Positions 1 to 64,000 of a DNA stretch of 64,000 bases are shown in pieces. Where the stretch lies: the IMG/VR virus record IMGVR_UViG_3300034105_002260; one strand, given 5' to 3'. The notes below the pieces were generated by a model, which saw only the letters and a list, made by a program, of their open reading frames with translations, made no database searches and was not told where the DNA came from. How positions within the stretch are numbered: position 1 is the first letter of the stretch; the number at the start of each line of letters is the position of its first letter. The position numbers and the translations under genes were made by a program. Source of the stretch: a virus.

Positions 1-1211
1 CTAACTTCTATGCTAATACGGAAATGTACGATGAGAGATCAACCGTAACTGTAGGTAGTATAAGTGGAAGAACAGTACAAGAATTTACTAAGTGGTTCTT
101 AGAAGGTTTACAGGTGGCGGAAGAACCTGCGGTGGATTCAAGTAACACTACTGAAGGTGTAAAACCACAATTAGGAACATACATTGGAAAGGGTACAACA
201 ACATTAACATATGATGATTTAGTTAATGATGTTTTCACTAAGACAAAAGTTTATTTCGAATCATTTGAACCCGCTTACAATCTTTTAAATAAAGAATTCG
301 GGCCGTTAATAATGAAATTATTATTAAGTTCAGATTATAGAAAAATAAAAAATTACGATATATTCACGTCAACATCTTTAACTCCAGGAACCACAATTGA
401 AATGATTGGTAAGTACCCTGACGGTACCCCATACTCAAGATTTGTTTCTTTATTAAAAAAGAATCTACTTGATTTTACAAAAACAATAGACTTATGTTCG
501 GTGTTTGCATTCGATAAAGTACTAACCGCTCCTAAAATAATAAAGGCTAATGAATTATTAAGACCTTATATTACTAAATTAATTGAAGATAAAATTAGTT
601 CGTTATCATCTAATAAACAAGTAGATGGGTTTGAAGAAAGAAGAAATAATTTAATAATCGCATTAGATAAGGTTAATTTCTTAGTAAAATATGGATATGA
701 CGCTCAGTTAGAATCCCAGGATAAAGCAATGAAAGCAACTTTATCTGGTTATACGTCTAATTTAATTTATGATGAATATAAAACTTGTATTGATTACATA
801 AAAGATAATACAGGTAAGTTTTATGAAAATATAGATAACACGATAGATTACACCAACCCAACAATAACATCTCAAATTTTAGGTTCTATATTGTCGGTAT
901 TGTTAAGTTCGGGAGGAATGTATAGTAAAGAAACATTAATGAAGGTATTCGATGCGGATAAAACCATATTTGATGAAAATACTATTGAAAAATTAAACAA
1001 AAAAATAACATCGTTCGTTGAATCTCCGAAAGATATTAAATTTAAATTTAAAACGATGAAAGAAAGAAAAAATAGTAACCCAATTTCTTTCAATGTCACA
1101 GCAACAGAAGAAATAACTGACCCTGCGGTAAAAGAACAAGTTACTAATTTAAATTCTAAAAAAGTTGATAGCATAAGTGGTAAATTAAATTATTATAGAA
1201 ATGTCCCGTAG
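1..1211 (+). CDS. Hypothetical (probable virion) protein, likely 5'-truncated by the window edge
   Basis: Frame is open from the window start (first ATG at 24); overlaps the downstream baseplate-type gene. Confidence 0.55.
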   Translation, partial: NFYANTEMYDERSTVTVGSISGRTVQEFTKWFLEGLQVAEEPAVDSSNTTEGVKPQLGTYIGKGTTTLTYDDLVNDVFTKTKVYFESFEPAYNLLNKEFGPLIMKLLLSSDYRKIKNYDIFTSTSLTPGTTIEMIGKYPDGTPYSRFVSLLKKNLLDFTKTIDLCSVFAFDKVLTAPKIIKANELLRPYITKLIEDKISSLSSNKQVDGFEERRNNLIIALDKVNFLVKYGYDAQLESQDKAMKATLSGYTSNLIYDEYKTCIDYIKDNTGKFYENIDNTIDYTNPTITSQILGSILSVLLSSGGMYSKETLMKVFDADKTIFDENTIEKLNKKITSFVESPKDIKFKFKTMKERKNSNPISFNVTATEEITDPAVKEQVTNLNSKKVDSISGKLNYYRNVP

Positions 1212-1527
1212 TTATTTTAACAGATATGAACTTTTTATGGAAGATGGTAGCTTTAGAATAGTACCAGGTATTGAACTCCCAATCAAGGGTTCGGACAAAT
1301 ACCACCAATATAAAAATGGAAAAGATAGATTAGATAAATTATCGCAAGAGTTTTACGGAACACCAATTTTTGGGTGGTTAATTATGAATGCCAACGCTTT
1401 AGCGGGAACAAATGAATTTGAAATCCCCGATAATTTTATCCTTAGAATTCCTTTTCCTTTGGTTACCTCTTTACAAGATTATAAAAGAGGTGTAGAATTG
1501 TATAATTTATATTATGGGGAACAATGA
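1201..1527 (+). CDS. LysM-like baseplate protein (T4 gp53 / P2 gpX-like)
   Basis: Motif DRLDKLSQEFYGTPIFGWLIMNAN...ILRIP; lies just before the hub-like gene. Confidence 0.7.
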   Translation: MSRSYFNRYELFMEDGSFRIVPGIELPIKGSDKYHQYKNGKDRLDKLSQEFYGTPIFGWLIMNANALAGTNEFEIPDNFILRIPFPLVTSLQDYKRGVELYNLYYGEQ

Positions 1528-4500
1528 TTTATCGAATAGTGAGAAAATATTAGTTAAGGTCGATCAGAACAATCTGATGTACATCGACCCTAATAGTGTC
1601 GTGATTAATGGTGAAATAGAACCAAGAGGAATAAAACAGGAAAACTTGGTTATGTTTGTTAATCTTGAAGCTGATATTGTTCCTAGGTCAACACTTGTTT
1701 CAAACGACGACAAGAATACATTAAAAAACATTGCCAAAGGAACTCTGAACTTTTTAAGTAGTGCAACTACTGATAGAGATTACACAACTCAATGGACCGA
1801 TTCTTATTTTGAAAGTAAACCTAAAAAAGTTACAAAAGATGAAAATGGTAACCTTCACGGTGTAGATGAGTTTTATCAAAGTGACGAAACTGGGCAATCA
1901 TTTGGTATTGATAACATTAGTATATTAGTAAAAGGAGCAAATTTTATACCTCAAATCAATATTAACTTTATTGATGTTAGAGGTAAGACTCTTTTTGAAT
2001 CTCCAGAGAATTCACCATATCAAGCTTTCTTTCATTTACCTTGGCCAATATTTTATTTAACGGTTAAAGGATTTTATGGTAAGGCAATTAGATATAGATT
2101 ACACTTAGTAAAATTTAACTCAAGATATAACGAATCAAATGGTAATTTTGAAATTGCCACATCATTTGTCGGTTCATCGTTTGCGTTTATGAATGACATA
2201 CCGTTAAAAGGTGTTCTAAATGCTCCATATATGTTTCTTAAGGAGTCAACAAAACCCGTTGAGTTTAACGAAAGTACGGGTAAATCGACTCAAAAAGTTT
2301 TCAAATCATCAAAGGGTTATGCGATGCTCAATTCCGTTTACTCGGAAATGAAAAGAAAAAAATTAATACCACAAGACTTTCCAGTAAAAACGGTTAGAGA
2401 AATTGGTGCAATTGCGGAGACGTTAGATAAAATATTAGAACAAACAATATTCAGTGAAGTAATAGACACCAAAGTCTTGGCTGGATTACAAGACTATGAT
2501 AAAGATTTAACAAATTTTGAATCAGAAATAAAAAATTGGGCATCTATACATTTAAATAAAAGTTCATACGAAGATACGATTACAGGAAAAGATATTAATG
2601 GTTTGAACACCTATATTAGATATTATGGTCTTAGTGATAAGAACAAATCTGATTTGAAAAATATTGAAGGTAAAGAAAATTATAAAACTTTAGAGGGTTT
2701 GTTAGTACTATACAACGAAAAATTAAAAAATAGTGCAGCTTTAAATAATAATTTACAAAAGAAAACAGATAAATCAATAAATGTAACCATTTCTTTTCTA
2801 TCAAAAAATATAAGTAATGCAGGTAATTACTATAAGAAAAATGAAAGAGGGGAATATGTTGTTGCAATTGATAAATTAGTACAGGATGTTGGTGAAATTA
2901 GAGGAACGTTTTTTGAACAAAAACAAAAAATAGAAAAAGAGGTAGAAAGAAAAATGAATGAAGTGGTTAAAAATCCAAAATTAGGAATTGGATTTGAACC
3001 TACCGTTAGAAATCTATTCGCCGTTTTATTAGCTAACGCGGAAGTGTACGTCAGATTAATGAAAGAAGTACATCAAGATGCATTTAAAGTTGCTAACGAT
3101 AGAAAAGGAAAATTAAAAGGTTTTTCTGATGAAAGTATTGGAGAAACAATTTACCCTTGGCCAGAAATTAAAAGAACATTACCAACAGATAAGAAAAAAG
3201 TTATTGCATACCCAGGAGAACCCGAACTTAGGGAGAAGTTACAATCTAACAACCCATTGTTATGGCCTGAGGTTGCATTTGTTGAGGAATACATTGCGGT
3301 ATCAACCAATAAGAGTGACCCCAACTCCGAAAAAGAAGGTGGTGTGAATAACATTAATTATATATTTGAAAGTGATTTAGACGATTCCAAAGTCAACCAA
3401 GTAAGTTCATTATTTGAAGTTTCAAATAGTATTCCATATAGTGATAGAAGTTTAGTTTCATTTTTATATGAACTACACGAAAGAGCTAAAATTATGACTT
3501 TCGTTGATTCATTTGATGCAACAATAATTAAAGAATTGGTTAATATTGAATATGAAACAATTAATGAAGTAATAAGTGAGGAGCCAGATCTTATTGACAT
3601 TTTAAATACAAATATTAAAACTGTTGAGAACTTAACAACATATATGCAAGGACTATCTCCATTTGAAAGAAGTCCATATTATAGAGACAGTATACCAACT
3701 CAACCGTACATTAAGGATTTGTTAGATGCTCCATTTGATATTAAACAATATGACAATAGTATAACCAAAAAACCTAAAAACGAAAAATTATATAATACAA
3801 TTAATGATCAATTATTAAAATATACTCCAGAACCATATAGAAAAAATATTTATCCGTTTAATTCACCAACATATACGACTTATCTTGATAAACCATTCTC
3901 AGAAAATGATTTGAATTTTAAAGGAGTATTAAAAGTTAGACCAGATAAGGGTTTTATTACAACACCAGTTGGAACATATAATTGGGTTAAAGAAGGATAT
4001 AAAAAGAATGAGAAATACGCTAACTTATTTACTCAATCTATGTCTTTTGCCACACATACTGAAAATGTATTAAACACACCTTACTTTCATAGACAATTAT
4101 TTAGTGATTTTACAAAAACCAACCCATATTCAAAATATGTTGGTTCGGCGTATTTGTTATTAAACTCATTACCATTTGTAGAATTAACCGATAAGATATC
4201 GTTTATTGAATTGGACGGTAAACAAGATACACCAACCTCAGTACTTTTACCACCCGTTAGAGTATCGTCATTATTTAGAGAAATCAGTTCAACACATTAT
4301 GTACCATATCATTTAATTGTGAAATGGGGTTCGATATATCACAGATATAAAAAGAAAATATTAGATGGTGTTGATATTTTAGATGGTTTCCTTGATTCAA
4401 CAGGAACAACTAAAAATATTAACGCTAATTTATTTTTTAACTCAGGTAGAACATCCAATGAGTTTACTGTATTTCCAAATGGATTTAATTTTGTGGGAGG

Positions 4501-7372
4501 ATTCCCAATACCAACAGGGGCAACATTTAGTGACTCAAAAGATATTGGTATACATCCATTTTATGATGCAATATTTCATCAAGTGGTAAATGGATACAAT
4601 CATTATGAGGTACTTTCAGGTAACACCTCATATTTTAGTAATGTTATAAATGGTGGAATTAAAACAAGAGGTACAATCAAATCAAACGGATTAAGATATT
4701 GGACATCCTTTGTTGATAATTCCAAATTTAATCCAGCTGATTTAAGATATACACCATTACCTTGTGATGGTGATAACAAATACGCCGATTTTAATAATAC
4801 GGCGGAAATGGTTATTAATACAGATTCATTTGATAGAGGTAATCAAATTTACTATAGTACGATGTGGGAAGATAACTACATCAACGGAGATTATAGTGGA
4901 AGCACATTTTTTAAATACAATGAATATAATACAAACACAAATGGAGATTATACCGCTGAAGGTAACACAAAAAAAGTTATTGATTTAATTGCAACATTTA
5001 GTCCGGCAATATTAGACCAGTTTGAAGATATATTTTTACAGTTCGCAACTGAAAAATTAAATGAGGAGACCCCTTATAAGAAATTCTCCAAAGTAAAATA
5101 CGATAATTTTCAAGATTTACTAAAAGGACTTCTTTCGGTTAAGAAAGAAACATCTGATGAAGGTAAAACATTTGAAGAACTTGTAAGTCTCATAAAAGAT
5201 AGACAATCTGAAAACAAAATTAAGTTAACAGATGAAATTATAGATTATAGTAACTTATTAGAAATTAAATTAGGAAACCCAAAAGAACTTGACCCTTATA
5301 TAATTGAAGGGTTTGTAGGTATTTCGGGTAACTCTTTAAAATATGACAAGTATAGTTCATCACAATCTGGAAATTTAAAATACATTGAACTTTATGTTGG
5401 TGAAGATATTGGTGGATATTATTTAGATTTTTTTGTAAAAAATAATATTGAACTATCCGAAGAGAACGTTCTTAAGTTTAGACCGTTAATATTGATTTAT
5501 GCAGGATATAGACAATCAGGAGGTTCCGATGTTAAAAAGATATTTCAAGATTATATAAGTACTACTATATTAAATGGTTTACCTTTAACATTCTTATCTA
5601 TAGTACCTCCATTTGCTATTCCAGCAACACCAGGAGCAAATTCAAGATATCAACTATTCATCACCTTATTGATTGGTAAGTTGGGAAGTATAAAAAATAA
5701 AGACCACGTCCACGCGATTGATTTTGTTGATGGATATAACAATAGAAACCTAAAAGTAGAAATATATAATTTCTTTAAATCATTTAACGATAAATGGTCC
5801 TCCGGTAATTCAATTGGACAAAGGTTGTTAATGGAGGAATTTTTATTTTTAGATAAAGCGAATAAAGATATTGGAGATAAAGCTTATTTAAATTTAGAAA
5901 GGTTTGTTTCAATAATTGACCCTAAAAACGATAAGGCAAGTTTATATAGTGCAATCTCAATGTTAATACAGGGAAGTGGTTTCGATATGAGAACACTACC
6001 CGCGTATGTTAACTTTTATGGTAATGGATTAACAACAAGAAGTAAAATTACTCCATCACATACAGTTGCGAATAATTTATTTGGAACATTTTTAGAAGTT
6101 GATTACCAAGAGTCGTCACCTAAAACAGTTATTCAATTTGCGGGACCAACATCCAAGCGTCCTTCGGATATGAATAAAAATTATAGATTTAGTGATGATA
6201 GTTTTAATATATCAGATGTTAATAACAACCCACTAATTGTAACGTTACCTAAAATTTTTGATACGGAGAATTTATCCAAATCAAATAAGGTGGTTGCGTT
6301 TGAGGTTAGTTTTGGTGACCAAAATCAAAGTATGTTTAAAGGTGTTAGTTTAGATCAATCCACAATTAAAAACACATCAGAATCTTTTGTTGTATTAGAA
6401 AACTTGGCAAGATCTGAATCTGGAGCGGGAACGTATAATGTTGACATTGGATTATTTGATTATTACAGACAAGCTTCATATCAATGTGAAGTTACTTGTA
6501 TGGGTAATGTTATGATTCAACCAACAATGTTCTTTTATTTGAAAAACATCCCTATGTTCCGTGGTTCATATTGGATTACTGAAGTTAGTCATAGTATTAG
6601 AAATAATTCAATTACAACAACATTTAAAGGAAGTAGAATACCTCAGGCAAGTTTACCTGATCCAGAAGATTCGTTTGTGTCAAGTTATAAATCATTATTT
6701 GATAGATTACTAACAAAGGCGAAAGCAAAAACAGCAGCAGAAAATTCTGGAAAAGTAACCACAGAAGAATCATTAAAGATTCCAGGTAAAGGTGACTTTG
6801 TTATTGATAAAGGTACAATTAAAATACCTGGAGAAGAACAAGTATTGGAATCGGGGGTTACATCATTCGGTATTCCGTATAATGGATTTAATGGTGAGAA
6901 ATATATTCAAAAAGTTAAATATAAAGGTGGAGACTGGTTTAGAGCGGTTGTTGCGAGAATGGGATCAGAAGCGTATCCAATTGCAGAAGATACCCATATG
7001 GCTATTGTTAGTAGATTTAAAAATCAAGTTGTTACTGATAAAGATGGTAACGGTGGATTATCTTGGAAAGAACTTAAGAATTATTCAAAAACAGAAAATT
7101 TCTATTCAACCAAATTTATACTACAAAGTAACATCACACCTGACCATATTGGAACAGGGACAACTACGTTTTTAAACCCAAATAATGGTACTGAAAAGAT
7201 GATAACCCCATCCTATTCTTTAAATAGGACACTAACAAACGTACCATTTAAAGCACAAGGACCAGTTAATATAGGACCAAGTGTGAATGGTTATGGTATA
7301 GCTCTATCGGAATCACTTATGAAATTATTAGATACCCACGAAGGACAAGTTATCTATTTTAGTATTAAATAG
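1514..7372 (+). CDS. Large baseplate hub-like structural protein (1952 aa)
   Basis: Segment CEVTCMGNVMIQPTMFFYL...GSYWITEVSHSI...TTTFKG resembles the end of gp27/GpD-type hub domains; context after LysM gene. Confidence 0.55.
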   Translation: MGNNDLSNSEKILVKVDQNNLMYIDPNSVVINGEIEPRGIKQENLVMFVNLEADIVPRSTLVSNDDKNTLKNIAKGTLNFLSSATTDRDYTTQWTDSYFESKPKKVTKDENGNLHGVDEFYQSDETGQSFGIDNISILVKGANFIPQININFIDVRGKTLFESPENSPYQAFFHLPWPIFYLTVKGFYGKAIRYRLHLVKFNSRYNESNGNFEIATSFVGSSFAFMNDIPLKGVLNAPYMFLKESTKPVEFNESTGKSTQKVFKSSKGYAMLNSVYSEMKRKKLIPQDFPVKTVREIGAIAETLDKILEQTIFSEVIDTKVLAGLQDYDKDLTNFESEIKNWASIHLNKSSYEDTITGKDINGLNTYIRYYGLSDKNKSDLKNIEGKENYKTLEGLLVLYNEKLKNSAALNNNLQKKTDKSINVTISFLSKNISNAGNYYKKNERGEYVVAIDKLVQDVGEIRGTFFEQKQKIEKEVERKMNEVVKNPKLGIGFEPTVRNLFAVLLANAEVYVRLMKEVHQDAFKVANDRKGKLKGFSDESIGETIYPWPEIKRTLPTDKKKVIAYPGEPELREKLQSNNPLLWPEVAFVEEYIAVSTNKSDPNSEKEGGVNNINYIFESDLDDSKVNQVSSLFEVSNSIPYSDRSLVSFLYELHERAKIMTFVDSFDATIIKELVNIEYETINEVISEEPDLIDILNTNIKTVENLTTYMQGLSPFERSPYYRDSIPTQPYIKDLLDAPFDIKQYDNSITKKPKNEKLYNTINDQLLKYTPEPYRKNIYPFNSPTYTTYLDKPFSENDLNFKGVLKVRPDKGFITTPVGTYNWVKEGYKKNEKYANLFTQSMSFATHTENVLNTPYFHRQLFSDFTKTNPYSKYVGSAYLLLNSLPFVELTDKISFIELDGKQDTPTSVLLPPVRVSSLFREISSTHYVPYHLIVKWGSIYHRYKKKILDGVDILDGFLDSTGTTKNINANLFFNSGRTSNEFTVFPNGFNFVGGFPIPTGATFSDSKDIGIHPFYDAIFHQVVNGYNHYEVLSGNTSYFSNVINGGIKTRGTIKSNGLRYWTSFVDNSKFNPADLRYTPLPCDGDNKYADFNNTAEMVINTDSFDRGNQIYYSTMWEDNYINGDYSGSTFFKYNEYNTNTNGDYTAEGNTKKVIDLIATFSPAILDQFEDIFLQFATEKLNEETPYKKFSKVKYDNFQDLLKGLLSVKKETSDEGKTFEELVSLIKDRQSENKIKLTDEIIDYSNLLEIKLGNPKELDPYIIEGFVGISGNSLKYDKYSSSQSGNLKYIELYVGEDIGGYYLDFFVKNNIELSEENVLKFRPLILIYAGYRQSGGSDVKKIFQDYISTTILNGLPLTFLSIVPPFAIPATPGANSRYQLFITLLIGKLGSIKNKDHVHAIDFVDGYNNRNLKVEIYNFFKSFNDKWSSGNSIGQRLLMEEFLFLDKANKDIGDKAYLNLERFVSIIDPKNDKASLYSAISMLIQGSGFDMRTLPAYVNFYGNGLTTRSKITPSHTVANNLFGTFLEVDYQESSPKTVIQFAGPTSKRPSDMNKNYRFSDDSFNISDVNNNPLIVTLPKIFDTENLSKSNKVVAFEVSFGDQNQSMFKGVSLDQSTIKNTSESFVVLENLARSESGAGTYNVDIGLFDYYRQASYQCEVTCMGNVMIQPTMFFYLKNIPMFRGSYWITEVSHSIRNNSITTTFKGSRIPQASLPDPEDSFVSSYKSLFDRLLTKAKAKTAAENSGKVTTEESLKIPGKGDFVIDKGTIKIPGEEQVLESGVTSFGIPYNGFNGEKYIQKVKYKGGDWFRAVVARMGSEAYPIAEDTHMAIVSRFKNQVVTDKDGNGGLSWKELKNYSKTENFYSTKFILQSNITPDHIGTGTTTFLNPNNGTEKMITPSYSLNRTLTNVPFKAQGPVNIGPSVNGYGIALSESLMKLLDTHEGQVIYFSIK

Positions 7373-7417
7373 GAATATTAAGAATTATGGGATATTTATA
7401 TGTATATCTTAAAAATT

Positions 7418-7621
7418 ATGGAAAATAATAAAATGAACGACAGTATTAATCAATTCTTAAACCCAAAACAAGTTAGAAATGTTTCTAATGATGGAATGGA
7501 AAGAGAAGAATGTGATATGTTAACAGGAGAGTGTTATACTATCAGAGAAAAAGACGGTATAGTTGAAAGAATAAATAAAAAATATATTACCAACGACGGT
7601 AGACAATTATTACAAGATTAA
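7418..7621 (+). CDS. Small hypothetical protein
   Basis: ATG at 7418 after A-rich leader and TATTTAT motif (7393-7399). Confidence 0.6.
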   Translation: MENNKMNDSINQFLNPKQVRNVSNDGMEREECDMLTGECYTIREKDGIVERINKKYITNDGRQLLQD

Positions 7622-7625
7622 AACT

Positions 7626-8261
7626 ATGTTAGAGAAAAAATTACACGACGAGTTGAAGCGTTATAGACAAATCAACAAATATGGTTCTAAGATGATTATG
7701 GAACAAGAAGTTCCAGAACCGCCTATTGACCCAGCTGCCCCAGTTGATCCTGCGGCACCTATTGACCCAGCTGCTCCGATTGATCCTGCGGCACCACCAA
7801 TGGACGCACCAGTAGGAGATGCACCAGCGGACGGAGGTACTGAAGAAATTGATATTACTGATTTAGTTAATATGACTAAAAGTATCAAAAACAACATCGA
7901 TGACAATAAAGCGGATCACGTATCTGTTTTGAACAAAATGGATGATGTATTTAGTAAATTAACAGACCTTGAAGCTAAATTAGGTGAAATGGACCAAGTG
8001 GTTGCTAAAATCGACCAATTAGGTGCACAAGTACAACAAATGAAACCAGAAACACCTCAAGAAAAACTTGAGATGCGTTCTTTGGATTCATATCCGTTTA
8101 ACCAAAGACCAAACGAATTCTTTAATCAAAAACAAGGTGAAATGAGAGCTTCTGGTAAAAATGAGTATGTTTTAACTAAACAAGACGTTCAAGATTACTC
8201 ACCAGATACCATAAAATCATCTTTTAACCCAGACGAAGAAGAAAATGAATTTAAGTTCTAA
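7626..8261 (+). CDS. Hypothetical protein with (I/V)DPAAP repeats and coiled coil; possible head-internal protein
   Basis: Four tandem DPAAP units, heptad-like middle, N-terminal IMEQE. Confidence 0.6.
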   Translation: MLEKKLHDELKRYRQINKYGSKMIMEQEVPEPPIDPAAPVDPAAPIDPAAPIDPAAPPMDAPVGDAPADGGTEEIDITDLVNMTKSIKNNIDDNKADHVSVLNKMDDVFSKLTDLEAKLGEMDQVVAKIDQLGAQVQQMKPETPQEKLEMRSLDSYPFNQRPNEFFNQKQGEMRASGKNEYVLTKQDVQDYSPDTIKSSFNPDEEENEFKF

Positions 8262-8616
8262 TGTAAACTTTTTATTAGGTTTACAAATACAAATGAAGAT
8301 TAACCATTGGCAAACCAAAGGGTTTGCTAGACACAACGCGTTTGGTGGATTTTATGATTCATTAAGTGACTTAATCGACACCTTTGTTGAATCTGCAATG
8401 GGAAAATATGGTAGATTTACATTGGACGAAGAAACTAAAACCATTCAATTGAGTAACCTTTCAGAATTAGATATGAAGGGATTAGTTAATACTGTTAGAG
8501 AATCTTTAGTCCAAATGTCAGAACAATTGGAACCATCAGATACCGATTTATTAAACATCCGTGACGAAATGTTAGGAGAATTAAATAAATTATCTTATCT
8601 TTTAACATTGGAATAA
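8245..8616 (+). CDS. Ferritin/Dps-like four-helix protein (DUF5856-like)
   Basis: HWQT...H..F..FYD.L..LID.FVE ferroxidase-like pattern; ends NKLSYLLTLE. Confidence 0.75.
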   Translation: MNLSSNVNFLLGLQIQMKINHWQTKGFARHNAFGGFYDSLSDLIDTFVESAMGKYGRFTLDEETKTIQLSNLSELDMKGLVNTVRESLVQMSEQLEPSDTDLLNIRDEMLGELNKLSYLLTLE

Positions 8617-8646
8617 AAAACCAAAAAACTTTTTTTAAAAAACTTT

Positions 8647-8675
8647 AAGCTGGATTTCGTAATCCGGCTTTTTTT
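8647..8675 (+). terminator. Intrinsic terminator
   Basis: aagctggatt-tcgt-aatccggctt hairpin followed by T run. Confidence 0.75.
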
Positions 8676-8719
8676 ATCTATATTTTATCTATAACAGTTT
8701 ATAACTTAAATTAACAATT

Positions 8720-9562
8720 ATGTCAACATTTGATGCAGTACTAGCACAGTACGAAAAAAACAAGAACGCCACAAGTGGCAATGCAAACAGAGTATCCCAA
8801 GAGGATAGAATGAAGAAGTACTTCGTAACGATACTTCCTAAAGGTTCAAAAGGTGAAGAGAGAAGAATTCGTATTCTTCCTACACCAGACGGTTCATCTC
8901 CATTTAAAGAGGTGTACTTCCACGAAGTTCAGGTGGATGGAAAATGGGTTAAATTATATGACCCAAAACAAGAAGGTAAACGTTCCCCATTAAATGAGGT
9001 TCACGAAGGATTGATGATGACAGGTGTTGAGTCAGACAGAGAATTGGCTCGTCAATACCGTTCACGTAAATTCTACATCGTAAAAGTTATCGACCGTGAT
9101 CAAGAACAAGATGGTCCAAAATTCTGGAGATTTAAACACAACGCTAAAGGCGATGGTATTTTAGACAAAATCTTCCCAATCTTTAAAAACAAAGGTGATG
9201 TTACCGACACTCAAAAAGGACGTGATTTAATCATTTCTTTGACCTTAACTAAGGCGGGTACAGGTAAAGAGTACACTTCTATCAATTCGGTAATTCCTGA
9301 AGATATGGGTCCTTTACACGAAGATGAAAACATATCTAAAACTTGGTTAGAAGACGAATTGACTTGGTCAGACGTTTATTCTAAGAAAAGTGAAGACTAC
9401 TTAGAAATGGTTGCTAAAGGTGAAATTCCACGTTGGGATAATGAAACAAAAAAATGGACTTCTAATTCTTCAAATGAAGAAACTATAGGTACACAAAAAG
9501 TTTCAACACCAGTGGTTGATCCACAAGATGAGGCTGAAGTAGACGAAGATTTACCGTTCTAA
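8720..9562 (+). CDS. Single-stranded DNA-binding protein (T4 gp32-like)
   Basis: RIRILP...PF...FH; DVTDTQKGRDLII; acidic tail ending EDLPF. Confidence 0.8.
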   Translation: MSTFDAVLAQYEKNKNATSGNANRVSQEDRMKKYFVTILPKGSKGEERRIRILPTPDGSSPFKEVYFHEVQVDGKWVKLYDPKQEGKRSPLNEVHEGLMMTGVESDRELARQYRSRKFYIVKVIDRDQEQDGPKFWRFKHNAKGDGILDKIFPIFKNKGDVTDTQKGRDLIISLTLTKAGTGKEYTSINSVIPEDMGPLHEDENISKTWLEDELTWSDVYSKKSEDYLEMVAKGEIPRWDNETKKWTSNSSNEETIGTQKVSTPVVDPQDEAEVDEDLPF

Positions 9563-9571
9563 ATTATTCAC

Positions 9572-9599
9572 GGGGTGGTGAAATATCCACCCCATTTTT
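9572..9599 (+). terminator. Intrinsic terminator or stabilising hairpin
   Basis: ggggtgg-N8-ccacccc then attttt. Confidence 0.65.
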
Positions 9600-9613
9600 A
9601 AAAAAACAACATT

Positions 9614-10606
9614 ATGGCAGGAATTAAAAAAAACGACTTCTCTTCTATGAAGAAGAAATTCTCTAAAGAAGCGGAGTACAAACCAGATCGTTTCTTAGAT
9701 TTGGGAGACGCGTTTTTAGATGCTACAGGAATACCAGGTCCAGCAATTGGACACATTAATATGTTCTTAGGACATAGTGATACTGGTAAAACTACGGCAC
9801 TTGTGAAAGCGGCAGTTGATGCGCAAAAGAAAGGAATTCTACCTGTGTTCATTATTACAGAACAAAAATGGAATTGGGATCACGCGGTGTTAATGGGATT
9901 CAATAAAGAAGATGATTTCTATCTCTTCAATAGTGACTTTGATTATATCGAACAGATTACTGATTTTATTAATGAAGTATTAGTGGCACAAGAAAAAGGA
10001 GAAATTCCTCACGATATTTTATTCTTATGGGATTCAGTTGGTTCTGTTCCTTGTAAGATGACATTCGAAGGTAAAGGTGGTAAACAACACAATGCTTCGG
10101 TTCTTGCTGATAAAATAGGTATGGGTATTAACCAACGTATTTCAGGTTCAAGAAGAACAGATAAGCCTCATACAAACACCCTTATCATTGTTAACCAACC
10201 TTGGGTTGAGTTACCTGACAATCCTTTCGGACAACCAAAGATTAAAGCAAAAGGTGGAGAGGCCATTTGGTTAAACTCAACTTTAGTATTTTTATTTGGT
10301 AACCAAAAAGGAGCGGGCACAACAAAAATCAAAATCACAAGAAATAAACGTGATGTAAACTTCGCAAGTAGAACTAAAATTTCTATTATGAAGAACCACG
10401 TTAATGGTATTGGATTTGCGGATGGAAAGATAATGGTAACTCCTCACGGATTTATGAAAGCAAAAGAACCCGCTGAAGAAAAAATATCTATCCAAGAATA
10501 CGCAAAAGAAAATTTAGACTATATCAGTAAACTATTCGGAGAGAAAGTTGCTGATGTTAGCGAACTAGGATTCAAAGCAGAAATCTCGTCAGATGATGAC
10601 GAATAA
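9614..10606 (+). CDS. uvsX: RecA/UvsX-like recombinase
   Basis: Walker A GHSDTGKT, Walker B LFLWDS, IIVNQ, KGGEA motifs. Confidence 0.85.
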   Translation: MAGIKKNDFSSMKKKFSKEAEYKPDRFLDLGDAFLDATGIPGPAIGHINMFLGHSDTGKTTALVKAAVDAQKKGILPVFIITEQKWNWDHAVLMGFNKEDDFYLFNSDFDYIEQITDFINEVLVAQEKGEIPHDILFLWDSVGSVPCKMTFEGKGGKQHNASVLADKIGMGINQRISGSRRTDKPHTNTLIIVNQPWVELPDNPFGQPKIKAKGGEAIWLNSTLVFLFGNQKGAGTTKIKITRNKRDVNFASRTKISIMKNHVNGIGFADGKIMVTPHGFMKAKEPAEEKISIQEYAKENLDYISKLFGEKVADVSELGFKAEISSDDDE

Positions 10607-10616
10607 ATTATACTAA

Positions 10617-11639
10617 ATGTCGGTTTTACTCGTTGATGGAGACAATTTACTTACGATTGGTTTTTATGGTCTCAAAAACCATTTCTACAAAGGAAAACAT
10701 ATTGGAGCAATATACCATTTTGTTAATACTCTTAGGAGATCATTTGAGACGTACCATTTAGACAAAATTGTAGTATTTTGGGATGGAGAAAATGGTTCAG
10801 ACTCAAGAAAGAAGTTCTACTCTCAATACAAAGAGAATAGAAAATCTCGATTAAGAAGTGATGAAGAAATTAATTCATACCAATATCAAAAGCAACGAGT
10901 AAAACAGTATTTAGAAGAAGTCTTTGTTAGACAAGGAGAATTTGAATTTTGTGAAGCAGACGATTGTATTGCATTTTACACTCAAAATTCACCAACCGAA
11001 AACAAAACAATTTATTCTGGAGACGGAGATTTAACACAACTGGTTTCTGAACAAACTCAAATTTACAACCCCTCACATCAAAAAGTATACAAAAAAAACG
11101 ACACCATCGTTTACAATCACGAAGAAATTCTAATTGAAAACGTAATCTTGGTTAAGATGTTATGCGGTGACCCATCAGATAATATTGCAGGAATTAAGAA
11201 TATGGGAATTAAAAGACTTATTACCCTTTTTCCTGAAATTAAAAACTTACCCCTTACTATTGAAGATATTAGAAGTAAAACTAATGTTCTATTTGAAGAA
11301 GATAAGGATAATTGGTTAATTAAAAATCTTCTAACAGGTGTAACCAAACACGGTGTATTTGGTGAGGAGTTCTATGAAGTAAATAAAAAGATAGTTAGCT
11401 TGGATGAACCGTTCTTAACTGATGAGGCGAGAGAGACAATTATGTCACTAATAAATGAAAATTTGGACCCAGAAGGAAGGTCTTATAAAAATACTATGAA
11501 AATGATGATGGAGGATGGACTATTCCAACTGTTACCTAAATCGGATGACGCTTGGATAAAATTCTTTAACCCATTTCTTAGATTAACAAGAAAAGAAAAA
11601 AATAAAAGGACGATTAAAATTAAAAACAATTATGAGTAA
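10617..11639 (+). CDS. 5'-3' exonuclease / flap endonuclease (T4 RNase H / PolI N-domain-like)
   Basis: LLVDG, YKENR, EADD, SGDGDLTQL, GDPSDNIAGI motifs. Confidence 0.9.
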   Translation: MSVLLVDGDNLLTIGFYGLKNHFYKGKHIGAIYHFVNTLRRSFETYHLDKIVVFWDGENGSDSRKKFYSQYKENRKSRLRSDEEINSYQYQKQRVKQYLEEVFVRQGEFEFCEADDCIAFYTQNSPTENKTIYSGDGDLTQLVSEQTQIYNPSHQKVYKKNDTIVYNHEEILIENVILVKMLCGDPSDNIAGIKNMGIKRLITLFPEIKNLPLTIEDIRSKTNVLFEEDKDNWLIKNLLTGVTKHGVFGEEFYEVNKKIVSLDEPFLTDEARETIMSLINENLDPEGRSYKNTMKMMMEDGLFQLLPKSDDAWIKFFNPFLRLTRKEKNKRTIKIKNNYE

Positions 11640-12081
11640 CTATCAACAAGAAATCACAAAATTTGAGTTTTTGCTTAGTTTAGGTGGAAACATCGTATGT
11701 CAAAGATTCTTCAACGTAAAAGACCACGTTGAGCAAGCACGTAGATCAATGGATCTTCACTATTATGTAAAAAATATTTGTGAAGAAATAAGTGAAGATT
11801 TGAAAATGAAAACTTCCGACTATCTATGTGAAAATCAAAATTATTTCCTCAATTCCGAGTTTGTGGAAGATGAGAATGAGAAAGAAAAAGAGCACTTTTT
11901 ATTGGAAATTAAACTCGGAGACGACGTATTTATTTCTAGAATATTTCCCGCATATTTCTTCCATCCAAAGGTTAGATATACGGTTGATATTCGCCCAAAA
12001 CTAAAGAGAGTTTTGTCAGATTTAACTGACATCTTGTCTTCGGAAGAATTGGAAACAGTATATTTGCAATATCAACTTTAA
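11632..12081 (+). CDS. Hypothetical protein in the replication cluster
   Basis: 149-aa ORF overlapping the exonuclease stop. Confidence 0.65.
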   Translation: MSNYQQEITKFEFLLSLGGNIVCQRFFNVKDHVEQARRSMDLHYYVKNICEEISEDLKMKTSDYLCENQNYFLNSEFVEDENEKEKEHFLLEIKLGDDVFISRIFPAYFFHPKVRYTVDIRPKLKRVLSDLTDILSSEELETVYLQYQL

Positions 12082-12100
12082 TAAACTTATATCATAAATT

Positions 12101-13480
12101 ATGCAGCAGGAGAAAAATTTCGGTTTTCTTGGATTTTCTTTTCAACAATCACTCATTAGAGCGGTTATCGAAGACAAAAAATTTGGAGAAGCAATCATAG
12201 ACTTTCTAGACAGTAAATATTTTGACAACAATTCATTTAGATACATTGTAGAAAATATCAAAGAATTATACGTTACGTATAATAAACTACCAGATTACCA
12301 CACTCTATCACAGAAAATAATGACAGAGTCGGGTACTAAGGACACAAATAGAGTACATTTAGATACTTTACAGAACATCAAAGACGATGATAAAGACACA
12401 TCATTTGTTAGAGATACCGCTCTTAATTTTTGTAAACAACAGAACTTAAAAAAGGAACTTAAGAACGTTCATAACATTATCGAAAGTGGTGAATTTGAAT
12501 CGTATAATAAGATTGAGGAAATCATTAAAAGGGCGTTACAAGTCGGTATTAATGATGATCAAGCGGTTGACGTATTTCATAATATTGACCAAGCTTTAGA
12601 AGATAATTTTAGACTACCAATCCCAACAGGAATTGCGGGTATCGACCAACTATTAAAAGGTGGTTTAGGTCGTGGAGAATTAGGTGTTGTATTAGCACCA
12701 ACTGGTACAGGTAAGACAACCTTACTTACTAAATTTGCGAACACGGCATATAACCAAGGGATGAATGTTGTTCAAATTTTCTTTGAAGACAACCCTGGTA
12801 ATATAAAAAGAAAACATTATACGATTTGGTCAGGAATTACTCCTGATGACCAACCCGCAAACGCTGAAGAGGTTAAGAGATTGGTTAAAGAGGCGGAAGA
12901 GAGATCTTCAGGTTCATTAAAATTAATGAAATTTCCTTCAGATAGTGTGACCGTTTCACAAATAAAAAACATCGTTAGAAAGATGAAATCTGACGGATTT
13001 AAAATGGATTTGTTACTTATCGACTACGTTGATTGTATTTCAACAGATAAGAGTACAAATGGTGAAGAGTGGAAAGGTGAAGGTTCCGTTATGAGGTCTT
13101 TAGAGGCTATGACAAGTGAATTTGATATTGCAATATGGACCGCAACACAAGGTAATAGAGAGTCAATTTCATCAGAAGTAGTAACGGGTGACCAAATGGG
13201 TGGTTCTATTAAGAAGGCTCAAATTGCTCACGTTATTTTGTCAATAGGTAAGACATTAGAACAGAAAGAACAAAACTTGGCAACCCTATCACTTTTAAAA
13301 TCTCGTATTGGTAAAGATGGTGTTGTATTTAGTAACTGTAAATTCAATAATGAATATCTTGTTATTGATACAGAATCACAAAGTACCTTACTTGGTATGG
13401 AACAACAAAAAACTCAAAACAACGCAAATAGAGCAGCGGAAGCGTTTAAGAAGAGACAAGAATTACTTAACAATAAATAA
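12101..13480 (+). CDS. Replicative DnaB / gp41-like helicase
   Basis: Walker [29 protein letters not shown]. Confidence 0.9.
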
Positions 13481-13487
13481 TAAAATT

Positions 13488-14465
13488 ATGACGGAAAGAA
13501 TCTTACAAGACAATCCAGGACGTTTTGTCCTTTTTCCAATCGAACATCACGATTTATGGAAATTTTACAAACAATCTGAAGCGTCTTTTTGGACAGCTGA
13601 GGAAATTGATTTAGGTCAAGATGTTACAGATTGGGAGAATAAATTAAATGATGACGAAAAACATTTTATTAAACACGTATTAGCATTCTTTGCTGCGTCT
13701 GATGGAATTGTAAATGAAAATCTAGCAATGAACTTTGTTAATGAAGTTCAATATACAGAAGCTAAATTCTTCTACGGATTCCAAATAATGATGGAAAATA
13801 TTCATAGTGAAACATATTCTTTATTAATCGATACGTTGGTTAAAGATAAGGATGAACAACATTACTTGTTCAATGCGGTTGATACAATTCCTGCCGTTAA
13901 GAAAAAAGCGGATTGGGCTCTTAAATATATTAATTCAGAATCTTTTGTTGAGAGATTATTGGCATTTGCGGCCGTAGAGGGAATCTTCTTCTCTGGTTCA
14001 TTTTGTTCAATTTTTTGGTTAAAGAAAAGAGGATTAATGCCTGGTTTAACATTTTCAAACGAATTAATTTCTCGTGATGAAGGTGTACACTGTGATTTTG
14101 CTTGTCACATTTACAATAACCATATTGAAAAGAAACTAAGTGAAAAGAAAATAAAAGATATTATCTGTGGAGCATTGGAAATTGAGAAAGAATTTATTCT
14201 TGAAGCATTACCAGTTCGTTTAATTGGTATGAATTCCGATTTAATGGCTCAATATCTTGAATTTGTTACTGATAGATTATTAATGGCGTTGGGTTGTTCT
14301 AAAGTTTACAATTCAGAAAACCCATTTGATTTTATGCAGAACATCGCATTACAAGGTAAAACTAATTTCTTTGAGAAAAGAGTTGCCGAATATCAAAAGG
14401 CGGGAGTTAATAATGTTGCAACCGAAGATTTAGAATCCGCGTTTGACGAGGATATGGACTTCTAA
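13488..14465 (+). CDS. nrdB: Ribonucleotide reductase class Ia beta subunit
   Basis: [37 protein letters not shown]; start set at ATG 13488, in frame with the 13308 ORF. Confidence 0.95.
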
Positions 14466-14477
14466 AAATAGTATAAG

Positions 14478-16910
14478 ATGAAAGTAAAAAAAAGAGATGG
14501 TTCCCTAGAGGAAATGAGATATGATAAAATAACACGTAGAATAAGTGTTTTTTGTAGTGATTTAAATTTAGAATACATTGATCCAACATTTGTTACATTA
14601 AAAGTAACACAAGGTATATATGATGGAATAACAACAACTGAGTTAGATGTATTAGCGGCGGAAACAGCTGCGGCAATGGTTACCACTCATCCTGATTATG
14701 CTAAATTATCGGGTCGATTGGCGGTATCTAATTTACATAAGACAACACATAAAAAGTTTTCTCAATGTATTAAAGAATTATATTCTTTTGTTGAACCAAA
14801 AACAGGTAAAGAATCTTCATTAATTGATGAAGGTGTTTACAAATTTGTAATTGAAAATAGAGAGTCTTTAGATGGTGCAATTCATCAAGAAAGAGATTTT
14901 GAATTTGATTACTTTGGATATAAAACATTAGAACGTTCTTATCTTTTAAAGATTGGAGATAGAGTAGTTGAAAGGCCACAGTATCTTTATATGAGAGTTG
15001 CCGTTGGTATTTGTAAAGGTAATTTAGATATGGCGTTAAGAATTTATGACGACTTATCACAACATTTTTATACTCACGCAACTCCAACATTATTTAATGC
15101 AGGTACACGTAGAGCACAAATGTCCTCTTGTTTCTTAATTGGTAATAAGGGTGACGATATTGATGGTCTATTTGATACGATTAAAGATGTTGCCAAAATT
15201 TCTAAATGGGCGGGAGGTATTGGACTTCACGTTCACGATGTTCGAGCTAAAGGTTCTTATATAAAAGGTACAGGTGGACAGTCGGATGGTTTATTACCTA
15301 TGATGAAAACATATAACGAAGTTGCTCGTTGGATTAACCAAGGAGGAAAACGTAAGGGATCTTTTGCGGTTTATCTTGAACCTTGGCATTCGGATATTTT
15401 TGAATTTATTGATTTAAGAAAGAATCACGGTAAAGAAGAAATGAGAGCAAGAGATTTATTCTTGGCAATGTGGACTCCAGGTTTATTTATGGAGAGAGTT
15501 GAACAAGATGGTGATTGGTCTTTATTTTCACCTGATGAAGCACCTGGATTATCAGATGTATACGATTCACCAGAAGATAAGAAATTTACTCGTTTGTATG
15601 AACAGTACGAAAAAGAAGGCAAGGCAAGAAAAGTAATCAAGGCGAGAAAGTTAATGGATGCAATCCTTACTGCTCAAATTGAAACGGGAACACCATATAT
15701 GTTATATAAGGACCCAGCTAACTACAAATCAAACCAAAAGAATTTAGGTACAATCAAATCTTCAAACTTATGTACTGAAATTATTGAATATAGTTCACCA
15801 ACAGAGCAAGCAGTTTGTAATTTAGCGTCAATAGCTTTACCAAAGTATATTATTAATGGTGAATTTAATCACGATTTATTATACGAGTACACATATCAAG
15901 TTGTTAAGAATTTAAATAATGTAATTGATTTAAACTATTATCCAACTCAAGAAACCAAACTTTCAAATTTTAAACATCGTCCAGTTGGGCTTGGTGTTCA
16001 AGGATTGGCAGATGTGTTCTGTATGTTGGGTTTACCGTTCGAAAGTGAAGATGCGGATAAATTACAAACAGATATTTTTGAAACAATATATTTTGCGGCA
16101 ATGACATCTTCTAAAGATTTATCTAAAGAGTTTGGACCATATGAATCAATAGCAGGATCACCAATTGAAAAAGGTGTTTTCCAATTTGAAATGTGGGGTA
16201 AAAAAGATAAAGATTTATCAGGTCGTTGGGATTGGAAATCTCTAAGAAAAGAAGTGGTAAACTATGGTGTTAGAAATTCATTATTAGTCGCACCAATGCC
16301 AACAGCATCAACTGCACAAATTTTAGGAAACAATGAAGCGTTCGAACCATTCACAACCAACTTATATTCTCGTAGAACATTAAGTGGAGAGTTCATTATG
16401 ATTAATAAACATCTAGTTAATGATTTATTAAAAATAGGATTGTGGAGTGATACCATTAAGAATAAGTTAATTATGGAGAATGGGTCAGTTCAAAACATTC
16501 CTGAAATTCCTACTGAAATGAAAGAGGTTTATAAAACAGTTTGGGAAATGTCTCAAAAACGTGTTTTACAAATGGCAGCAAATAGAAGTATATTTATTGA
16601 CCAATCACAATCTTTAAACCTATTTGTTGATAATGCAACTAAACCTAAATTATTGGCGGCTCATTTATTTGGTTGGAAATTAGGGTTAAAAACGGGTATG
16701 TACTATTTGAGAACAAGGGCGGCGGTAGACGCAATTAAAGGTTTAGGAGTTGATACGTCAGTGTCGAAACCAATTGAACAAACGTCATCTATAAACAATG
16801 TGGAAGTACCAACTAATAATACATTAATTAGTGAAAGAACACCTGAAGTCGTAATGACATCAGATAAACCAATAGACTCTCCGTTTGACTGTGAGGGTTG
16901 TGGTTCGTAA
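14478..16910 (+). CDS. nrdA: Ribonucleotide reductase class Ia alpha subunit with ATP cone
   Basis: N-terminal VKKRDG cone, TPTLFNAG, SSCFL, SNLCTEI, APMPTAST, C-terminal CEGC; no intein or intron. Confidence 0.95.
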   Translation: MKVKKRDGSLEEMRYDKITRRISVFCSDLNLEYIDPTFVTLKVTQGIYDGITTTELDVLAAETAAAMVTTHPDYAKLSGRLAVSNLHKTTHKKFSQCIKELYSFVEPKTGKESSLIDEGVYKFVIENRESLDGAIHQERDFEFDYFGYKTLERSYLLKIGDRVVERPQYLYMRVAVGICKGNLDMALRIYDDLSQHFYTHATPTLFNAGTRRAQMSSCFLIGNKGDDIDGLFDTIKDVAKISKWAGGIGLHVHDVRAKGSYIKGTGGQSDGLLPMMKTYNEVARWINQGGKRKGSFAVYLEPWHSDIFEFIDLRKNHGKEEMRARDLFLAMWTPGLFMERVEQDGDWSLFSPDEAPGLSDVYDSPEDKKFTRLYEQYEKEGKARKVIKARKLMDAILTAQIETGTPYMLYKDPANYKSNQKNLGTIKSSNLCTEIIEYSSPTEQAVCNLASIALPKYIINGEFNHDLLYEYTYQVVKNLNNVIDLNYYPTQETKLSNFKHRPVGLGVQGLADVFCMLGLPFESEDADKLQTDIFETIYFAAMTSSKDLSKEFGPYESIAGSPIEKGVFQFEMWGKKDKDLSGRWDWKSLRKEVVNYGVRNSLLVAPMPTASTAQILGNNEAFEPFTTNLYSRRTLSGEFIMINKHLVNDLLKIGLWSDTIKNKLIMENGSVQNIPEIPTEMKEVYKTVWEMSQKRVLQMAANRSIFIDQSQSLNLFVDNATKPKLLAAHLFGWKLGLKTGMYYLRTRAAVDAIKGLGVDTSVSKPIEQTSSINNVEVPTNNTLISERTPEVVMTSDKPIDSPFDCEGCGS

Positions 16911-16930
16911 AATTATAGGAAACTACATTA

Positions 16931-16954
16931 AATCCAGCTTCGGCTGGATTTTTT
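16931..16954 (+). terminator. Intrinsic terminator with cUUCGg tetraloop
   Basis: aatccagc-ttcg-gctggatt then T run, just after nrdA. Confidence 0.85.
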
Positions 16955-16980
16955 ATTTATTACCATTTTAGATTAGTTTA

Positions 16981-16987
16981 TATTTAT
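16981..16987 (+). promoter_or_regulatory. TATTTAT motif, candidate late promoter (one of about 14 near gene or RNA starts)
   Basis: Follows a terminator and lies 5 nt before the first ATG of the baseplate operon; same motif precedes many structural genes. Confidence 0.55.
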
Positions 16988-16992
16988 TTGAT

Positions 16993-17445
16993 ATGGCAGC
17001 AACTTACGGTATAGATTTTCCATTTAGGAATAGTTTAAAAGGTGACTTCTTAAGGATGACAGAATCACCTGAAAGAGAAGTTCGTGCGAATTTGATTCAT
17101 TTATTATTAACAAGAAAGGGTAGTAGATATTATTTACCCGATTTTGGAACTAGATTGTACGAATACATCTTTGACCAAAATGACGTTGTTACCTTTGGTT
17201 TAATTGAAGACGAAATAAGAGAAAGCGTTAAAAAATACATTCCAAATTTAGATATTAACTCAATCAATATCGTATCAGCAGAAAATGACCCTGAAGAGAC
17301 TAAATTATATTCACAACAAGAGGATGAAAGGTTATTTAGGGTATCAGACGCTACAAGTAAACCATACACCGCAAAAGTAAAAATAGACTACACGGTTAAT
17401 AACGGATCATTTACGTCATCCGACTTTGTAATTATAAACATATAA
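16993..17445 (+). CDS. Baseplate wedge protein, gp25-like
   Basis: NLIHLLLTRKGSRYYLPDFGTRLYEYIFD signature. Confidence 0.9.
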   Translation: MAATYGIDFPFRNSLKGDFLRMTESPEREVRANLIHLLLTRKGSRYYLPDFGTRLYEYIFDQNDVVTFGLIEDEIRESVKKYIPNLDINSINIVSAENDPEETKLYSQQEDERLFRVSDATSKPYTAKVKIDYTVNNGSFTSSDFVIINI

Positions 17446-17446
17446 A

Positions 17447-19279
17447 ATGGCTAAAAAAATATCATACGCAACTAGAGATTTTGCGGGATTAAGACAAGAG
17501 TTAGTAAATCTAACAAATGATTACTATCCAGATTTAATAAAAAATACTAATGACGCATCTATATTTTCTGTGTTATTAGACTTGAACGCGGCTGTGGCGG
17601 ATAATCTACACTTCCATATTGATAGAGTATGGCAAGAAACAATGTTAGATTTCGCTCAACAGAGACAATCTCTTTTTCATATTGCCAAAACATATGGTTT
17701 AAGAATACCTGGAAACAGACCCTCAGTTGCCTTATGTGACTTTTCAATAAATGTACCAGTGGCGGGTGATAAGGAGAAAACTGAATACTTGGGTCTATTA
17801 AAGGCGGGAGCTCAGATATCAGGAGGAGGTCAGATTTTTGAAACATTAGAAGATATTGATTTCTCTAATCCATTTAACAATAAAGGTGAACCAAATCGTT
17901 TAAAGATACCTAATTTCGACGGTAACAATAAATTAGTGTCATATACCATTACTAAGAGAGAAGCGGTCGTAAACGGAGTCTCAAGGATATATAGAAGAGT
18001 TGTAACTGAATTAGATCAGAAACCTTTCTTGAAACTTTATTTACCTGAACAAAACGTATTAGGTATTGTGTCGGTTATACATAAAGAAGGTACATCGTTC
18101 GGGTCAAATCCAACATCATCAGAATTTACATCATCAACTAATAAATGGTATGAAGTTAAATCTTTAATGGAAGATAAAGTATTCATTAAAGACTCAACAA
18201 AAATATCAGATAAAGATAATTTCATACCAGGAACATACCTTTCAGTTAGTAATAAATTTATGACTGAATATACCCCAGAAGGATATTATTCGATGACATT
18301 TGGTTCTGGAACTGTGGACCCAATGGCTAATTTAGATAATTTCATAACGGGTAATTTAAAAGTTAGTTTAGGTTCTTATTTGAATAACGTATCGTTAGGT
18401 GCGGTACCTAAGTCAAACAGTACAATGTTTGTAAAATATAGAATTGGTGGAGGTAAAAACTCAAATCTAGGGGTTAATGTTATTAATAGTATTGACAACA
18501 TTGAGTTTAATGTAAATGGTCCAGTTTCAACTGTAAATTCACAAGTTATTCAATCGTTAAGAGTATCAAATGTAACTCCGGCAATAGGTGGGGCAGATCA
18601 ACCAACAATTGATGAAATTAGAAATATGATTTCTTACAATTTTGCGGCACAAAATAGAGCAGTAACGTTAAATGATTACAAATCGGTAATTGAAAATATG
18701 CCACCCACATTTGGCGCTGCGGCTAAGGTTAATGTGATGGAGGAAGATAATAAGGTGAAGATTAAATTATTGTCTTACGATTCCGACGGAAACCTAACTG
18801 ACGTAGTTTCTAACACTTTAAAAGATAATGTAACCGAATATATTTCACAATATAGAATGATTAATGACTTTGTTGAGATTCAAAGTGGTGAGGTTATTGA
18901 CCTTGGATTGGAGATTGATGTTGTAATTGATAGAAACGAATTAGAGTCAGATGTCATTAAATCAATAATTGAAAAAACAATTTCATATTTTGCAATTGAA
19001 AAAAGAAAAATGGGAGACCCATTGTTTACGGGTGAATTGTTAAAAGAAATTGGATCAACAAGTGGAGTAGTTAATGCGGTTGATGTTAGAGTTTTTAATA
19101 AAACAGGTGGTGAATATTCACAAGCTGAGGTGTCACAATCATACAAAACACCAGAAACAAAAGAGATTCTACAAGCGGATATGACCGTTTATATGAAGTC
19201 AAATCAGATATTCCAAATTAGATTTCCAAATAAAGATATTAAAGTTAGGGTTAAACCTCTCACTTCGACTACATTTTAA
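17447..19279 (+). CDS. Baseplate wedge protein, gp6 / baseplate J-like
   Basis: RDFAGLRQEL N-terminus; GGAD...EIR...AQNRAVTLNDY. Confidence 0.85.
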   Translation: MAKKISYATRDFAGLRQELVNLTNDYYPDLIKNTNDASIFSVLLDLNAAVADNLHFHIDRVWQETMLDFAQQRQSLFHIAKTYGLRIPGNRPSVALCDFSINVPVAGDKEKTEYLGLLKAGAQISGGGQIFETLEDIDFSNPFNNKGEPNRLKIPNFDGNNKLVSYTITKREAVVNGVSRIYRRVVTELDQKPFLKLYLPEQNVLGIVSVIHKEGTSFGSNPTSSEFTSSTNKWYEVKSLMEDKVFIKDSTKISDKDNFIPGTYLSVSNKFMTEYTPEGYYSMTFGSGTVDPMANLDNFITGNLKVSLGSYLNNVSLGAVPKSNSTMFVKYRIGGGKNSNLGVNVINSIDNIEFNVNGPVSTVNSQVIQSLRVSNVTPAIGGADQPTIDEIRNMISYNFAAQNRAVTLNDYKSVIENMPPTFGAAAKVNVMEEDNKVKIKLLSYDSDGNLTDVVSNTLKDNVTEYISQYRMINDFVEIQSGEVIDLGLEIDVVIDRNELESDVIKSIIEKTISYFAIEKRKMGDPLFTGELLKEIGSTSGVVNAVDVRVFNKTGGEYSQAEVSQSYKTPETKEILQADMTVYMKSNQIFQIRFPNKDIKVRVKPLTSTTF

Positions 19280-19333
19280 TTTAATTTTTTCTTATTATAA
19301 TAGAAAGTAGTCTGCTTTCTATTTATTATAAGA

Positions 19334-22300
19334 ATGATACAAAAACATAGAATTTCAACGAATATTGGTCAAGACCAAATTGTAAAAGTCGAACTTAAAC
19401 AAGATTTCGATTTATTAGAGATTTTGTCTTTAAAATTTACACAAAAAGAGATATACACATCTCTTTGTGCTGATTATGGTGTGGTTTGTGGTAGAGTTAG
19501 TGTAAATAACGGTTTTGGTGTACCAAACGCAAGAGTTTCCATTTTTATCCCCTTATCCTCAGAAGACGAATCGGACCCCGTAATTTCCGCTTTATATCCA
19601 TATAAAGAGATTGGTGACCAGAACGATGATGGATATCGTTACAATCTATTACCATCAAGAAAACAACATTCAGGACATTCCCCAACAGGAACATTCCCCG
19701 ACCAACGAGATATTCTTACTAGAGAAGAAGTTTTAGAGGTGTATGAGAAATATTACAAATACACAGTTAAAACAAACGACGCAGGTGATTTTATGATTTG
19801 GGGAGTTGGTTTAGGTGAACAAAGAATTCACGTAGATGTTGACTTATCCGATATGGGATGTCAATCATTGTCACCATACGATTTAATGTACGAAGGAATT
19901 TCCGCGGAAAAATTTCAAAACGCATATACATATATGTCTTCTAACAATTTGGAGAGTCTTCCTCAAGTTGTTTCTTTTGATAAAACAATTGAAGTTTATC
20001 CATTTTGGGGTAATGAAGACTTATGTCAAATTGGTTTAACAAGAACAGATTTCGATTTAAAAGATAAAGGAATTAGAATTGAACCATACGCGGTGGTGAT
20101 GGGAGGTACATTTACCGATTCAGGTAAAGACGCACTAAGAGTTCAATGTAATGTTGATAATCAACAAGGTGAGAAATGTCGTCTAACGACAATGAAAGGA
20201 GACATCGAAGCAATTAGATTTACGGGAGAATTTGAAAAAGACACCAATGATAACCCAGATTTCAATAGACCAATTTTAGAAAAATTAGAAATTGACCAAA
20301 CTATTGATGAATTTGGTAGATTCTTTTTTAGGGTGCCGATGAACACTTACTACATAACAACAAATGAATTTGGTGAAGTTGTGGAATCTAAAAATAAAAA
20401 CGTAGGTATCCCAACAGAATCGACTTATCGTTTTAGACTTTCATTAAATGAAGATACGGGAGGAAGAAATAGATTTACAGGTAAAATATTAGTACCAAAT
20501 ATTAGAGAATATCACATTAGTGACACGGCGTATAATGGATTATATAGTACTATCGACCCAAAATCATATTCATTTAGTACATCTATTAATGATTACCCAT
20601 CTGCGGCGATTAATGAAATATTAGGAAAAAGTACCGACGCAATTGCTGATGGTAAAAGAGGAGTACCACAAGATTATTTTTATAAATTTAGATATGGTAG
20701 AACATATACTGTTGGACAATTTATTAACAAATATTATAATGACGGAGCTTTAGGTAAATTATTTAGTTTCTTTAAAAGAGATAGAAGAGAATCGTTCCTC
20801 GGCATCAAAGAAATTTGGCCATCTGAAAGTAGTGATTGCTCAAGTACTATTAATTATTTCCCAATAAACGATGCTGTTAGAAATCATAGATTTAATTTCT
20901 TTGTTTTAACAATTTTAAGTTACGTTGATTTTATTGGATTAAGAATTCAATTATTTTTTAAAGAATTAAACTGTTTAATACAATTTGGAGCCGCTGGTGT
21001 ATTTGGTATTTTTAATAATTCAGCTGCCGCTAAACAATTTGCAAGAGCGAAAGAAACACAATTCAAAAGTATTTTTAAAGTTAATTTAATTATATACCCA
21101 GATTGTTATGATTGTGAAGAAGATAATACAAATGGTGAAGTTGTAATTAACGCGGACCCAGTCAATATTGCGGCAGTAACTGGAGGTACCGCTGGTGTTA
21201 ATTACATTTCCGCAACAAGTTCACCATTTAGTGTTTCAGAAAGATGGTCAGCAACAAGAACCAATTGTGACAAATATGATTTAGTTAATACAAGTGCCAC
21301 ATCACAAGTAGTAACATATACTGATTGTGATGGGGCTACAGGTCAAACGGCAACACTTGCTGCGGGATCTTCATTATCTTTATGTGTTAAAAACGGAACC
21401 ACCCCAACAATACCAGTTTCAGTAACTTCAACATTCACATCGTTAGGATGTTCAGGTGCTGCTGGGTATCAACCAAATGACTCACTATATTTCTACCTAA
21501 CAGTAAACGGGCAACCAGGATATGAAATTACGAATGTCCCAACATATAACTCATCACCAAAAGATGGTGATTATCTCTATCAACGATATGTGATGGAAAT
21601 TGACGTATTAGGTGGTGCGAGTGAATACATAGCAATTGGAGTTGGTCAATCATATACAATTATGTATGATGGTTCAACTAGTAGGTGGAAAATTAAAGAT
21701 GCGTACAAATCTATTGCCGATACGATAGCTGCGGCGTACAACCTACCATATGATCAACCAGTAAGTGGAACTGCACATCCTGAACAAGGTAGAGTTGTGA
21801 TTAAAAAATTATGGTATGTTGATAACGTACCTATTAGTGCAACAACCATAAATGAAAATGAAGAAGGTTGTGCAAAATATGATTACATAATTGAAGATAA
21901 ATTAGGTAGATGGGGTACTAGTATGAGTCTCCAAGGTTTAAAATTACCATTAACTGGTGCAACCGCAACATATGAAACATATGCTGAAGCTTATAATGCT
22001 ATGAATGGTATAAGAGCACCAAGAAATTCATTTTACGGTACTCCACCATTTTATGATCAATTAGATTTAAACTATAACACTACAATTATCGCCGCTAATG
22101 TACCAGATTGTGAAACGCCACCAAATTATAATATTGGTGCGGTTGCTTCGGTGTACGCTAAATGGCCAACTAGTGATAGTAGAAATTTTAGAAATGGAGA
22201 TTCAAGATGCGTTTATCGTGGAGAATATGCGGGACAAGTTAAAAAGAAAGGACCATATTTTGTTGATGAGTTTTTAACGAGAGACGGAACATTAAGTGGT

Positions 22301-23563
22301 TGGTCTGAATTTAGAGATGGTGTTTATACCATTGTACCGTTAGCAGGAAGAACTGGAGAACTATTGTCTTCATATAGAAGAAGAAAATTATTTGGCAAGT
22401 TAATGTGTGGTGGAGTAATATCATACACATTCGCCAACTCTTGGTTAAATGGAGCACTTTACTTTTTTCAATTTATGAGAAGGGGTGCGAATAGATTCTG
22501 TAAAGATTGTTTATTTAAGAAAACAGATTTAGACGGAAGTATTCATTATTATTATAGATCAACACCGTATAACTCTTCTTTTAGTGGATACGAGTCACAA
22601 TATAATGGTTCACAATTAGATGATGAGGGTAGGACATATAACGCAGTTTATAGTGGTAAAACAAAAGGATTTTACGGTAGTGTAAGAGTGGGTAATAGTA
22701 GAAGAGAAATTAATTTCCCAACTACAATTATTGATTTAGGACCAAGAACAACTTGGATAGATGAAGTTTGTGTTGACCCCGCTTTAGATGTTAATTGTTC
22801 AATAACAAGAAGTATTGGATCAACATCATATAAAGGTATTGACGACTTAATGGAGTATGTTATTCAATCAAAAGAATTAAAAGAAAGAGGTCGTTTAGAT
22901 ATTCAAGATTTGTTTGATAGTCGTGGAGATGGATTAATTGATGGAGACATTGCTCAATTATTAAACTTTAACACGCAAACAGGAATATATCCATTTGAAT
23001 ATGAAGAATTAGATTCACCATATAGTTCACTTTATGCCACTTATTTTGATGGTAAAGGTCCAGTGGGTATTGATTTTGTTTATAGTGAAGATGATCCCGA
23101 TACCGCCGTGGTTGAAGCAAATGGTTTATTAATTAGAAAATGTATTAATGAAAAAGGAAGATTGGGGGATTACTCTCAGAAAGTTCCTTATTATATGTGG
23201 GACACAAAAGGACACGGATTTGGTGAAAACGCAAATGGTGGAGAATCTCAAAATTATTACGTTGCTAAAATATATAACCAAAGAATACAAGAAATAAAAT
23301 CAAATTTAAATTTAGATTCAACACTTGCAACTTTAGATGATTTTTATCTTTCACCAGAGGCTTCTTACGTGTTACCTCCAATACGTGATTGCGTTGAGGT
23401 GTCAGGAGTAAAGTCAAAAAGTAACGATAACTATAAAGAATATACCGTAGGTGGAGTAACAAGACATTTAATGGAAATTGGGTCACCATTTCACTTTATG
23501 TTTGGATTAAAAAAAGGAAACACCGCTTGGGATAAATTTATTGAAAGCTTTGGACCAAAATAA
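19334..23563 (+). CDS. Large baseplate/tail-associated structural protein (1409 aa)
   Basis: Operon position; N-terminal transthyretin-like beta domain (VCGRV...PNARVSI...TNDAGDFMI); Cys-rich modules; one long hydrophobic stretch. Confidence 0.55.
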   Translation: MIQKHRISTNIGQDQIVKVELKQDFDLLEILSLKFTQKEIYTSLCADYGVVCGRVSVNNGFGVPNARVSIFIPLSSEDESDPVISALYPYKEIGDQNDDGYRYNLLPSRKQHSGHSPTGTFPDQRDILTREEVLEVYEKYYKYTVKTNDAGDFMIWGVGLGEQRIHVDVDLSDMGCQSLSPYDLMYEGISAEKFQNAYTYMSSNNLESLPQVVSFDKTIEVYPFWGNEDLCQIGLTRTDFDLKDKGIRIEPYAVVMGGTFTDSGKDALRVQCNVDNQQGEKCRLTTMKGDIEAIRFTGEFEKDTNDNPDFNRPILEKLEIDQTIDEFGRFFFRVPMNTYYITTNEFGEVVESKNKNVGIPTESTYRFRLSLNEDTGGRNRFTGKILVPNIREYHISDTAYNGLYSTIDPKSYSFSTSINDYPSAAINEILGKSTDAIADGKRGVPQDYFYKFRYGRTYTVGQFINKYYNDGALGKLFSFFKRDRRESFLGIKEIWPSESSDCSSTINYFPINDAVRNHRFNFFVLTILSYVDFIGLRIQLFFKELNCLIQFGAAGVFGIFNNSAAAKQFARAKETQFKSIFKVNLIIYPDCYDCEEDNTNGEVVINADPVNIAAVTGGTAGVNYISATSSPFSVSERWSATRTNCDKYDLVNTSATSQVVTYTDCDGATGQTATLAAGSSLSLCVKNGTTPTIPVSVTSTFTSLGCSGAAGYQPNDSLYFYLTVNGQPGYEITNVPTYNSSPKDGDYLYQRYVMEIDVLGGASEYIAIGVGQSYTIMYDGSTSRWKIKDAYKSIADTIAAAYNLPYDQPVSGTAHPEQGRVVIKKLWYVDNVPISATTINENEEGCAKYDYIIEDKLGRWGTSMSLQGLKLPLTGATATYETYAEAYNAMNGIRAPRNSFYGTPPFYDQLDLNYNTTIIAANVPDCETPPNYNIGAVASVYAKWPTSDSRNFRNGDSRCVYRGEYAGQVKKKGPYFVDEFLTRDGTLSGWSEFRDGVYTIVPLAGRTGELLSSYRRRKLFGKLMCGGVISYTFANSWLNGALYFFQFMRRGANRFCKDCLFKKTDLDGSIHYYYRSTPYNSSFSGYESQYNGSQLDDEGRTYNAVYSGKTKGFYGSVRVGNSRREINFPTTIIDLGPRTTWIDEVCVDPALDVNCSITRSIGSTSYKGIDDLMEYVIQSKELKERGRLDIQDLFDSRGDGLIDGDIAQLLNFNTQTGIYPFEYEELDSPYSSLYATYFDGKGPVGIDFVYSEDDPDTAVVEANGLLIRKCINEKGRLGDYSQKVPYYMWDTKGHGFGENANGGESQNYYVAKIYNQRIQEIKSNLNLDSTLATLDDFYLSPEASYVLPPIRDCVEVSGVKSKSNDNYKEYTVGGVTRHLMEIGSPFHFMFGLKKGNTAWDKFIESFGPK

Positions 23564-23564
23564 T

Positions 23565-24254
23565 ATGTGGAAAGATTTATTTAAAAAAAGAAAACCGAAT
23601 CATTTAATTATATATGTTTTATATAATAAGGAAGAGTCATTGTTATATAAAATACTATCTAAATTAACATATAGCGTTGGACCATTCAATACTATCGAAG
23701 AATGTATTGAAGGTGTTAAATCGTTTATAAAAAAACATCCTGAAAAATTAAAACAAATGAACATTACAAGTTTTGGTTCAGGAAAAAATTTGGTACAAAC
23801 AAATAGTAATAAAGAAAAGATATATGAATTGGTCGATACTTTAAAACCATTAATGTCAGATGAAACTAAAATAATGTTTACAACTTGTTTTAGTGGGGTT
23901 TCACATAGAAAAGTGGTTGAGATGTCAGAATACTTAGATGGTATTGAAATTGCGGCAATGAATAAATCATATTCACTAAATGGTGATATGACAATTTGTA
24001 AATGTAAAGAAAAGGGATATAGTAAAAGTGTGGTTGAATCACTACCACAAAGTAGAGATGGTATTAGATATGATGAAAATCAAATTGTCAACATTGTAAG
24101 AAGAAATGTTGGGGAATTGGTTGATTGGAAAACATCGGGTATGGCATATGAATACAATAAAGTTGTAAGGGAAAATAATATCTGTAGAGTTGATAAACAA
24201 CCATACACATTATTAAAAAGTATAAGAAACTATATTTTTAATATTCAAAGTTAA
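23565..24254 (+). CDS. DUF4347 / caspase-like-fold protein lacking the catalytic His
   Basis: ITSFGSG ... IMFTTCFSG aligns with the SHG...xxxC pattern; start at ATG 23565. Confidence 0.45.
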   Translation: MWKDLFKKRKPNHLIIYVLYNKEESLLYKILSKLTYSVGPFNTIEECIEGVKSFIKKHPEKLKQMNITSFGSGKNLVQTNSNKEKIYELVDTLKPLMSDETKIMFTTCFSGVSHRKVVEMSEYLDGIEIAAMNKSYSLNGDMTICKCKEKGYSKSVVESLPQSRDGIRYDENQIVNIVRRNVGELVDWKTSGMAYEYNKVVRENNICRVDKQPYTLLKSIRNYIFNIQS

Positions 24255-26068
24255 TGATAAAGAAAAAAATAATATTACCAACTAAGAAATTCTTCAAGGC
24301 AGATGAAGAAGACATTAACATTCGTGTTAATTTGGATGAAACCGAAGCATTACTTAGACAAGGTGATAAGGATATTATATTGGATATTGCTCAACTTTTT
24401 GATGATGAGAGAAATGATAGTAACAATTATAAAATTCACGGAAAATTAAAAATGGTTTTCAGGAATTTATATACTGGTACCACAACATATGCACCACTTA
24501 AAAGAAATCTTTATTTAAATGGTGATGGTACGGAAGCGTTAACAACTTATCCGGGTTCATTACCATATAACGAATTTGCGTTCCTTAGAAAAGATGTGTT
24601 AAGAGAAGTTAACATCCCACAAACAGGGTCAACTTTAACCACATTCACACAAAATATACAACTTACAGGTACCACATACACAGGACACACAACAACAACT
24701 TCAATAGATGCTCCATATAAAAATTGGAATGTTTATTTAAGTTATGCTTACGATAAAAATTCAGACCACCCAATGGCGTACACCTTAACTGGAGGTACAA
24801 CTGGATTAACGTATAATTTTACAGCAAAAGACGGTATCCCATTTAGGGTGGTGGATAATGGATCACAATATGTATTAACATCACCTGTGGAACACGGAAT
24901 GTCACAAGGTGAATATATCACCATTTCAACCACAGGTAATACTTTTTATTCAACAATTGGAACAGGAACAACAACAAACCTAACAGGTAGAACATTTTAT
25001 ATTGACTCCGTTGGTAACGAAGTACATAATTCAGAAAAATACGTTGTTAATTTAATAAAAACAGATTTTAAAACTGGATCAATATTAGGTAATGTTGTTT
25101 TTGGTAAAAGATGTATTGATAGGGATAATATAACGGGAACTACGTCAGAATATTATGTACACAAGTTAAAAACCTTAACAGATAACAACGATTATATTTT
25201 AGATAAACTTGGGTTTGAAACACCAATTTGGGAAGAAGAAAGAAAGTTAGTTTTTGAAACAAGTGCAGGTGATAATGATTATTTAGTGGAATTAAACAGA
25301 ATGGAATCTGTTTTATATGATTTTAAGGAACCATTAAATTTAACAGGAGTAACAAATAATTTAGGTTATACCCCAACAGAAGTTTTCTTATCTGTTATTT
25401 TTAGAAATGGAAACGGTTATTTTGATTACCCACCAAAGGTAGGTTACAAATTTCATTTTCATAACACTTGGATTGATAATCACTTCGTAGGATCAGGTTC
25501 AACCGAAACTGGAATACCAAGTACAGGTTTCACAAGTAATATTGGAACCACAGGTTTCACTAGAGGATTGGAATTACCAATTGGAACAGTATTAACTGGT
25601 GATTTTATTGAATATAACAGACAAGAATTAAAAGAAAGAATTGTTAGTCCCGCTTTTCATAAGTTCAATATTAAGTCCACAATTTTTAATCACGGACAAA
25701 ACACAGCATTAACATATGCGGGACAAAGCCCTGTAGGGTTATACTATCAACCATATTATAAAGTTAAATTAAGACAATTGTCACCATATATTGAAACATC
25801 AAATACTGATGACATTTACAATTTACCAGAGAACGCATCTTATTTTGAAGATGAAGGTTTATGGAAATGGAGAGATGTCTATGATATGGGATTTGTTGAT
25901 ATTGAGGGTAATGGTATAGATTATCCATTTATTAATAACATTCATTACGTAAAAAACGATATTAATTTCTATTTAAGGAATGAGGAGTATTATACCAATA
26001 AGGAAGATGGTATAACAAGTTTTAATAATAAAAACAACTTAAACGGAACAAATCTTACTGACTGTTAA
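24254..26068 (+). CDS. Putative virion structural protein
   Basis: Thr/Gly-rich, translationally coupled within the tail operon. Confidence 0.55.
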   Translation: MIKKKIILPTKKFFKADEEDINIRVNLDETEALLRQGDKDIILDIAQLFDDERNDSNNYKIHGKLKMVFRNLYTGTTTYAPLKRNLYLNGDGTEALTTYPGSLPYNEFAFLRKDVLREVNIPQTGSTLTTFTQNIQLTGTTYTGHTTTTSIDAPYKNWNVYLSYAYDKNSDHPMAYTLTGGTTGLTYNFTAKDGIPFRVVDNGSQYVLTSPVEHGMSQGEYITISTTGNTFYSTIGTGTTTNLTGRTFYIDSVGNEVHNSEKYVVNLIKTDFKTGSILGNVVFGKRCIDRDNITGTTSEYYVHKLKTLTDNNDYILDKLGFETPIWEEERKLVFETSAGDNDYLVELNRMESVLYDFKEPLNLTGVTNNLGYTPTEVFLSVIFRNGNGYFDYPPKVGYKFHFHNTWIDNHFVGSGSTETGIPSTGFTSNIGTTGFTRGLELPIGTVLTGDFIEYNRQELKERIVSPAFHKFNIKSTIFNHGQNTALTYAGQSPVGLYYQPYYKVKLRQLSPYIETSNTDDIYNLPENASYFEDEGLWKWRDVYDMGFVDIEGNGIDYPFINNIHYVKNDINFYLRNEEYYTNKEDGITSFNNKNNLNGTNLTDC

Positions 26069-26862
26069 TGAAAATATTAAGAAACGATAGCGACATTAAA
26101 ATTCTTTTACAAAAAGAACAGAATTTCAGAACTGACGCTGGATGGGAAGGTGATTTGCAACAAATTGAAACTCAAACCCTTAAAAAGATTATTAACGTTA
26201 TTGAAAATTACGAAACAGTAAGATATGTGCACAACCCATATACTGGTTCAACGTTACCAACAGGGTTAAAACAAACAGACATTTGGTACCAATTTTATTT
26301 TTTAAGTGGAGGAACATATGTTCAAGATTATGACCCAACAGGTTTATCATCAAAAGAAAATGTAGAAATGTTAGCACAATTTAAAAATAGTTTTTTTAGG
26401 TTGGAATTTTTTAAAACACCCAACAACGTGGCTCCAGATAGAACAAATAGAAGATTAGTTTTTGCTAAGAATTTATCATTACCATTAGGTGAGAAATATT
26501 TTTATGAAGATTTAGGTAATTTAATCTTTAAACCAGTTTTTACTGGTTCAAACTACAGAAACTCAGAAAATATGTATCTATTTTGGTTTCAAGATGACAC
26601 CGCATTAAATGAGACGACATTAATAGGTAATACGTTTTGGATTTCTGCAAAATTCTATAATGCGGAAGACGCTTCTATTTTAGATTTTGTTAAAACCGAC
26701 ATCGGATCTGCTGAAGTTAAAGAATCAAACGATATGTACTATAAGATGATAATTGATAGAACAAATTATTCTTACGAAGTATATCGTTATAATAATGGAA
26801 CTCAAGGGTCTAGAATTGGAGAAAGTAATGACCCAATAAAATTCTATCAGAAAAAAGGATAA
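26068..26862 (+). CDS. Putative virion structural protein
   Basis: Coupled ORF (TAATG overlap) in the tail operon. Confidence 0.55.
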   Translation: MKILRNDSDIKILLQKEQNFRTDAGWEGDLQQIETQTLKKIINVIENYETVRYVHNPYTGSTLPTGLKQTDIWYQFYFLSGGTYVQDYDPTGLSSKENVEMLAQFKNSFFRLEFFKTPNNVAPDRTNRRLVFAKNLSLPLGEKYFYEDLGNLIFKPVFTGSNYRNSENMYLFWFQDDTALNETTLIGNTFWISAKFYNAEDASILDFVKTDIGSAEVKESNDMYYKMIIDRTNYSYEVYRYNNGTQGSRIGESNDPIKFYQKKG

Positions 26863-27782
26863 TGGAACCAAATAAATACGAAATATTAAAACAAACCGGA
26901 ATTACATTCAATATACCACTTTATTTAGAAAGTAGTGTGGATGAGATGGGTGTTATGGTTGGATTTGACGGGGAGATACAACAAGTGGACCAAATCGTTA
27001 ATTTTACCTATTCAGGTGCAACAGGGTCTAAAACAGTTACATTATATTCCACAACAAATCCAGATAAATTAAGAAAAATAGTTGACCAAGTGTATTCCAT
27101 CAATTGGGGGGACGGTTCGGTAAGTGTCCCATTTCCAGTTAATAAAAATATTCCAAACTCTTCTTTTCCCTCCACAGGACATACATATACTACAAATGGT
27201 ACATATGATGTTTCAATAACATTATCAGCTCCCTGGGGAACTCAAATAGTTAAAAAACAAATTACAGTACCAATTAACAATCCAAATACAATTAGTAATG
27301 AATTTGGATCATTTAGTGGGGTGACGATGCCAATTGAAATTGATTACATAAATAATTTAGACAATTCAACAGGATTAACGGGAAATGCCACCATTAAATT
27401 TATGGGTATAGGTAAAAGTAGAATTGAAGAATTAAGGAAGTACGGTCAAACAACTTTTAACGGGGTAACAACGGGTTCTACGGACGGTTCTAGTTGGAGT
27501 GGATATACTTTAGATAATCTTTATTATCGTGACTTTACAGATGGTTATACGATGATTACGGGTAGTACGTCTAGTTTTACCAAAGAAGAAGTGGTTAATA
27601 GAATGGTTACAAGAAATGAACATTTTTTAGGATTTATTGATGAGCCAACAATTTATTCTGACATTTTTGTTGAGAGAGGAAAACAAGGTGTGATGGAGAA
27701 AAATTTAAGATTAGGAGAAATTGACAACATAGGTGAAGTAGACATATACGGAAATGGATATTTTAATGTGAGAAAACAATAA
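26862..27782 (+). CDS. PKD-domain structural protein
   Basis: SINWGDGS...HTYTTNGTYDVSIT PKD signature. Confidence 0.7.
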   Translation: MEPNKYEILKQTGITFNIPLYLESSVDEMGVMVGFDGEIQQVDQIVNFTYSGATGSKTVTLYSTTNPDKLRKIVDQVYSINWGDGSVSVPFPVNKNIPNSSFPSTGHTYTTNGTYDVSITLSAPWGTQIVKKQITVPINNPNTISNEFGSFSGVTMPIEIDYINNLDNSTGLTGNATIKFMGIGKSRIEELRKYGQTTFNGVTTGSTDGSSWSGYTLDNLYYRDFTDGYTMITGSTSSFTKEEVVNRMVTRNEHFLGFIDEPTIYSDIFVERGKQGVMEKNLRLGEIDNIGEVDIYGNGYFNVRKQ

Positions 27783-27806
27783 AAATTATATTTATTATAA
27801 AAAGTT

Positions 27807-28724
27807 ATGGCAGTAGGAAGTTACGGAATAATTAGACCAGCAGATGTATCCCCAGCGGACGTAGATGTTTTTTATCACTACGTTCCAAATAGAACATCAA
27901 CTGCGGAGGTAACCTTAAAAAAGTTAAACTCACAAGAAGTCCTTGCTCCAGTTTTTCATAACGGAGATACCACAGAAAGTACGGACGCTCCAAATGTCGA
28001 AATTTTAGGTGGATTATACAACTTAACACTAACTTCAGATGATTTTAGTGATTTAGGAATATATACACTTCATATTAGACCAAAACAAATCAGAACCTCA
28101 ATTACGGATTGTGGTATTTTAGCTTCATTACCATCGGTTAGAGGGTTGGTTATCGATTTAAGTAACGTTCCATCTGCTGACAGAAACAAATTTACACCAC
28201 AAGGATTGGTTGGATATCGTATTGAGTATTTAAATTCAAACGATAACACCAAAGTTACAAATTTTTATAGAATAGTAACGTCATCTTTTTATTGTACACC
28301 AGTTGTTTCAAACTTAACTAGTACAACTCAAAAGGCGATTAGATACCAATATAGTGTTGCGGCTTCAAATTTATTATTTTTAACTGTAACACCATCTTCG
28401 GCACCATCAAGTAGACCAAATGTGGTTCCATTTATTGGTCAACCAGGACAAAACATCATTTTAACCAATACATTCTTTAACCCAACAACTGTTGAAGTGG
28501 AAATGGTTGAACACGATTCGTCAACATTAGCATACGCATTATACGGTAACCAAAGTAAGGCAGTGTCTTCAGGTATCTATACAATTTACGATAACAATAA
28601 CAATATCTTCAAACAATACAATCTTTATGAAGTTAAGGACGAGTTTAACGAAACCTTATTCGAGATTAGAGAAAACAAGACAGATATTGATGAGACATTA
28701 AATTTCGATGATATTACACAATAA
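27807..28724 (+). CDS. Putative virion structural protein
   Basis: 305-aa ORF preceded by TATTTAT (27789-27795). Confidence 0.55.
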
Positions 28725-31700
28725 TGGCAAGAAGAAAAGTTCCAAGTCAAGTTGCGACAGGTGCAGAAACATTTAGCGATAGCTTAGTCGGTAGACAAAT
28801 TACCGACGGTACTAGTCAATTGACTAATACGAACTTTGCCATTGACCGTATCATACCAGAAAAAGATAGTAAGAAATTTAGAACTAGTCAATTTTCAGAT
28901 TTTTTAACGTTAGACGATTTAAAAGAGGAAACGGATTCCCCAACCACATCAACAAAAACCAAAGAAGAGAGAAAAAAAGAAATTAAATTTAAATCTTCTA
29001 AAACTAATGCTGCGGTTTCTACTTTCGGTTCATTAAGAAGTAGATTACTTGCATCGATTACACGAATTATTAAGAAATTCCCAGCGACATCACTTGTTGA
29101 TTCCGAGAGTTTAATTAAGAATTCAATTTATACTGCGTACAACATATCTTACGATTTTAATCAGAACACAACGGAATTTACTGTTGATTTTGCAATGATT
29201 TATAATCCGTTAGATGTTTCATTTATAAAACCAGAGAGTAATGTAATACCAACCACCGATAATGAGGTTAGAAATTTTTATTCATCATATAAAAAATATG
29301 TAATAGAAGTTTCAGGTACAACTTATCCTGTATTAACATATAGTGAACCAAATTCAAATAACGAAGTTTCATTTAAAGTTTTTGGTAAACCATTTGGAGT
29401 CTTATCAACTTACAATTTTAATTATTTAATTAGACCAAACGACGGTATAGTTGAAGAATTCTATATGGGGTTAGACGATTTGGAAGAAACACTCCTAAAC
29501 AGAGAATCTTCACCTAAATTCAAAACCTCATTCAAAGTACCAAGAGATAGTTTCGAAGGAGACAAAACAGAAATAACTGACGTTGAGGTTGCTTGGCCAA
29601 CATCTAAAGATGGTTGGAATATTAAAATTGTCGGTTTAGAATATGAAAATTATCTAACCCAATTAATTGATTTATCTGATGAAATAGACAATTACAAATC
29701 AAACCTTTTTATAAGGTTTATGAGTGCTCCTCAATTGTATGAGTTCGATAGTGACGATAAAAAAATAGAATCAATATTTCAATTATACGGTCAAAATTTT
29801 GACAAGGTAAAAAAATACATATCGAACATTGCAAATATGCGTAATGTTTCGTACGATGGTATTAATAACGTTCCTGACGTATTATTAAAAAACTTAGCAA
29901 ATACGTTAGGTCTATCAACAGTTAGTCTTTTAGATGAAAAACAAATTGATGAGTTATTATACGTTAGACAAGATTCCCAATACGAGGCGGTTAACCTTGG
30001 TACAAACATTGTTGACGCTGAATATGAATTTTACAGAAGATTATTAGTCAATTTAGTTGAATTATACAAATCAAAAGGTACAAGAAAATCTATTGAATTT
30101 TTCTTACAATTCTTAGGTGCTCCTGAACCAATGATTAAAATAAACGAATACGTTTATAAAGTAGTTGGGTTCCCTAAGTCTTTAGATTTAGAGTCGGATA
30201 TTTGGGATGTTATTGAAGGTACAAAAGTTAATACAACTCTAACCTTCGATGAAGACACATTTTCATATATAACAGGAACTACAACATCAAAAACAACTTA
30301 CGATAGAAAAGAATATCCAGTAATTGAAAACACAATCTTACCTAGACGAGCGTATGACGATGTAACTGATATGTTCTTCCAAAAAGGTGCGGGTTGGTAT
30401 GAGAAAACATTAGACCATAGATCTTCAATGATTTTGGATAAGGAATTGTCAAAAGGAACTTATGTTAATGGTGAATTCCAATTAACAGGTAGAACCAAAA
30501 CAATTAAAACCAAATCAAAAGATTTTACATATGGTGAGGATTATTTCGATGTATTCAGAACTTTACCTGGTTTAGATACGGGATTTGATATTGTTAATCA
30601 AATTGATAATAAGAAATCACACCCAACAGATGACGGTTCAGTTTATTTATTAAATAGAAAAAATATTAGTATTAACCTATCGGCAGCTCAAACTCTTGAT
30701 TATGACATTTATAGAAAATCTAGAGAATTAAGTTTGTCATTTGGTAGTGTAACGTTAACACCACAAACGGGGGTAACCTTTGCTGAATTTTTAAATAAAA
30801 CATTAAGTGAACAAATTAAAAATTCAAACACTGTAAAGTACAAAAAGAATTATATTATTCTTGAGGACATTTATAGGGATTATATTACAAATACAAGTTT
30901 CACACCATATAATCTTCCCGATATTACGGAGTTCATCAATAAGATGAGTCCATATTGGACACAAGTAATCGACCAATTTATACCTGCAACCACATTATGG
31001 ATGGGAGGTAATTTAATTGAGAATGGTTTATTTGGTCGTTCAAAATATCAATACAAATTCGGATGTCAACCAAGAGAATTTATCGAGGAGTTATATCCAG
31101 ATTTTGAAACGGCAATTGAAGAAGATTTAGAGACATTACTTGGAGATGAAGATAACTTTAGAGGATTATTAAATTCAACAGGAGTTACTTATTATCCAAT
31201 AATCGAAATAGATGGGGTAGTTTATACTGGTAACGCTGTTGTTGTTAGCGGAATTGTTAACACATCAACTAGCGCTAAATTATTTGATGAATGGATTTTA
31301 AATGACTGTACTTGTTACTTTAGTGGTACCGCTTTATTAAATGGACCAACAAGAACATATACACATAAGTTACCATTAATTTGTGACTATAAACAATATA
31401 TTAATCCAGATGTTACCAAAATAAAAGAACTTTGGAGACAATCATTAGTTACGTTAATTAATTTTATTAATTCGAACACTGATATAGATGAGGCTGGGTG
31501 TATTGACACATATGAACCATATGCTTTAGCCGCAAGATGGCCTTGTTATAGTGGATGTACTTTAAGTGGTACAACAAAATATGGTACATCACCAAACACA
31601 TTACCAGGACCATATCAATGTGTTGGGGTAGATAAGAAATTAATTGATCATCAGTTTTTTACTGATACTGACGGTGTTGAAAAAATTAAATTCACATCAA

Positions 31701-34498
31701 TAAAACACGGTCCAAACGACTGTTCGGTTGAGGAATATTTTGATTATAAATTTAAATCATTAAACGACCCACAATTAACAAATTGTGGAATTGAGTTGGA
31801 CTTTTCAAACGAATGCCCCAACGGTAAATTAACAACATATGTGTTGGGTAGTGAGGTTGATTGTAAAATCAAAGGTGATGTAACTATTAAAATTACAGGT
31901 ACCACCGTAACAGTACAAAGTGGGTCAACAACCAATTGGCCAGTCTATGTTCATAAAAATTGTGAGATTGGAGTTAATCCATTGTCAAATTATTCATTAT
32001 CTGGTGCGACAATGGATTCACAAGGTAATTGTACATTAGTATTAAGAAATGTTTATGAGGATGATGTAATTGATTTATTATTTACGGACGCAGCTAACTG
32101 TGACGTTAAAGTAAAAATAGAAGGATTAAATGTAAGATATGTACAAGGTAATAAATTAAACATAGCAAAAGAAGATGATATTACATATCAAATAGTTCCA
32201 AAAATTCAATATAGAGAATCTTTTAATTATGGTCTAAAAGGTGACTCATATGTATTATTATATACAGGTTCGACATCAACAGGATCAACAATATTAAGTG
32301 ATTATGTTAAGTCCCAAGTTATTAATTTAAATGAAAATGATATTATATTATCTGCATCATATAAAAATTGTAATAACATAAAAAACCAAGATATAAAAAA
32401 TGGTATTTTAAATGACAATTTTTCATTTGTATTTGATTACGTACCGATTAAAATAACTAGAAAAGATTGTTTAGGTTCGGTTAAAAAAAGTGTAATTGTT
32501 GGTAGAACAAAAACGGGAGTCTTGGAAACATTTAAGGTGTTACCAACATCTAAATTGAGAGTATACACCAATAAATCTATTACAATTGAATCAGGAGGTA
32601 ATGTTTTAATTGACAAAAGTAAATTTTATTTCTTTGACGAAAGATTTCCAGAACAATTACAAATTGCGGTAGAACAATTAGAACCTTGTTGTGATCATAA
32701 TAATGATTATATAGAAAGAGGTGATTTCTTAATAACCGCTAGTGGTAAATTAATTGAAGTAATTTCAGTAGATTTAGACTATTGTGCTCCCGAAATTTAT
32801 TTCAATTTAAATATAACCACAAACCCAACAAATTTAATAGTTTTCAACGGTAATATTAATCACCAATTGTTGTCACAACATTATTATGATTTATTCTCAA
32901 GGTTTAATGTTAATTTAAATCAAGTTTATATAACAGATTGTTGTCCTGACGGAAGACCTGTTCCAAGAGTTATGGGTTCAAATCCTTGTAATATGGTTGA
33001 TAACGTAGGTTTACCTTGTGGTGATTCATACCCAACACCAACTCCTACTCCAACACCAACTAGTACACCAACTAGTACACCAACAAATACGCCAACACCA
33101 ACTCCTACAGCAACACCAACTCCTACAGCAACACCAACTCCAACGGCAACTTCTACTAGTACACCTACACCAACGGCTACTAATACCCCTACACCAACAC
33201 CTACACCTAATTGTGTCTTTAATGTAGATATAACAACCCCTACACCGACACCAACACCTACTATTACACCAACACCAACACCTACACCTAATTGTGTCTT
33301 TAATGTGGATATAATAAAATCTACATCAACGCCTACACCAACTCCAACGCCTACACCTAATTGTGATTTTAATGTAGATGTTATAAAGGCCACATCAACG
33401 CCAACACCTACGCCAACTCCTACACCAAATTGTGATTTTAATGTAGATGTTATAAAGGCTACATCAACACCTACTCCAACACCAACTAGTACGCCAACCC
33501 CAACTCCTACACCTAATTGTGATTTTGATGTGGTGGCGGTTAATATAACAACCCCTACACCAACACCTACTAGTACGCCAACTCCAACACCAACTCCAAA
33601 TTGTGAGTTTGATGTTGTGGTTGTTAATATAACAACGCCAACCCCTACACCAACTAGTACTCCAACACCAACCCCTACACCGACACCAACTAGCACACCA
33701 AATTGTGAGTTCGATGTAATTGTAGATAATATTACAACGCCAACACCTACACCAACATCCACTAGTACACCAACGCCAACCCCTACACCAACAGAAACTC
33801 CAAATTGTGAGTTCGATGTAATTGTAGATAATATTACGACGCCAACACCAACCCCTACACCAACTAGCACACCAACACCAACACCTACACCAACATTGGA
33901 TTGTACATATGAATTTGAATTCACACCTATCGAACAACCATCATCAAGTAACATAATTGGTAGTGCGTTAATAGATGTTTTTGTTAATTCAAGTGTTACT
34001 GAAATGAAATTATTACAATCAACCTCAACAACTTCTGAATACAATCAGTTTGTTTCTATATCTACAACAAAATCAGATAGAAGATTACCATCAAATGTTG
34101 TACCTGTTTCCGATAGTTATTTATTGGGACCAATTAGTAAATCAGATAATGGGGATGACGATTTCTATAGATTTGCGGTAAATGTTGAGTTATTAAAAGA
34201 AAATTATCCACTAATAAATGTTTTTGAATTTGACCTATATGGAAAAAGAACAGACTCATCAACGGGATATATTCCTATCAGATTTACAAGAGGTATCAAA
34301 ATGAATTCACAAATTGATGTGAACCCATTAAACGGAGTTGATTTTGGAAATATTATGCATCCAAATGATGACTATACCGCCGACACACCAGGGGATGTTA
34401 CAACAAAAATAACAGCATCACAAGGAGTTTTCCAAAGAATTGCAACATTTGTTTACAATAAATTGAATAATACTTTTACATATACAAACCTTATTTAG
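28724..34498 (+). CDS. Large baseplate/tail protein with P2 gpI / T4 gp7-like wedge motif and C-terminal Pro/Thr repeat stalk
   Basis: [22 protein letters not shown] motif; Cys-rich middle; PT repeats broken by NC(E/D/V)F(D/N)V units. Confidence 0.65.
33030..33905 (+). repeat. Coding repeat: (PT)n linkers alternating with eight NC-x-F-x-V units plus one degenerate unit
   Basis: Read from translation; near-identical DNA copies aattgtgagttcgatgtaattgtagataatattac at about 33701 and 33803. Confidence 0.9.
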
Positions 34499-34503
34499 AA
34501 TAA

Positions 34504-35691
34504 ATGGCAAAATATTATAACATAAAACTTACTTCAGGAACTTCAAACGGACCGTACACGATTTACTACAATTCGGTTAGTGCGGGTAATGTGGCTACAA
34601 TAGTTTCATTAGGAACTCCTGCTAGTGGTTTAACTTATAATAATGTATATCCTAATGGTGTTAATGTTTCCGTTCCAAATTTTGCAACATCATTATATGT
34701 TTACAATACAAGTTGTAATGATTATGATTCTTTTATTGTACCAACTCCTACACCGACACCGACACCAACTAGTACACCAACTCCAACGCCAACTCCAACA
34801 CCTACACCAAATTGTGAGTTTGATATAGTGGTGGATAATATAACAACTCCTACTCCAACACCGACACCAACGGCAACCAATACCCCTACACCTACACCAA
34901 CTCCTACACCAAATTGCGAGTTTGATGTGATTGTAGATAACATCACCACACCAACTCCAACACCAACACCTACGGAGACCCCTACACCAACCCCAACTCC
35001 TACTAGTACACCGACACCAACCCCTGATTGTATATTTGACGCTTCATTTGATGAAAGTGTACCAATAGTTATTGACGAAAATACTCAAATTAATATTTGG
35101 TTTGACGATTCTGGTTCAATGAATCAGACTTTAGAGCCATTAGAAACAATGAGAAATACAATATTAAAGAACTGTTTATTACAATTCTATAATAACGATA
35201 GTAATCTATATGATGCAAATGTATCGGTTAAAAACTTTAGCCAAAAATCATCAGGAACTGAAAGAACATTCTGGATTTTAGATACAACTGGAACAACTGG
35301 ATCAGTAACAAAGGTAATCAATTTAGCATTCCAAGATGAGTCTACACCATATGGGGCAGACGGAACTTCGTTTAATGTTAATAGTGCTAGACAATCAACA
35401 TATTCAACTGACATAACGAATTTCAGAACAACTTTAAATTCATTACCAAATACATATTATAGAGGTGTAATTTTTAGAGTTAATACTGGACCAAATAGTT
35501 ACGATGGATTTAGACAATTTATTGAGGCGGTAAGAGATGGTTCAGGTAATTATAGTGGGGCTTTTGGATTATCAAATAGAAACGAAATTGCGTATGTAAC
35601 AAATGTAACTGCTTCGTCAACCGCACAGTACTACGCAAATCAAATAATAACAGCGTTGAATACGCTAGGATATAACTTAGAAGCTTGTTAA
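34504..35691 (+). CDS. Modular fibre/adhesin-like protein: N-domain, PT linker, vWA-like domain
   Basis: MIDAS-like INIWFDDSGSM after PT repeats. Confidence 0.65.
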   Translation: MAKYYNIKLTSGTSNGPYTIYYNSVSAGNVATIVSLGTPASGLTYNNVYPNGVNVSVPNFATSLYVYNTSCNDYDSFIVPTPTPTPTPTSTPTPTPTPTPTPNCEFDIVVDNITTPTPTPTPTATNTPTPTPTPTPNCEFDVIVDNITTPTPTPTPTETPTPTPTPTSTPTPTPDCIFDASFDESVPIVIDENTQINIWFDDSGSMNQTLEPLETMRNTILKNCLLQFYNNDSNLYDANVSVKNFSQKSSGTERTFWILDTTGTTGSVTKVINLAFQDESTPYGADGTSFNVNSARQSTYSTDITNFRTTLNSLPNTYYRGVIFRVNTGPNSYDGFRQFIEAVRDGSGNYSGAFGLSNRNEIAYVTNVTASSTAQYYANQIITALNTLGYNLEAC

Positions 35692-35694
35692 TAA

Positions 35695-38600
35695 ATGGCT
35701 AGATTATTCGACATACAAATTATTTCAGGAACCGCACCAGGTCCATATACCGTTTACTACGATACTGTAGGTAGTGGTAATATTGCGACATTAACAAGTT
35801 CTGGATTACCAGCAACAAGTGTTTCATTTTCATCTTTATCTACGGGAATAAATGTTACAATACCTGATGCGAGTGTAACCATTATATTATATAATGAGCA
35901 GTGCTCATCGGATGAAACATTTAACATACCAACACCAACTCCTACACCAACCCCCACTAGCACTCCTACGCCAACACCAACTAGTACACCAACCCCAACT
36001 CCTACACCAACGGACACACCAACCCCTACACCAACTCCTACACCAAATTGCGAGTTTGATGTTGTTGTTGATAATATAACTACACCAACACCAACCCCTA
36101 CGCCAACATCAACTCCAACCCCTACACCTACAAGTACACCAACGGATACTCCAACACCTACACCAACGGATACCCCAACGCCAACACCAACCCCTACACC
36201 AACTAGTACACCTACACCAACGCCTACACCAAATTGTGGATTTGAATTTGATATTAATGTAAACTTTGCGCCAACAGATATTAACTTAAGTTATGATAGA
36301 ATTAATGAAAATTCAGCAATTGGAACAATAGTTGGTTATTTATCGACAGCAACAATTGATAGTAGTGATACACACATATATTCTGTAGTAAATTCGGCCC
36401 CTTTTACTATTAGTAGTAACACTTTAGTTAGTTCAATATCATTCAACTATGAGGTAACAACTTCATATACAGTAGCAATTAGAACTACTGATACTGTTGG
36501 ACAATATTATGATAAACAATTTACAATTTATGTTGACAATGTTAATGAAGCACCATATGGCATAAACATTTCTGGATCAATACCAGAGAATAGTCCAACA
36601 GGAACAACCGCGGGTACGTTATCTACTTTAGATTCAGATACTGGAGACACATTTACATATAATTTTATTAATGGTTCATATCCAGATAATTATAGTTTTG
36701 ATTTATCTTCTAGTGGGGTATTAACATCATTAGCGGTTTTTGATTATGAAACAAAAAATGCATATCAATTAAATGTAAGAACAACAGATGTTGTTACGGG
36801 TTTATATTATGATGGTCTTGTGTCTGTATCAGTAACTAATGTCAATGAACCACCAACAGGAATTGACTTATCATCATCTTCAATATCTGAAAATGTTCCA
36901 ACAGGAACTACTATTGGTACCCTTTCAACATATGATCCCGATGCTGGTGATACATTTACATATACCCTTATTGATCCTCTTCAATATCCAGACAATGTAA
37001 ATTTTACAATTACAGGAGCAGTTTTAAAATCTAAATCTGTATTTAATTATGAGACAAAAGATACATACCTTATAGGAGTTAGGTCAACAGATGCTTTAGG
37101 TTCATATGCTGAAGAATTAATATATATTTACATAACAGACTCCACCATAACTGTAACCGCATCAGCAACTACAAACGTAACTTGTAACGGTGGTTCAAAT
37201 GGTGTTATTACAATATCTAATGCAACAGGAGGAACCGCAGCATATACTTATTCAAAAGATGGTACCAACTATCAAGCGGGAACAACATTTAGTAGTTTAA
37301 CTGCGGGATCTTATACAATATACGCAAAAGACTCCTATGGTGAAGTTGGATCAACAAGTGTAACTGTAACGCAACCCACAATTATCAGTTTCACTTCAAC
37401 AGGAACAAATCCAACTTGTAACTCAAGTTCAGATGGTTCAATAACATTATCTAGTGTTAGTGGGGGAGTTGCACCATACACATACTCAATTGACGGTACA
37501 AACTATCAAGCGGGGACGACATTTAGTAGTTTACCTAACGGCACATATACAACATATACAAAAGATTCAAGTGGATGTGTTAGAACAAATACCACTGGTT
37601 TAAATAGAACACAGGTAAGTGCAACAACATCACAATATAATGTATTATGTTACGGTGGAACTGGATCAATTACAGTAAGTGGTGGTAGTGGAGGTTCGGG
37701 ATCTGGATACCAAGCTAAAAATGGTTCAGGTGGAACATATGCGAATTTACCACTAACATATCATAGTTTAACTGCTGGAACATATACAATATACGTTAAA
37801 GATAGTTCTGACTGTGAAAGAACATATTCAATAACAATAACACAACCATCGGTATTAATACCGCAAGGTGGAAATAACGTTCCTCCCACTTGTTACGATT
37901 CATCAGATGGTATAGTGGCTTTTTCTGGTGGTGGAGGAACATCGCCATACACATATTCAATTGATGGTACAAATTATCAATCTAGCGGAACTTTTACAGA
38001 TTTACCAATTGGTAGTTATACTGGTTATGTTAAAGACGCCAATGGATGTGTTGAAACAATCACAAGAAACATTAACAGAACAGCACCTAACGCGTCATTT
38101 AGTGTTACCAATATTACTTGTAATCAATCATCAAATGGTTCAATAGTTGTAAGTAGTGGATCTGGTGGTTCTGGAGGTACATATCAAGCTAAATTTGGTT
38201 CTGGGGGCACATATGCAAACTTACCAGTTACATATTCTAGTTTATCCGCCGGAACATATACGATATATATTAAAGATAGTGTGGGTTGTGTTCAAACATA
38301 CAATCAAACAATAACACAACCAACAGCAATAGGAATATCGTTAGATTCTGCAACACCACCAACTTGTTACAACGGTTCAAATGGATCAATAGTGGTAAGT
38401 GGTTCTGGTGGTACGTCACCTTACACATATTCAAAAGATGGTACAAACTATCAATCGAGTGGTACATTTAGTAGTTTACCTGTTGGGTCATATACATTAT
38501 ATGTAAAAGATACTAATGGGTGTGTAACATCTACAAGTAGCACATTAAGTAGGTCGGCACCATATGCAACAATTTCGGCATCAAACCCTAGTTGTGTTGG

Positions 38601-39993
38601 AACAGGAACAATAACTGTTACAGATGGTGGCGGAGGAAGTGGTTCAGGATATCAAGCTAAAAATGGTTCAGGTGGAACGTATGCAGATTTACCAGTAACA
38701 TATTCTAGTTTAGGTGGAGGAGCGTACGTAATTTATATTAAAGATAGTTCGGGTTGTGAAGCAACATATAGTAGAACAATTACAATCCCATCTGCGGTTA
38801 CAGTTTCTTTATCTTCATCATCATCTCCAACTTGTTATGATGGTTCAAATGGTAGTATCGTTGTAAGTGCTGGAGGTGGTAATGGATCATATGAATTTAG
38901 AATAAATGGAGGTACCTGGCAATCAAGTGGAACATTTAGTAGTTTAGGTTCGGCAACATATAGTTTACAATCAAGAGATTCCAATGATTGCCAATCATCA
39001 GCATTAAACGTTAACATTACAAAGTCAGCACCAACCGCAAGTGTATCACAAGGTAATGTTAGTTGTAACGGTGGATCCAACGGTTCAATTACCGTATCAA
39101 GTCCATCAGGTGGAAGTGGTTCAGGATATACTTATTCAAAAGATGGTACAAACTATCAAGCGGGAGTAACATTTAGTAGTTTATCTATTGGGTCATATAC
39201 AATATACGTTAAAGATAGTGCGGGTTGTGTAAACGCCGTAACAACAGTGACAATCACACAACCCACAGATCAGACCGCGACTATAACTGTTAACACATTT
39301 GCAACTTGTAATGGTGGTGCGGACGGTGAAATTACATTGTCATCATCTGGAGGAACGTTCCCTAAGACATATAGATTATATGCTGACACATCAGCACCTT
39401 ATGTTACTTGTGGTGGAACTTTAGTTGGAACATATACAAATAAAACTTCAGGATCACCATCTGAGACTGTTGGTAGTATTGACGAATATGGATATTGTGT
39501 TGAAGTTACAGATGCTAATGGTTGTGTTACGTCTAGTGGAGTTGTTAGTACAACCGCTTGTTCTGGAACTTGTTATAGTATTTACATACCTACCGCAAAT
39601 TTAACAAATAATGGAGAGTCCCTATACATTGAATATAGAAAAACAAATAACGTATATGTTACTCAACCGTATAGTAATTTCCCACAAGATATTGGTCCAG
39701 GGGGAGGTGTATTAATTAACGTTTGTAGTATCATTCCAATTTCATTTAGATACGGAACCGGTGGATATCAATTCATTCCGGATATTGAAATACTTGTAGG
39801 TGCAGGGGGTAAATGTGATAATAGTGAATGGTGTGGAGGTATGGACCCTTATATTGCTCCACCACCAACAGCAACACCAGGAACGGGAACTTATTGGTGT
39901 AAAGATAGTGAATATGGAGTATGTCAAGAACAAGCAAGTCCTTGTAGTGGAACACAAATTAATTGTGACCCTAATGAATTACAACCAACTTAA
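35695..39993 (+). CDS. Large adhesin-like protein: N-domain, PT linker, three cadherin-like repeats, about ten SprB-like repeats
   Basis: I.EN...GT..G.L, F(D/N)YE, VNE.P cadherin motifs; [10 protein letters not shown]...GGT.PYTYS.DG...Y...VKD..GC SprB motifs. Confidence 0.8.
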
Positions 39994-40044
39994 AAAAAAA
40001 GAATAAAACAAAATAAACAGATATTTATATAAAAAAGAAAAATT

Positions 40045-40923
40045 ATGGTAATTACATTCACATTACAAGCAGCTTACTCAGGCTCAACCTATGTGGCAGG
40101 ACCTTTTAACATATCAGGTACAACAAATACAGGAACGGTTACGCAATTAGCTACAGGTTTAACAAAAACCCAATTATTAACCGGATACACAATTACGGGA
40201 ATAAGTGACGCTACAACAGGTGGAACAATTAACAGTACAGGGACTTGTTCAACTTCAGTACCTTGGTTGGCTAATTCAACTCCGACTCCAACACCTACAA
40301 GTACCCCAACCCCAACTCCAACTTCAGACGGTGGTGGTGGTGGTGGTTGTTTCATTGAAGGAACTAACATTACATTAGCGGATGGATCACAAGTATTAAT
40401 TGAAACATTACAAGTAGGTAACGTTTTAAAGTCGTTTGCAATTGACACCTTACCATTATATTCTGACGATGATACAGTATTAACAACTTGGAATACATCG
40501 AATTTAATAGGTACTGATTCAACAGCAACTATTGTATCAATTAGACCAATTCAGGTAACTGAAATTATTGTAATTAATAATTTATTAAAAACAACACCAA
40601 ATCACAAACATTTAGTTAAACACGAAGGTGTTTGGTCATTTGCTTCAGCGTATATGGTTGTTGTTGGAGATATTATGGTAGATATTAATAATAATGAATT
40701 TGAAATAACTTCAGTTGAACTTCAAGAAGTTGAAACGATTGTCTATAAAATGGACGTTGAGTCACTTGACGTATTCTACGCTGAGAACGTATTAACACAC
40801 AACCTTAAACCAGTAGATTCAGACGGAACATATGAATGTTCTGGTGGTGGTTGTCTTGCCGCTGTTGATGGACAATACTCTTCATTATCTGAGTGTAATG
40901 CCGCTTGTATTGTTCCAAATTAA
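40045..40923 (+). CDS. N-domain, PT linker, Gly6, Hint (BIL-like) domain, Cys-rich tail
   Basis: CFIEGTNITLADG (Cys102), TTPNH block B, VYKMDV...FYAENVLTHN (Asn253); +1 residue is Leu. Confidence 0.85.
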   Translation: MVITFTLQAAYSGSTYVAGPFNISGTTNTGTVTQLATGLTKTQLLTGYTITGISDATTGGTINSTGTCSTSVPWLANSTPTPTPTSTPTPTPTSDGGGGGGCFIEGTNITLADGSQVLIETLQVGNVLKSFAIDTLPLYSDDDTVLTTWNTSNLIGTDSTATIVSIRPIQVTEIIVINNLLKTTPNHKHLVKHEGVWSFASAYMVVVGDIMVDINNNEFEITSVELQEVETIVYKMDVESLDVFYAENVLTHNLKPVDSDGTYECSGGGCLAAVDGQYSSLSECNAACIVPN

Positions 40924-40944
40924 TCAAAATTTGATTTATATTTT

Positions 40945-40974
40945 AAAAAACCCCTTCACAAAAGGGGTTTTTTT
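40945..40974 (+). terminator. Intrinsic (possibly bidirectional) terminator
   Basis: aaaaaacccctt-cacaa-aaggggttttttt. Confidence 0.8.
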
Positions 40975-41007
40975 GTTTAAATTTTATATGGTTGTATTTA
41001 TGGTTAT

Positions 41008-42009
41008 ATGAGTTTCAAAATAAGGTTAAATAACATTAGTGTACCCACGGGTAATCAGTATAAAGTGTTTTACAAATTAAATGTAAGAACACCTGGCAAT
41101 GTTACATCTCAGGGTGATGTGAATTGGGGAACACTTTATGGAACTTATACAGGAGGAACAACCGCTAATATCGAAATTGATTTTAATTCAATTGATCCAA
41201 ACCCGTTTGGAAAACAAAATTGGTTTAAAATTTTAGATACGGTAACGGGCAGTTACATTATTGAAAATATCTATATTCACGAATATGAATACTATCGTTA
41301 TTGTGACCATTGTTGTGATTTTTCAGGTGGTACTGCTTCATTTGTTACATATGACGTAACTCCCACACCAACCCCAACGGCAACTAGTACATCAACGCCC
41401 ACACCAACTGCAACAAATACACCTACTCCAACACCAATACCACCAACTGCAACACCAACACCTACACCAATACCACCAACTGCAACCCCAACTCCAACAC
41501 CTACAGCAACTAGTACACCAACCCCCACACCGACCTTACCTGTAACAGGTTTAGTTTGGGCAACCACAAATAATGTTAGTGGGGCAACACAATGTGCTGA
41601 TGCTGGTTGGGTAATTTCAAATGGTAACTTATCGATTAGATATAACATTTCAGATTCCGCCAATTGTGGAGGTACTTGTGATTTAACACAAATAGGAACA
41701 GCGACCGCAACAATTACGGTTGGAGGTTTTGACACAAATTTAGGTTTAAATTTTGTTGGTTCAGGTGAATCACAAGATGCTGGGTACGAAAAAATATCAT
41801 TTAAATTGGACAATACTTTAATTGCTAGTGCAACTTCCCAAGATTTAAATGGTAATTGTGCTATGGTCCCAGTGGTTCAGACTTACAATGTCGCTCCACC
41901 TTATTTATTATTGGCGGGAACTGTTCACACTTTATTAATTGAATTTACCACTAATGATCCTCAATATCACGTAGATGGGTTTTATCAAGCTAATTTAAGT
42001 TTTACATAA
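41008..42009 (+). CDS. PT-linker modular protein with C-terminal beta-rich domain
   Basis: N-domain, (PT)n stretch, beta-rich C-domain. Confidence 0.6.
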   Translation: MSFKIRLNNISVPTGNQYKVFYKLNVRTPGNVTSQGDVNWGTLYGTYTGGTTANIEIDFNSIDPNPFGKQNWFKILDTVTGSYIIENIYIHEYEYYRYCDHCCDFSGGTASFVTYDVTPTPTPTATSTSTPTPTATNTPTPTPIPPTATPTPTPIPPTATPTPTPTATSTPTPTPTLPVTGLVWATTNNVSGATQCADAGWVISNGNLSIRYNISDSANCGGTCDLTQIGTATATITVGGFDTNLGLNFVGSGESQDAGYEKISFKLDNTLIASATSQDLNGNCAMVPVVQTYNVAPPYLLLAGTVHTLLIEFTTNDPQYHVDGFYQANLSFT

Positions 42010-42022
42010 TAAAATAATAATA

Positions 42023-42340
42023 ATGAACAGAATATTATATAACGGTAGAGAAAGAGATAGAAGAGGACATAATGCCAACTTTGAAGATTTACCAATTGAG
42101 GTGAAGAGTAACTTTAAAAAAATAAAAGAATCTATTGAAAAATATTTCAATAAGGAAATGGATGTTAGAGTTATAGGTAGTCACTTGGAGGGTTACTATG
42201 ATGAATTTTCAGATTATGATGTGGTTATTGAAGAGGAATGTGACATTATAGAATTAGAAGAAGTGGTATCAAATGAATGTGAATTAAATGTTAGTGTTGT
42301 ATTCGACACGATAAAATATAGTCAATCAATAATAAAATAA
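42023..42340 (+). CDS. Minimal nucleotidyltransferase-fold protein (Pol-beta superfamily)
   Basis: VIGSHLEG...SDYDVVI = hG[GS]x(n)DxD. Confidence 0.7.
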   Translation: MNRILYNGRERDRRGHNANFEDLPIEVKSNFKKIKESIEKYFNKEMDVRVIGSHLEGYYDEFSDYDVVIEEECDIIELEEVVSNECELNVSVVFDTIKYSQSIIK

Positions 42341-42343
42341 ATT

Positions 42344-43837
42344 ATGCCATCATTTGTTGCATCAGTAAATTTAGGAACGGTAGGTGATGATATTACATCT
42401 GTAAAGTTATATGCTTGTACGGATAGTAGTTGCACTAGTTGTGTGTCGTTATCTGGATATACTAGCGTTTTAGTTTCTACTTTTCCGAGAAATATTGGTG
42501 GTATACCAATGGGGTCAACTAATATTAAGGTGGAATCAATTGGTCGATGTAATGTGTCACAATGTATTTCAATTGTTGGAATACCGACTGCAGTACCAAC
42601 CTCAACACCAACCTCAACACCAGCACCTACGGCAACTCCAATACCTGCAACCGCAACACCAATACCACCAACTAGTACGCCAATACCACCAACTAGTACA
42701 CCGACACCGACACCTACTAGTAGTACGCCAACGCCAACACCAATACCACCAACTAGTACACCAACACCAACGGCTACTAATACACCAACGCCAACACCTA
42801 CCCCAACACCTACACCAATAGGACCAACTATTACACCTACCCCAACAATAGTTTATTACTATTATGCGATGGGTGATTGTAACGATATGAGATATGCTGG
42901 TACTGAAACAACCATTTTTGGATTCGGAGCACCGTTAGTGGTTCCTGTTTGTATGACCTCTGCACAAGTTACTCAATGGTACTCTACCGCTAATTTCGCA
43001 CAACAAACGTTAAATATTGATTACGATGACCCTTGTGCCTTTGGTGAAGGTTATTCGGGTGTAACAGTTGGTAGAAGTACAACAGAATTAACAGAAGGAA
43101 CGGTTTATCTTGTTAGTGGTCAATGTTTATCTATTATTTCTATTAAGGCGGAATACGTTGGAAGTTGGAGCGTTGATTTAGACAATAGAACTCCAATTAC
43201 TGGTGACAATCCTTGTGGAGCTTGTGACCCACCATTCACTGGTTATACATTAACAGGATATAGTGGTGTGACTTGCGATACGGGTGAAAATATTATAGCG
43301 GTAACGATATTTGGTAGTTTAGTGGTGGGTAATGAATATGGAATACAACTATACAGTGGAAATACTATTGTGGGTGATGCTAGATGTATGACCATTAACG
43401 CCAATCTCGGTCCTCAACTTACTCTTACCGACCCAGAAAATAATCCATATTCAGGATATCACATCTCAGATGCGGGACCATTTGTTTTAGGACAACCAAT
43501 GTTCCAAGGATATGCGGATTGTGGAACCTGCAATGCCGTACCTAAAAAATATAAAATAGATGGTGTAAGGTGTGATAACGCAAGTTACAGTGTAACTGTA
43601 TGGTCAGATACATTACCAACAATTGGAATTAATGATACGTTTAGAGTTAACGATTCATTCTTAAACACATTCTGTTGGAAGGTAACTGCAAAAGATATCT
43701 ATAAAACGGTTGTTTATAGTACACCGGTATTTACTATATTGGATACAGGATGCTCACCTTGTGATGGGTCAGCACCAACACCTACACCAACACCAATTCC
43801 AGACGGAGGAGGTAGTGGTGGAAGTTCAGGAAGTTAA
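42344..43837 (+). CDS. PT-linker modular protein with Cys-rich repeats and Gly/Ser C-terminus
   Basis: Cys-rich N-domain, PT linker, repeated Cys modules, ends PDGGGSGGSSGS. Confidence 0.6.
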   Translation: MPSFVASVNLGTVGDDITSVKLYACTDSSCTSCVSLSGYTSVLVSTFPRNIGGIPMGSTNIKVESIGRCNVSQCISIVGIPTAVPTSTPTSTPAPTATPIPATATPIPPTSTPIPPTSTPTPTPTSSTPTPTPIPPTSTPTPTATNTPTPTPTPTPTPIGPTITPTPTIVYYYYAMGDCNDMRYAGTETTIFGFGAPLVVPVCMTSAQVTQWYSTANFAQQTLNIDYDDPCAFGEGYSGVTVGRSTTELTEGTVYLVSGQCLSIISIKAEYVGSWSVDLDNRTPITGDNPCGACDPPFTGYTLTGYSGVTCDTGENIIAVTIFGSLVVGNEYGIQLYSGNTIVGDARCMTINANLGPQLTLTDPENNPYSGYHISDAGPFVLGQPMFQGYADCGTCNAVPKKYKIDGVRCDNASYSVTVWSDTLPTIGINDTFRVNDSFLNTFCWKVTAKDIYKTVVYSTPVFTILDTGCSPCDGSAPTPTPTPIPDGGGSGGSSGS

Positions 43838-43851
43838 AAACAACATAAATT

Positions 43852-44496
43852 ATGAACACATTTAATAGAGTAGCAAATTTAAACGATAGTATTTTTTTTC
43901 AAAGAGGAATTGTAACAACAACTAAACATTGGACTAGACCATCGTATCAAAAAGTTTATGATTTTTTATTTAATTTATATCTTAAATCAACGATTATAAA
44001 AGAATATGATATGTACCTAATGGGTGGAGTTTTATTTGATTTTAATAACACTTGGGATTTGGATATATGTCTTGTTGGAGGTGACCACACTGATGAAAAA
44101 ATAGAAAAAGATTTGAATTTTATTACGGATATGGGATTAAATCAATTTAATTTATTATTGGACGTAACTTGGTATGAACATCGACCATCAAATCTAAGAT
44201 ATGATGAAATGGTTCAGAATGAATTTAAACCAGACAATATGATTCACAAAAAAATAGGTTACATCAAAAAACAAATTAATGATGAATTTGAAGAAAAGGA
44301 TTTAAGAAATAACCCAAATTTTATTTTATTGAGTGATTACTTGGTTCAAACAAATTCTGGTATAAACGGTAGGTATACCGAAAAAATAATAAATAAAGTT
44401 CAAAATAACCCGAAACCCGAAACGATAACAACATTTAGTGTTATGGATTTCTTAGAAAAAGGTGAAAGTTATTTCTACACACATACAAATAGATAA
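43852..44496 (+). CDS. Nucleotidyltransferase-fold protein
   Basis: YLMGGVLF...TWDLDICL plus a later LDV candidate third Asp. Confidence 0.55.
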   Translation: MNTFNRVANLNDSIFFQRGIVTTTKHWTRPSYQKVYDFLFNLYLKSTIIKEYDMYLMGGVLFDFNNTWDLDICLVGGDHTDEKIEKDLNFITDMGLNQFNLLLDVTWYEHRPSNLRYDEMVQNEFKPDNMIHKKIGYIKKQINDEFEEKDLRNNPNFILLSDYLVQTNSGINGRYTEKIINKVQNNPKPETITTFSVMDFLEKGESYFYTHTNR

Positions 44497-44520
44497 AACA
44501 AAAGATAATATTTATAACAT

Positions 44521-45801
44521 ATGGCATTTTCATCAACAATAACAATAACAGGAAGTACAAACATCACAAACTTTGATATCTTTCAATGTCCAACTTCAGG
44601 TTGTACAGGATGTGTTGCTATTACAGGTAGTACAGGTGAAAATGTGAGTAGAATGAAATTATTAACTGGACATACCGTTTCGGTGGATCAAGGTTATAGA
44701 TATATTAAATTAGTGGCGGACACCGCAACTTGTAATAATTCAATTTGTATGGAAGTTGTGGGTATACCAACATTTACCCCAACTCCAACTCCAACTAGAA
44801 CTCCAACACCGACGCCAACACCAACAACGGTAGGACCAACTAGTACACCAACTCCTACATCTACGCCAGTAGGACCAACTAGCACACCGACTTCAACACC
44901 AGTAGGACCAACTCCTACACCTACATCAACAAATACACCAACCCCAACCCCTACACCAACTAGAACTTCAACACCAACACCTACTGGAACCTCAACGCCA
45001 ACACCAACTCCATTACCGGGATGTAGTAGTACTATAATTGGTTCTTACACGGGGTCTTCTTATACATTAATAACACATAGTTTAAATTTCGTGGGAGCAA
45101 CAAACGGTGGATTAATTACTGTACACTATACCGCTAACACAAGACCAAATAGATTTAATATATATGGTGGTGGAAACTTAATAGTAAGTAGTTTATGGGC
45201 TGGTTCGGATACTAACTATACAGGTCCTTGGACTGGTAACTCTATAGACACAGATGGAGATGGATATATCTCTTTCGTATATAATAGTAGTTTATCATAT
45301 GAATTAAAAGTTGATGTGGGTGGATCAAATCCAGATAACGCATTAGATGATTCTTATTCTGTAACATTTAGTTGTACTGGACCAACACCAACACCAACCG
45401 CAACGCCGAGTTATTATCCCGTGACAGTTCAATTAGATGGGTTTAACGGTGATAATGGTAACTTACAAATTTGGCAATCTGCAGATAATACAGTAGGTAG
45501 TTTCCAACAATCATTAACATTAACAAGTACGGGTGTTAACGGTTCATCACAAAGTTTTAACGGTACCCCAGGGTATTATTATTATATGATAGTAGCGAGA
45601 ACATCTGGAACTTCATCAACTAGATTAAATTTATATACTCAAGTAGATCTTACTGACTTTAGCCCTGGACCTATAAATGGCGCTTGGTGTTCAGGTCCTA
45701 ATAGTTCACCATTACAATCAGATGTTTTCCGTTTACCTACCCCAATTCAAAGTAGACAATCAATTAAGTTCTTTGGTAGTTTAGATATTGGTTGTTTATA
45801 A
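44521..45801 (+). CDS. PT-linker modular protein with two beta-rich domains
   Basis: N-domain similar to 42344 (C...CxxC ... CN...C...VGIPT); PT linkers. Confidence 0.6.
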
Positions 45802-45830
45802 TAATAATAATAAAATAGTATTTATATCAT

Positions 45831-48053
45831 ATGAGCTTTTTAAACAGTAGCAATTCAGAATATCTTTCAGCAAGAATAACCCAAAAGGGTAGAAATTCTA
45901 TTGCTAAAGGTGAATTTATAATCAATTATTTTCAAATAGGAGATTCTGAATTTGACTATAACTTAGCGTTCTCAGGGTTAACTGGACAAACAAATCATCA
46001 AATGGTTTTATCTCCCGTTGATAAAGAATGTGGTGTGAAATATCCATATAAATTAGATACGGCAACAAATGTAACATACGGTATACCAATTGAAAATTCA
46101 ACAACTGAAGTTTTAAGAAATGTAATGGGTCCTGCAGGATTTGTTTCAGAATATAACCCATATGATTCTGTTGAGTGTACGGGATCAACAATTGAATGTA
46201 TAACAGTAAGTATTAATATTACTAATATAAATGGTGACAATGTTATAACCGTACCTTCAGGACAAGCATTTCAAAATTCTGAATATATTACGTTAGTCTT
46301 TGGTGTATTTAATGGATTGGATGCAAATCATCCAGTTATTAGTGGACACACAAATAGTTTAATTTATAAAATTGTAAGTATAAGTGGTAACACATTAACA
46401 TTAGATAGAAAAACACCCGATTTATCAACATTAACTGGTAATGTTCAAATAGTTGGTAATAAATGTGAAATTGAATTTCCTATTAGTTCAGAAATATCCC
46501 CAGTATGTTTACCAACACCTTTAGACCCAATGGACCAACATAATCCTTGGACACTTAATGTTGTTTGGGATGAAAAACCAATTGGAGCGGATGTACAAGG
46601 TACTGGTGTAGATGAAAACTTAAGTGGTTACACAAGTAATATTTATTTATCATCCAAAGAATTCTTTGGATATAACTCAACAGGTCAAACATTTCAAAAT
46701 TTAACAGGTGGAACTATCACAGGATTCAGTTCAAAAAATGTTAGTACAGGATTTAAAAATTCATTCGGTGAATTAATTGAAGTAACTCCACAAGAACAAA
46801 GATGTATTGCAATTATTCATTACTCTGAAATTGGTGATCTTCAAAATGACCCAGAAAGATTCTTTAAGTATGATGATTATATAAGTCACAAAACAGGAAC
46901 AACAGGTGACGATATTTCATTGGTTGATGATAGAGATGGTGAACCAATAAGTGATACTGAATATTTTGAGATTTTTATTCCGTTTATAAGTTACCACAGA
47001 AACCCAACAAACTCAGATACAAACGGTGCGGTGTTCACTATGGACACAGTTAACTATTATGTCAGACCTGTAACAGGAATTACCGAATCAAGATTTGAAT
47101 TATTATTTAGATATCTTTTAGATGAGTCAGGTAATAGAGTTGGTAAAGTATTCCCAACTAAAAAGGTTGTTATTTTTGATGACCAAGAATTGGTGGCTAT
47201 TTTAGATTATAGAAGTAATAGAAGATACACATTAGGAGCACCTAAAGTTGGATTCACTCCAGCATCACTTAACGAAGCGTTAGTGTCAGGAACAACTGAA
47301 CAAACTTTTTGGGTAACTTATTTATTTGAAAATGGTACAACAAGTTTATTTAATGCATTACCTTGTAACTATTTCACTAAAGTTTCAGTTAATTTTGATT
47401 TAGATACTTGTAACATTTCAAATCCATCAAATTTTACATTAAGATTTACAGGAGACACTTTCCAACATATGAATTATAGTGCAACACCAACAAATGTTGA
47501 CATATTCAGAACAGGTTTTATGGCAAAGAAATTCAAAGTATTAATCCAAGAAACAACAGGACTTCCAAACAAATACCCAACAATGGGAGGATGGTTAGCA
47601 ATTGATTGTACAACAAGAGTAGGTGGTAACGGTACGGCATATATTAACCCAACAGGAATGACATCTAATACGGTTGTTATTACAAAGAGTGATGTTAATA
47701 GTGCAACACCGTTTGACTTAGAATCACATTTATCTGGATTTGGTACTAACTATATTGGAGACGCAACGACTAATGATTGGGGAGTTACCACACCACAATT
47801 TGGTGATGAACAACCATTTCCAGGAAGTATTAGATTAGTAAGAGCAACCGACATTGAAGAGATGAATTTCTTAGTAAATTTACCTTGTAATCAATTTGAC
47901 CGAACTCAAAATCCAACATACGTTAGTGGTAGTAAGTTTATAACCGAAGTGGCTTTATTAAATTCAAATAAAGAACCATTGGTAGTTGCAAAAACTTCTA
48001 TTCCAATAAAAAGATTAGGAACCCAAGTATTCGCAGTTAAGTTAGATTTTTAA
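45831..48053 (+). CDS. Tail-collar / fibre-attachment protein (DUF3751 / P2 gpH N-domain-like termini)
   Basis: N-terminal ITQKGR...YFQIGDSE and C-terminal ITEVALLN...LVVAK...PIKR...VKLDF. Confidence 0.55.
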   Translation: MSFLNSSNSEYLSARITQKGRNSIAKGEFIINYFQIGDSEFDYNLAFSGLTGQTNHQMVLSPVDKECGVKYPYKLDTATNVTYGIPIENSTTEVLRNVMGPAGFVSEYNPYDSVECTGSTIECITVSINITNINGDNVITVPSGQAFQNSEYITLVFGVFNGLDANHPVISGHTNSLIYKIVSISGNTLTLDRKTPDLSTLTGNVQIVGNKCEIEFPISSEISPVCLPTPLDPMDQHNPWTLNVVWDEKPIGADVQGTGVDENLSGYTSNIYLSSKEFFGYNSTGQTFQNLTGGTITGFSSKNVSTGFKNSFGELIEVTPQEQRCIAIIHYSEIGDLQNDPERFFKYDDYISHKTGTTGDDISLVDDRDGEPISDTEYFEIFIPFISYHRNPTNSDTNGAVFTMDTVNYYVRPVTGITESRFELLFRYLLDESGNRVGKVFPTKKVVIFDDQELVAILDYRSNRRYTLGAPKVGFTPASLNEALVSGTTEQTFWVTYLFENGTTSLFNALPCNYFTKVSVNFDLDTCNISNPSNFTLRFTGDTFQHMNYSATPTNVDIFRTGFMAKKFKVLIQETTGLPNKYPTMGGWLAIDCTTRVGGNGTAYINPTGMTSNTVVITKSDVNSATPFDLESHLSGFGTNYIGDATTNDWGVTTPQFGDEQPFPGSIRLVRATDIEEMNFLVNLPCNQFDRTQNPTYVSGSKFITEVALLNSNKEPLVVAKTSIPIKRLGTQVFAVKLDF

Positions 48054-48091
48054 GCTTTACAATTCTCGATATTTTATTTATATATTATATT

Positions 48092-48703
48092 ATGAGTATA
48101 GATGTAAAATTTAAAAACAAACCAAAAATCCTTGGTTTAGATATTTCAACTAAAACCATCGGGTTTGCGTTGTTTGATATATCAGGTTCTAAATTATTGG
48201 AACTAACCCATTTTTCACCAAAGATTAAACCTCAACCTGAAGATAAGATTGAAGAACTTATTAAGAAGGCTGACGCGTTTAAGAAACATTTGGAAGAATA
48301 TAAGAATATGGGAATTACTCGTGTTATTATTGAGGAACCCCTTTTACAATCAAACAACATTTATACTGTAGGTACGTTATTAAGATATAATACACTTATT
48401 TTAAAAAATTGTTACGATGTTTTAGGTGTGTTACCGACATTTATTTCAACATACAATTCAAGAAAATTTGCATTCCCTGATTTAGTGGGGGCTAATGATA
48501 AAGGACGTAATGTTTTATTCGGAGGGTATCCAAAAGATATTGATAAGAAACACGTTATTTGGGAACACGTTAATGCGGTATGTCCTGACGTTAATTGGTT
48601 ATACGGTAAAACTGGAGCACTTAAAAAAGAAAATTATGATATGGCAGATGCGGCTGCTTGTGTTATTGGTTATATTAATATGTTGAAGGTCGAAAAAAAT
48701 TAA
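48092..48703 (+). CDS. RuvC-like Holliday junction resolvase
   Basis: ILGLDIST, VIIEEP, DMADA catalytic motifs. Confidence 0.8.
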   Translation: MSIDVKFKNKPKILGLDISTKTIGFALFDISGSKLLELTHFSPKIKPQPEDKIEELIKKADAFKKHLEEYKNMGITRVIIEEPLLQSNNIYTVGTLLRYNTLILKNCYDVLGVLPTFISTYNSRKFAFPDLVGANDKGRNVLFGGYPKDIDKKHVIWEHVNAVCPDVNWLYGKTGALKKENYDMADAAACVIGYINMLKVEKN

Positions 48704-48746
48704 TCAACTATATTTCACTTTAAAAGAAAAATAGTTTATATTTATT

Positions 48747-48822
48747 AAACAGGACGGGACGGGTAGAAATACTCGTTTTAGTTGGTTTCCCCTGGGAGTG
48801 GTGTACCAGGGGATTTTTTTTT
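48747..48822 (+). ncRNA. Candidate small structured RNA ending in an intrinsic terminator
   Basis: GC-rich island after TATTTAT (48739-48745): gacgggta-gaaa-tactcgtt hairpin, then tcccctgg-N10-ccagggga and a long T run. Confidence 0.4.
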
Positions 48823-48853
48823 GTCAAAAATTTTATGTATATTTCTACTAACT

Positions 48854-49795
48854 ATGGTAGAACACGAAATAGATTACTCGGCAGTTGTGGATATTCTCGA
48901 AGATATTTTGGGGGAACATAGACTGCATAACGACTATAGAGGACAGATATCCTTTGATTGTCCTGTGTGTTCTCACGATATTAAAGGATTGGACGACGGG
49001 GATGGTAAAGGTAATTTAGAGGTTAATTACAAAAGAGGTGTTTATAAATGTTGGGTATGTGCGGAAACCCACGACACTTATGGTTCTTTATATAAATTAT
49101 TAAAGAAATATGGTAATGCTAAACAACTAAAGAAGTATTTGTTGTTAAAACCAGAAGATGATGGGGAACAACCAAAAAGAACTTTTATACAGGTTAGATT
49201 ACCAAAAGAATTCGTATCATTCAAAGATGCTAGTTTAGGTCTTAAAATGACTCCACAATACAAACAAGCGTTTAACTACATACAAAAAAGAAATATAACA
49301 GATTTAATGGTTCAAATGTATAACATAGGGTTTTGTTATACAGGTCATTATGAACATAGAATTATTATTCCATCTTACGATTCGGAAAACAGATTAAATT
49401 ATTTCATTGCTAGGTCTTATTTGAATAATACCAAGATGAAATATAAAAATCCCGAAGTGGATAAAGAAAGTTTAATTTGGAATGAACATCTTATAAATTG
49501 GAATGACCCCGTTTATATTGTTGAAGGTGCATTTGATTCTATATTCTTACCAAATTCAATACCAATGTTGGGTAAGTTTATGACTCAAAATTTATTCGAT
49601 AAACTTTATGACAACGCAAAGAAAGTTGTAATTGTTTTAGACCCAGACGCTTGGGAGGATGCATTCAGATTATATCATAAATTAAATTGTGGTAAGTTAA
49701 TGGGTAAGTTATGGATTGTAAAATTAGATGGTGACAAAGATATTGCGGATTTAAAGGGAGATTTAAGTGGGTATGAAATAAAACAATTAGATTAA
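48854..49795 (+). CDS. DNA primase (Zn finger + TOPRIM)
   Basis: CPVC...CWVC, RIIIP, KYKNP, IVEGAFD, LDPDA, KDIAD; start at ATG 48854. Confidence 0.85.
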   Translation: MVEHEIDYSAVVDILEDILGEHRLHNDYRGQISFDCPVCSHDIKGLDDGDGKGNLEVNYKRGVYKCWVCAETHDTYGSLYKLLKKYGNAKQLKKYLLLKPEDDGEQPKRTFIQVRLPKEFVSFKDASLGLKMTPQYKQAFNYIQKRNITDLMVQMYNIGFCYTGHYEHRIIIPSYDSENRLNYFIARSYLNNTKMKYKNPEVDKESLIWNEHLINWNDPVYIVEGAFDSIFLPNSIPMLGKFMTQNLFDKLYDNAKKVVIVLDPDAWEDAFRLYHKLNCGKLMGKLWIVKLDGDKDIADLKGDLSGYEIKQLD

Positions 49796-49806
49796 ATATA
49801 AACACA

Positions 49807-50322
49807 ATGATAGTAGAGAAACATTACAGAGTACAGTTGTTAGATGGTAAAGAAACCACAACACTTTACGAGACGAGACAAGAAGCGGTTAGAGCACATA
49901 GAGGTAATATCTCTAAATTAATTGAGGTTCTACCTAAACACACTAAACCAAAAGTAGTTGCTCCAACAAACGACCAACTTGCAATTGTTATTAGTGCACG
50001 TAGTAACGAAGATTTGGACATTTCGAAAGATTGTGGTTATGCGGTTATGTATAATTGTCCAAAAATGGATAACATATATGATGGTATGAAATATCTTGAA
50101 GTGTCGGGTGATTATGTGTTGGAAGCAACAATTACTAAATTAGAGAAGTATGAAAAAAGTATTCACCATCATTGGAAAGGTCCAGGGTATAAACCAGATA
50201 AAGTTTGGAAGTGGGCTATATTTCATAAAAATGGTAAGATAGTACCAAGAAAAGCGGCTGAAGAAAGATATAGTAATCCACTTAAAGGAACTCAAGGTGG
50301 TATTAGTTATATAAAAATTTAA
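49807..50322 (+). CDS. Hypothetical protein
   Basis: 171-aa ORF with A-rich leader. Confidence 0.6.
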   Translation: MIVEKHYRVQLLDGKETTTLYETRQEAVRAHRGNISKLIEVLPKHTKPKVVAPTNDQLAIVISARSNEDLDISKDCGYAVMYNCPKMDNIYDGMKYLEVSGDYVLEATITKLEKYEKSIHHHWKGPGYKPDKVWKWAIFHKNGKIVPRKAAEERYSNPLKGTQGGISYIKI

Positions 50323-50328
50323 AAGATT

Positions 50329-51210
50329 ATGAATTTACAAGAAATTGCAACAGAAATAAATGAACTACTTGAAAATAGACGAAAGGAATTAGATTTAACT
50401 TTCGTTGAAGAGGAACACATTTATTATATGAGAGATACCGAAGGGGTGTTAAGAAAAACATTCCCATCAGTTTCTAAATTAATAAAAAAATTCCACAAGG
50501 CATTTGATGCGGATGGTATGTCACTTAAAATGTGTAAGGGTGATCCTGAAGCCGCAGCACTTTTGAGAGAAGAATGGAAACAATCTGGAACCTATGCAAC
50601 CAATATGGGTAGTAGAGTTCACTTTGTATTAGAGAGTGACACCATTAGTCGTTTTGGTGATTACAAGGAAGTTAGACAACCTATATTCGAATGTGATGAT
50701 GCTCAGTTATTAAGAAGTGATAGTATGATTAAAGCGGGAAAAGAATTTCTTGACTTAATGATTGAAAGAGGGGCAATACTTTTAGATACTGAAATCATAT
50801 TAGGTGATAACGAATTAGGTTACACAGGACAACCAGACAAAGTTTGGTTAATGTTTAACAAAGACAAAACAGATTTCGGAATTGTAATTACAGATTGGAA
50901 AACAAACCAACCAAAAAACTTTGAAATCCAACATTACACAGGTAAAATGTATGCACCGTTTAATGAATATCACGACACGGCGCTTGGCCATTATTATTTA
51001 CAACTACCGTTATATGCTAGGTTATTACTTAAAATGTTAAAAGGAACTAAGTATGAAAACTTAAAATTATTAGGATGTGTTGTGATTTTATTGAAAGACG
51101 ATGGGACATACCAAGAATATAAAGTACCTTCACAAGTAAACAACACAGTATTAAATTTAGACTTAACAAAATATATTGATTATGGTAAAAAAGGTTATAC
51201 ATATCGCTGA
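50329..51210 (+). CDS. PD-(D/E)XK exonuclease (RecB / Cas4-like fold)
   Basis: PSVS, GSRVH, GQPD, TDWKT, YLQLPLYA. Confidence 0.8.
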   Translation: MNLQEIATEINELLENRRKELDLTFVEEEHIYYMRDTEGVLRKTFPSVSKLIKKFHKAFDADGMSLKMCKGDPEAAALLREEWKQSGTYATNMGSRVHFVLESDTISRFGDYKEVRQPIFECDDAQLLRSDSMIKAGKEFLDLMIERGAILLDTEIILGDNELGYTGQPDKVWLMFNKDKTDFGIVITDWKTNQPKNFEIQHYTGKMYAPFNEYHDTALGHYYLQLPLYARLLLKMLKGTKYENLKLLGCVVILLKDDGTYQEYKVPSQVNNTVLNLDLTKYIDYGKKGYTYR

Positions 51211-52000
51211 TCTTCACATCAGAACAATTCAAATGCACGACTTATATAAAGAACAATTTGAAAAGTTAATTAATGAGATTAATGAATTACAAATTGAATG
51301 GAATAAAGAGGGAATTACATCTGATAATATTAGGATAGTTGTTGCTGGGGATATTGCTCACCAAAAGATAAACATATCTAACGAACAATTAATGTTAACA
51401 AGTTGGTTTCTAAAAGAACTATCTTACTTAGGTAATGTTGTAATAATACCAGGTAATCACGATTTCTTAGAGAACAATACACAAAGATTAGACAGTATTA
51501 GTCCTGTCGTTGATTTATTAGATAATAAAAATATCCAATACTATAAAGATAGTGGTGGCTATATTGATGAAAACATTCAATGGGTTGTTTATTCTTTATA
51601 TCAACATAACGCTCGACCAGAGTTTACCAAAGATAAAACTAAATTAACTATTGGTTTATTTCACGGACCTATTATGGGTTTATCCACCGATATGGGATTC
51701 GAATTTGAAGATGCTTATGATCAATTAAACTTTGTTGGTTTGGATTTACTATTGTGTGGTGACATTCATAAGAGACAAACGTTCACATTACCTGAAGGAG
51801 GTAAAGCAGTTATGATTGGTTCATTAATACAACAAAACTTTGGTGAATCAGTTAAACATCACGGATATGGTATTTATGATGTTGAAACGGATAACTATAC
51901 ATTCAAGGATATGGATAACGTACAACCGTTTCTACACTTTAAAATAAACGACATAAATGACATTGAAAATGAAAAAGAAGAGCTCGTTAACCTTGGATAA
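51182..52000 (+). CDS. sbcD: SbcD / Mre11 / gp47-like nuclease
   Basis: ADLH, AGDIAH, PGNHD, FHG, GDIH metallophosphoesterase motifs. Confidence 0.85.
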   Translation: MVKKVIHIADLHIRTIQMHDLYKEQFEKLINEINELQIEWNKEGITSDNIRIVVAGDIAHQKINISNEQLMLTSWFLKELSYLGNVVIIPGNHDFLENNTQRLDSISPVVDLLDNKNIQYYKDSGGYIDENIQWVVYSLYQHNARPEFTKDKTKLTIGLFHGPIMGLSTDMGFEFEDAYDQLNFVGLDLLLCGDIHKRQTFTLPEGGKAVMIGSLIQQNFGESVKHHGYGIYDVETDNYTFKDMDNVQPFLHFKINDINDIENEKEELVNLG

Positions 52001-52493
52001 TGAATTCCTTCTTTATTGTGAAATAAATGGAATTGAAAATATTGACAAACTTGCAAAGGAAACCTTCGAGAGAGGGTTTTCTTTATTAAAATATGGTGAA
52101 ACCCCAACAGGTAATAGTACCGTAAAAGAAAAGATAGTAGAAGTAATCAAGGAAGTTATTATTGAAAAACAATTACCATCTGAAATAAAATACGTTGATA
52201 GGGAAGTTATTAAAGAGGTGCCTGTTGAAAGAATTGTAGAAGTGATAAAAGAAGTTCCGGTTGAAATTAAGGGAGACACCCAAGTGATAACGAAAGAAAT
52301 AATTAAGGAAGTGCCCGTTGATAGGATTGTGGAAAAGATTGTGGAAATTACAAACAACGAGGAAATAGAAAGACTCACCAAAAAGAATTCAGAATTGGAA
52401 ACTGAGTTAGGAAACATCAAAATATCATTAGAGAAATTTAACAAAGCTACCTATATGAAAAATAGTGACCTGGGTAGTTTATATAGTGAATAA
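51969..52493 (+). CDS. Hypothetical protein with IKEVPV(E/D) repeats and C-terminal coiled coil
   Basis: Repeats visible in translation. Confidence 0.6.
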   Translation: MKKKSSLTLDNEFLLYCEINGIENIDKLAKETFERGFSLLKYGETPTGNSTVKEKIVEVIKEVIIEKQLPSEIKYVDREVIKEVPVERIVEVIKEVPVEIKGDTQVITKEIIKEVPVDRIVEKIVEITNNEEIERLTKKNSELETELGNIKISLEKFNKATYMKNSDLGSLYSE

Positions 52494-52541
52494 TTTCTTT
52501 TTCTCAAAAATTTAGTTTATTATTTAATAAAAACAAATACT

Positions 52542-52853
52542 ATGGTTTTATTAACATTATGGGCCTTTATTGCCTACGGATTTACATCAATAATTGTTTG
52601 GGGTGCCATTTTTGAAAAAACTCGAATATTCATTAAGAAACATTCAAATTTTTTTGGTGATTTAATTTCTTGTACATTATGTACGTCAACTTGGGTTGGA
52701 TTTTTTATGTCAATATGTCTTGGAGGTTTATCTTCAAGAATTTTAGACACACATTGGTTACCAAGTATTTTCTTTGACGGTATGTTCACCGCTGGAATCG
52801 TCTGGTCAATAAATGCAATCATAGAATTTTTTGAAGAAAGCAGAATAAAATAG
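52542..52853 (+). CDS. Small membrane protein, DUF1360-like
   Basis: Hydrophobic segments and GDLISCTLCTSTW (CxxC..W). Confidence 0.65.
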   Translation: MVLLTLWAFIAYGFTSIIVWGAIFEKTRIFIKKHSNFFGDLISCTLCTSTWVGFFMSICLGGLSSRILDTHWLPSIFFDGMFTAGIVWSINAIIEFFEESRIK

Positions 52854-53836
52854 TGAAATCTTTAAGGATAGGTAATAATACCTTTTATTATTTAACAACA
52901 AAGGAAATTCTTTATAGAGTAACTAAGGAATACTACTTAGACAATGTTAAGTTGTTTGATTCAGTACGTTCAAAGAATGATGAAGATAAGGAAAAATCAA
53001 TCTATGTTGATATAATAAAAGGTTATAAACAATCCTTCTTTAAGATGTCATCTGAAACAATGGATAACTGGAAAGTTATTATAGATGAACTTAAAGAAAA
53101 ATATAAAGAAGGGGAGTTTGAGCAGGTTGTCAGTCACATAAATAAGGATTCAACGGGTGAATACCACCAAGTCCTTATGAAACATATTGAGAAGGTAAAC
53201 AAGATAAATCCTACAACAATTTTGGGTAGATTATTAAGTTATTCACCAATTGATGAATTAGGATATTCACAACCAACTTTTTTTAATACCTTTGACATAG
53301 TAAAAGACGCTAAACTAATTCCTAATAATGGGGTTCAATGGGATAGACAAGTAAGGAATTACTTCTATGTTGAATATTATAAGGAAAAAGGTTCAACCAT
53401 AGGTTATAGATTTATTGGTTTTAATTTACAAGACGTAACTAAAAACAGACAAATTAGACCAGACATTAGGAGAGCATTTGAAGATGTTCCCTGTGTACAT
53501 TGTTGGACACCAAATAAGTCTCATAAGAAACACGAGATAGACCATAAGAATGGAAGATACGATGATGACCAAGTACTTGAATATAGTAGTCAAGAGGTCG
53601 ACCATTTTCAAGCTTTATGTCGCGAACACAACCTTCTAAAAAGAAGTGCGTGTAAAAAATGTAAAGCAAATGATATTAGATTCGACGCAACGTTTTTAGG
53701 GTACACCACGTCAGTCACCGAAGGTACGTTAAAATATGAAGAACAGTTAGGTTGTAAAGGTTGTTATCTATACGACCCATTAGATTTTAGATCACAATTC
53801 ATTTTAAAAACAAAAGAGAATAATGAAATACAATAA
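52853..53836 (+). CDS. IceA1 / NlaIII-family HNH restriction endonuclease with N-terminal extension
   Basis: NGVQW...RFIGFN...RQIRPDIR, CVHC, EIDHKNGR, FQALCREHN..KR..CKKCK...RFDA, GCKGCYLYDP match remembered NlaIII/IceA1 motifs in order; GTG start. Confidence 0.8.
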   Translation: MKSLRIGNNTFYYLTTKEILYRVTKEYYLDNVKLFDSVRSKNDEDKEKSIYVDIIKGYKQSFFKMSSETMDNWKVIIDELKEKYKEGEFEQVVSHINKDSTGEYHQVLMKHIEKVNKINPTTILGRLLSYSPIDELGYSQPTFFNTFDIVKDAKLIPNNGVQWDRQVRNYFYVEYYKEKGSTIGYRFIGFNLQDVTKNRQIRPDIRRAFEDVPCVHCWTPNKSHKKHEIDHKNGRYDDDQVLEYSSQEVDHFQALCREHNLLKRSACKKCKANDIRFDATFLGYTTSVTEGTLKYEEQLGCKGCYLYDPLDFRSQFILKTKENNEIQ

Positions 53837-56165
53837 TCCATTTATTAAAGTTACTTGGGAAGATACACCAGAAAACTTTACTCCTGAAAAAATCAGAAGA
53901 GTAAAATCTTATTTTCAAGACAAATACAAAGGAAAGAATATCCAGGTCATTACCAAGAGTTTGGTTAACACTTCCAACGTACAATTACAATCGTTGGAGG
54001 CATCTGATAGTATATTAGATAACCAATATCAAAAAGGTTTGATGAAAGATTTTATTAAGGAAAATGGAATCACAACTAAATGGGAATTGGTTGATAGGTT
54101 AGATAATAGAGTTAACGGAGAAATCGATAAGTTAAATCAAAATAAAGTTCGTTACAATAAATGGTATATCAAGAAGATTGAGTTTTCTAATTTTCTTTCT
54201 TTTGGTGAAGATAACGTAATTGATTATACCTCATTAGATGGTATTACAGTTATTGAATCCACACCAAAGAACTTCGGAGGTAAATCTACTTCTTCAGTTG
54301 ATTTATTGATGTTCTTATTTTTTAATTCAACAACCAAAACTAAAACAGCAATTGAAATATTCAATAAGTTTAGTGATAAAGATGAGTTGAGTGTTAGAGG
54401 TGAAATTACTATTGATGGTGATGATTATGTTATTGAAAGGAAACTATCAAGAAAGAAAACCAAAGTAGGTGAATACAACGTAACCAATAAACTTGAGTTT
54501 TATAAGAAGAAGGAAGATGGTACCGTTGAGAACTTAACTGGTGAACAAAGAAGAGAGACTGAAGCATTTATTGAATCGGCTATTGGTAGTGAAGAAGATT
54601 TCTTGGCAACCATTATGACCACAGGTAACAACTTAGAACAGTTAATTGAATCCAAACCAACGGCACGTGGACAAATCCTAACTAAGTTTATGGGATTGGA
54701 GAGTTTAAAAGTAAAGGAAGACATAGCGAGAGGAATATATAATGATTGGAGCAGAAAGTTGGTATCTAATACATACAACATTACTCAATTGGAGATTGAT
54801 AATACCAATTATCAAGACAGTATCACCAATTCTGAAAATGAAAACGAAAGATTAAATGGTGAACTAACTAGATTAGATAAACACCTAAAAGAATTGGAAG
54901 GTAGACGTGATACTGTGTTAGGTTCTCGTAATAACGATATAGATAGAGAACTAATTAATACCAACCCAACTTTACTTGAAAGAGAAATAAATGATTTAAC
55001 GAAACAAAAAAATAGTAGTCAGGTAAATGCGGACGGTGTAAGTGTTGTTGAACCTTCAAAGTATTATGAAGAAGATCAACACAAAGAGTTAAGAGGTGAG
55101 ATGGCAAATCTTCAAGGAATTGATGTTGCTTACAAATACGAAAAGACTCAAAGAGAAAAACTAATTAAACAATTTGAAGAAGGAACAGTTTGCCCAACTT
55201 GTAATCGTGCATTAGATGAAGTTGATCACACCGATGAGATTGAAAAGATTAAAAAAGAAATTGAGGACATCATTAAAGAGATAGAATTAAATCAGATTCA
55301 ATTTGATTTATTAAAACAACAATCCGAACAATTTGATGCACTAAGAACCGAATTTGATACTTACGAGAGAAACAAACTTCGTAAATCTCGATATGAGTTG
55401 GAGGTAGAACAAAAACAACTAGAGATTAGTAATAAACAATTAAGGTTAGATAGATACGACGATAATAAAAAGAAATTAGAGGAGAATCAAAAAATAGATG
55501 CTGAGGTTATTGCGTTAAGAACTAAGATTGATACTGCCAATGCTGATATTAGAGTTACAAACATCACTATTGAACGACATAAATCAAATATTGAAACAAT
55601 GAAAGAAAAAATTGGAGTCAATAATGATTTGATTGTTAAGATTAAAGGTGAGGAAGAACTTGGGAATACATTCAAAACTTACTTAACCATTTATGGTAAG
55701 AATGGTATTTCAAAATTGATTATGAAAAATATGATTCCGCTATTAAACCAGGAGTTGTATCGTTTATTAGTTGATAGTTGTCATTTCATTTTAGAATTAA
55801 ATGTAAACGACAAGAATGAAGTTGAGTTCTTAATGATTGATACCGAAACAAGAGTGGTAAAACCATTGAACTCAGGATCTGGTTATGAAAAGACAATCTC
55901 ATCATTAGCATTGAGATCAGTATTAACAAAGATTTCATCATTACCTAAACCAAACATCGTGGTTATGGATGAGGTGTTTGGTAAAGTGGCGGATGAGAAC
56001 CTAGAGATGGTTGGTGAGTTCTTTAAGAAGATTAAAGATTACTTTGAACATATTATAGTAATTTCCCATAACCCTTTAATCCGTAATTGGTCGGACAATA
56101 TCATTATGATTAAGAAAGAGGAAAATATCTCTTCTATTGATTATATCACAACAAAAATTTCGTAA
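53823..56165 (+). CDS. sbcC: SbcC / Rad50 / gp46-like ATPase
   Basis: NFLSFG, Walker A NFGGKST, coiled coil with CPTC hook, SGSGYEK, VVMDE, ISH. Confidence 0.9.
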   Translation: MKYNNPFIKVTWEDTPENFTPEKIRRVKSYFQDKYKGKNIQVITKSLVNTSNVQLQSLEASDSILDNQYQKGLMKDFIKENGITTKWELVDRLDNRVNGEIDKLNQNKVRYNKWYIKKIEFSNFLSFGEDNVIDYTSLDGITVIESTPKNFGGKSTSSVDLLMFLFFNSTTKTKTAIEIFNKFSDKDELSVRGEITIDGDDYVIERKLSRKKTKVGEYNVTNKLEFYKKKEDGTVENLTGEQRRETEAFIESAIGSEEDFLATIMTTGNNLEQLIESKPTARGQILTKFMGLESLKVKEDIARGIYNDWSRKLVSNTYNITQLEIDNTNYQDSITNSENENERLNGELTRLDKHLKELEGRRDTVLGSRNNDIDRELINTNPTLLEREINDLTKQKNSSQVNADGVSVVEPSKYYEEDQHKELRGEMANLQGIDVAYKYEKTQREKLIKQFEEGTVCPTCNRALDEVDHTDEIEKIKKEIEDIIKEIELNQIQFDLLKQQSEQFDALRTEFDTYERNKLRKSRYELEVEQKQLEISNKQLRLDRYDDNKKKLEENQKIDAEVIALRTKIDTANADIRVTNITIERHKSNIETMKEKIGVNNDLIVKIKGEEELGNTFKTYLTIYGKNGISKLIMKNMIPLLNQELYRLLVDSCHFILELNVNDKNEVEFLMIDTETRVVKPLNSGSGYEKTISSLALRSVLTKISSLPKPNIVVMDEVFGKVADENLEMVGEFFKKIKDYFEHIIVISHNPLIRNWSDNIIMIKKEENISSIDYITTKIS

Positions 56166-56181
56166 TTTAAAATAAAACAAT

Positions 56182-56189
56182 TACATTTG
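56182..56189 (+). promoter_or_regulatory. Bacteroidota-type -7 promoter element (TAnnTTTG)
   Basis: TAcaTTTG about 20 nt before the clpP ATG. Confidence 0.45.
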
Positions 56190-56210
56190 TACACAATAAA
56201 AACTTACAAT

Positions 56211-56885
56211 ATGACACCAAACGATTACAAAGGTTTCGGTTTATTTGCCAAGGACCAAGGAGTTAGTTCAATGAACTTACACAACTACAATAAGAGAGTA
56301 GAAAATAGTTTAACCCCATATATCTTGGAGGAAAGACAAATGAACGTTACCGCAATGGATGTATTTTCACGTTTGATGATGGAACGTATCATTTGGGTTG
56401 CTGGTGAGGTTAATGACCATATGTCAACCATTGTACAAGCTCAGTTGATGTTCTTGGATAGTATTGACAGAAATGACATTACAATGCACATTGACAGTCC
56501 AGGTGGTTCAGTTAAGTCTGGATTATCTATGGTGGACGTTATGGAATATATTGGTTCCGATATACGTACCATTAACACGGGTATGGCGGCCTCTATGGGT
56601 TCAGTCCTACTTGGAGCAGGGACGAAGGGTAAACGTGGTTCCTTGAGGTTCTCACGTACTATGTTACACCAATCATCGGGAGGGGCAGGTGGAAATATCC
56701 AAGATGCTCGTATCACTATGATAGAATGGGAGAAAATCAACGACACATTGTTCGAATTGTTGGGTGGATATTGTGGTAAAGACGCTGAAATCGTTAAAAA
56801 CGATGCAAGTCGAGATCTATGGTTGGGAGCACAAGAGGCTCTCGATTACGGAATTATCGATGAAATAGTTAAGAAAAAAAGTTAA
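56211..56885 (+). CDS. clpP: ATP-dependent Clp protease proteolytic subunit
   Basis: DVFSRLMMERII, IDSPGGSV, GMAASMG (Ser), MLHQ (His), RDLWL (Asp). Confidence 0.92.
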   Translation: MTPNDYKGFGLFAKDQGVSSMNLHNYNKRVENSLTPYILEERQMNVTAMDVFSRLMMERIIWVAGEVNDHMSTIVQAQLMFLDSIDRNDITMHIDSPGGSVKSGLSMVDVMEYIGSDIRTINTGMAASMGSVLLGAGTKGKRGSLRFSRTMLHQSSGGAGGNIQDARITMIEWEKINDTLFELLGGYCGKDAEIVKNDASRDLWLGAQEALDYGIIDEIVKKKS

Positions 56886-56890
56886 TATGA

Positions 56891-56920
56891 AAGGGGACGA
56901 AAGTCCCCTTCTTCATTTCT
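56891..56920 (+). terminator. Hairpin / terminator after clpP
   Basis: aaggggac-gaaa-gtcccctt followed by pyrimidine-rich tract. Confidence 0.65.
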
Positions 56921-56945
56921 TCATATTTATAATAAAACACATAAT

Positions 56946-57281
56946 ATGAAGATTAATAAAACAAATATCTTATTAGTTTTGATTGCTTGTTTAGCCGCTT
57001 ATACCATTTTTCAAAATCAAGGTATAAAGACTGACGTTGCGGGATATAACGCTAAAATTGAATCCTTACAAAAGGATATAGATTCAGTTTACACAGCAAA
57101 CAAAGAGATAGACAATCAAATTGAAAAAGTTGATAATCACATTGTTAATGTTGATAAAGATATCGACAACGTGACAAAAAACATAACTATTATTAAAAAC
57201 AACACAGATGAAAAAGTTAATTCTATTACCACTATTGGTAATGTTGAGCTTGAGCAGTTATTCGCAAACAGATACAACTAA
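56946..57281 (+). CDS. N-terminal membrane anchor + coiled coil (spanin-like candidate)
   Basis: Hydrophobic N-terminus, heptad repeats, overlaps next gene. Confidence 0.5.
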   Translation: MKINKTNILLVLIACLAAYTIFQNQGIKTDVAGYNAKIESLQKDIDSVYTANKEIDNQIEKVDNHIVNVDKDIDNVTKNITIIKNNTDEKVNSITTIGNVELEQLFANRYN

Positions 57282-57633
57282 AGTTATAGTATTGGATACT
57301 ACTAAAGTTATTTTACCAACAAAAGTTGCTAGATTGGTTTTTCAAGATTTACTTCGTTATGACGGAGCTAAATTGGAAATTGTCGAATTAAACAAAGTCA
57401 TATCCTTGAAAGATAATCAAATTGGGTTATTCAAACAAAAAGACACCCTTAAGGACCAAAAGATTGGTAACTTAGAATTAATTATATCTAAGAAGGATCA
57501 ACAATTTGATTTAGAAAGACAAAAATCTGAAAGTTTATTAAAAGAACTTAAAACACAAAGAACAAAAACGTTCTTTTATAAAATTGGTTCTTTTGTTGGA
57601 ATAATTGCAACGTCCATACTTTTATTAAAATAA
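57208..57633 (+). CDS. Signal peptide + coiled coil + C-terminal TM protein (lysis accessory candidate)
   Basis: MKKLILLPLLVMLSLSSYSQ; C-terminal hydrophobic helix. Confidence 0.5.
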   Translation: MKKLILLPLLVMLSLSSYSQTDTTKVIVLDTTKVILPTKVARLVFQDLLRYDGAKLEIVELNKVISLKDNQIGLFKQKDTLKDQKIGNLELIISKKDQQFDLERQKSESLLKELKTQRTKTFFYKIGSFVGIIATSILLLK

Positions 57634-57634
57634 A

Positions 57635-58276
57635 ATGAAGAAATACATTAACACCAAGAACATTATAATTGTTATATTAATAATTCTTTTGTTTTTGGTA
57701 TTTCTTAATCCAGGTGGATATGTTCCAATGAGAACAAAGTTTGTTCCAAAAATTGATTCGGTACCTTATGCGGTTCACGATACATTATTTGTTGATTCTT
57801 TAGTTGAAGTTGAGGTTGAAGTACCTGTTCCATATGAGGTTGAAAAAAGAGTTGAGGTTCAAGTTATCCAACCAGTGGACACTATGGAAATATTAAAAGT
57901 ATTTTACACTAAGAATGTTCAAAAAAATGTGTTAAATTTACCTAACGGTGTTGGGACAATTACTTTGACCGATACTATTGTTGAGAATAAAATAGTTGGA
58001 ACATCATTTGATTCTAAAATTAAAAAACAAATCGTAAGGGATACACTTCGTTTACCTGAAGAAAAGAAAAATAAAATTTATTTTGGTGTCACCGCCCAAG
58101 TTGACGGACCAAACCTTATTAATGGTTTAGGTATGGGGTTACTATATCAAACTAAACAAGATAAAATATTTAAAGTGGGTGTCGGTGTGAACAATTGGGT
58201 AAAGGACGGCACGAATGGTACATTTACCCCATATGTTGATGCGGGAATCTATTGGAAGATTAAAGTAAGACGATAA
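57635..58276 (+). CDS. Membrane-anchored protein with C-terminal amphipathic beta strands
   Basis: N-terminal TM, VEVEV stretch, ends YVDAGIYWKI. Confidence 0.5.
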   Translation: MKKYINTKNIIIVILIILLFLVFLNPGGYVPMRTKFVPKIDSVPYAVHDTLFVDSLVEVEVEVPVPYEVEKRVEVQVIQPVDTMEILKVFYTKNVQKNVLNLPNGVGTITLTDTIVENKIVGTSFDSKIKKQIVRDTLRLPEEKKNKIYFGVTAQVDGPNLINGLGMGLLYQTKQDKIFKVGVGVNNWVKDGTNGTFTPYVDAGIYWKIKVRR

Positions 58277-58280
58277 TACT

Positions 58281-58724
58281 ATGAAGACATTCATACTTTT
58301 CATCTTTGGGACGTTTGAAGATCACGAAGATATAGCATTTTTTTGTACTGAGATTTTAGGTAACTCAACCGCCATTAAATCTTTAAAGTATGTTATTGAA
58401 AGTTCACAAAATATAATTGTTATATTTGATTCAGAATTAGAACATAAAGATTTATCACAAGAGCTCTACGGAGTATTGATTTCCGACGTTGTTAAGTTTT
58501 ATTTTCTATTTGAAAGATCATCATTAGTGTGTGCTCACTTACCAGAACAAGTGAAGGATTTTATATTTAAACCACTACCAGAATCATCGGCAATTGAAAT
58601 CAACTACATAAAAAATATCCCCGAACAGATGGACTTAGATGAGGTCCTTGAAAAAATAGAAAAGACGGGAATTGGCAGTTTAACGGACGAAGAAAAAAAC
58701 TTCTTAGATAATTTTGAGAATTGA
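58281..58724 (+). CDS. Hypothetical protein with DUF6576-like C-terminal helix pair
   Basis: LDEVLEKIEKTGIGSLTDEEKNFL. Confidence 0.5.
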   Translation: MKTFILFIFGTFEDHEDIAFFCTEILGNSTAIKSLKYVIESSQNIIVIFDSELEHKDLSQELYGVLISDVVKFYFLFERSSLVCAHLPEQVKDFIFKPLPESSAIEINYIKNIPEQMDLDEVLEKIEKTGIGSLTDEEKNFLDNFEN

Positions 58725-58780
58725 TTTTTTTTTATTATCTTTATCCAATATAAACAATAAAACTGCTTTCGCCAACAACT

Positions 58781-59596
58781 ATGAAGAAATCCATCATCAT
58801 CAACACCGAGGAAATCCAGCAGTACATAAAGGATATCCGTAAAATTCCAGTAATTTCACACGAAAGACAGGAACAAATTTTCAAACTTTTAATTTCCAAA
58901 GAAACACCCAAGAAAGAGAAAACAGATTTACTCAACGAGTTAGTTGTTGGTAACTTAAGATTTGTTATTTCTGTTGCAAAAATGTACCAGAGTCAAGGTA
59001 TGGACATTATGGATTTAATTTCAGAAGGAAACATTGGATTAATAAAAGCAGCGGAAAGATTTGACCCAACAAGTGGTTTAAAATTTATTTCATATGCGGT
59101 ATGGTGGGTGAAACAATCTATAATGGCATCTCTTAACGAGAATTCTAGAACAATTAGAATCCCATCCAACTTAGTTCAGGAAGCTCAGAAACAAAGAAAG
59201 AGAGAAGAGGTTGGGATTGAAGATCAATTTCATTTAGATAAAGATAACGAACCAATTGTAGGACAAAACTTACCCTACTGTATTGGTTTATATAATGAAA
59301 TTAATGAAGATGGGGACACACTTATTGATTTAATTCCAAATAAGAATGCGGATGACCCTGAAGAATTTTTAAATTCACCGGAGGAGATTAAGAAGAAAGT
59401 TGCCCTAATGTTAAATGTTTTAGATGAAAGAGAAAAAATCATTATTACGAAATATTATGGATTAACTGGGGTTGAATCTAATTTGGATGATTTAGGTGAA
59501 GAATTTGGGTGCACCAAAGAACGTATTAGACAATTACGTGATAAGGCCATTAAAAAGTTACGTAATGAGAGTTTTGGTCTATTAAACTATTTATAA
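58781..59596 (+). CDS. Sigma-70 family RNA polymerase sigma factor (RpoD/RpoH-like, no region 1.1)
   Basis: NLRFVISVAK, DLISEGNIGLIKAAERFD, KFISYAVWW, region 4 TKERIRQ. Confidence 0.92.
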   Translation: MKKSIIINTEEIQQYIKDIRKIPVISHERQEQIFKLLISKETPKKEKTDLLNELVVGNLRFVISVAKMYQSQGMDIMDLISEGNIGLIKAAERFDPTSGLKFISYAVWWVKQSIMASLNENSRTIRIPSNLVQEAQKQRKREEVGIEDQFHLDKDNEPIVGQNLPYCIGLYNEINEDGDTLIDLIPNKNADDPEEFLNSPEEIKKKVALMLNVLDEREKIIITKYYGLTGVESNLDDLGEEFGCTKERIRQLRDKAIKKLRNESFGLLNYL

Positions 59597-59624
59597 AAAC
59601 AAAAATTATAACTATTATTATAAT

Positions 59625-59918
59625 ATGAAAAAGCTAATAGAATTAATAAAAACATATAAACTTCAGATATTGATTTTTCTAACAATCATTTTCTTTTTTC
59701 GCTCTTGTAGTAATTCAAGTAAAGTGGGTAAGTTAGAAAAAATTGAGAAACAAAACGTTGCTACGATTGACAGTCTTAAAATTGCAAATAAAAACGAAAA
59801 AATAAAGATTCACAGTTTTTATGATAATTGGATAACACAAAAGGATAGAGGACCACAATTAATGGAACTTCATTTTATTGTTAAGGAAAACCTAAAAAAA
59901 GAACAAGAATCTAAATGA
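59625..59918 (+). CDS. Small membrane-anchored (possibly lipo-) protein
   Basis: Hydrophobic stretch followed by RSC. Confidence 0.5.
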   Translation: MKKLIELIKTYKLQILIFLTIIFFFRSCSNSSKVGKLEKIEKQNVATIDSLKIANKNEKIKIHSFYDNWITQKDRGPQLMELHFIVKENLKKEQESK

Positions 59919-61144
59919 AACATTGGCTCAACACACATTATAAAACATTAATTATTGCTGCGTTCTTGATACCTATCTTGACCGTAGCGGTGGTTTCAAT
60001 TTCACACGTCACTCAATGGTACGGATTATCTAATCCAGTAAGTTGGGCGGTATACTTGTCAATCGGTATTGAAATTGCTGCGTTATCTGCATTGGCGGCT
60101 ATCTCGGCAAATATGGGATCTAAAGTTTATTTCCCATTTGCAATTGTTACAATAGTACAGTTCATTGGTAATGTATTTTTTGCGTATTCGTATATTAATA
60201 TCGATTCTAAACAATTTAAAGATTGGGTTGATTTGGTTTCACCTTTTGTTGAGTTTATGGGTGTTGAACCAGGTGATTTTGTTGGACACAAAAGATTTTT
60301 AGCATTTTTCGCTGGAGGTATGTTACCAATTATTTCATTATCATTTTTACATATGTTAGTTAAGTTTACTGAAGAAGATAGAAACAGAGAAATACTTTCT
60401 GAATCAAAAGAAAACACTTCAAACCCTGAAGAATTAAAACAATTTGTTGACGAATCAACAAGAGTTAGATTAAGTGATGAAGATTTAAAGATACTAGAAG
60501 AAGCGTTATTAAATCCCCCACCACCAAATGATGAATTAAAGAAGGCAGCGGAAGAATATAAAAGACGCGGAGAGTTATTGGCGGAGATAATGAAGAATGA
60601 TGAAGAATTGGGTTTATATAACGAACCATTTGATAATCCGTTAATTAAAGAACCTCATCATTCACCTCAAAATGCGGAAGAAATGATGTTAACCACCAAT
60701 AGTGACATCATTGAATCGATACCAGCAGATGATGACGTATCCGATTGGGATGTAACTTTAATGGATGGTTTGGAAGATGAGGAACCTTTCTTTACAGAAC
60801 AAGAAATGGAGAATATTTTACAAGAAGAACCAACAGAAGAAGAAATCCAAGGAAATTTTTCCACTATAGAACCTGAAACGGAGAATATTTTCCAAGATAA
60901 TCAATCTACAGAATTTGAAATCCCAGTTCAAGAAGGTTGGGAAGTTCTCGAAGAAGGAGTTGACGAATCTATTTCTGAACCATTTGTAACACCCATTGCA
61001 ACACCCGAACCCACTCAAACAATAACGGTAATTTTGGATGAAAATAAATTCAAACCGTTTGATGTGGATTCACAAATTGAACAAACAAGAATAGAAGAAG
61101 TTAATCCATTACCTGAAGTGATGGATGAAAAAAAAAATCTATAG
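59915..61144 (+). CDS. Multi-pass membrane protein with long acidic tail
   Basis: About four TM segments in the N-terminal 150 aa; Glu/Pro-rich remainder; ends just after an A10 run. Confidence 0.65.
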   Translation: MKHWLNTHYKTLIIAAFLIPILTVAVVSISHVTQWYGLSNPVSWAVYLSIGIEIAALSALAAISANMGSKVYFPFAIVTIVQFIGNVFFAYSYINIDSKQFKDWVDLVSPFVEFMGVEPGDFVGHKRFLAFFAGGMLPIISLSFLHMLVKFTEEDRNREILSESKENTSNPEELKQFVDESTRVRLSDEDLKILEEALLNPPPPNDELKKAAEEYKRRGELLAEIMKNDEELGLYNEPFDNPLIKEPHHSPQNAEEMMLTTNSDIIESIPADDDVSDWDVTLMDGLEDEEPFFTEQEMENILQEEPTEEEIQGNFSTIEPETENIFQDNQSTEFEIPVQEGWEVLEEGVDESISEPFVTPIATPEPTQTITVILDENKFKPFDVDSQIEQTRIEEVNPLPEVMDEKKNL

Positions 61145-61413
61145 AAAACCCATTGGATTTGGTGGAAAACCCCCTCTTAAACACAAGAGGTGGTCAATTA
61201 TCACCTTTGGATCTCCAGGAGTTACCGAATAATAATGATGACCTGTATTGGGAAAACGATGAAATTGTAATCCCAACTCAGGTCATTTCTGATTTGAGTA
61301 TTGAAGAAGAAAACTCAAGTCCAATAGACGAAGGTTCACAAACAACAACCACACCGTCTAAAAAAGTTATATCAAGGAATGTTAGTAATTCACAACGTAG
61401 ACGTTTTAGATAA
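61129..61413 (+). CDS. Acidic ORF in the -1 frame, probable frameshift extension of the upstream gene
   Basis: Frame opens at the A10 run (61128-61137) right after an in-frame TGA; no ATG; similar composition. Confidence 0.4.
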   Translation, partial: KKKSIENPLDLVENPLLNTRGGQLSPLDLQELPNNNDDLYWENDEIVIPTQVISDLSIEEENSSPIDEGSQTTTTPSKKVISRNVSNSQRRRFR

Positions 61414-62002
61414 GGATAAACTTAACATAGTAAAACGAAAGTCAAAAAAGACACAAATATTCCTTTACGATACTCAGAGAAGGTCGGACGATTTTATAAA
61501 CAAAATACGTTACCGAAGAAATGGGAAGTACGATAATGTCCCACATTTTCTTGTTACTAAATTAGGGATGGTTTATCAATTATTCGACACTAACCATAGT
61601 TCGAATACATTTGACAACCCGAAGAACGATAAGAAAATGATTAAAATAGCCGTCGAAAATCTAGGATGGTTAAACAAAAACACAATCACAGGATTTCTTA
61701 ATAATTGGATTGGTGACCCATATAGGTCGGAACCATACATTCGAAATTGGAGAGGTCACTTCTTTTGGGATAGATACAATGAGACCCAAATTGGGGCCTT
61801 ATCTGAACTATGTGACCTATTGTGTGATAAACACGATATATTCAAACAAGTAGTACCATCTCAAGGATATTTAGAAAACATATCTAATTTCAAAGGAATT
61901 GTATGCAAATCAAACTTTTCTAATATTTATACAGATATAAACCCTTCATTTAATTTTAGATTATTATTTAACTATGGAAAAGAGACAGATATCAGGATAT
62001 GA
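61379..62002 (+). CDS. Amidase_2 / PGRP-fold protein with degenerate Zn ligands
   Basis: IFLYDT, PHFLV...G.VYQL, IAVEN, YNETQI.AL..L, DINPSF. Confidence 0.6.
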   Translation: MLVIHNVDVLDKDKLNIVKRKSKKTQIFLYDTQRRSDDFINKIRYRRNGKYDNVPHFLVTKLGMVYQLFDTNHSSNTFDNPKNDKKMIKIAVENLGWLNKNTITGFLNNWIGDPYRSEPYIRNWRGHFFWDRYNETQIGALSELCDLLCDKHDIFKQVVPSQGYLENISNFKGIVCKSNFSNIYTDINPSFNFRLLFNYGKETDIRI

Positions 62003-62501
62003 CGATACAAAGAAAATGTTGAATACGTTAAGAAAACTTAACGAATCAAGATCATCGTTCAATACCCTTAAAGAGGAATTAGAACCCCAACAATCGGGTA
62101 TAAATCCACAATCAACCCAAACAGATGGTGATGCTGTTGACGTGGTTAATGACGTTGACGTTAAGTTAGTATCAACTGACAACGCCGATTTAAAATTAAT
62201 GGATGATCAGAAAACCACAATATCTGGGGTAATCGATTCATTTAGAAATGAAGTATCACAAATAGCTGACCTGAAACCAGGTATCACTATGAATCAAACA
62301 CAAATTAGATTAGATGGGACAATAACTGATAACGATATCAATTTCGTATACATCGTTGGGGATGAACCAGGTTTATATATTAATGCGGATATGTTAATGA
62401 TAGATGCGGATGCGTTGACAGAGTTAACCAAATTATTAAAATTTGAGGCGACATTCAAAACAACGATGGAACCATTATTAAGACAAAGAAAAACTAACTA
62501 A
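61974..62501 (+). CDS. Hypothetical protein (possible head-associated)
   Basis: N-terminal LNES / LKEE; TATTTAT at 61924-61930. Confidence 0.55.
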   Translation: MEKRQISGYDDTKKMLNTLRKLNESRSSFNTLKEELEPQQSGINPQSTQTDGDAVDVVNDVDVKLVSTDNADLKLMDDQKTTISGVIDSFRNEVSQIADLKPGITMNQTQIRLDGTITDNDINFVYIVGDEPGLYINADMLMIDADALTELTKLLKFEATFKTTMEPLLRQRKTN

Positions 62502-62506
62502 CTAAG

Positions 62507-62746
62507 ATGGCACTAAACGATTCAGACAAAAAAGAAATAGAAAGAATTAGTAGGAAAGAAATCAAAGATTTTATGAGTTCTACTAATGCCCAATCTATTG
62601 TTGTTAAAATGATTCAAGCCGAATTGGGAACAAAGAAGGTGGACGATAAAATAATCGACTTATCAACCAAGGTGGTTGTTGAGTTATTTAAAACATTATG
62701 GCAAAGAAAGTCATTTTGGGAAACAGCATTAAAAAATGTTAGATAA
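62507..62746 (+). CDS. Small hypothetical protein
   Basis: 79-aa ORF coupled to the next gene. Confidence 0.6.
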   Translation: MALNDSDKKEIERISRKEIKDFMSSTNAQSIVVKMIQAELGTKKVDDKIIDLSTKVVVELFKTLWQRKSFWETALKNVR

Positions 62747-63653
62747 GAAAAACATTATTAAACCAGACCTTAAAGGTGAGATGGATGAACTTCAAAGAGT
62801 TGTCCAAGATTTAAGTCGTGACGAGAATATCGAAACAACTGTAAAAGAACTTGTCAACGCCTTTAACGATAGTACTGAAGAACCAATATCAGATGAAGTT
62901 TGGGGTAAGTTAGAGAACACAGAGTCAAATGAAATAGAGAAGGGTGATATGAAAGCGGTTTATAAAATTGCTAAAACATATAACAAAACAAACCCACAGA
63001 AGTTAAGTCAATCCTTTGCTGATGGAGATTATAAAAGACCATTAATTGTTCAGTTTGGTGATAGATACCATTTAGTTGCTGGAAATACAAGATTATGTAC
63101 TGCGGCTGCTTTAGGTATTAAACCAAATGTTTTCATAGCGAAAATTGGAGAAATGAAGAAAATGGAAACAAAAGAATCAATGGGAGCCGATGCGTCTGGT
63201 TCATCTGAAGGATCCGTATTTGGTACTACAATTCTTAAAAGAGACTTATACAAACCAAACAATAGTAAAAAATATAACGTAAATGAAGAGGAGGAATTTC
63301 AGGAAGCAACTGACGCATCTTCTTCAGGATCATATGACGTTCCTTTGTTTGGGAAGACACCTAAAGGTCGTAGAAACCCTTTGAAGATTGACGGTGTGAA
63401 GAGTATTAAACAAAGTAGAGCGGTAAAAGATAAGAATTTCCCTAAATGGGGAGGTCCAGATTCTGTTTTTATTAAGGTTAAGGATAAATGTAAGAAGTTT
63501 CCATACTGTAATCAAGGAGACATAAACGCAATCGAAATGCTCGAAATGGAGGAATTAACCCAAGCAATTACTGAAATTGCAAAGGAAATGAAGGTTCCGT
63601 TCAAAGAAATTGAGAAAATCGTATTAAATGAAATAAAACTGATATTTATATAG
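62736..63653 (+). CDS. ParB / sulfiredoxin-like domain protein with C-terminal extension
   Basis: RPLIVQFGDRYHLVAGNTRL. Confidence 0.6.
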   Translation: MLDKKNIIKPDLKGEMDELQRVVQDLSRDENIETTVKELVNAFNDSTEEPISDEVWGKLENTESNEIEKGDMKAVYKIAKTYNKTNPQKLSQSFADGDYKRPLIVQFGDRYHLVAGNTRLCTAAALGIKPNVFIAKIGEMKKMETKESMGADASGSSEGSVFGTTILKRDLYKPNNSKKYNVNEEEEFQEATDASSSGSYDVPLFGKTPKGRRNPLKIDGVKSIKQSRAVKDKNFPKWGGPDSVFIKVKDKCKKFPYCNQGDINAIEMLEMEELTQAITEIAKEMKVPFKEIEKIVLNEIKLIFI

Positions 63654-63654
63654 T

Positions 63655-64000
63655 ATGAACCTGTCTGAAATAAACAATATAATCAATGATGTAATATCTG
63701 AGGAAATCAGAAAGACAATCATTATGGAATCAACAAATAAGGAAGTTTACCACATTAAATGTGATGGTGAGCCTATTGCCACGTTTGATTCTGAAGAAGA
63801 AGCTCAAGAAGCGTTACCCGACTATAAGGCTAAAACCACAGGGGACCTTATCATTGAGAAAGGAATGTATGAATCATATGAAGATATGATAGATAAATTA
63901 GACGAAATGGGTCAAGAATTAGAAGAAAAAGAAAATACAAATATGGAAAATCAAAAACCAATCGACGAGAAATTAGTCGGTAACCAAAAAAACATCGATA
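63655..64000 (+). CDS. Hypothetical protein, 3'-truncated by the window edge
   Basis: ATG 5 nt after TATTTAT; open frame MNLSEINNIINDVISEEIRK...KLVGNQKNID to the end. Confidence 0.65.
   Translation, partial: MNLSEINNIINDVISEEIRKTIIMESTNKEVYHIKCDGEPIATFDSEEEAQEALPDYKAKTTGDLIIEKGMYESYEDMIDKLDEMGQELEEKENTNMENQKPIDEKLVGNQKNID

Follow-up and report, generated by a model that had tools for sequence, protein, structure and literature searches.

The 64-kb stretch of phage DNA analyzed here (the window, positions 1-64,000; part of an estimated ~320-kb genome) contains no CATG on either strand, and it encodes, at 52853..53836 on the plus strand, an orphan HNH endonuclease of the NlaIII/IceA1 family (Pfam ICEA, PF05315), which we refer to as P0001. 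Across the relatives of this phage, complete loss of CATG tracks a copy of the ICEA gene that has no methylase. We suggest, with a probability of about 0.65, that the phage wields an orphan CATG-cutting enzyme as a weapon and owes its immunity to exclusion of the motif from its own genome rather than to methylation. The sequence-only reading of the window had favored a self-encoded cutter, a preference supported both by the ICEA/NlaIII-family gene and by the way in which CATG loss follows methylase-less copies of it.

The source of the window is a jumbo T4-like myophage of ~320 kb and 31-34% GC, belonging to a freshwater group for which Bacteroidota/Flavobacteriia hosts are predicted. An exact 40-mer search for more of the genome returned just one IMG/VR fragment of 4.7 kb. 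The longest contigs of its relatives measure 316-336 kb (CheckV completeness 95-100%, 30-34% GC), and Tenacibaculum and Cellulophaga are the hosts of the nearest phages in culture. The freshwater 'bS21' jumbo phages of Bacteroidota, which share the bS21 gene and carry Bacteroidota host signals, have genomes of 293-331 kb with 31-34% GC (PMC9723584).

Absence of CATG from the window

Base composition predicts 190 occurrences of CATG in the window and a second-order Markov model predicts 165, in line with the 150-200 that the sequence-only reading had estimated when it claimed a complete absence over 64 kb; the computed count is zero on both strands, and the CATG-free stretch spans 1..64000. Synonymous codon shuffles within genes (n=200) give an expectation of 94.2±7.1 (z = -13), and the probability of finding no CATG at all is below e^-94. 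Among all 256 tetramers in the window CATG is the most strongly depleted (O/E 0), followed by GCGC (0.21), CCGG (0.21), CGCG (0.42) and GATC (0.44). No other palindrome is equally depleted, and GATC, GTAC, TGCA, AGCT, TCGA, GGCC and CCGG are all present, as had been stated. Strong under-representation of a palindromic site is the mark of restriction-site avoidance, and here it takes the form of an O/E of 0.

The window is 97% coding, with every gene on the plus strand, and CATG is avoided in all three reading frames through synonymous codon choice. Histidine preceding a G is encoded by CAC in 51 cases and by CAT in none, and preceding other bases by CAT in 127 and CAC in 58. NCA codons for Ser, Pro, Thr and Ala, which make up ~53% of the codons for these residues elsewhere, are never used before TG (0/69), and NNC codons, at 23% elsewhere, never precede ATG (0/134); likewise, no ATG start codon has a C immediately before it. 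The first two of these patterns had been anticipated as a preference for CAC before codons starting with G and for non-NCA codons before Cys or Trp, and the strings quoted in illustration, 'cac gtc cac gcg' at 5705-5716 and CTTCACGTTCACGAT at 15225, lie where they were placed.

The nuclease gene and the SbcD-SbcC slot

P0001 is 327 aa long and matches the Pfam ICEA model with an E value of 1.7e-26 and 93.6 bits, above the curated threshold of 24 for membership in the ICEA/NlaIII-IceA1 family, its residues 159-320 covering profile positions 37-205 of 218. A generic HNH model was not among the reported Pfam matches. IceA1 is described in PMC3261200, citing Xu et al. 2002, as a CATG-recognizing restriction endonuclease and a homologue of nlaIIIR. 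The protein comprises a phage-specific N-terminal domain (residues 1 to ~90), a winged-helix-like region (~100-192) and an HNH core (199-310), and the model of the core matches HNH domains with Z scores of 5.0-5.9. All 31 residues that are invariant in an alignment of 21 homologues are present, including D230-H231-K232-N233-G234-R235, N260, C214, C267, C270, C301 and C304, so that the conserved HNH/beta-beta-alpha-metal core and its cysteine ligands are intact. Identity to bacterial homologues is 30-40%. A dN/dS of ~0.08, similar to that of the adjacent SbcC and SbcD genes, indicates that the ICEA gene is under purifying selection. From the family match and the retained catalytic residues we infer an active enzyme, and P0001 most likely still cuts CATG.

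The clade to which P0001 belongs is divergent. A tblastn search of 50,697 deposited phage genomes found no match, nor did a scan of IMG/VR with P0001 as a single protein, although an alignment-based scan did return matches. The open reading frame matched no family in PHROGs or NCBIfam, the ICEA alignment profile matched no PDB sequence, and Foldseek returned no PDB structure at E <= 0.001. For the N-terminal domain, a feature search of the ESM Atlas gave no match, and the best fold match, to the C-terminal DNA-binding domain of SeqA, was set aside as too weak to claim (Z 3.9-4.1).

The gene lies in a co-oriented block of DNA-processing genes on the plus strand. An exonuclease gene (50329..51210; phrog_298, E 1.7e-18) is followed by the SbcD/Mre11-like nuclease subunit, the analogue of T4 gp47, which forms the upstream border of the slot (51176..52000; phrog_100, E 6.8e-21; Metallophos in relatives). 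Within the slot are a 178-aa gene found in nearly all relatives (51957..52493), which has no family match in PHROG and Pfam scans, and, directly upstream of the nuclease, a conserved 103-aa gene with a weak match to DUF1360 (52542..52853; PF07098, E 1.3e-4). P0001 starts with a GTG that overlaps the preceding stop codon (TAGTG), and its 3' end overlaps by 14 nt the start of the SbcC/Rad50-like ATPase subunit, the analogue of T4 gp46 and the downstream border (53823..56165; phrog_77, E 5e-53). Elsewhere in the window the ribonucleotide reductase genes nrdB (beta) and nrdA (alpha) supply a context of nucleotide salvage (13308..16910, plus strand; PF00268, E 3.7e-113; PF02867, E 1.2e-199).

Across relatives the slot is empty or holds a 192-aa protein (p192), ICEA, ICEA with a methylase, or a UDP-glucose dehydrogenase. 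The last of these, an extra 413-aa gene in G011-G013, does not encode a nuclease. We considered p192, which has no match in Pfam, NCBIfam or PDB sequences, as a possible alternative nuclease; its presence has no consistent relation to depletion of GATC or CATG.

A type II restriction-modification (R-M) system encodes a cognate methyltransferase with its nuclease, and here that partner is missing. No methyltransferase gene adjoins P0001, and a tblastn search of the window with the methylases of relatives, a motif scan, and Pfam and PHROG scans covering most open reading frames all failed to find one.

CATG, ICEA and methylases among relatives

With SbcC as the marker we collected 71 related loci. 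Every phage contig carrying an orphan ICEA gene, that is, one with no adjacent methylase, is devoid of CATG: these contigs represent at least five lineages, and their combined ~0.58 Mb contain none of ~1,490 expected. The expected numbers are 165 for the window, 28-53 for L002-L006, 31 for L007, 222 for G003 (81.6 kb), 512 for G011 (159.8 kb), 213 for G012, 200 for G013 and 46 for G014, and CATG is the only word of four to six nucleotides that is missing from every one of these contigs. Relatives in which a methylase adjoins ICEA retain the motif, at an O/E of 0.03-1.1. Among syntenic examples, the O/E is 0.47-0.51 in L008 and L009, and G004 has 6 CATG against 170 expected; at other viral loci pairing ICEA with a methylase it ranges from 0.06 to 1.1. 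The methylase beside ICEA in the syntenic L008 and L076 is of the PF01555 family. Given that CATG persists in relatives where a beta-class methylase adjoins ICEA, this enzyme is its natural partner, and it is the one missing in the window. In G014 the methylase gene of L131-L133 has been cleanly deleted; G014 has no CATG, and L131-L133 have 10-14 against 45-48 expected.

ICEA-less relatives among the 71 loci have CATG at an O/E of 0.4-0.94. The complete, nuclease-free G017 (335.6 kb) carries 584 copies, or 23-49 per 20 kb and ~1.7 per kb, so that neither membership in the group nor base composition accounts for the absence. The nearest relative of the window, G005 (SbcC 93%), has lost ICEA and has 115 CATG in 93.6 kb; four of these fall in the part that can be aligned with the window, each one base away from the window's TATG, CACG or GATG. 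The ICEA genes in the slot form a single clade (SH-aLRT 100), yet the phages that carry them fall into no fewer than four separate parts of the SbcC tree, and each lineage that has one is free of CATG or nearly so. Synonymous sites are saturated between CATG-free relatives (dS > 1), and the persistence of zero CATG over ~0.58 Mb therefore reflects selection, of the very strong and long-standing kind that the sequence-only reading had proposed.

Several apparent exceptions, with ICEA and CATG but no methylase motif, were examined. L128 turned out to have three C5 methylases flanking ICEA; in L140/G015 and L159/G021 the motif scan had missed PF01555 methylases next to ICEA; and L137 is a giant-virus-type contig, 29% complete and on a long branch. 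An artefact can be discounted, as contigs that come from separate samples and were assembled independently (ENA, JGI, Logan, IMG/VR) agree and zero CATG occurs only with the orphan gene. A different case is G002, of which 55 kb (17% of the genome) were examined: this fragment has no CATG against 141 expected and no ICEA, its slot being taken by an unrelated 192-aa gene. A full purge is thus possible beside some other factor, unless ICEA lies elsewhere in that genome. Similarly, GATC is fully absent from several relatives, and no DpnII-family GATC nuclease was found in the GATC-free fragments, so that phages of this group can purge a tetramer completely with no self-nuclease known for it.

We considered how far restriction by the host could account for the pattern. 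If a host R-M system of the NlaIII/FaeI type alone purged CATG, the phage ICEA gene would be a secondary passenger, tolerated for want of sites to cut and with no part in keeping CATG out, which we consider unlikely. The CATG enzymes FaeI and FatI originate from Flavobacterium strains, and staphylococcal phage K has no GATC. Further precedent comes from HF1-group haloviruses, in which GATC and CTAG are completely absent under host pressure (PMC7230728), and the CATG-free G002 fragment and the GATC-free relatives point in the same direction. A purge by the host would nevertheless leave unexplained why the loss follows the gene content of the phage, namely the orphan ICEA, and not phylogeny, and why total loss coincides with the methylase deletion in G014. 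The phage nuclease would, moreover, be harmless to a host that methylates CATG, although purifying selection on its gene is strong; ICEA-less sister phages, presumably with similar hosts, keep ~1.7 CATG per kb; and 0 of 24 bacterial ICEA homologues came from Bacteroidota in a species-genome scan that was pattern-limited and of limited sensitivity. Host CATG restriction may, however, have been the original trigger of the loss.

It is also conceivable, though quite improbable, that P0001 belongs to an ordinary R-M system with the gene for its cognate CATG methylase in another part of the genome, the depletion being an extreme form of self-avoidance. Known CATG methylases such as M.NlaIII are of the D12 class, and G011, G012, G013, G003, G002 and G005 share a conserved D12-class N6-adenine methylase (PF02086, E 8e-21). 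In relatives its gene sits ~12 kb downstream of SbcC, and in the phage studied here it probably lies just past the end of the window. Phages with both ICEA and a methylase can also be depleted, with O/E values down to 0.03-0.3, and R-M genes that are encoded apart do exist (PMC3488263). The D12 gene, however, occurs equally, at 79-83% identity, in the ICEA-less G005, G016 and G017 with their hundreds of CATG, which marks it as common to the whole group and independent of ICEA; a phage whose CATG it protected would have no need to purge the motif completely, and it is relatives with the adjacent beta-class enzyme that tolerate the motif. Still less probable is a free-standing HNH homing endonuclease or selfish insert with some other target, the absence of CATG being coincidental. 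Mobile HNH inserts are frequent in T4-like phages, and the variable slot and the patchy distribution of ICEA on the SbcC tree would fit such an insert, but the copies in the slot make up a single old clade that is under constraint. The Pfam match is specifically to the ICEA restriction family, some relatives pair the gene with a methylase in R-M style, and orphan copies go with zero CATG without exception over ~0.58 Mb and at least five lineages, no other word of four to six nucleotides being absent throughout.

Proposed origin and role of the orphan nuclease

We favor a model in which the ICEA nuclease encoded between the gp47-like SbcD and the gp46-like SbcC, having no partner methyltransferase, cuts CATG while the phage genome, being free of the site, is immune. 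Any newly arisen CATG would be cleaved by the phage's own enzyme and the variant lost. During infection the nuclease would break CATG-bearing DNA, be it the host chromosome, the DNA of co-infecting phages or both, and the co-transcribed SbcCD-type exonuclease together with the phage ribonucleotide reductase could recycle the fragments. The orphan system probably derives from a full R-M pair. In the order of events that we propose, ICEA and its beta-class adenine methylase would have entered the slot together, self-restriction pressure would have eroded CATG, and once the sites were gone the methylase would have become dispensable and been lost several times. The odds seem to us even that jumbo phages have in this way repeatedly turned an R-M system into a methylase-free weapon by methylase loss in several lineages, immunity being owed solely to the purging of the ~1,000 CATG expected per 320-kb genome. 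The variable slot and the parallel total loss of GATC in relatives may reflect a broader motif-exclusion immunity with interchangeable nucleases.

P0001 resembles R.NlaIII and H. pylori IceA1 (HpyI) in its ICEA HMM membership, HNH-type core and Cys ligands, and its phage and bacterial relatives adjoin DNA methylases as in classical CATG R-M. It differs in lacking such a neighbor, in having an extra ~130 aa at the N-terminus that occur only in phage copies, and in residing within a DNA-processing operon of a lytic-type jumbo phage; its CATG specificity is a prediction. Virus-encoded R-M systems of chloroviruses (PBCV-1 CviAII, CATG) and marseillevirus act on host or rival DNA (PMC7253447). The proposed use of a viral restriction nuclease as an offensive weapon would be similar, but those viruses methylate their own sites, whereas the phage studied here has no cognate methylase and is apparently protected by having no sites.

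In T4, EndoII (denA) and EndoIV (denB) act before the gp46/47 exonuclease, which finishes host DNA breakdown after the endonucleolytic cuts, and self is marked by hmC versus C. The phage of the window would share with T4 a discriminating endonuclease, gp46/47-type nucleases and nucleotide salvage, its nuclease gene lying between the gp47 and gp46 homologues, but it would discriminate by a motif absent from its own genome rather than by base modification. As in HF1-group haloviruses and phage K, a 4-bp palindrome has been fully removed from a large viral genome by synonymous changes; there the loss is ascribed to host enzymes, and here it co-varies with a phage nuclease of the matching family and with methylase loss. 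PacI is a solitary restriction enzyme from a genome that does not contain its 8-bp site. Solitary restriction enzymes, surveyed in PMC3488263, are likewise kept without a methylase where the carrier genome has no targets, but the AT-only 8-mer of PacI is absent largely through composition, in contrast to a 4-mer that would be expected more than 1,000 times per genome and that selection has removed from a virus.

Two ways are known in which a virus tells its DNA from that of the host: base modification, as with the hmC of T4, and methylation of its own sites, as in chlorovirus R-M. If confirmed, the system described here would add a third way for a virus to be immune to a nuclease that it encodes, resting on sequence alone, and would be a clear natural case of one enzyme molding codon-pair usage over hundreds of kilobases. 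It offers a new, divergent NlaIII-like clade with an uncharacterized N-terminal domain, and the intermediates between R-M pair and orphan nuclease form an evolutionary series. It also cautions that site avoidance is not always a record of host defenses; the total lack of a short palindrome could serve as a computational flag for phage nucleases and their specificities.

CATG in the window and in its coding sequence

The window, which has a G+C content of 32.9%, is 97% coding and carries every gene on the plus strand, contains no CATG at all, as the sequence-only reading had found by eye. The expected number is 190 from base composition, 165 from a second-order Markov model, and 94.2±7.1 when synonymous codons are permuted within each gene (z = -13); this last null is conservative because it retains a codon usage already distorted by avoidance. 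CATG ranks first in depletion among all 256 tetramers. The counts of GTAC, ACGT, TCGA, AATT and TTAA lie close to expectation.

The genes of the window avoid CATG by synonymous choice in all three reading frames. Histidine before G is encoded by CAC in 51 cases and by CAT in none, whereas CAT outnumbers CAC by 127 to 58 when any other base follows. Ser, Pro, Thr and Ala are never encoded by NCA before TG (0/69), although most of their codons elsewhere are NCA; ATG is never preceded by an NNC codon (0/134, compared with 23% NNC elsewhere), and no start ATG is directly preceded by C. These counts bear out the codon-pair avoidance described from the sequence alone, and the strings quoted in that description were located at their coordinates. 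Other motifs are also scarce in the window: CGATC/GATCG occurs twice, versus 57 expected from composition and 19 from the Markov model, a depletion far beyond that of GATC itself, and both GCGC (6 versus 29 expected) and CCGG (14 versus 66) are strongly depleted.

The window encodes T4-like replication, recombination and baseplate functions (gp32-like, UvsX/RecA-like, 5'-3' exonuclease, DnaB-type helicase, gp25 and gp6-like proteins), together with nrdB, nrdA, primase, a RuvC-like resolvase, an exonuclease, SbcD-like and SbcC-like subunits, a ClpP-type prohead protease, a sigma factor and an amidase. The closest deposited phages are those of Tenacibaculum and Cellulophaga, for which nrdA is the sole matching region (~66% nucleotide identity). 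We collected 71 IMG/VR relatives via the SbcC-like protein, with contigs of up to 316-336 kb, the latter 95-100% complete by CheckV. The group is consistent in size, G+C content and habitat with the freshwater Bacteroidota jumbo phages of PMC9723584.

An ICEA-family nuclease between SbcD and SbcC

The open reading frame at 52853-53836 (+), which encodes 327 aa, matches the Pfam ICEA family (PF05315) with an E-value of 1.7e-26 and 93.6 bits, compared with a cut-off of 24. IceA1, the nlaIIIR homologue of H. pylori, has been described as a restriction endonuclease that recognises CATG (Xu et al. 2002, as cited in PMC3261200). In an alignment of 21 sequences the window protein keeps 31/31 invariant positions, including DHKNGR (230-235), N260 and the Cys ligands. 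Residues 199-310 of its AlphaFold model (mean pLDDT 79.5) align to HNH nuclease domains, among them those of ZRANB3, Cap5, GVE2 HNH, McrA and T4 endonuclease VII, with Z scores of 4.3-5.9, and residues ~100-192 look winged-helix-like in the model. Among the homologues compared, the N-terminal ~130 residues are confined to phage copies; the best fold match for this region, the SeqA C-domain (Z about 4), was too weak to be accepted.

The GTG start of the nuclease gene overlaps the stop codon of the upstream gene and its 3' end overlaps the SbcC start, which embeds it in the SbcD-SbcC block. Full-length homologues with 44-91% identity occupy the same position in metagenomic phage contigs. Family scans covering most, not all, of the ORFs found no methyltransferase adjoining the nuclease or elsewhere in the window. 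Comparison with relatives whose proteins are 79-82% identical gives a nuclease dN/dS of about 0.08 in both halves, similar to that of SbcC and SbcD. Because dS exceeds 1, synonymous sites have fully turned over with zero CATG surviving, and selection must be ongoing.

The interval between SbcD and SbcC holds other genes in relatives. A UDP-glucose/GDP-mannose dehydrogenase of 413 aa lies upstream of the nuclease gene in contigs G011 (L168:11949-13190), G012 and G013. Many ICEA-less relatives carry there a protein family of 166-227 aa (p192; L042:9453-10031, L012:9456-10031 and about 40 other loci), with invariant residues D40, E52, E54, K86, R113 and E149 in alignment A3 and a motif, 'IDL...GVEVE', that recalls PD-(D/E)XK nucleases; it matched nothing in Pfam, NCBIfam or PDB sequences.

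CATG content, nuclease and methylase across relatives

We counted CATG in homologue-bearing metagenomic contigs and in IMG/VR contigs retrieved in full. Where ICEA is an orphan, with no adjacent methylase, the count is always zero: in the 64-kb window (165 expected), in the related loci L002-L006 (28-53 expected each) and L007 (31), and in the larger contigs G003 (81.6 kb, 222), G011 (159.8 kb, 512), G012 (81.7 kb, 213), G013 (72.8 kb, 200) and G014 (21 kb, 46). Combined, these amount to ~0.58 Mb with 0 CATG versus ~1,490 expected, and CATG is the only 4-6-mer absent from every one of them. Where ICEA adjoins a PF01555 methylase, CATG is present, with 26 sites in L008 (55 expected), 14 in L009 (27 expected) and 6 in the 50.6 kb of G004 (170 expected); in other viral loci with both genes, observed/expected ratios run from 0.06 to 1.1. 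About 60 loci without ICEA have ratios of 0.4-0.94, and the complete 335.6-kb genome G017, also without ICEA, has 584 evenly spread sites. An especially clear comparison is that of G014 with the syntenic loci L131-L133: the methylase gene beside a short-form ICEA is precisely deleted in G014, which has 0 of 46 expected sites, versus 10-14 of 45-48 in the methylase-bearing loci.

Apparent counter-examples did not hold up when inspected: three C5 methylases flank L128, and L140 and L159 have adjacent methylases overlooked by the motif scan. L137 is a piece of a giant-virus-type genome (73 kb, CATG ratio 0.30), in which a 288-aa ICEA/HNH homologue adjoins an NCLDV-type major capsid protein gene (8261-10627) and may be a eukaryotic-virus counterpart. 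Some PF01555 methylase genes beside ICEA contain in-frame TAG, one in G015:7121-7732 and two in G021:22699-23313, which may mean that TAG is reassigned in the genetic code of these two phages.

The relative nearest by SbcC (93%), G005, carries an unrelated 192-aa gene in place of ICEA and has 115 CATG in 93.6 kb. The 11.6 kb that align with the window hold four, each one base from the window's TATG, TATG, CACG or GATG, such as relaxation or recombination after nuclease loss would produce. Site density in G005 (L094-L098) is mosaic, ~0.35 per kb in the aligned stretch and 1.2-1.4 elsewhere, which suggests recombination of CATG-free with CATG-bearing lineages, or recent nuclease loss.

A D12-class N6-adenine methyltransferase (278 aa, PF02086, E 8e-21) is encoded at G011:48742-49578 (L169:8742-9578). 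It recurs in G012, G013, G003, G002, G005, G016 and G017 at 79-98% identity, ~12 kb downstream of SbcC, and by synteny should lie about 4 kb beyond the window end in this phage. Its presence is independent of ICEA, of CATG sites and of GATC sites; as CATG-rich genomes that lack ICEA carry it just as well, it is an improbable cognate partner for the nuclease.

Origin of the CATG purge and a possible role for the nuclease

The ICEA proteins of the SbcD-SbcC interval form a single clade (SH-aLRT 100) that also contains the two forms linked to a methylase (72% identity between the two methylases), and the SbcC tree places ICEA-bearing phages in at least four separate positions among ICEA-less relatives. 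The simplest reading is that an old restriction-modification pair occupied this interval and that its methylase was then lost repeatedly, while recombination shifted the interval between lineages. It is possible that the purge was originally host-driven: host-imposed avoidance can remove tetramers entirely, as in haloviruses (PMC7230728), some lineages of this phage group also lack any GATC with no nuclease identified there, and G002 has 0 CATG and no ICEA over 55 kb (17% of its genome), its SbcD-SbcC gene being p192. A host-driven origin, however, leaves the tie between CATG purge and methylase loss unexplained, as it does the purifying selection on a nuclease against which CATG methylation would protect the host.

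GATC is wholly absent from G011 (L167-L174; 0 versus 473 expected in 159.8 kb), G012, G013, G014 and loci L041, L055-L059 and L068, several of the 13-22-kb loci having 0 versus 38-64 expected; in the window it is merely halved (83 versus 188). Searches of the available GATC-free fragments turned up no DpnII-family nuclease. CTAG is 2-4-fold depleted in G003, G011, G012 and G013, and GTAC is over-represented in G004 (429 versus 257 expected) and G002 (309 versus 202). In L007 (14.3 kb, GATC normal), CCGG is over-represented, with 51 occurrences versus 9 from composition and 32 from the Markov model.

Complete site avoidance, virus-encoded restriction-modification systems and solitary restriction enzymes are already known separately. 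In the literature that we searched we found neither an account of an orphan 4-bp cutter carried by a phage and protected by excluding its motif from the whole genome, nor any reference to a lack of CATG in this phage group.

We propose that the phage produces a CATG-specific HNH nuclease to which it would be immune because its own genome lacks CATG. The nuclease could act on the host chromosome, on co-infecting phages or on both, and the flanking SbcCD/gp46-47-type exonuclease, together with the phage ribonucleotide reductase, would offer a route for recycling the fragments. T4 breaks down host DNA, which parallels this scheme. A further virus-encoded parallel is provided by the restriction-modification systems of chloroviruses and marseilleviruses (PMC7253447). 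In contrast to T4 and these viruses, where self-immunity is achieved by base modification, here it would be achieved by exclusion of the motif.

Follow-up and report, generated by a model that had tools for sequence, protein, structure and literature searches.

The window analysed here, a stretch of 64,000 nucleotides that corresponds to about one fifth of the genome of a T4-like freshwater jumbo phage (~330 kb), encodes a nuclease of the NlaIII/IceA1 (ICEA) family without an adjacent methyltransferase and is entirely devoid of the sequence CATG. The explanation that best accounts for these observations is that the gene specifies an active CATG-specific endonuclease whose methylase has been lost, and that the phage is immune to it through its CATG-free genome. 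This reading is considered likely, with a probability of about 0.72; cleavage, specificity and expression are inferred. The original prediction, made from the letters alone, had proposed such a methylase-less CATG cutter with self-protection by site removal, a proposal that was supported in every comparative test run. Its suggestion that the enzyme is used against host or competing-phage DNA is an inference only and has not been shown.

The nuclease and its genomic slot

The orphan ICEA gene (52853..53836, + strand) begins with a GTG start codon and encodes a His-Me/HNH endonuclease of 327 aa. Its product matches the Pfam ICEA profile (PF05315) above the curated threshold (E=1.7e-26; 93.6 bits against a cut-off of 24) along residues 159-320, which correspond to positions 37-205 of the 218 in the profile model. 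Assignment to this family had first been made from a string of motifs, with a family HMM search proposed as a check; the assignment held, since that search gave the strong match just described and the whole string is present in the translation (NGVQW, RFIGFN, IRPDIR, CVHC, EIDHKNGR, FQALCREHN, KR..CKKCK, RFDA and GCKGCYLYDP). In an alignment of 33 homologues, the window protein keeps all 23 family-invariant residues, including DHK-GR, N260 and five cysteines. ICEA has been classified as family 27 of the His-Me finger nucleases (PMC5714182), and the known specificity of the NlaIII/IceA1 enzymes is CATG, which the footprint in the window fits. The protein is therefore likely to be a CATG-specific nuclease of this family, an attribution for which no biochemical data exist, so that CATG cleavage and specificity, like expression, are inferred.

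Full-length homologues with 60-91% identity reside on phage contigs, and the bacterial and short phage homologues are proteins of 190-250 aa paired with N6 or C5 methylases. On a contig from an NCLDV (L110), an ICEA homologue adjoins a capsid gene. INPHARED phage records yielded neither a DNA match to the 8 kb around the gene nor a protein match, and a scan of IMG/VR with the single nuclease protein found zero relatives, which a later profile scan did recover. A PDB sequence search with the nuclease returned nothing relevant, and there is no solved ICEA-family structure to compare. NCBIfam holds no family matching ICEA or the proteins termed X191, A178 and B103 below, PHROGs gave just a weak match of unknown function to the nuclease, and no public RNA run containing the window sequence was found.

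At the structural level, the protein can be divided into three parts. Residues 1-86 (52853..53110, + strand) form, according to the model and profile searches, a lineage-specific N-terminal domain of unknown function, which folds confidently when modelled alone (pLDDT 82, pTM 0.74) and is under purifying selection. Its profile recovered 15 clusters among 1.84 billion proteins, all of them long-form ICEA proteins or fragments. The top fold match of this domain, the SeqA C-domain (Z 4.1), is too weak to build on; Foldseek found no match in the PDB at E<=0.001, and a shape search of the Atlas stayed below a TM of 0.5 throughout. The N-terminal extension had been estimated at ~140 aa and described as unexplained; its size is corrected here to ~105 aa in total (the ~86-aa domain plus a linker), and it is still unexplained. 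The middle domain (residues ~101-192; 53153..53428, + strand), with which the conserved ICEA core starts, is winged-helix-like in the model. Its matches to winged helices of the ArsR/SmtB type (Z ~4.3) cannot bear weight either; N159, G160 and W163 are nearly invariant in it, and R165 and G189 are invariant. The third part (residues ~196-314; 53438..53794, + strand) is the HNH/His-Me core, which is catalytic and zinc-binding and contains residues invariant in the 33 homologues, namely C214, D230-H231-K232, G234-R235, N260, K263-R264, C267, C270, C301, C304, Y305 and D308. The window protein shares those on which a His-Me/HNH and zinc assignment rests (D230-H231-K232, N260, C214, C267, C270, C301 and C304) and thus satisfies that criterion. 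As regards the beta-beta-alpha-metal fold of the family, the nearest structural matches of the core are HNH domains, from Cap5 (Z 5.7) and from McrA (Z 5.3), both weak and below the tool's reliable level. The model of the whole protein reaches a pLDDT of 79, and Foldseek found no match to it in the PDB at E<=0.001.

The gene had been placed between sbcD and sbcC, and this held, with two small conserved genes intervening after sbcD. The upstream border of the variable slot is the sbcD gene (51176..52000, + strand), which encodes a T4 gp47-like nuclease subunit (Pfam Metallophos) conserved in all relatives. It is followed by A178 (51957..52493, + strand), a conserved, repeat-rich acidic protein of 178 aa that occupies the same position in nearly all relatives and has no significant family match in Pfam or NCBIfam, and by B103 (52542..52853, + strand), a conserved 103-aa membrane protein resembling DUF1360 (Pfam E=1.3e-4) that is kept in relatives. 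The downstream border is sbcC (53823..56165, + strand), a 780-aa ORF for a Rad50/T4 gp46-like ATPase whose translation contains a Walker A-like GGKST, a zinc-hook-like CPTC motif and a C-terminal MDEVFG motif. Its assignment rests on motifs and position because the orthologues, found in 71 IMG/VR loci with 54-93% identity, have no recorded Pfam family. The stop codon of B103 overlaps the ICEA start (TAGTG), and sbcC starts within the last 14 nt of ICEA. From these overlaps it is concluded that ICEA is translationally coupled with both neighbours, expression from the sbcD-sbcC operon being inferred. Across relatives, the B103-sbcC slot contains ICEA alone, ICEA with a methyltransferase, a different gene (X191) or other cassettes, some of them R-M-like, or it is empty. 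A PD-(D/E)XK exonuclease had also been reported nearby, for which the support is minimal (a weak Pfam hint to DUF3799, E=0.035), and the proposal that breaks made by the enzyme could feed degradation and nucleotide recycling relies on a link to SbcCD inferred from position only.

Absence of CATG and of an adjacent methyltransferase

CATG does not occur on either strand anywhere in the window (1..64000), as originally noted. Its expected number is 230 +/- 15 in 100 dinucleotide-preserving shuffles and 165 under a second-order Markov model; extrapolated to a genome of ~330 kb, roughly a thousand sites would be expected. It is the sole 4-mer that is fully absent, GCGC, CCGG and GATC being depleted only in part, and every flanking context of CATG is missing, as for a plain 4-bp site. 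The avoidance operates in all three codon phases. Before a codon starting with G, histidine is encoded 51 times by CAC and never by CAT, compared with 59 CAC and 128 CAT elsewhere in the window; synonymous codons ending in a pyrimidine end before methionine in T (134) and never in C; and NCA is used before TGN in 0 of 70 cases, as opposed to 53% elsewhere. CATG avoidance is thus wholly synonymous.

No cognate methyltransferase adjoins the nuclease gene, whose neighbours are sbcC and the 103-aa membrane protein. A Pfam scan of 50 window ORFs gave matches to 29 families, and there is no methylase among 25 of these; a tblastn search of the window with the partner methylase of relatives gave no match either. 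SprB repeats were also matched in the window, a hint that the host may belong to the Bacteroidota. The statement that no methyltransferase is recognisable in the window consequently held. Base-modification genes were likewise not seen in the window. An adjacent methylase does accompany ICEA in relatives (L006/L007 and L073). In five orphan-bearing or CATG-free contigs, PF01555 had no match and PF00145 matched in just one. A cognate methyltransferase elsewhere in the genome had been named as a result that would refute the prediction, and in this regard relatives do have a D12/Dam-like methylase gene, which follows sbcC at a distance of ~13 kb; a counterpart of unknown specificity probably sits just outside the window in this phage. 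This enzyme is unlikely to be the CATG partner because it is a syntenic core gene (78-84% identical) present equally in CATG-rich and CATG-free relatives, and because ICEA carriers that keep CATG have a separate adjacent methylase. The records, it must be remarked, are partial.

CATG and gene content across relatives

The comparison set comprised ~70 loci of the same family of ~330-kb T4-like freshwater jumbo phages, in which CATG is mildly under-represented (O/E ~0.6). None of the records that are CATG-free or orphan-bearing covers a whole genome, their completeness being 17-48%. Every carrier of ICEA without a methylase has zero CATG, on contigs of up to 160 kb: 0 of 222 expected in 81.6 kb (G004), 0 of 213 in 81.7 kb (G005), 0 of 512 in 159.8 kb (G006), and 0 of 53 and 0 of 51 in L001 and L004. 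The same applies to a different T4-like phage (L107; 0 of 33 expected), which has a short-form ICEA without the N-terminal domain at a different insertion site. In four clades, orphan status goes together with zero CATG, and CATG alone is wholly missing from all orphan carriers. Where ICEA is accompanied by a neighbouring N6 or C5 methylase, CATG is retained (O/E 0.03-1.0), and some of these carriers accommodate both genes in the same sbcD-sbcC slot. Equal absence of CATG from relatives without the gene would have argued against the original prediction, and this was found not to be so: 59 of 62 distinct ICEA-less loci show O/E values of 0.39-0.94, the exceptions being a lineage with a value of 0 and another that became ICEA-less only recently (two loci; 0.16-0.17). 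Depletion is therefore bimodal, either zero or ~0.6, with intermediates only in lineages with ICEA and a methyltransferase and in the lineage that lost ICEA.

Two sets of loci require separate mention. L039/L064 are CATG-free (0 of 141 expected in 55 kb), with X191 instead of ICEA in the slot; no PF05315 match was found in these 55 kb, and the 214-kb contig of L064 is absent from the ICEA motif matches. Zero CATG can therefore exist without a visible ICEA gene. The possibility that X191, the replacement in L039, is a second CATG nuclease was examined and is unlikely, as it is common in CATG-rich relatives and the PD-(D/E)XK leads are weak. In the small high-GC phages L126-L128, represented by short contigs, an ICEA-like gene adjoins terminase and CATG is present at normal levels. 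The ORF upstream, truncated where the contig stops, has only a sub-threshold match to EcoRI methylase; these phages were left undetermined and excluded from the counter-examples.

Ongoing selection against CATG is also indicated by the pattern of substitutions. When real substitutions between orphan lineages were reshuffled in 500 simulations, 26 +/- 5, 26 +/- 5 and 62 +/- 8 new CATG sites were expected under neutrality and 0 were observed, a value reached in 0/500 simulations. The same test gave 27 sites against 27 neutral in an ICEA-less relative, and 17 against 26, a mild depletion, in a carrier of ICEA and methyltransferase. L009/L010, which branch within the orphan clade and whose slot contains X191 instead of ICEA, have regained CATG (O/E 0.16-0.36; 12 versus 39 neutral), and their aligned sites are all single-base variants of the window sequence, none of them shared. 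This sister lineage is regaining CATG after the loss of ICEA. In two orphan clades the nuclease itself is strongly constrained, its dN/dS being 0.06-0.13 (dS at least ~1) in the N-terminal domain and core alike; the value for the window gene against L001 and L004 is 0.08 (dS ~1.5). In the ICEA tree, orphan and R+M forms are interleaved: L073/L096 (R+M, with just 2 CATG in 22 kb) are sister to the orphan L098-100, and L104/L106 (R+M) to the orphan L107. The methylase has thus likely been lost at least three times, and the truly independent events are few (~3-4) because orphan lineages are related and exchange DNA. Contigs from four lake metagenomes could not be used as a population test of CATG creation, with only 40 of ~1,650 variant positions visible and related phages mixed in.

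Regarding other sites, GATC is wholly absent in ten loci (L038, L052-56, L065, L098-100) and graded in the rest (0.07-1.05). Neither DpnII (PF04556) nor MutH/Sau3AI (PF02976) was matched in five GATC-free or GATC-poor partial records, L038 and L052-56 not included. Absence of GATC without a detectable nuclease means that host-driven purging to zero is possible in this family, and host pressure may have begun the CATG purge as well.

Proposed origin, rival explanations and known systems

In the proposed scenario, the ancestor would have been an ordinary R+M cassette in the hotspot between sbcD/gp47 and sbcC/gp46. Imperfect self-protection or host restriction, or the two together, would initially have depleted CATG, and the methylase, then dispensable, would have been deleted at least three times. 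The phage would be immune to its own enzyme because its genome has no CATG, and the enzyme would keep the genome CATG-free because any new CATG amounts to a self-inflicted double-strand break. Expressed from the sbcD-sbcC recombination-nuclease operon, it may shred CATG-bearing DNA in the infected cell, be it host chromosome, plasmids or co-infecting phages, and the fragments may then be processed by the SbcCD-type exonuclease.

The rival that survives best, unlikely as it is, holds that host restriction (or armed competitor phages) wholly causes CATG avoidance, ICEA being a tolerated passenger or selfish insert that contributes little to the CATG-free state and whose establishment without a methylase was possible only in a genome from which CATG had already gone. 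In its favour are the CATG-free L039/L064 without a visible ICEA gene, the zero or graded GATC without an identified phage nuclease, which is the usual host-driven picture, and the mild family-wide under-representation of CATG. However, CATG depletion is bimodal and GATC depletion is not; the lineage that lost ICEA regains CATG, while orphan-bearing sisters of similar divergence have none; ICEA is under strong purifying selection; and the rule that the orphan occurs only in CATG-free genomes still needs a CATG-active enzyme. According to a second rival, very unlikely, the protein acts as a free-standing homing endonuclease of the HNH type whose long target lies in slots that lack ICEA, or has another role such as nicking or packaging, the absence of CATG being unrelated. 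The slot does satisfy the homing-endonuclease criterion of presence/absence polymorphism between conserved genes, as in T4-like phages, the extra N-terminal domain could lengthen recognition, and some small phages have ICEA-like genes beside terminase in CATG-rich genomes. Against this, zero CATG accompanies orphan status in four clades, including the short-form L107 at its different insertion site, the slot of relatives contains classical R-M cassettes in which this protein is accompanied by a methylase, and the genome-wide loss of all CATG contexts points to a short 4-bp site. Finally, it is very improbable that the enzyme is dead or unexpressed, a decaying R-M remnant, or that the DNA is protected by base modification or by a methylase encoded far away. 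Solitary bacterial restriction genes are often fragments, silent or inactive (PMC3488263), and relatives do have a D12 methylase gene close by. Against this, the ICEA gene is of full length, translationally coupled within the operon and intact at its invariant residues (dN/dS ~0.08 over dS ~1.5), a protecting methylase would be pointless because the genome has no CATG, and D12 also belongs to the core genes of relatives rich in CATG.

Building on the preferred reading of an active orphan CATG nuclease, a bolder one can be formulated, to which, taken jointly with its parts, we give clearly less than even credence. Orphan 4-bp cutters would represent an arms race of 'immunity by absence' among co-infecting jumbo phages, in which the armed phage shreds the host chromosome and CATG-bearing rivals, and in which the nuclease gene and CATG-free sequence alike spread by way of recombinational repair, a genome-wide marker exclusion comparable to gene drive. 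The unarmed, CATG-free L039/L064 would be immune free-riders, the sbcD-sbcC slot would be a locus dedicated to weapons, with R-M cassettes replacing one another there and losing their methylase time and again, and GATC loss in some lineages may mark a second, unidentified nuclease of like kind.

The window protein belongs to the same family (PF05315) as R.NlaIII of Neisseria lactamica and IceA1/HpyAI of Helicobacter pylori, with which it shares all catalytic and zinc invariants. It differs from them in lacking an adjacent methyltransferase, in being encoded by a jumbo phage and in its extra ~86-aa N-terminal domain, exclusive to these phage proteins. Restriction enzymes are normally tolerated only with a protecting methylase, PacI being the one textbook exception: this solitary HNH restriction endonuclease of Pseudomonas alcaligenes has no methylase, and its host genome lacks the sites (as cited in PMC3488263). 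The likeness lies in an HNH restriction enzyme, here without an adjacent cognate methylase, that would be tolerated through missing sites in its own genome; sites are missing throughout the 64-kb window and the 81.6-, 81.7- and 159.8-kb contigs of orphan-bearing relatives. The PacI site is 8 bp long, AT-only and rare by composition in its host, whereas here a 4-bp site has been purged by pervasive synonymous selection, the carrier is viral and the state arose repeatedly from R+M cassettes.

Similarities with viral systems can also be drawn. R.CviAII/M.CviAII of the chlorovirus PBCV-1 likewise involves a virus-encoded short-site restriction endonuclease, and CviAII also targets CATG. Chlorovirus restriction endonucleases are believed to break down the DNA of the host soon after infection begins, and their genes are always adjacent to those of methylases, the viral DNA being methylated (PMC7019647); in the window, by contrast, there is neither a recognisable methylase nor a site. 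In T4, host DNA is broken down by EndoII (denA), EndoIV (denB) and the gp46/gp47 exonuclease, and hydroxymethylcytosine marks self. A nuclease sparing phage DNA could similarly feed the SbcCD-like gp46/47 exonuclease, the window gene being located between the gp47-like and gp46-like genes, but by analogy the inferred self mark would be an absent sequence and not a modified cytosine. T-even phages possess free-standing HNH homing endonucleases (Mob/Seg type), whose long recognition sites lie close to where the endonuclease gene is inserted. The window nuclease resembles them in its intergenic insertion, presence/absence polymorphism and likely spread by recombination in co-infection, and differs in belonging to a 4-bp restriction family, in the R+M cassettes of relatives and in its genome-wide footprint.

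No report of CATG-free phages or of methylase-less phage restriction enzymes was found in the literature searched. What is described here is an apparent frequent 4-bp cutter without methylase in a virus, with hundreds of codon junctions apparently rewritten across a ~330-kb genome, and it suggests a principle of self/non-self discrimination by which a phage could attack host or rival DNA without DNA modification. On the practical side, the family would enlarge the choice of CATG cutters with novel enzymes that have an additional domain, cleavage being inferred, and missing k-mers in viral metagenomes offer a route to orphan nucleases. The comparative series displays successive stages, from R+M with many sites to R+M with two, to R only with none, and to loss of R with sites returning; it is therefore testable how strongly a restriction enzyme shapes the genome that encodes it, and how an R-M system becomes a pure weapon.

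The ICEA gene and its product

At the gene level, the NlaIII/IceA1-family endonuclease (ICEA) is encoded at 52853-53836 on the plus strand, with a GTG start and a product of 327 aa. The protein matches Pfam PF05315 over residues 159-320 (E=1.7e-26, 93.6 bits, cut-off 24); NlaIII and IceA1, both restriction endonucleases, belong to this family, which is part of the His-Me finger superfamily (PMC5714182). The family membership and the motif string claimed in the original prediction thus held, all the listed motifs being present in the translation, as did the location of the gene between sbcD (gp47-like) and sbcC (gp46-like). In an alignment of 33 homologues the protein keeps 23/23 invariant positions, including the DHK-GR block with the catalytic histidine, N260, K263-R264, C214, C267, C270, C301 and C304. 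The GTG start and the stop codon of the preceding gene, for a 103-aa membrane protein, have one base in common; at the other end, the final 14 nt of ICEA overlap the sbcC start, an operonic arrangement. dN/dS is 0.06-0.13 at dS of about 0.84-1.6 (two clades of orphan ICEA, that is, without partner methylase; N-domain and core alike). Family membership, intact motifs, operon position and strong purifying selection are hence shown.

An AlphaFold model (pLDDT 79) divides the protein into three parts. Residues 1-86 form an N-terminal domain, which a disordered linker connects to a middle domain (about 101-192) that weakly resembles a winged helix (Z about 4.3); for the C-terminal part (196-314), the top structural matches are HNH domains with weak scores (Cap5, Z 5.7; McrA, Z 5.3). 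Folded alone, the N-domain gives a confident model (pLDDT 82, pTM 0.74), for which no convincing structural relative was found (SeqA C-domain, Z 4.1; no Foldseek match; Atlas TM < 0.5). Searched by profile against 1.84 billion proteins, it was recovered in only 15 clusters, all of the long-ICEA architecture or its fragments. The N-domain as a mark of orphan status was ruled out, since locus L073 combines it with a methylase and the orphan of locus L107 lacks it.

CATG absence and its maintenance

The claimed absence of CATG also held: it occurs on neither strand of the 64,000 bases, against 230 +/- 15 expected from dinucleotide-preserving shuffles and 165 from a second-order Markov model. It is the sole 4-mer wholly missing; GCGC (6 vs 29 expected), CCGG (14 vs 66) and GATC (83 vs 188) are depleted in part, deficits that suggest restriction pressure other than at CATG. 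Avoidance is complete and synonymous in each of the three codon phases. Histidine before a G-starting codon is written CAC 51 times and never CAT (elsewhere CAT 128, CAC 59), Y-ending synonymous codons before Met end in T 134 times and never in C (elsewhere 23% C), and NCA precedes TGN in 0/70 cases (elsewhere 53%). No such bias was found in CATG-rich relatives.

The maintenance of this state became apparent when the actual substitutions separating the window from each relative were moved to random positions with the same base and the new CATGs expected under neutrality were counted. For orphan carriers, 26 +/- 5 new sites were expected in L001 and in L004 and 62 +/- 8 in G004, an 81.6-kb contig; none was observed, and zero was reached in 0/500 simulations for each pair. 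L012, without ICEA, yielded 27 where 27 were expected, L006, with ICEA and methylase, 17 where 26 were expected, and G002, which lost ICEA, 12 where 39 were expected. Selection against CATG is therefore ongoing and acts on DNA. The loci L009/L010 (93% identical to the window) are nested in the orphan-ICEA clade of the SbcC tree and carry X191, the commonest alternative occupant of the ICEA slot, and replacement of ICEA by X191 is the simplest reading of that tree. Their contigs show CATG observed/expected ratios (O/E) of 0.25 and 0.36, falling to 0.16-0.17 close to the slot. Thirteen G002 CATGs can be aligned to the window; all but one differ from the window sequence at a single base, and the window has none of these sites.

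CATG content and methylase status across relatives

The original prediction would have been refuted by ICEA-less relatives equally free of CATG, which was not the case, as 59/62 distinct ICEA-less loci have O/E of 0.39-0.94. Orphan carriers contain no CATG: 0/165 (observed/expected) in the window, 0/53 in L001/L002, 0/51 in L004/L005, 0/222 in G004 (locus L025) and, in the L098-100 lineage, 0/213 in G005 (81.7 kb) and 0/512 in G006 (159.8 kb). The same is true of L107 (0/33), a different T4-like phage whose short ICEA is flanked by the prohead protease gene and a 519-aa gene. Where a methylase adjoins ICEA, O/E is 0.47-0.51 in L006/L007, 2 CATGs remain in 22 kb of L073, and some 30 other viral and bacterial loci range from 0.06 to 1.7. 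CATG depletion is thus bimodal and follows ICEA and methylase status across lineages, unlike the graded depletion of GATC. The confinement of methylase-less ICEA to CATG-free genomes implies an enzyme active on CATG, cleavage itself being inferred.

One misfit is the L039/L064 lineage (G001), CATG-free (0/141 in 55 kb; 0 vs 38 expected under neutral divergence) with X191 in the slot. No PF05315 match was found in the 55 kb, and the 214-kb L064 contig gave no hit in an ICEA motif scan. Very recent ICEA loss, an ICEA or other CATG nuclease in unsampled DNA, restriction by the host, or pressure exerted by armed relatives could each account for it, and this may be an unarmed yet immune phage. GATC offers a second misfit: it is wholly absent from ten loci (L098-L100, L038, L052-L056, L065), with 0/473 in G006, 0/244 in G005 and 0/64 in L065, while other relatives are graded (0.07-1.05). 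Searches of five records, all partial, found no DpnII-type or MutH/Sau3AI-type nuclease gene. Members of this family can thus purge a 4-mer to zero with no phage nuclease identified; GATC may be a second missing word of unidentified or host-driven cause, and the CATG purge may well have been started by host restriction.

A cognate methylase elsewhere in the genome would also have told against the original prediction. Despite the lack of GATC in some lineages, all relatives examined share, as a syntenic core gene, a D12 (Dam-like) adenine methylase of about 280 aa. It is located some 13 kb downstream from sbcC (e.g. L084:4364-5200, minus strand; L151-L153), and by synteny it probably lies about 4 kb past the window 3' end. 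CATG-free and CATG-rich phages have versions of it that are 78-84% identical, and those in which CATG persists with ICEA still need a separate methylase next to the nuclease gene; it is therefore an unlikely CATG partner, though its target motif is not established. Five CATG-free contigs contain no PF01555 methylase, and one of the five has PF00145, 85 kb from ICEA.

Partner methylases are of two chemistries, beta-class N6/N4 (PF01555; L006, L073, L103-L118) or C5-cytosine (PF00145; L101, L119, L141, L142, L145, L147), and among bacteria such pairs occur in genomes of Pelagibacteraceae and Opitutae, for example. Apparent CATG-bearing orphans were rejected: C5 methylases adjoin ICEA in L101 (on either flank), L119, L141 and L145, homologues of these are present in L142, L147 and L140, the partner in L125 is truncated, and L110 was set aside as a giant-virus contig. 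In the latter (73 kb, O/E 0.30), a 288-aa homologue adjoins an NCLDV-type major capsid protein gene and no adjacent methylase was seen. In small, high-GC, CATG-rich phage contigs (L124-L131, L137-L139), a 203-aa ICEA-like gene directly precedes the terminase and portal genes, and in many cases a 454-aa methylase-like gene follows 0.6 kb downstream. The ICEA-like gene might belong to an R-M cassette or encode an HNH protein associated with packaging.

Evolutionary path, proposed function and the slot

The jumbo-phage proteins group together in the ICEA tree, in one well-supported clade where orphans alternate with the methylase-paired L006 and L096 (= L073). L096 retains two CATGs and is sister to orphan L098-100, and in a separate clade the paired L104/L106 are sister to orphan L107. 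The L006 and L073 methylases are 76% identical, and therefore the ancestral cassette most likely comprised both genes, the methylase being lost at least three times. Many paired carriers are already strongly CATG-poor (O/E 0.03-0.3), which fits the known avoidance, by genomes, of the targets of R-M systems that they encode (PMC4687349). In the path that we propose, a paired cassette would insert, CATG would be progressively depleted to a near-zero state as in L073, and deletion of the methylase would then lock in the CATG-free state.

An orphan CATG cutter in a CATG-free phage is likely, well supported by comparative genomics and not yet by biochemistry. The enzyme is inferred to cleave CATG and to keep the genome free of it. 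By analogy it would attack host and rival DNA, with SbcCD (gp46-47) processing the fragments; this part of the original prediction remains inference only. T4 EndoII and EndoIV exemplify phage nuclease attack on host DNA. Chlorovirus virion restriction enzymes (PMC7019647) offer another analogy, although their methylase gene is always adjacent and none adjoins the window ICEA. Restriction genes without a partner have been described before, and most are accounted for as fragments, inactive genes or systems whose parts are separated, PacI being the only one for which site absence is cited (PMC3488263). What seems new is a phage-borne, inferred 4-bp cutter without methylase in a site-free genome, of which no account was found in the literature searched; solitary restriction genes and viral restriction enzymes are both known.

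The window encodes a T4-like core (gp32, gp25, baseplate J, RNR, DnaB, a RecA/UvsX-like protein, a sigma factor and ClpP) together with SprB and cadherin repeats. SbcC orthologues 54-93% identical occur in 71 IMG/VR loci on contigs of up to 335.6 kb, and CheckV completeness of 100% for that relative and 95% for one of 316 kb indicates jumbo phages of roughly 320-335 kb. At least 17 studies of lake-water metagenomes (2020-2024) contain near-identical DNA, not counting three likely source samples. Across relatives the slot between the 103-aa gene and sbcC is empty or holds X191, ICEA alone, ICEA with methylase, or other two-gene cassettes. Several of these pair an unknown ORF of 156-396 aa with an N6_N4, Eco57I-type or D12 methylase (L026 5662-7135; L061 7594-9998; L077 8403-10005; L031 8718-10011; L024 7412-10005; L028 8205-10005) and probably represent additional Type II R-M systems whose nucleases are unclassified, so that the gp47-like/gp46-like gap appears to be an R-M hotspot. 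X191 (170-230 aa; L039:9453-10031, L009:9456-10031 and many relatives) carries a GVDD...GVEVEHGKW motif, and a language model weakly suggests PD-(D/E)XK nuclease families. Another variable element here, a UDP-glucose/GDP-mannose dehydrogenase gene, separates the 103-aa gene from the sbcD-side genes in the L098-100 lineage (L098:8393-9634; also L099 and L100; a 409-aa ORF in L011).
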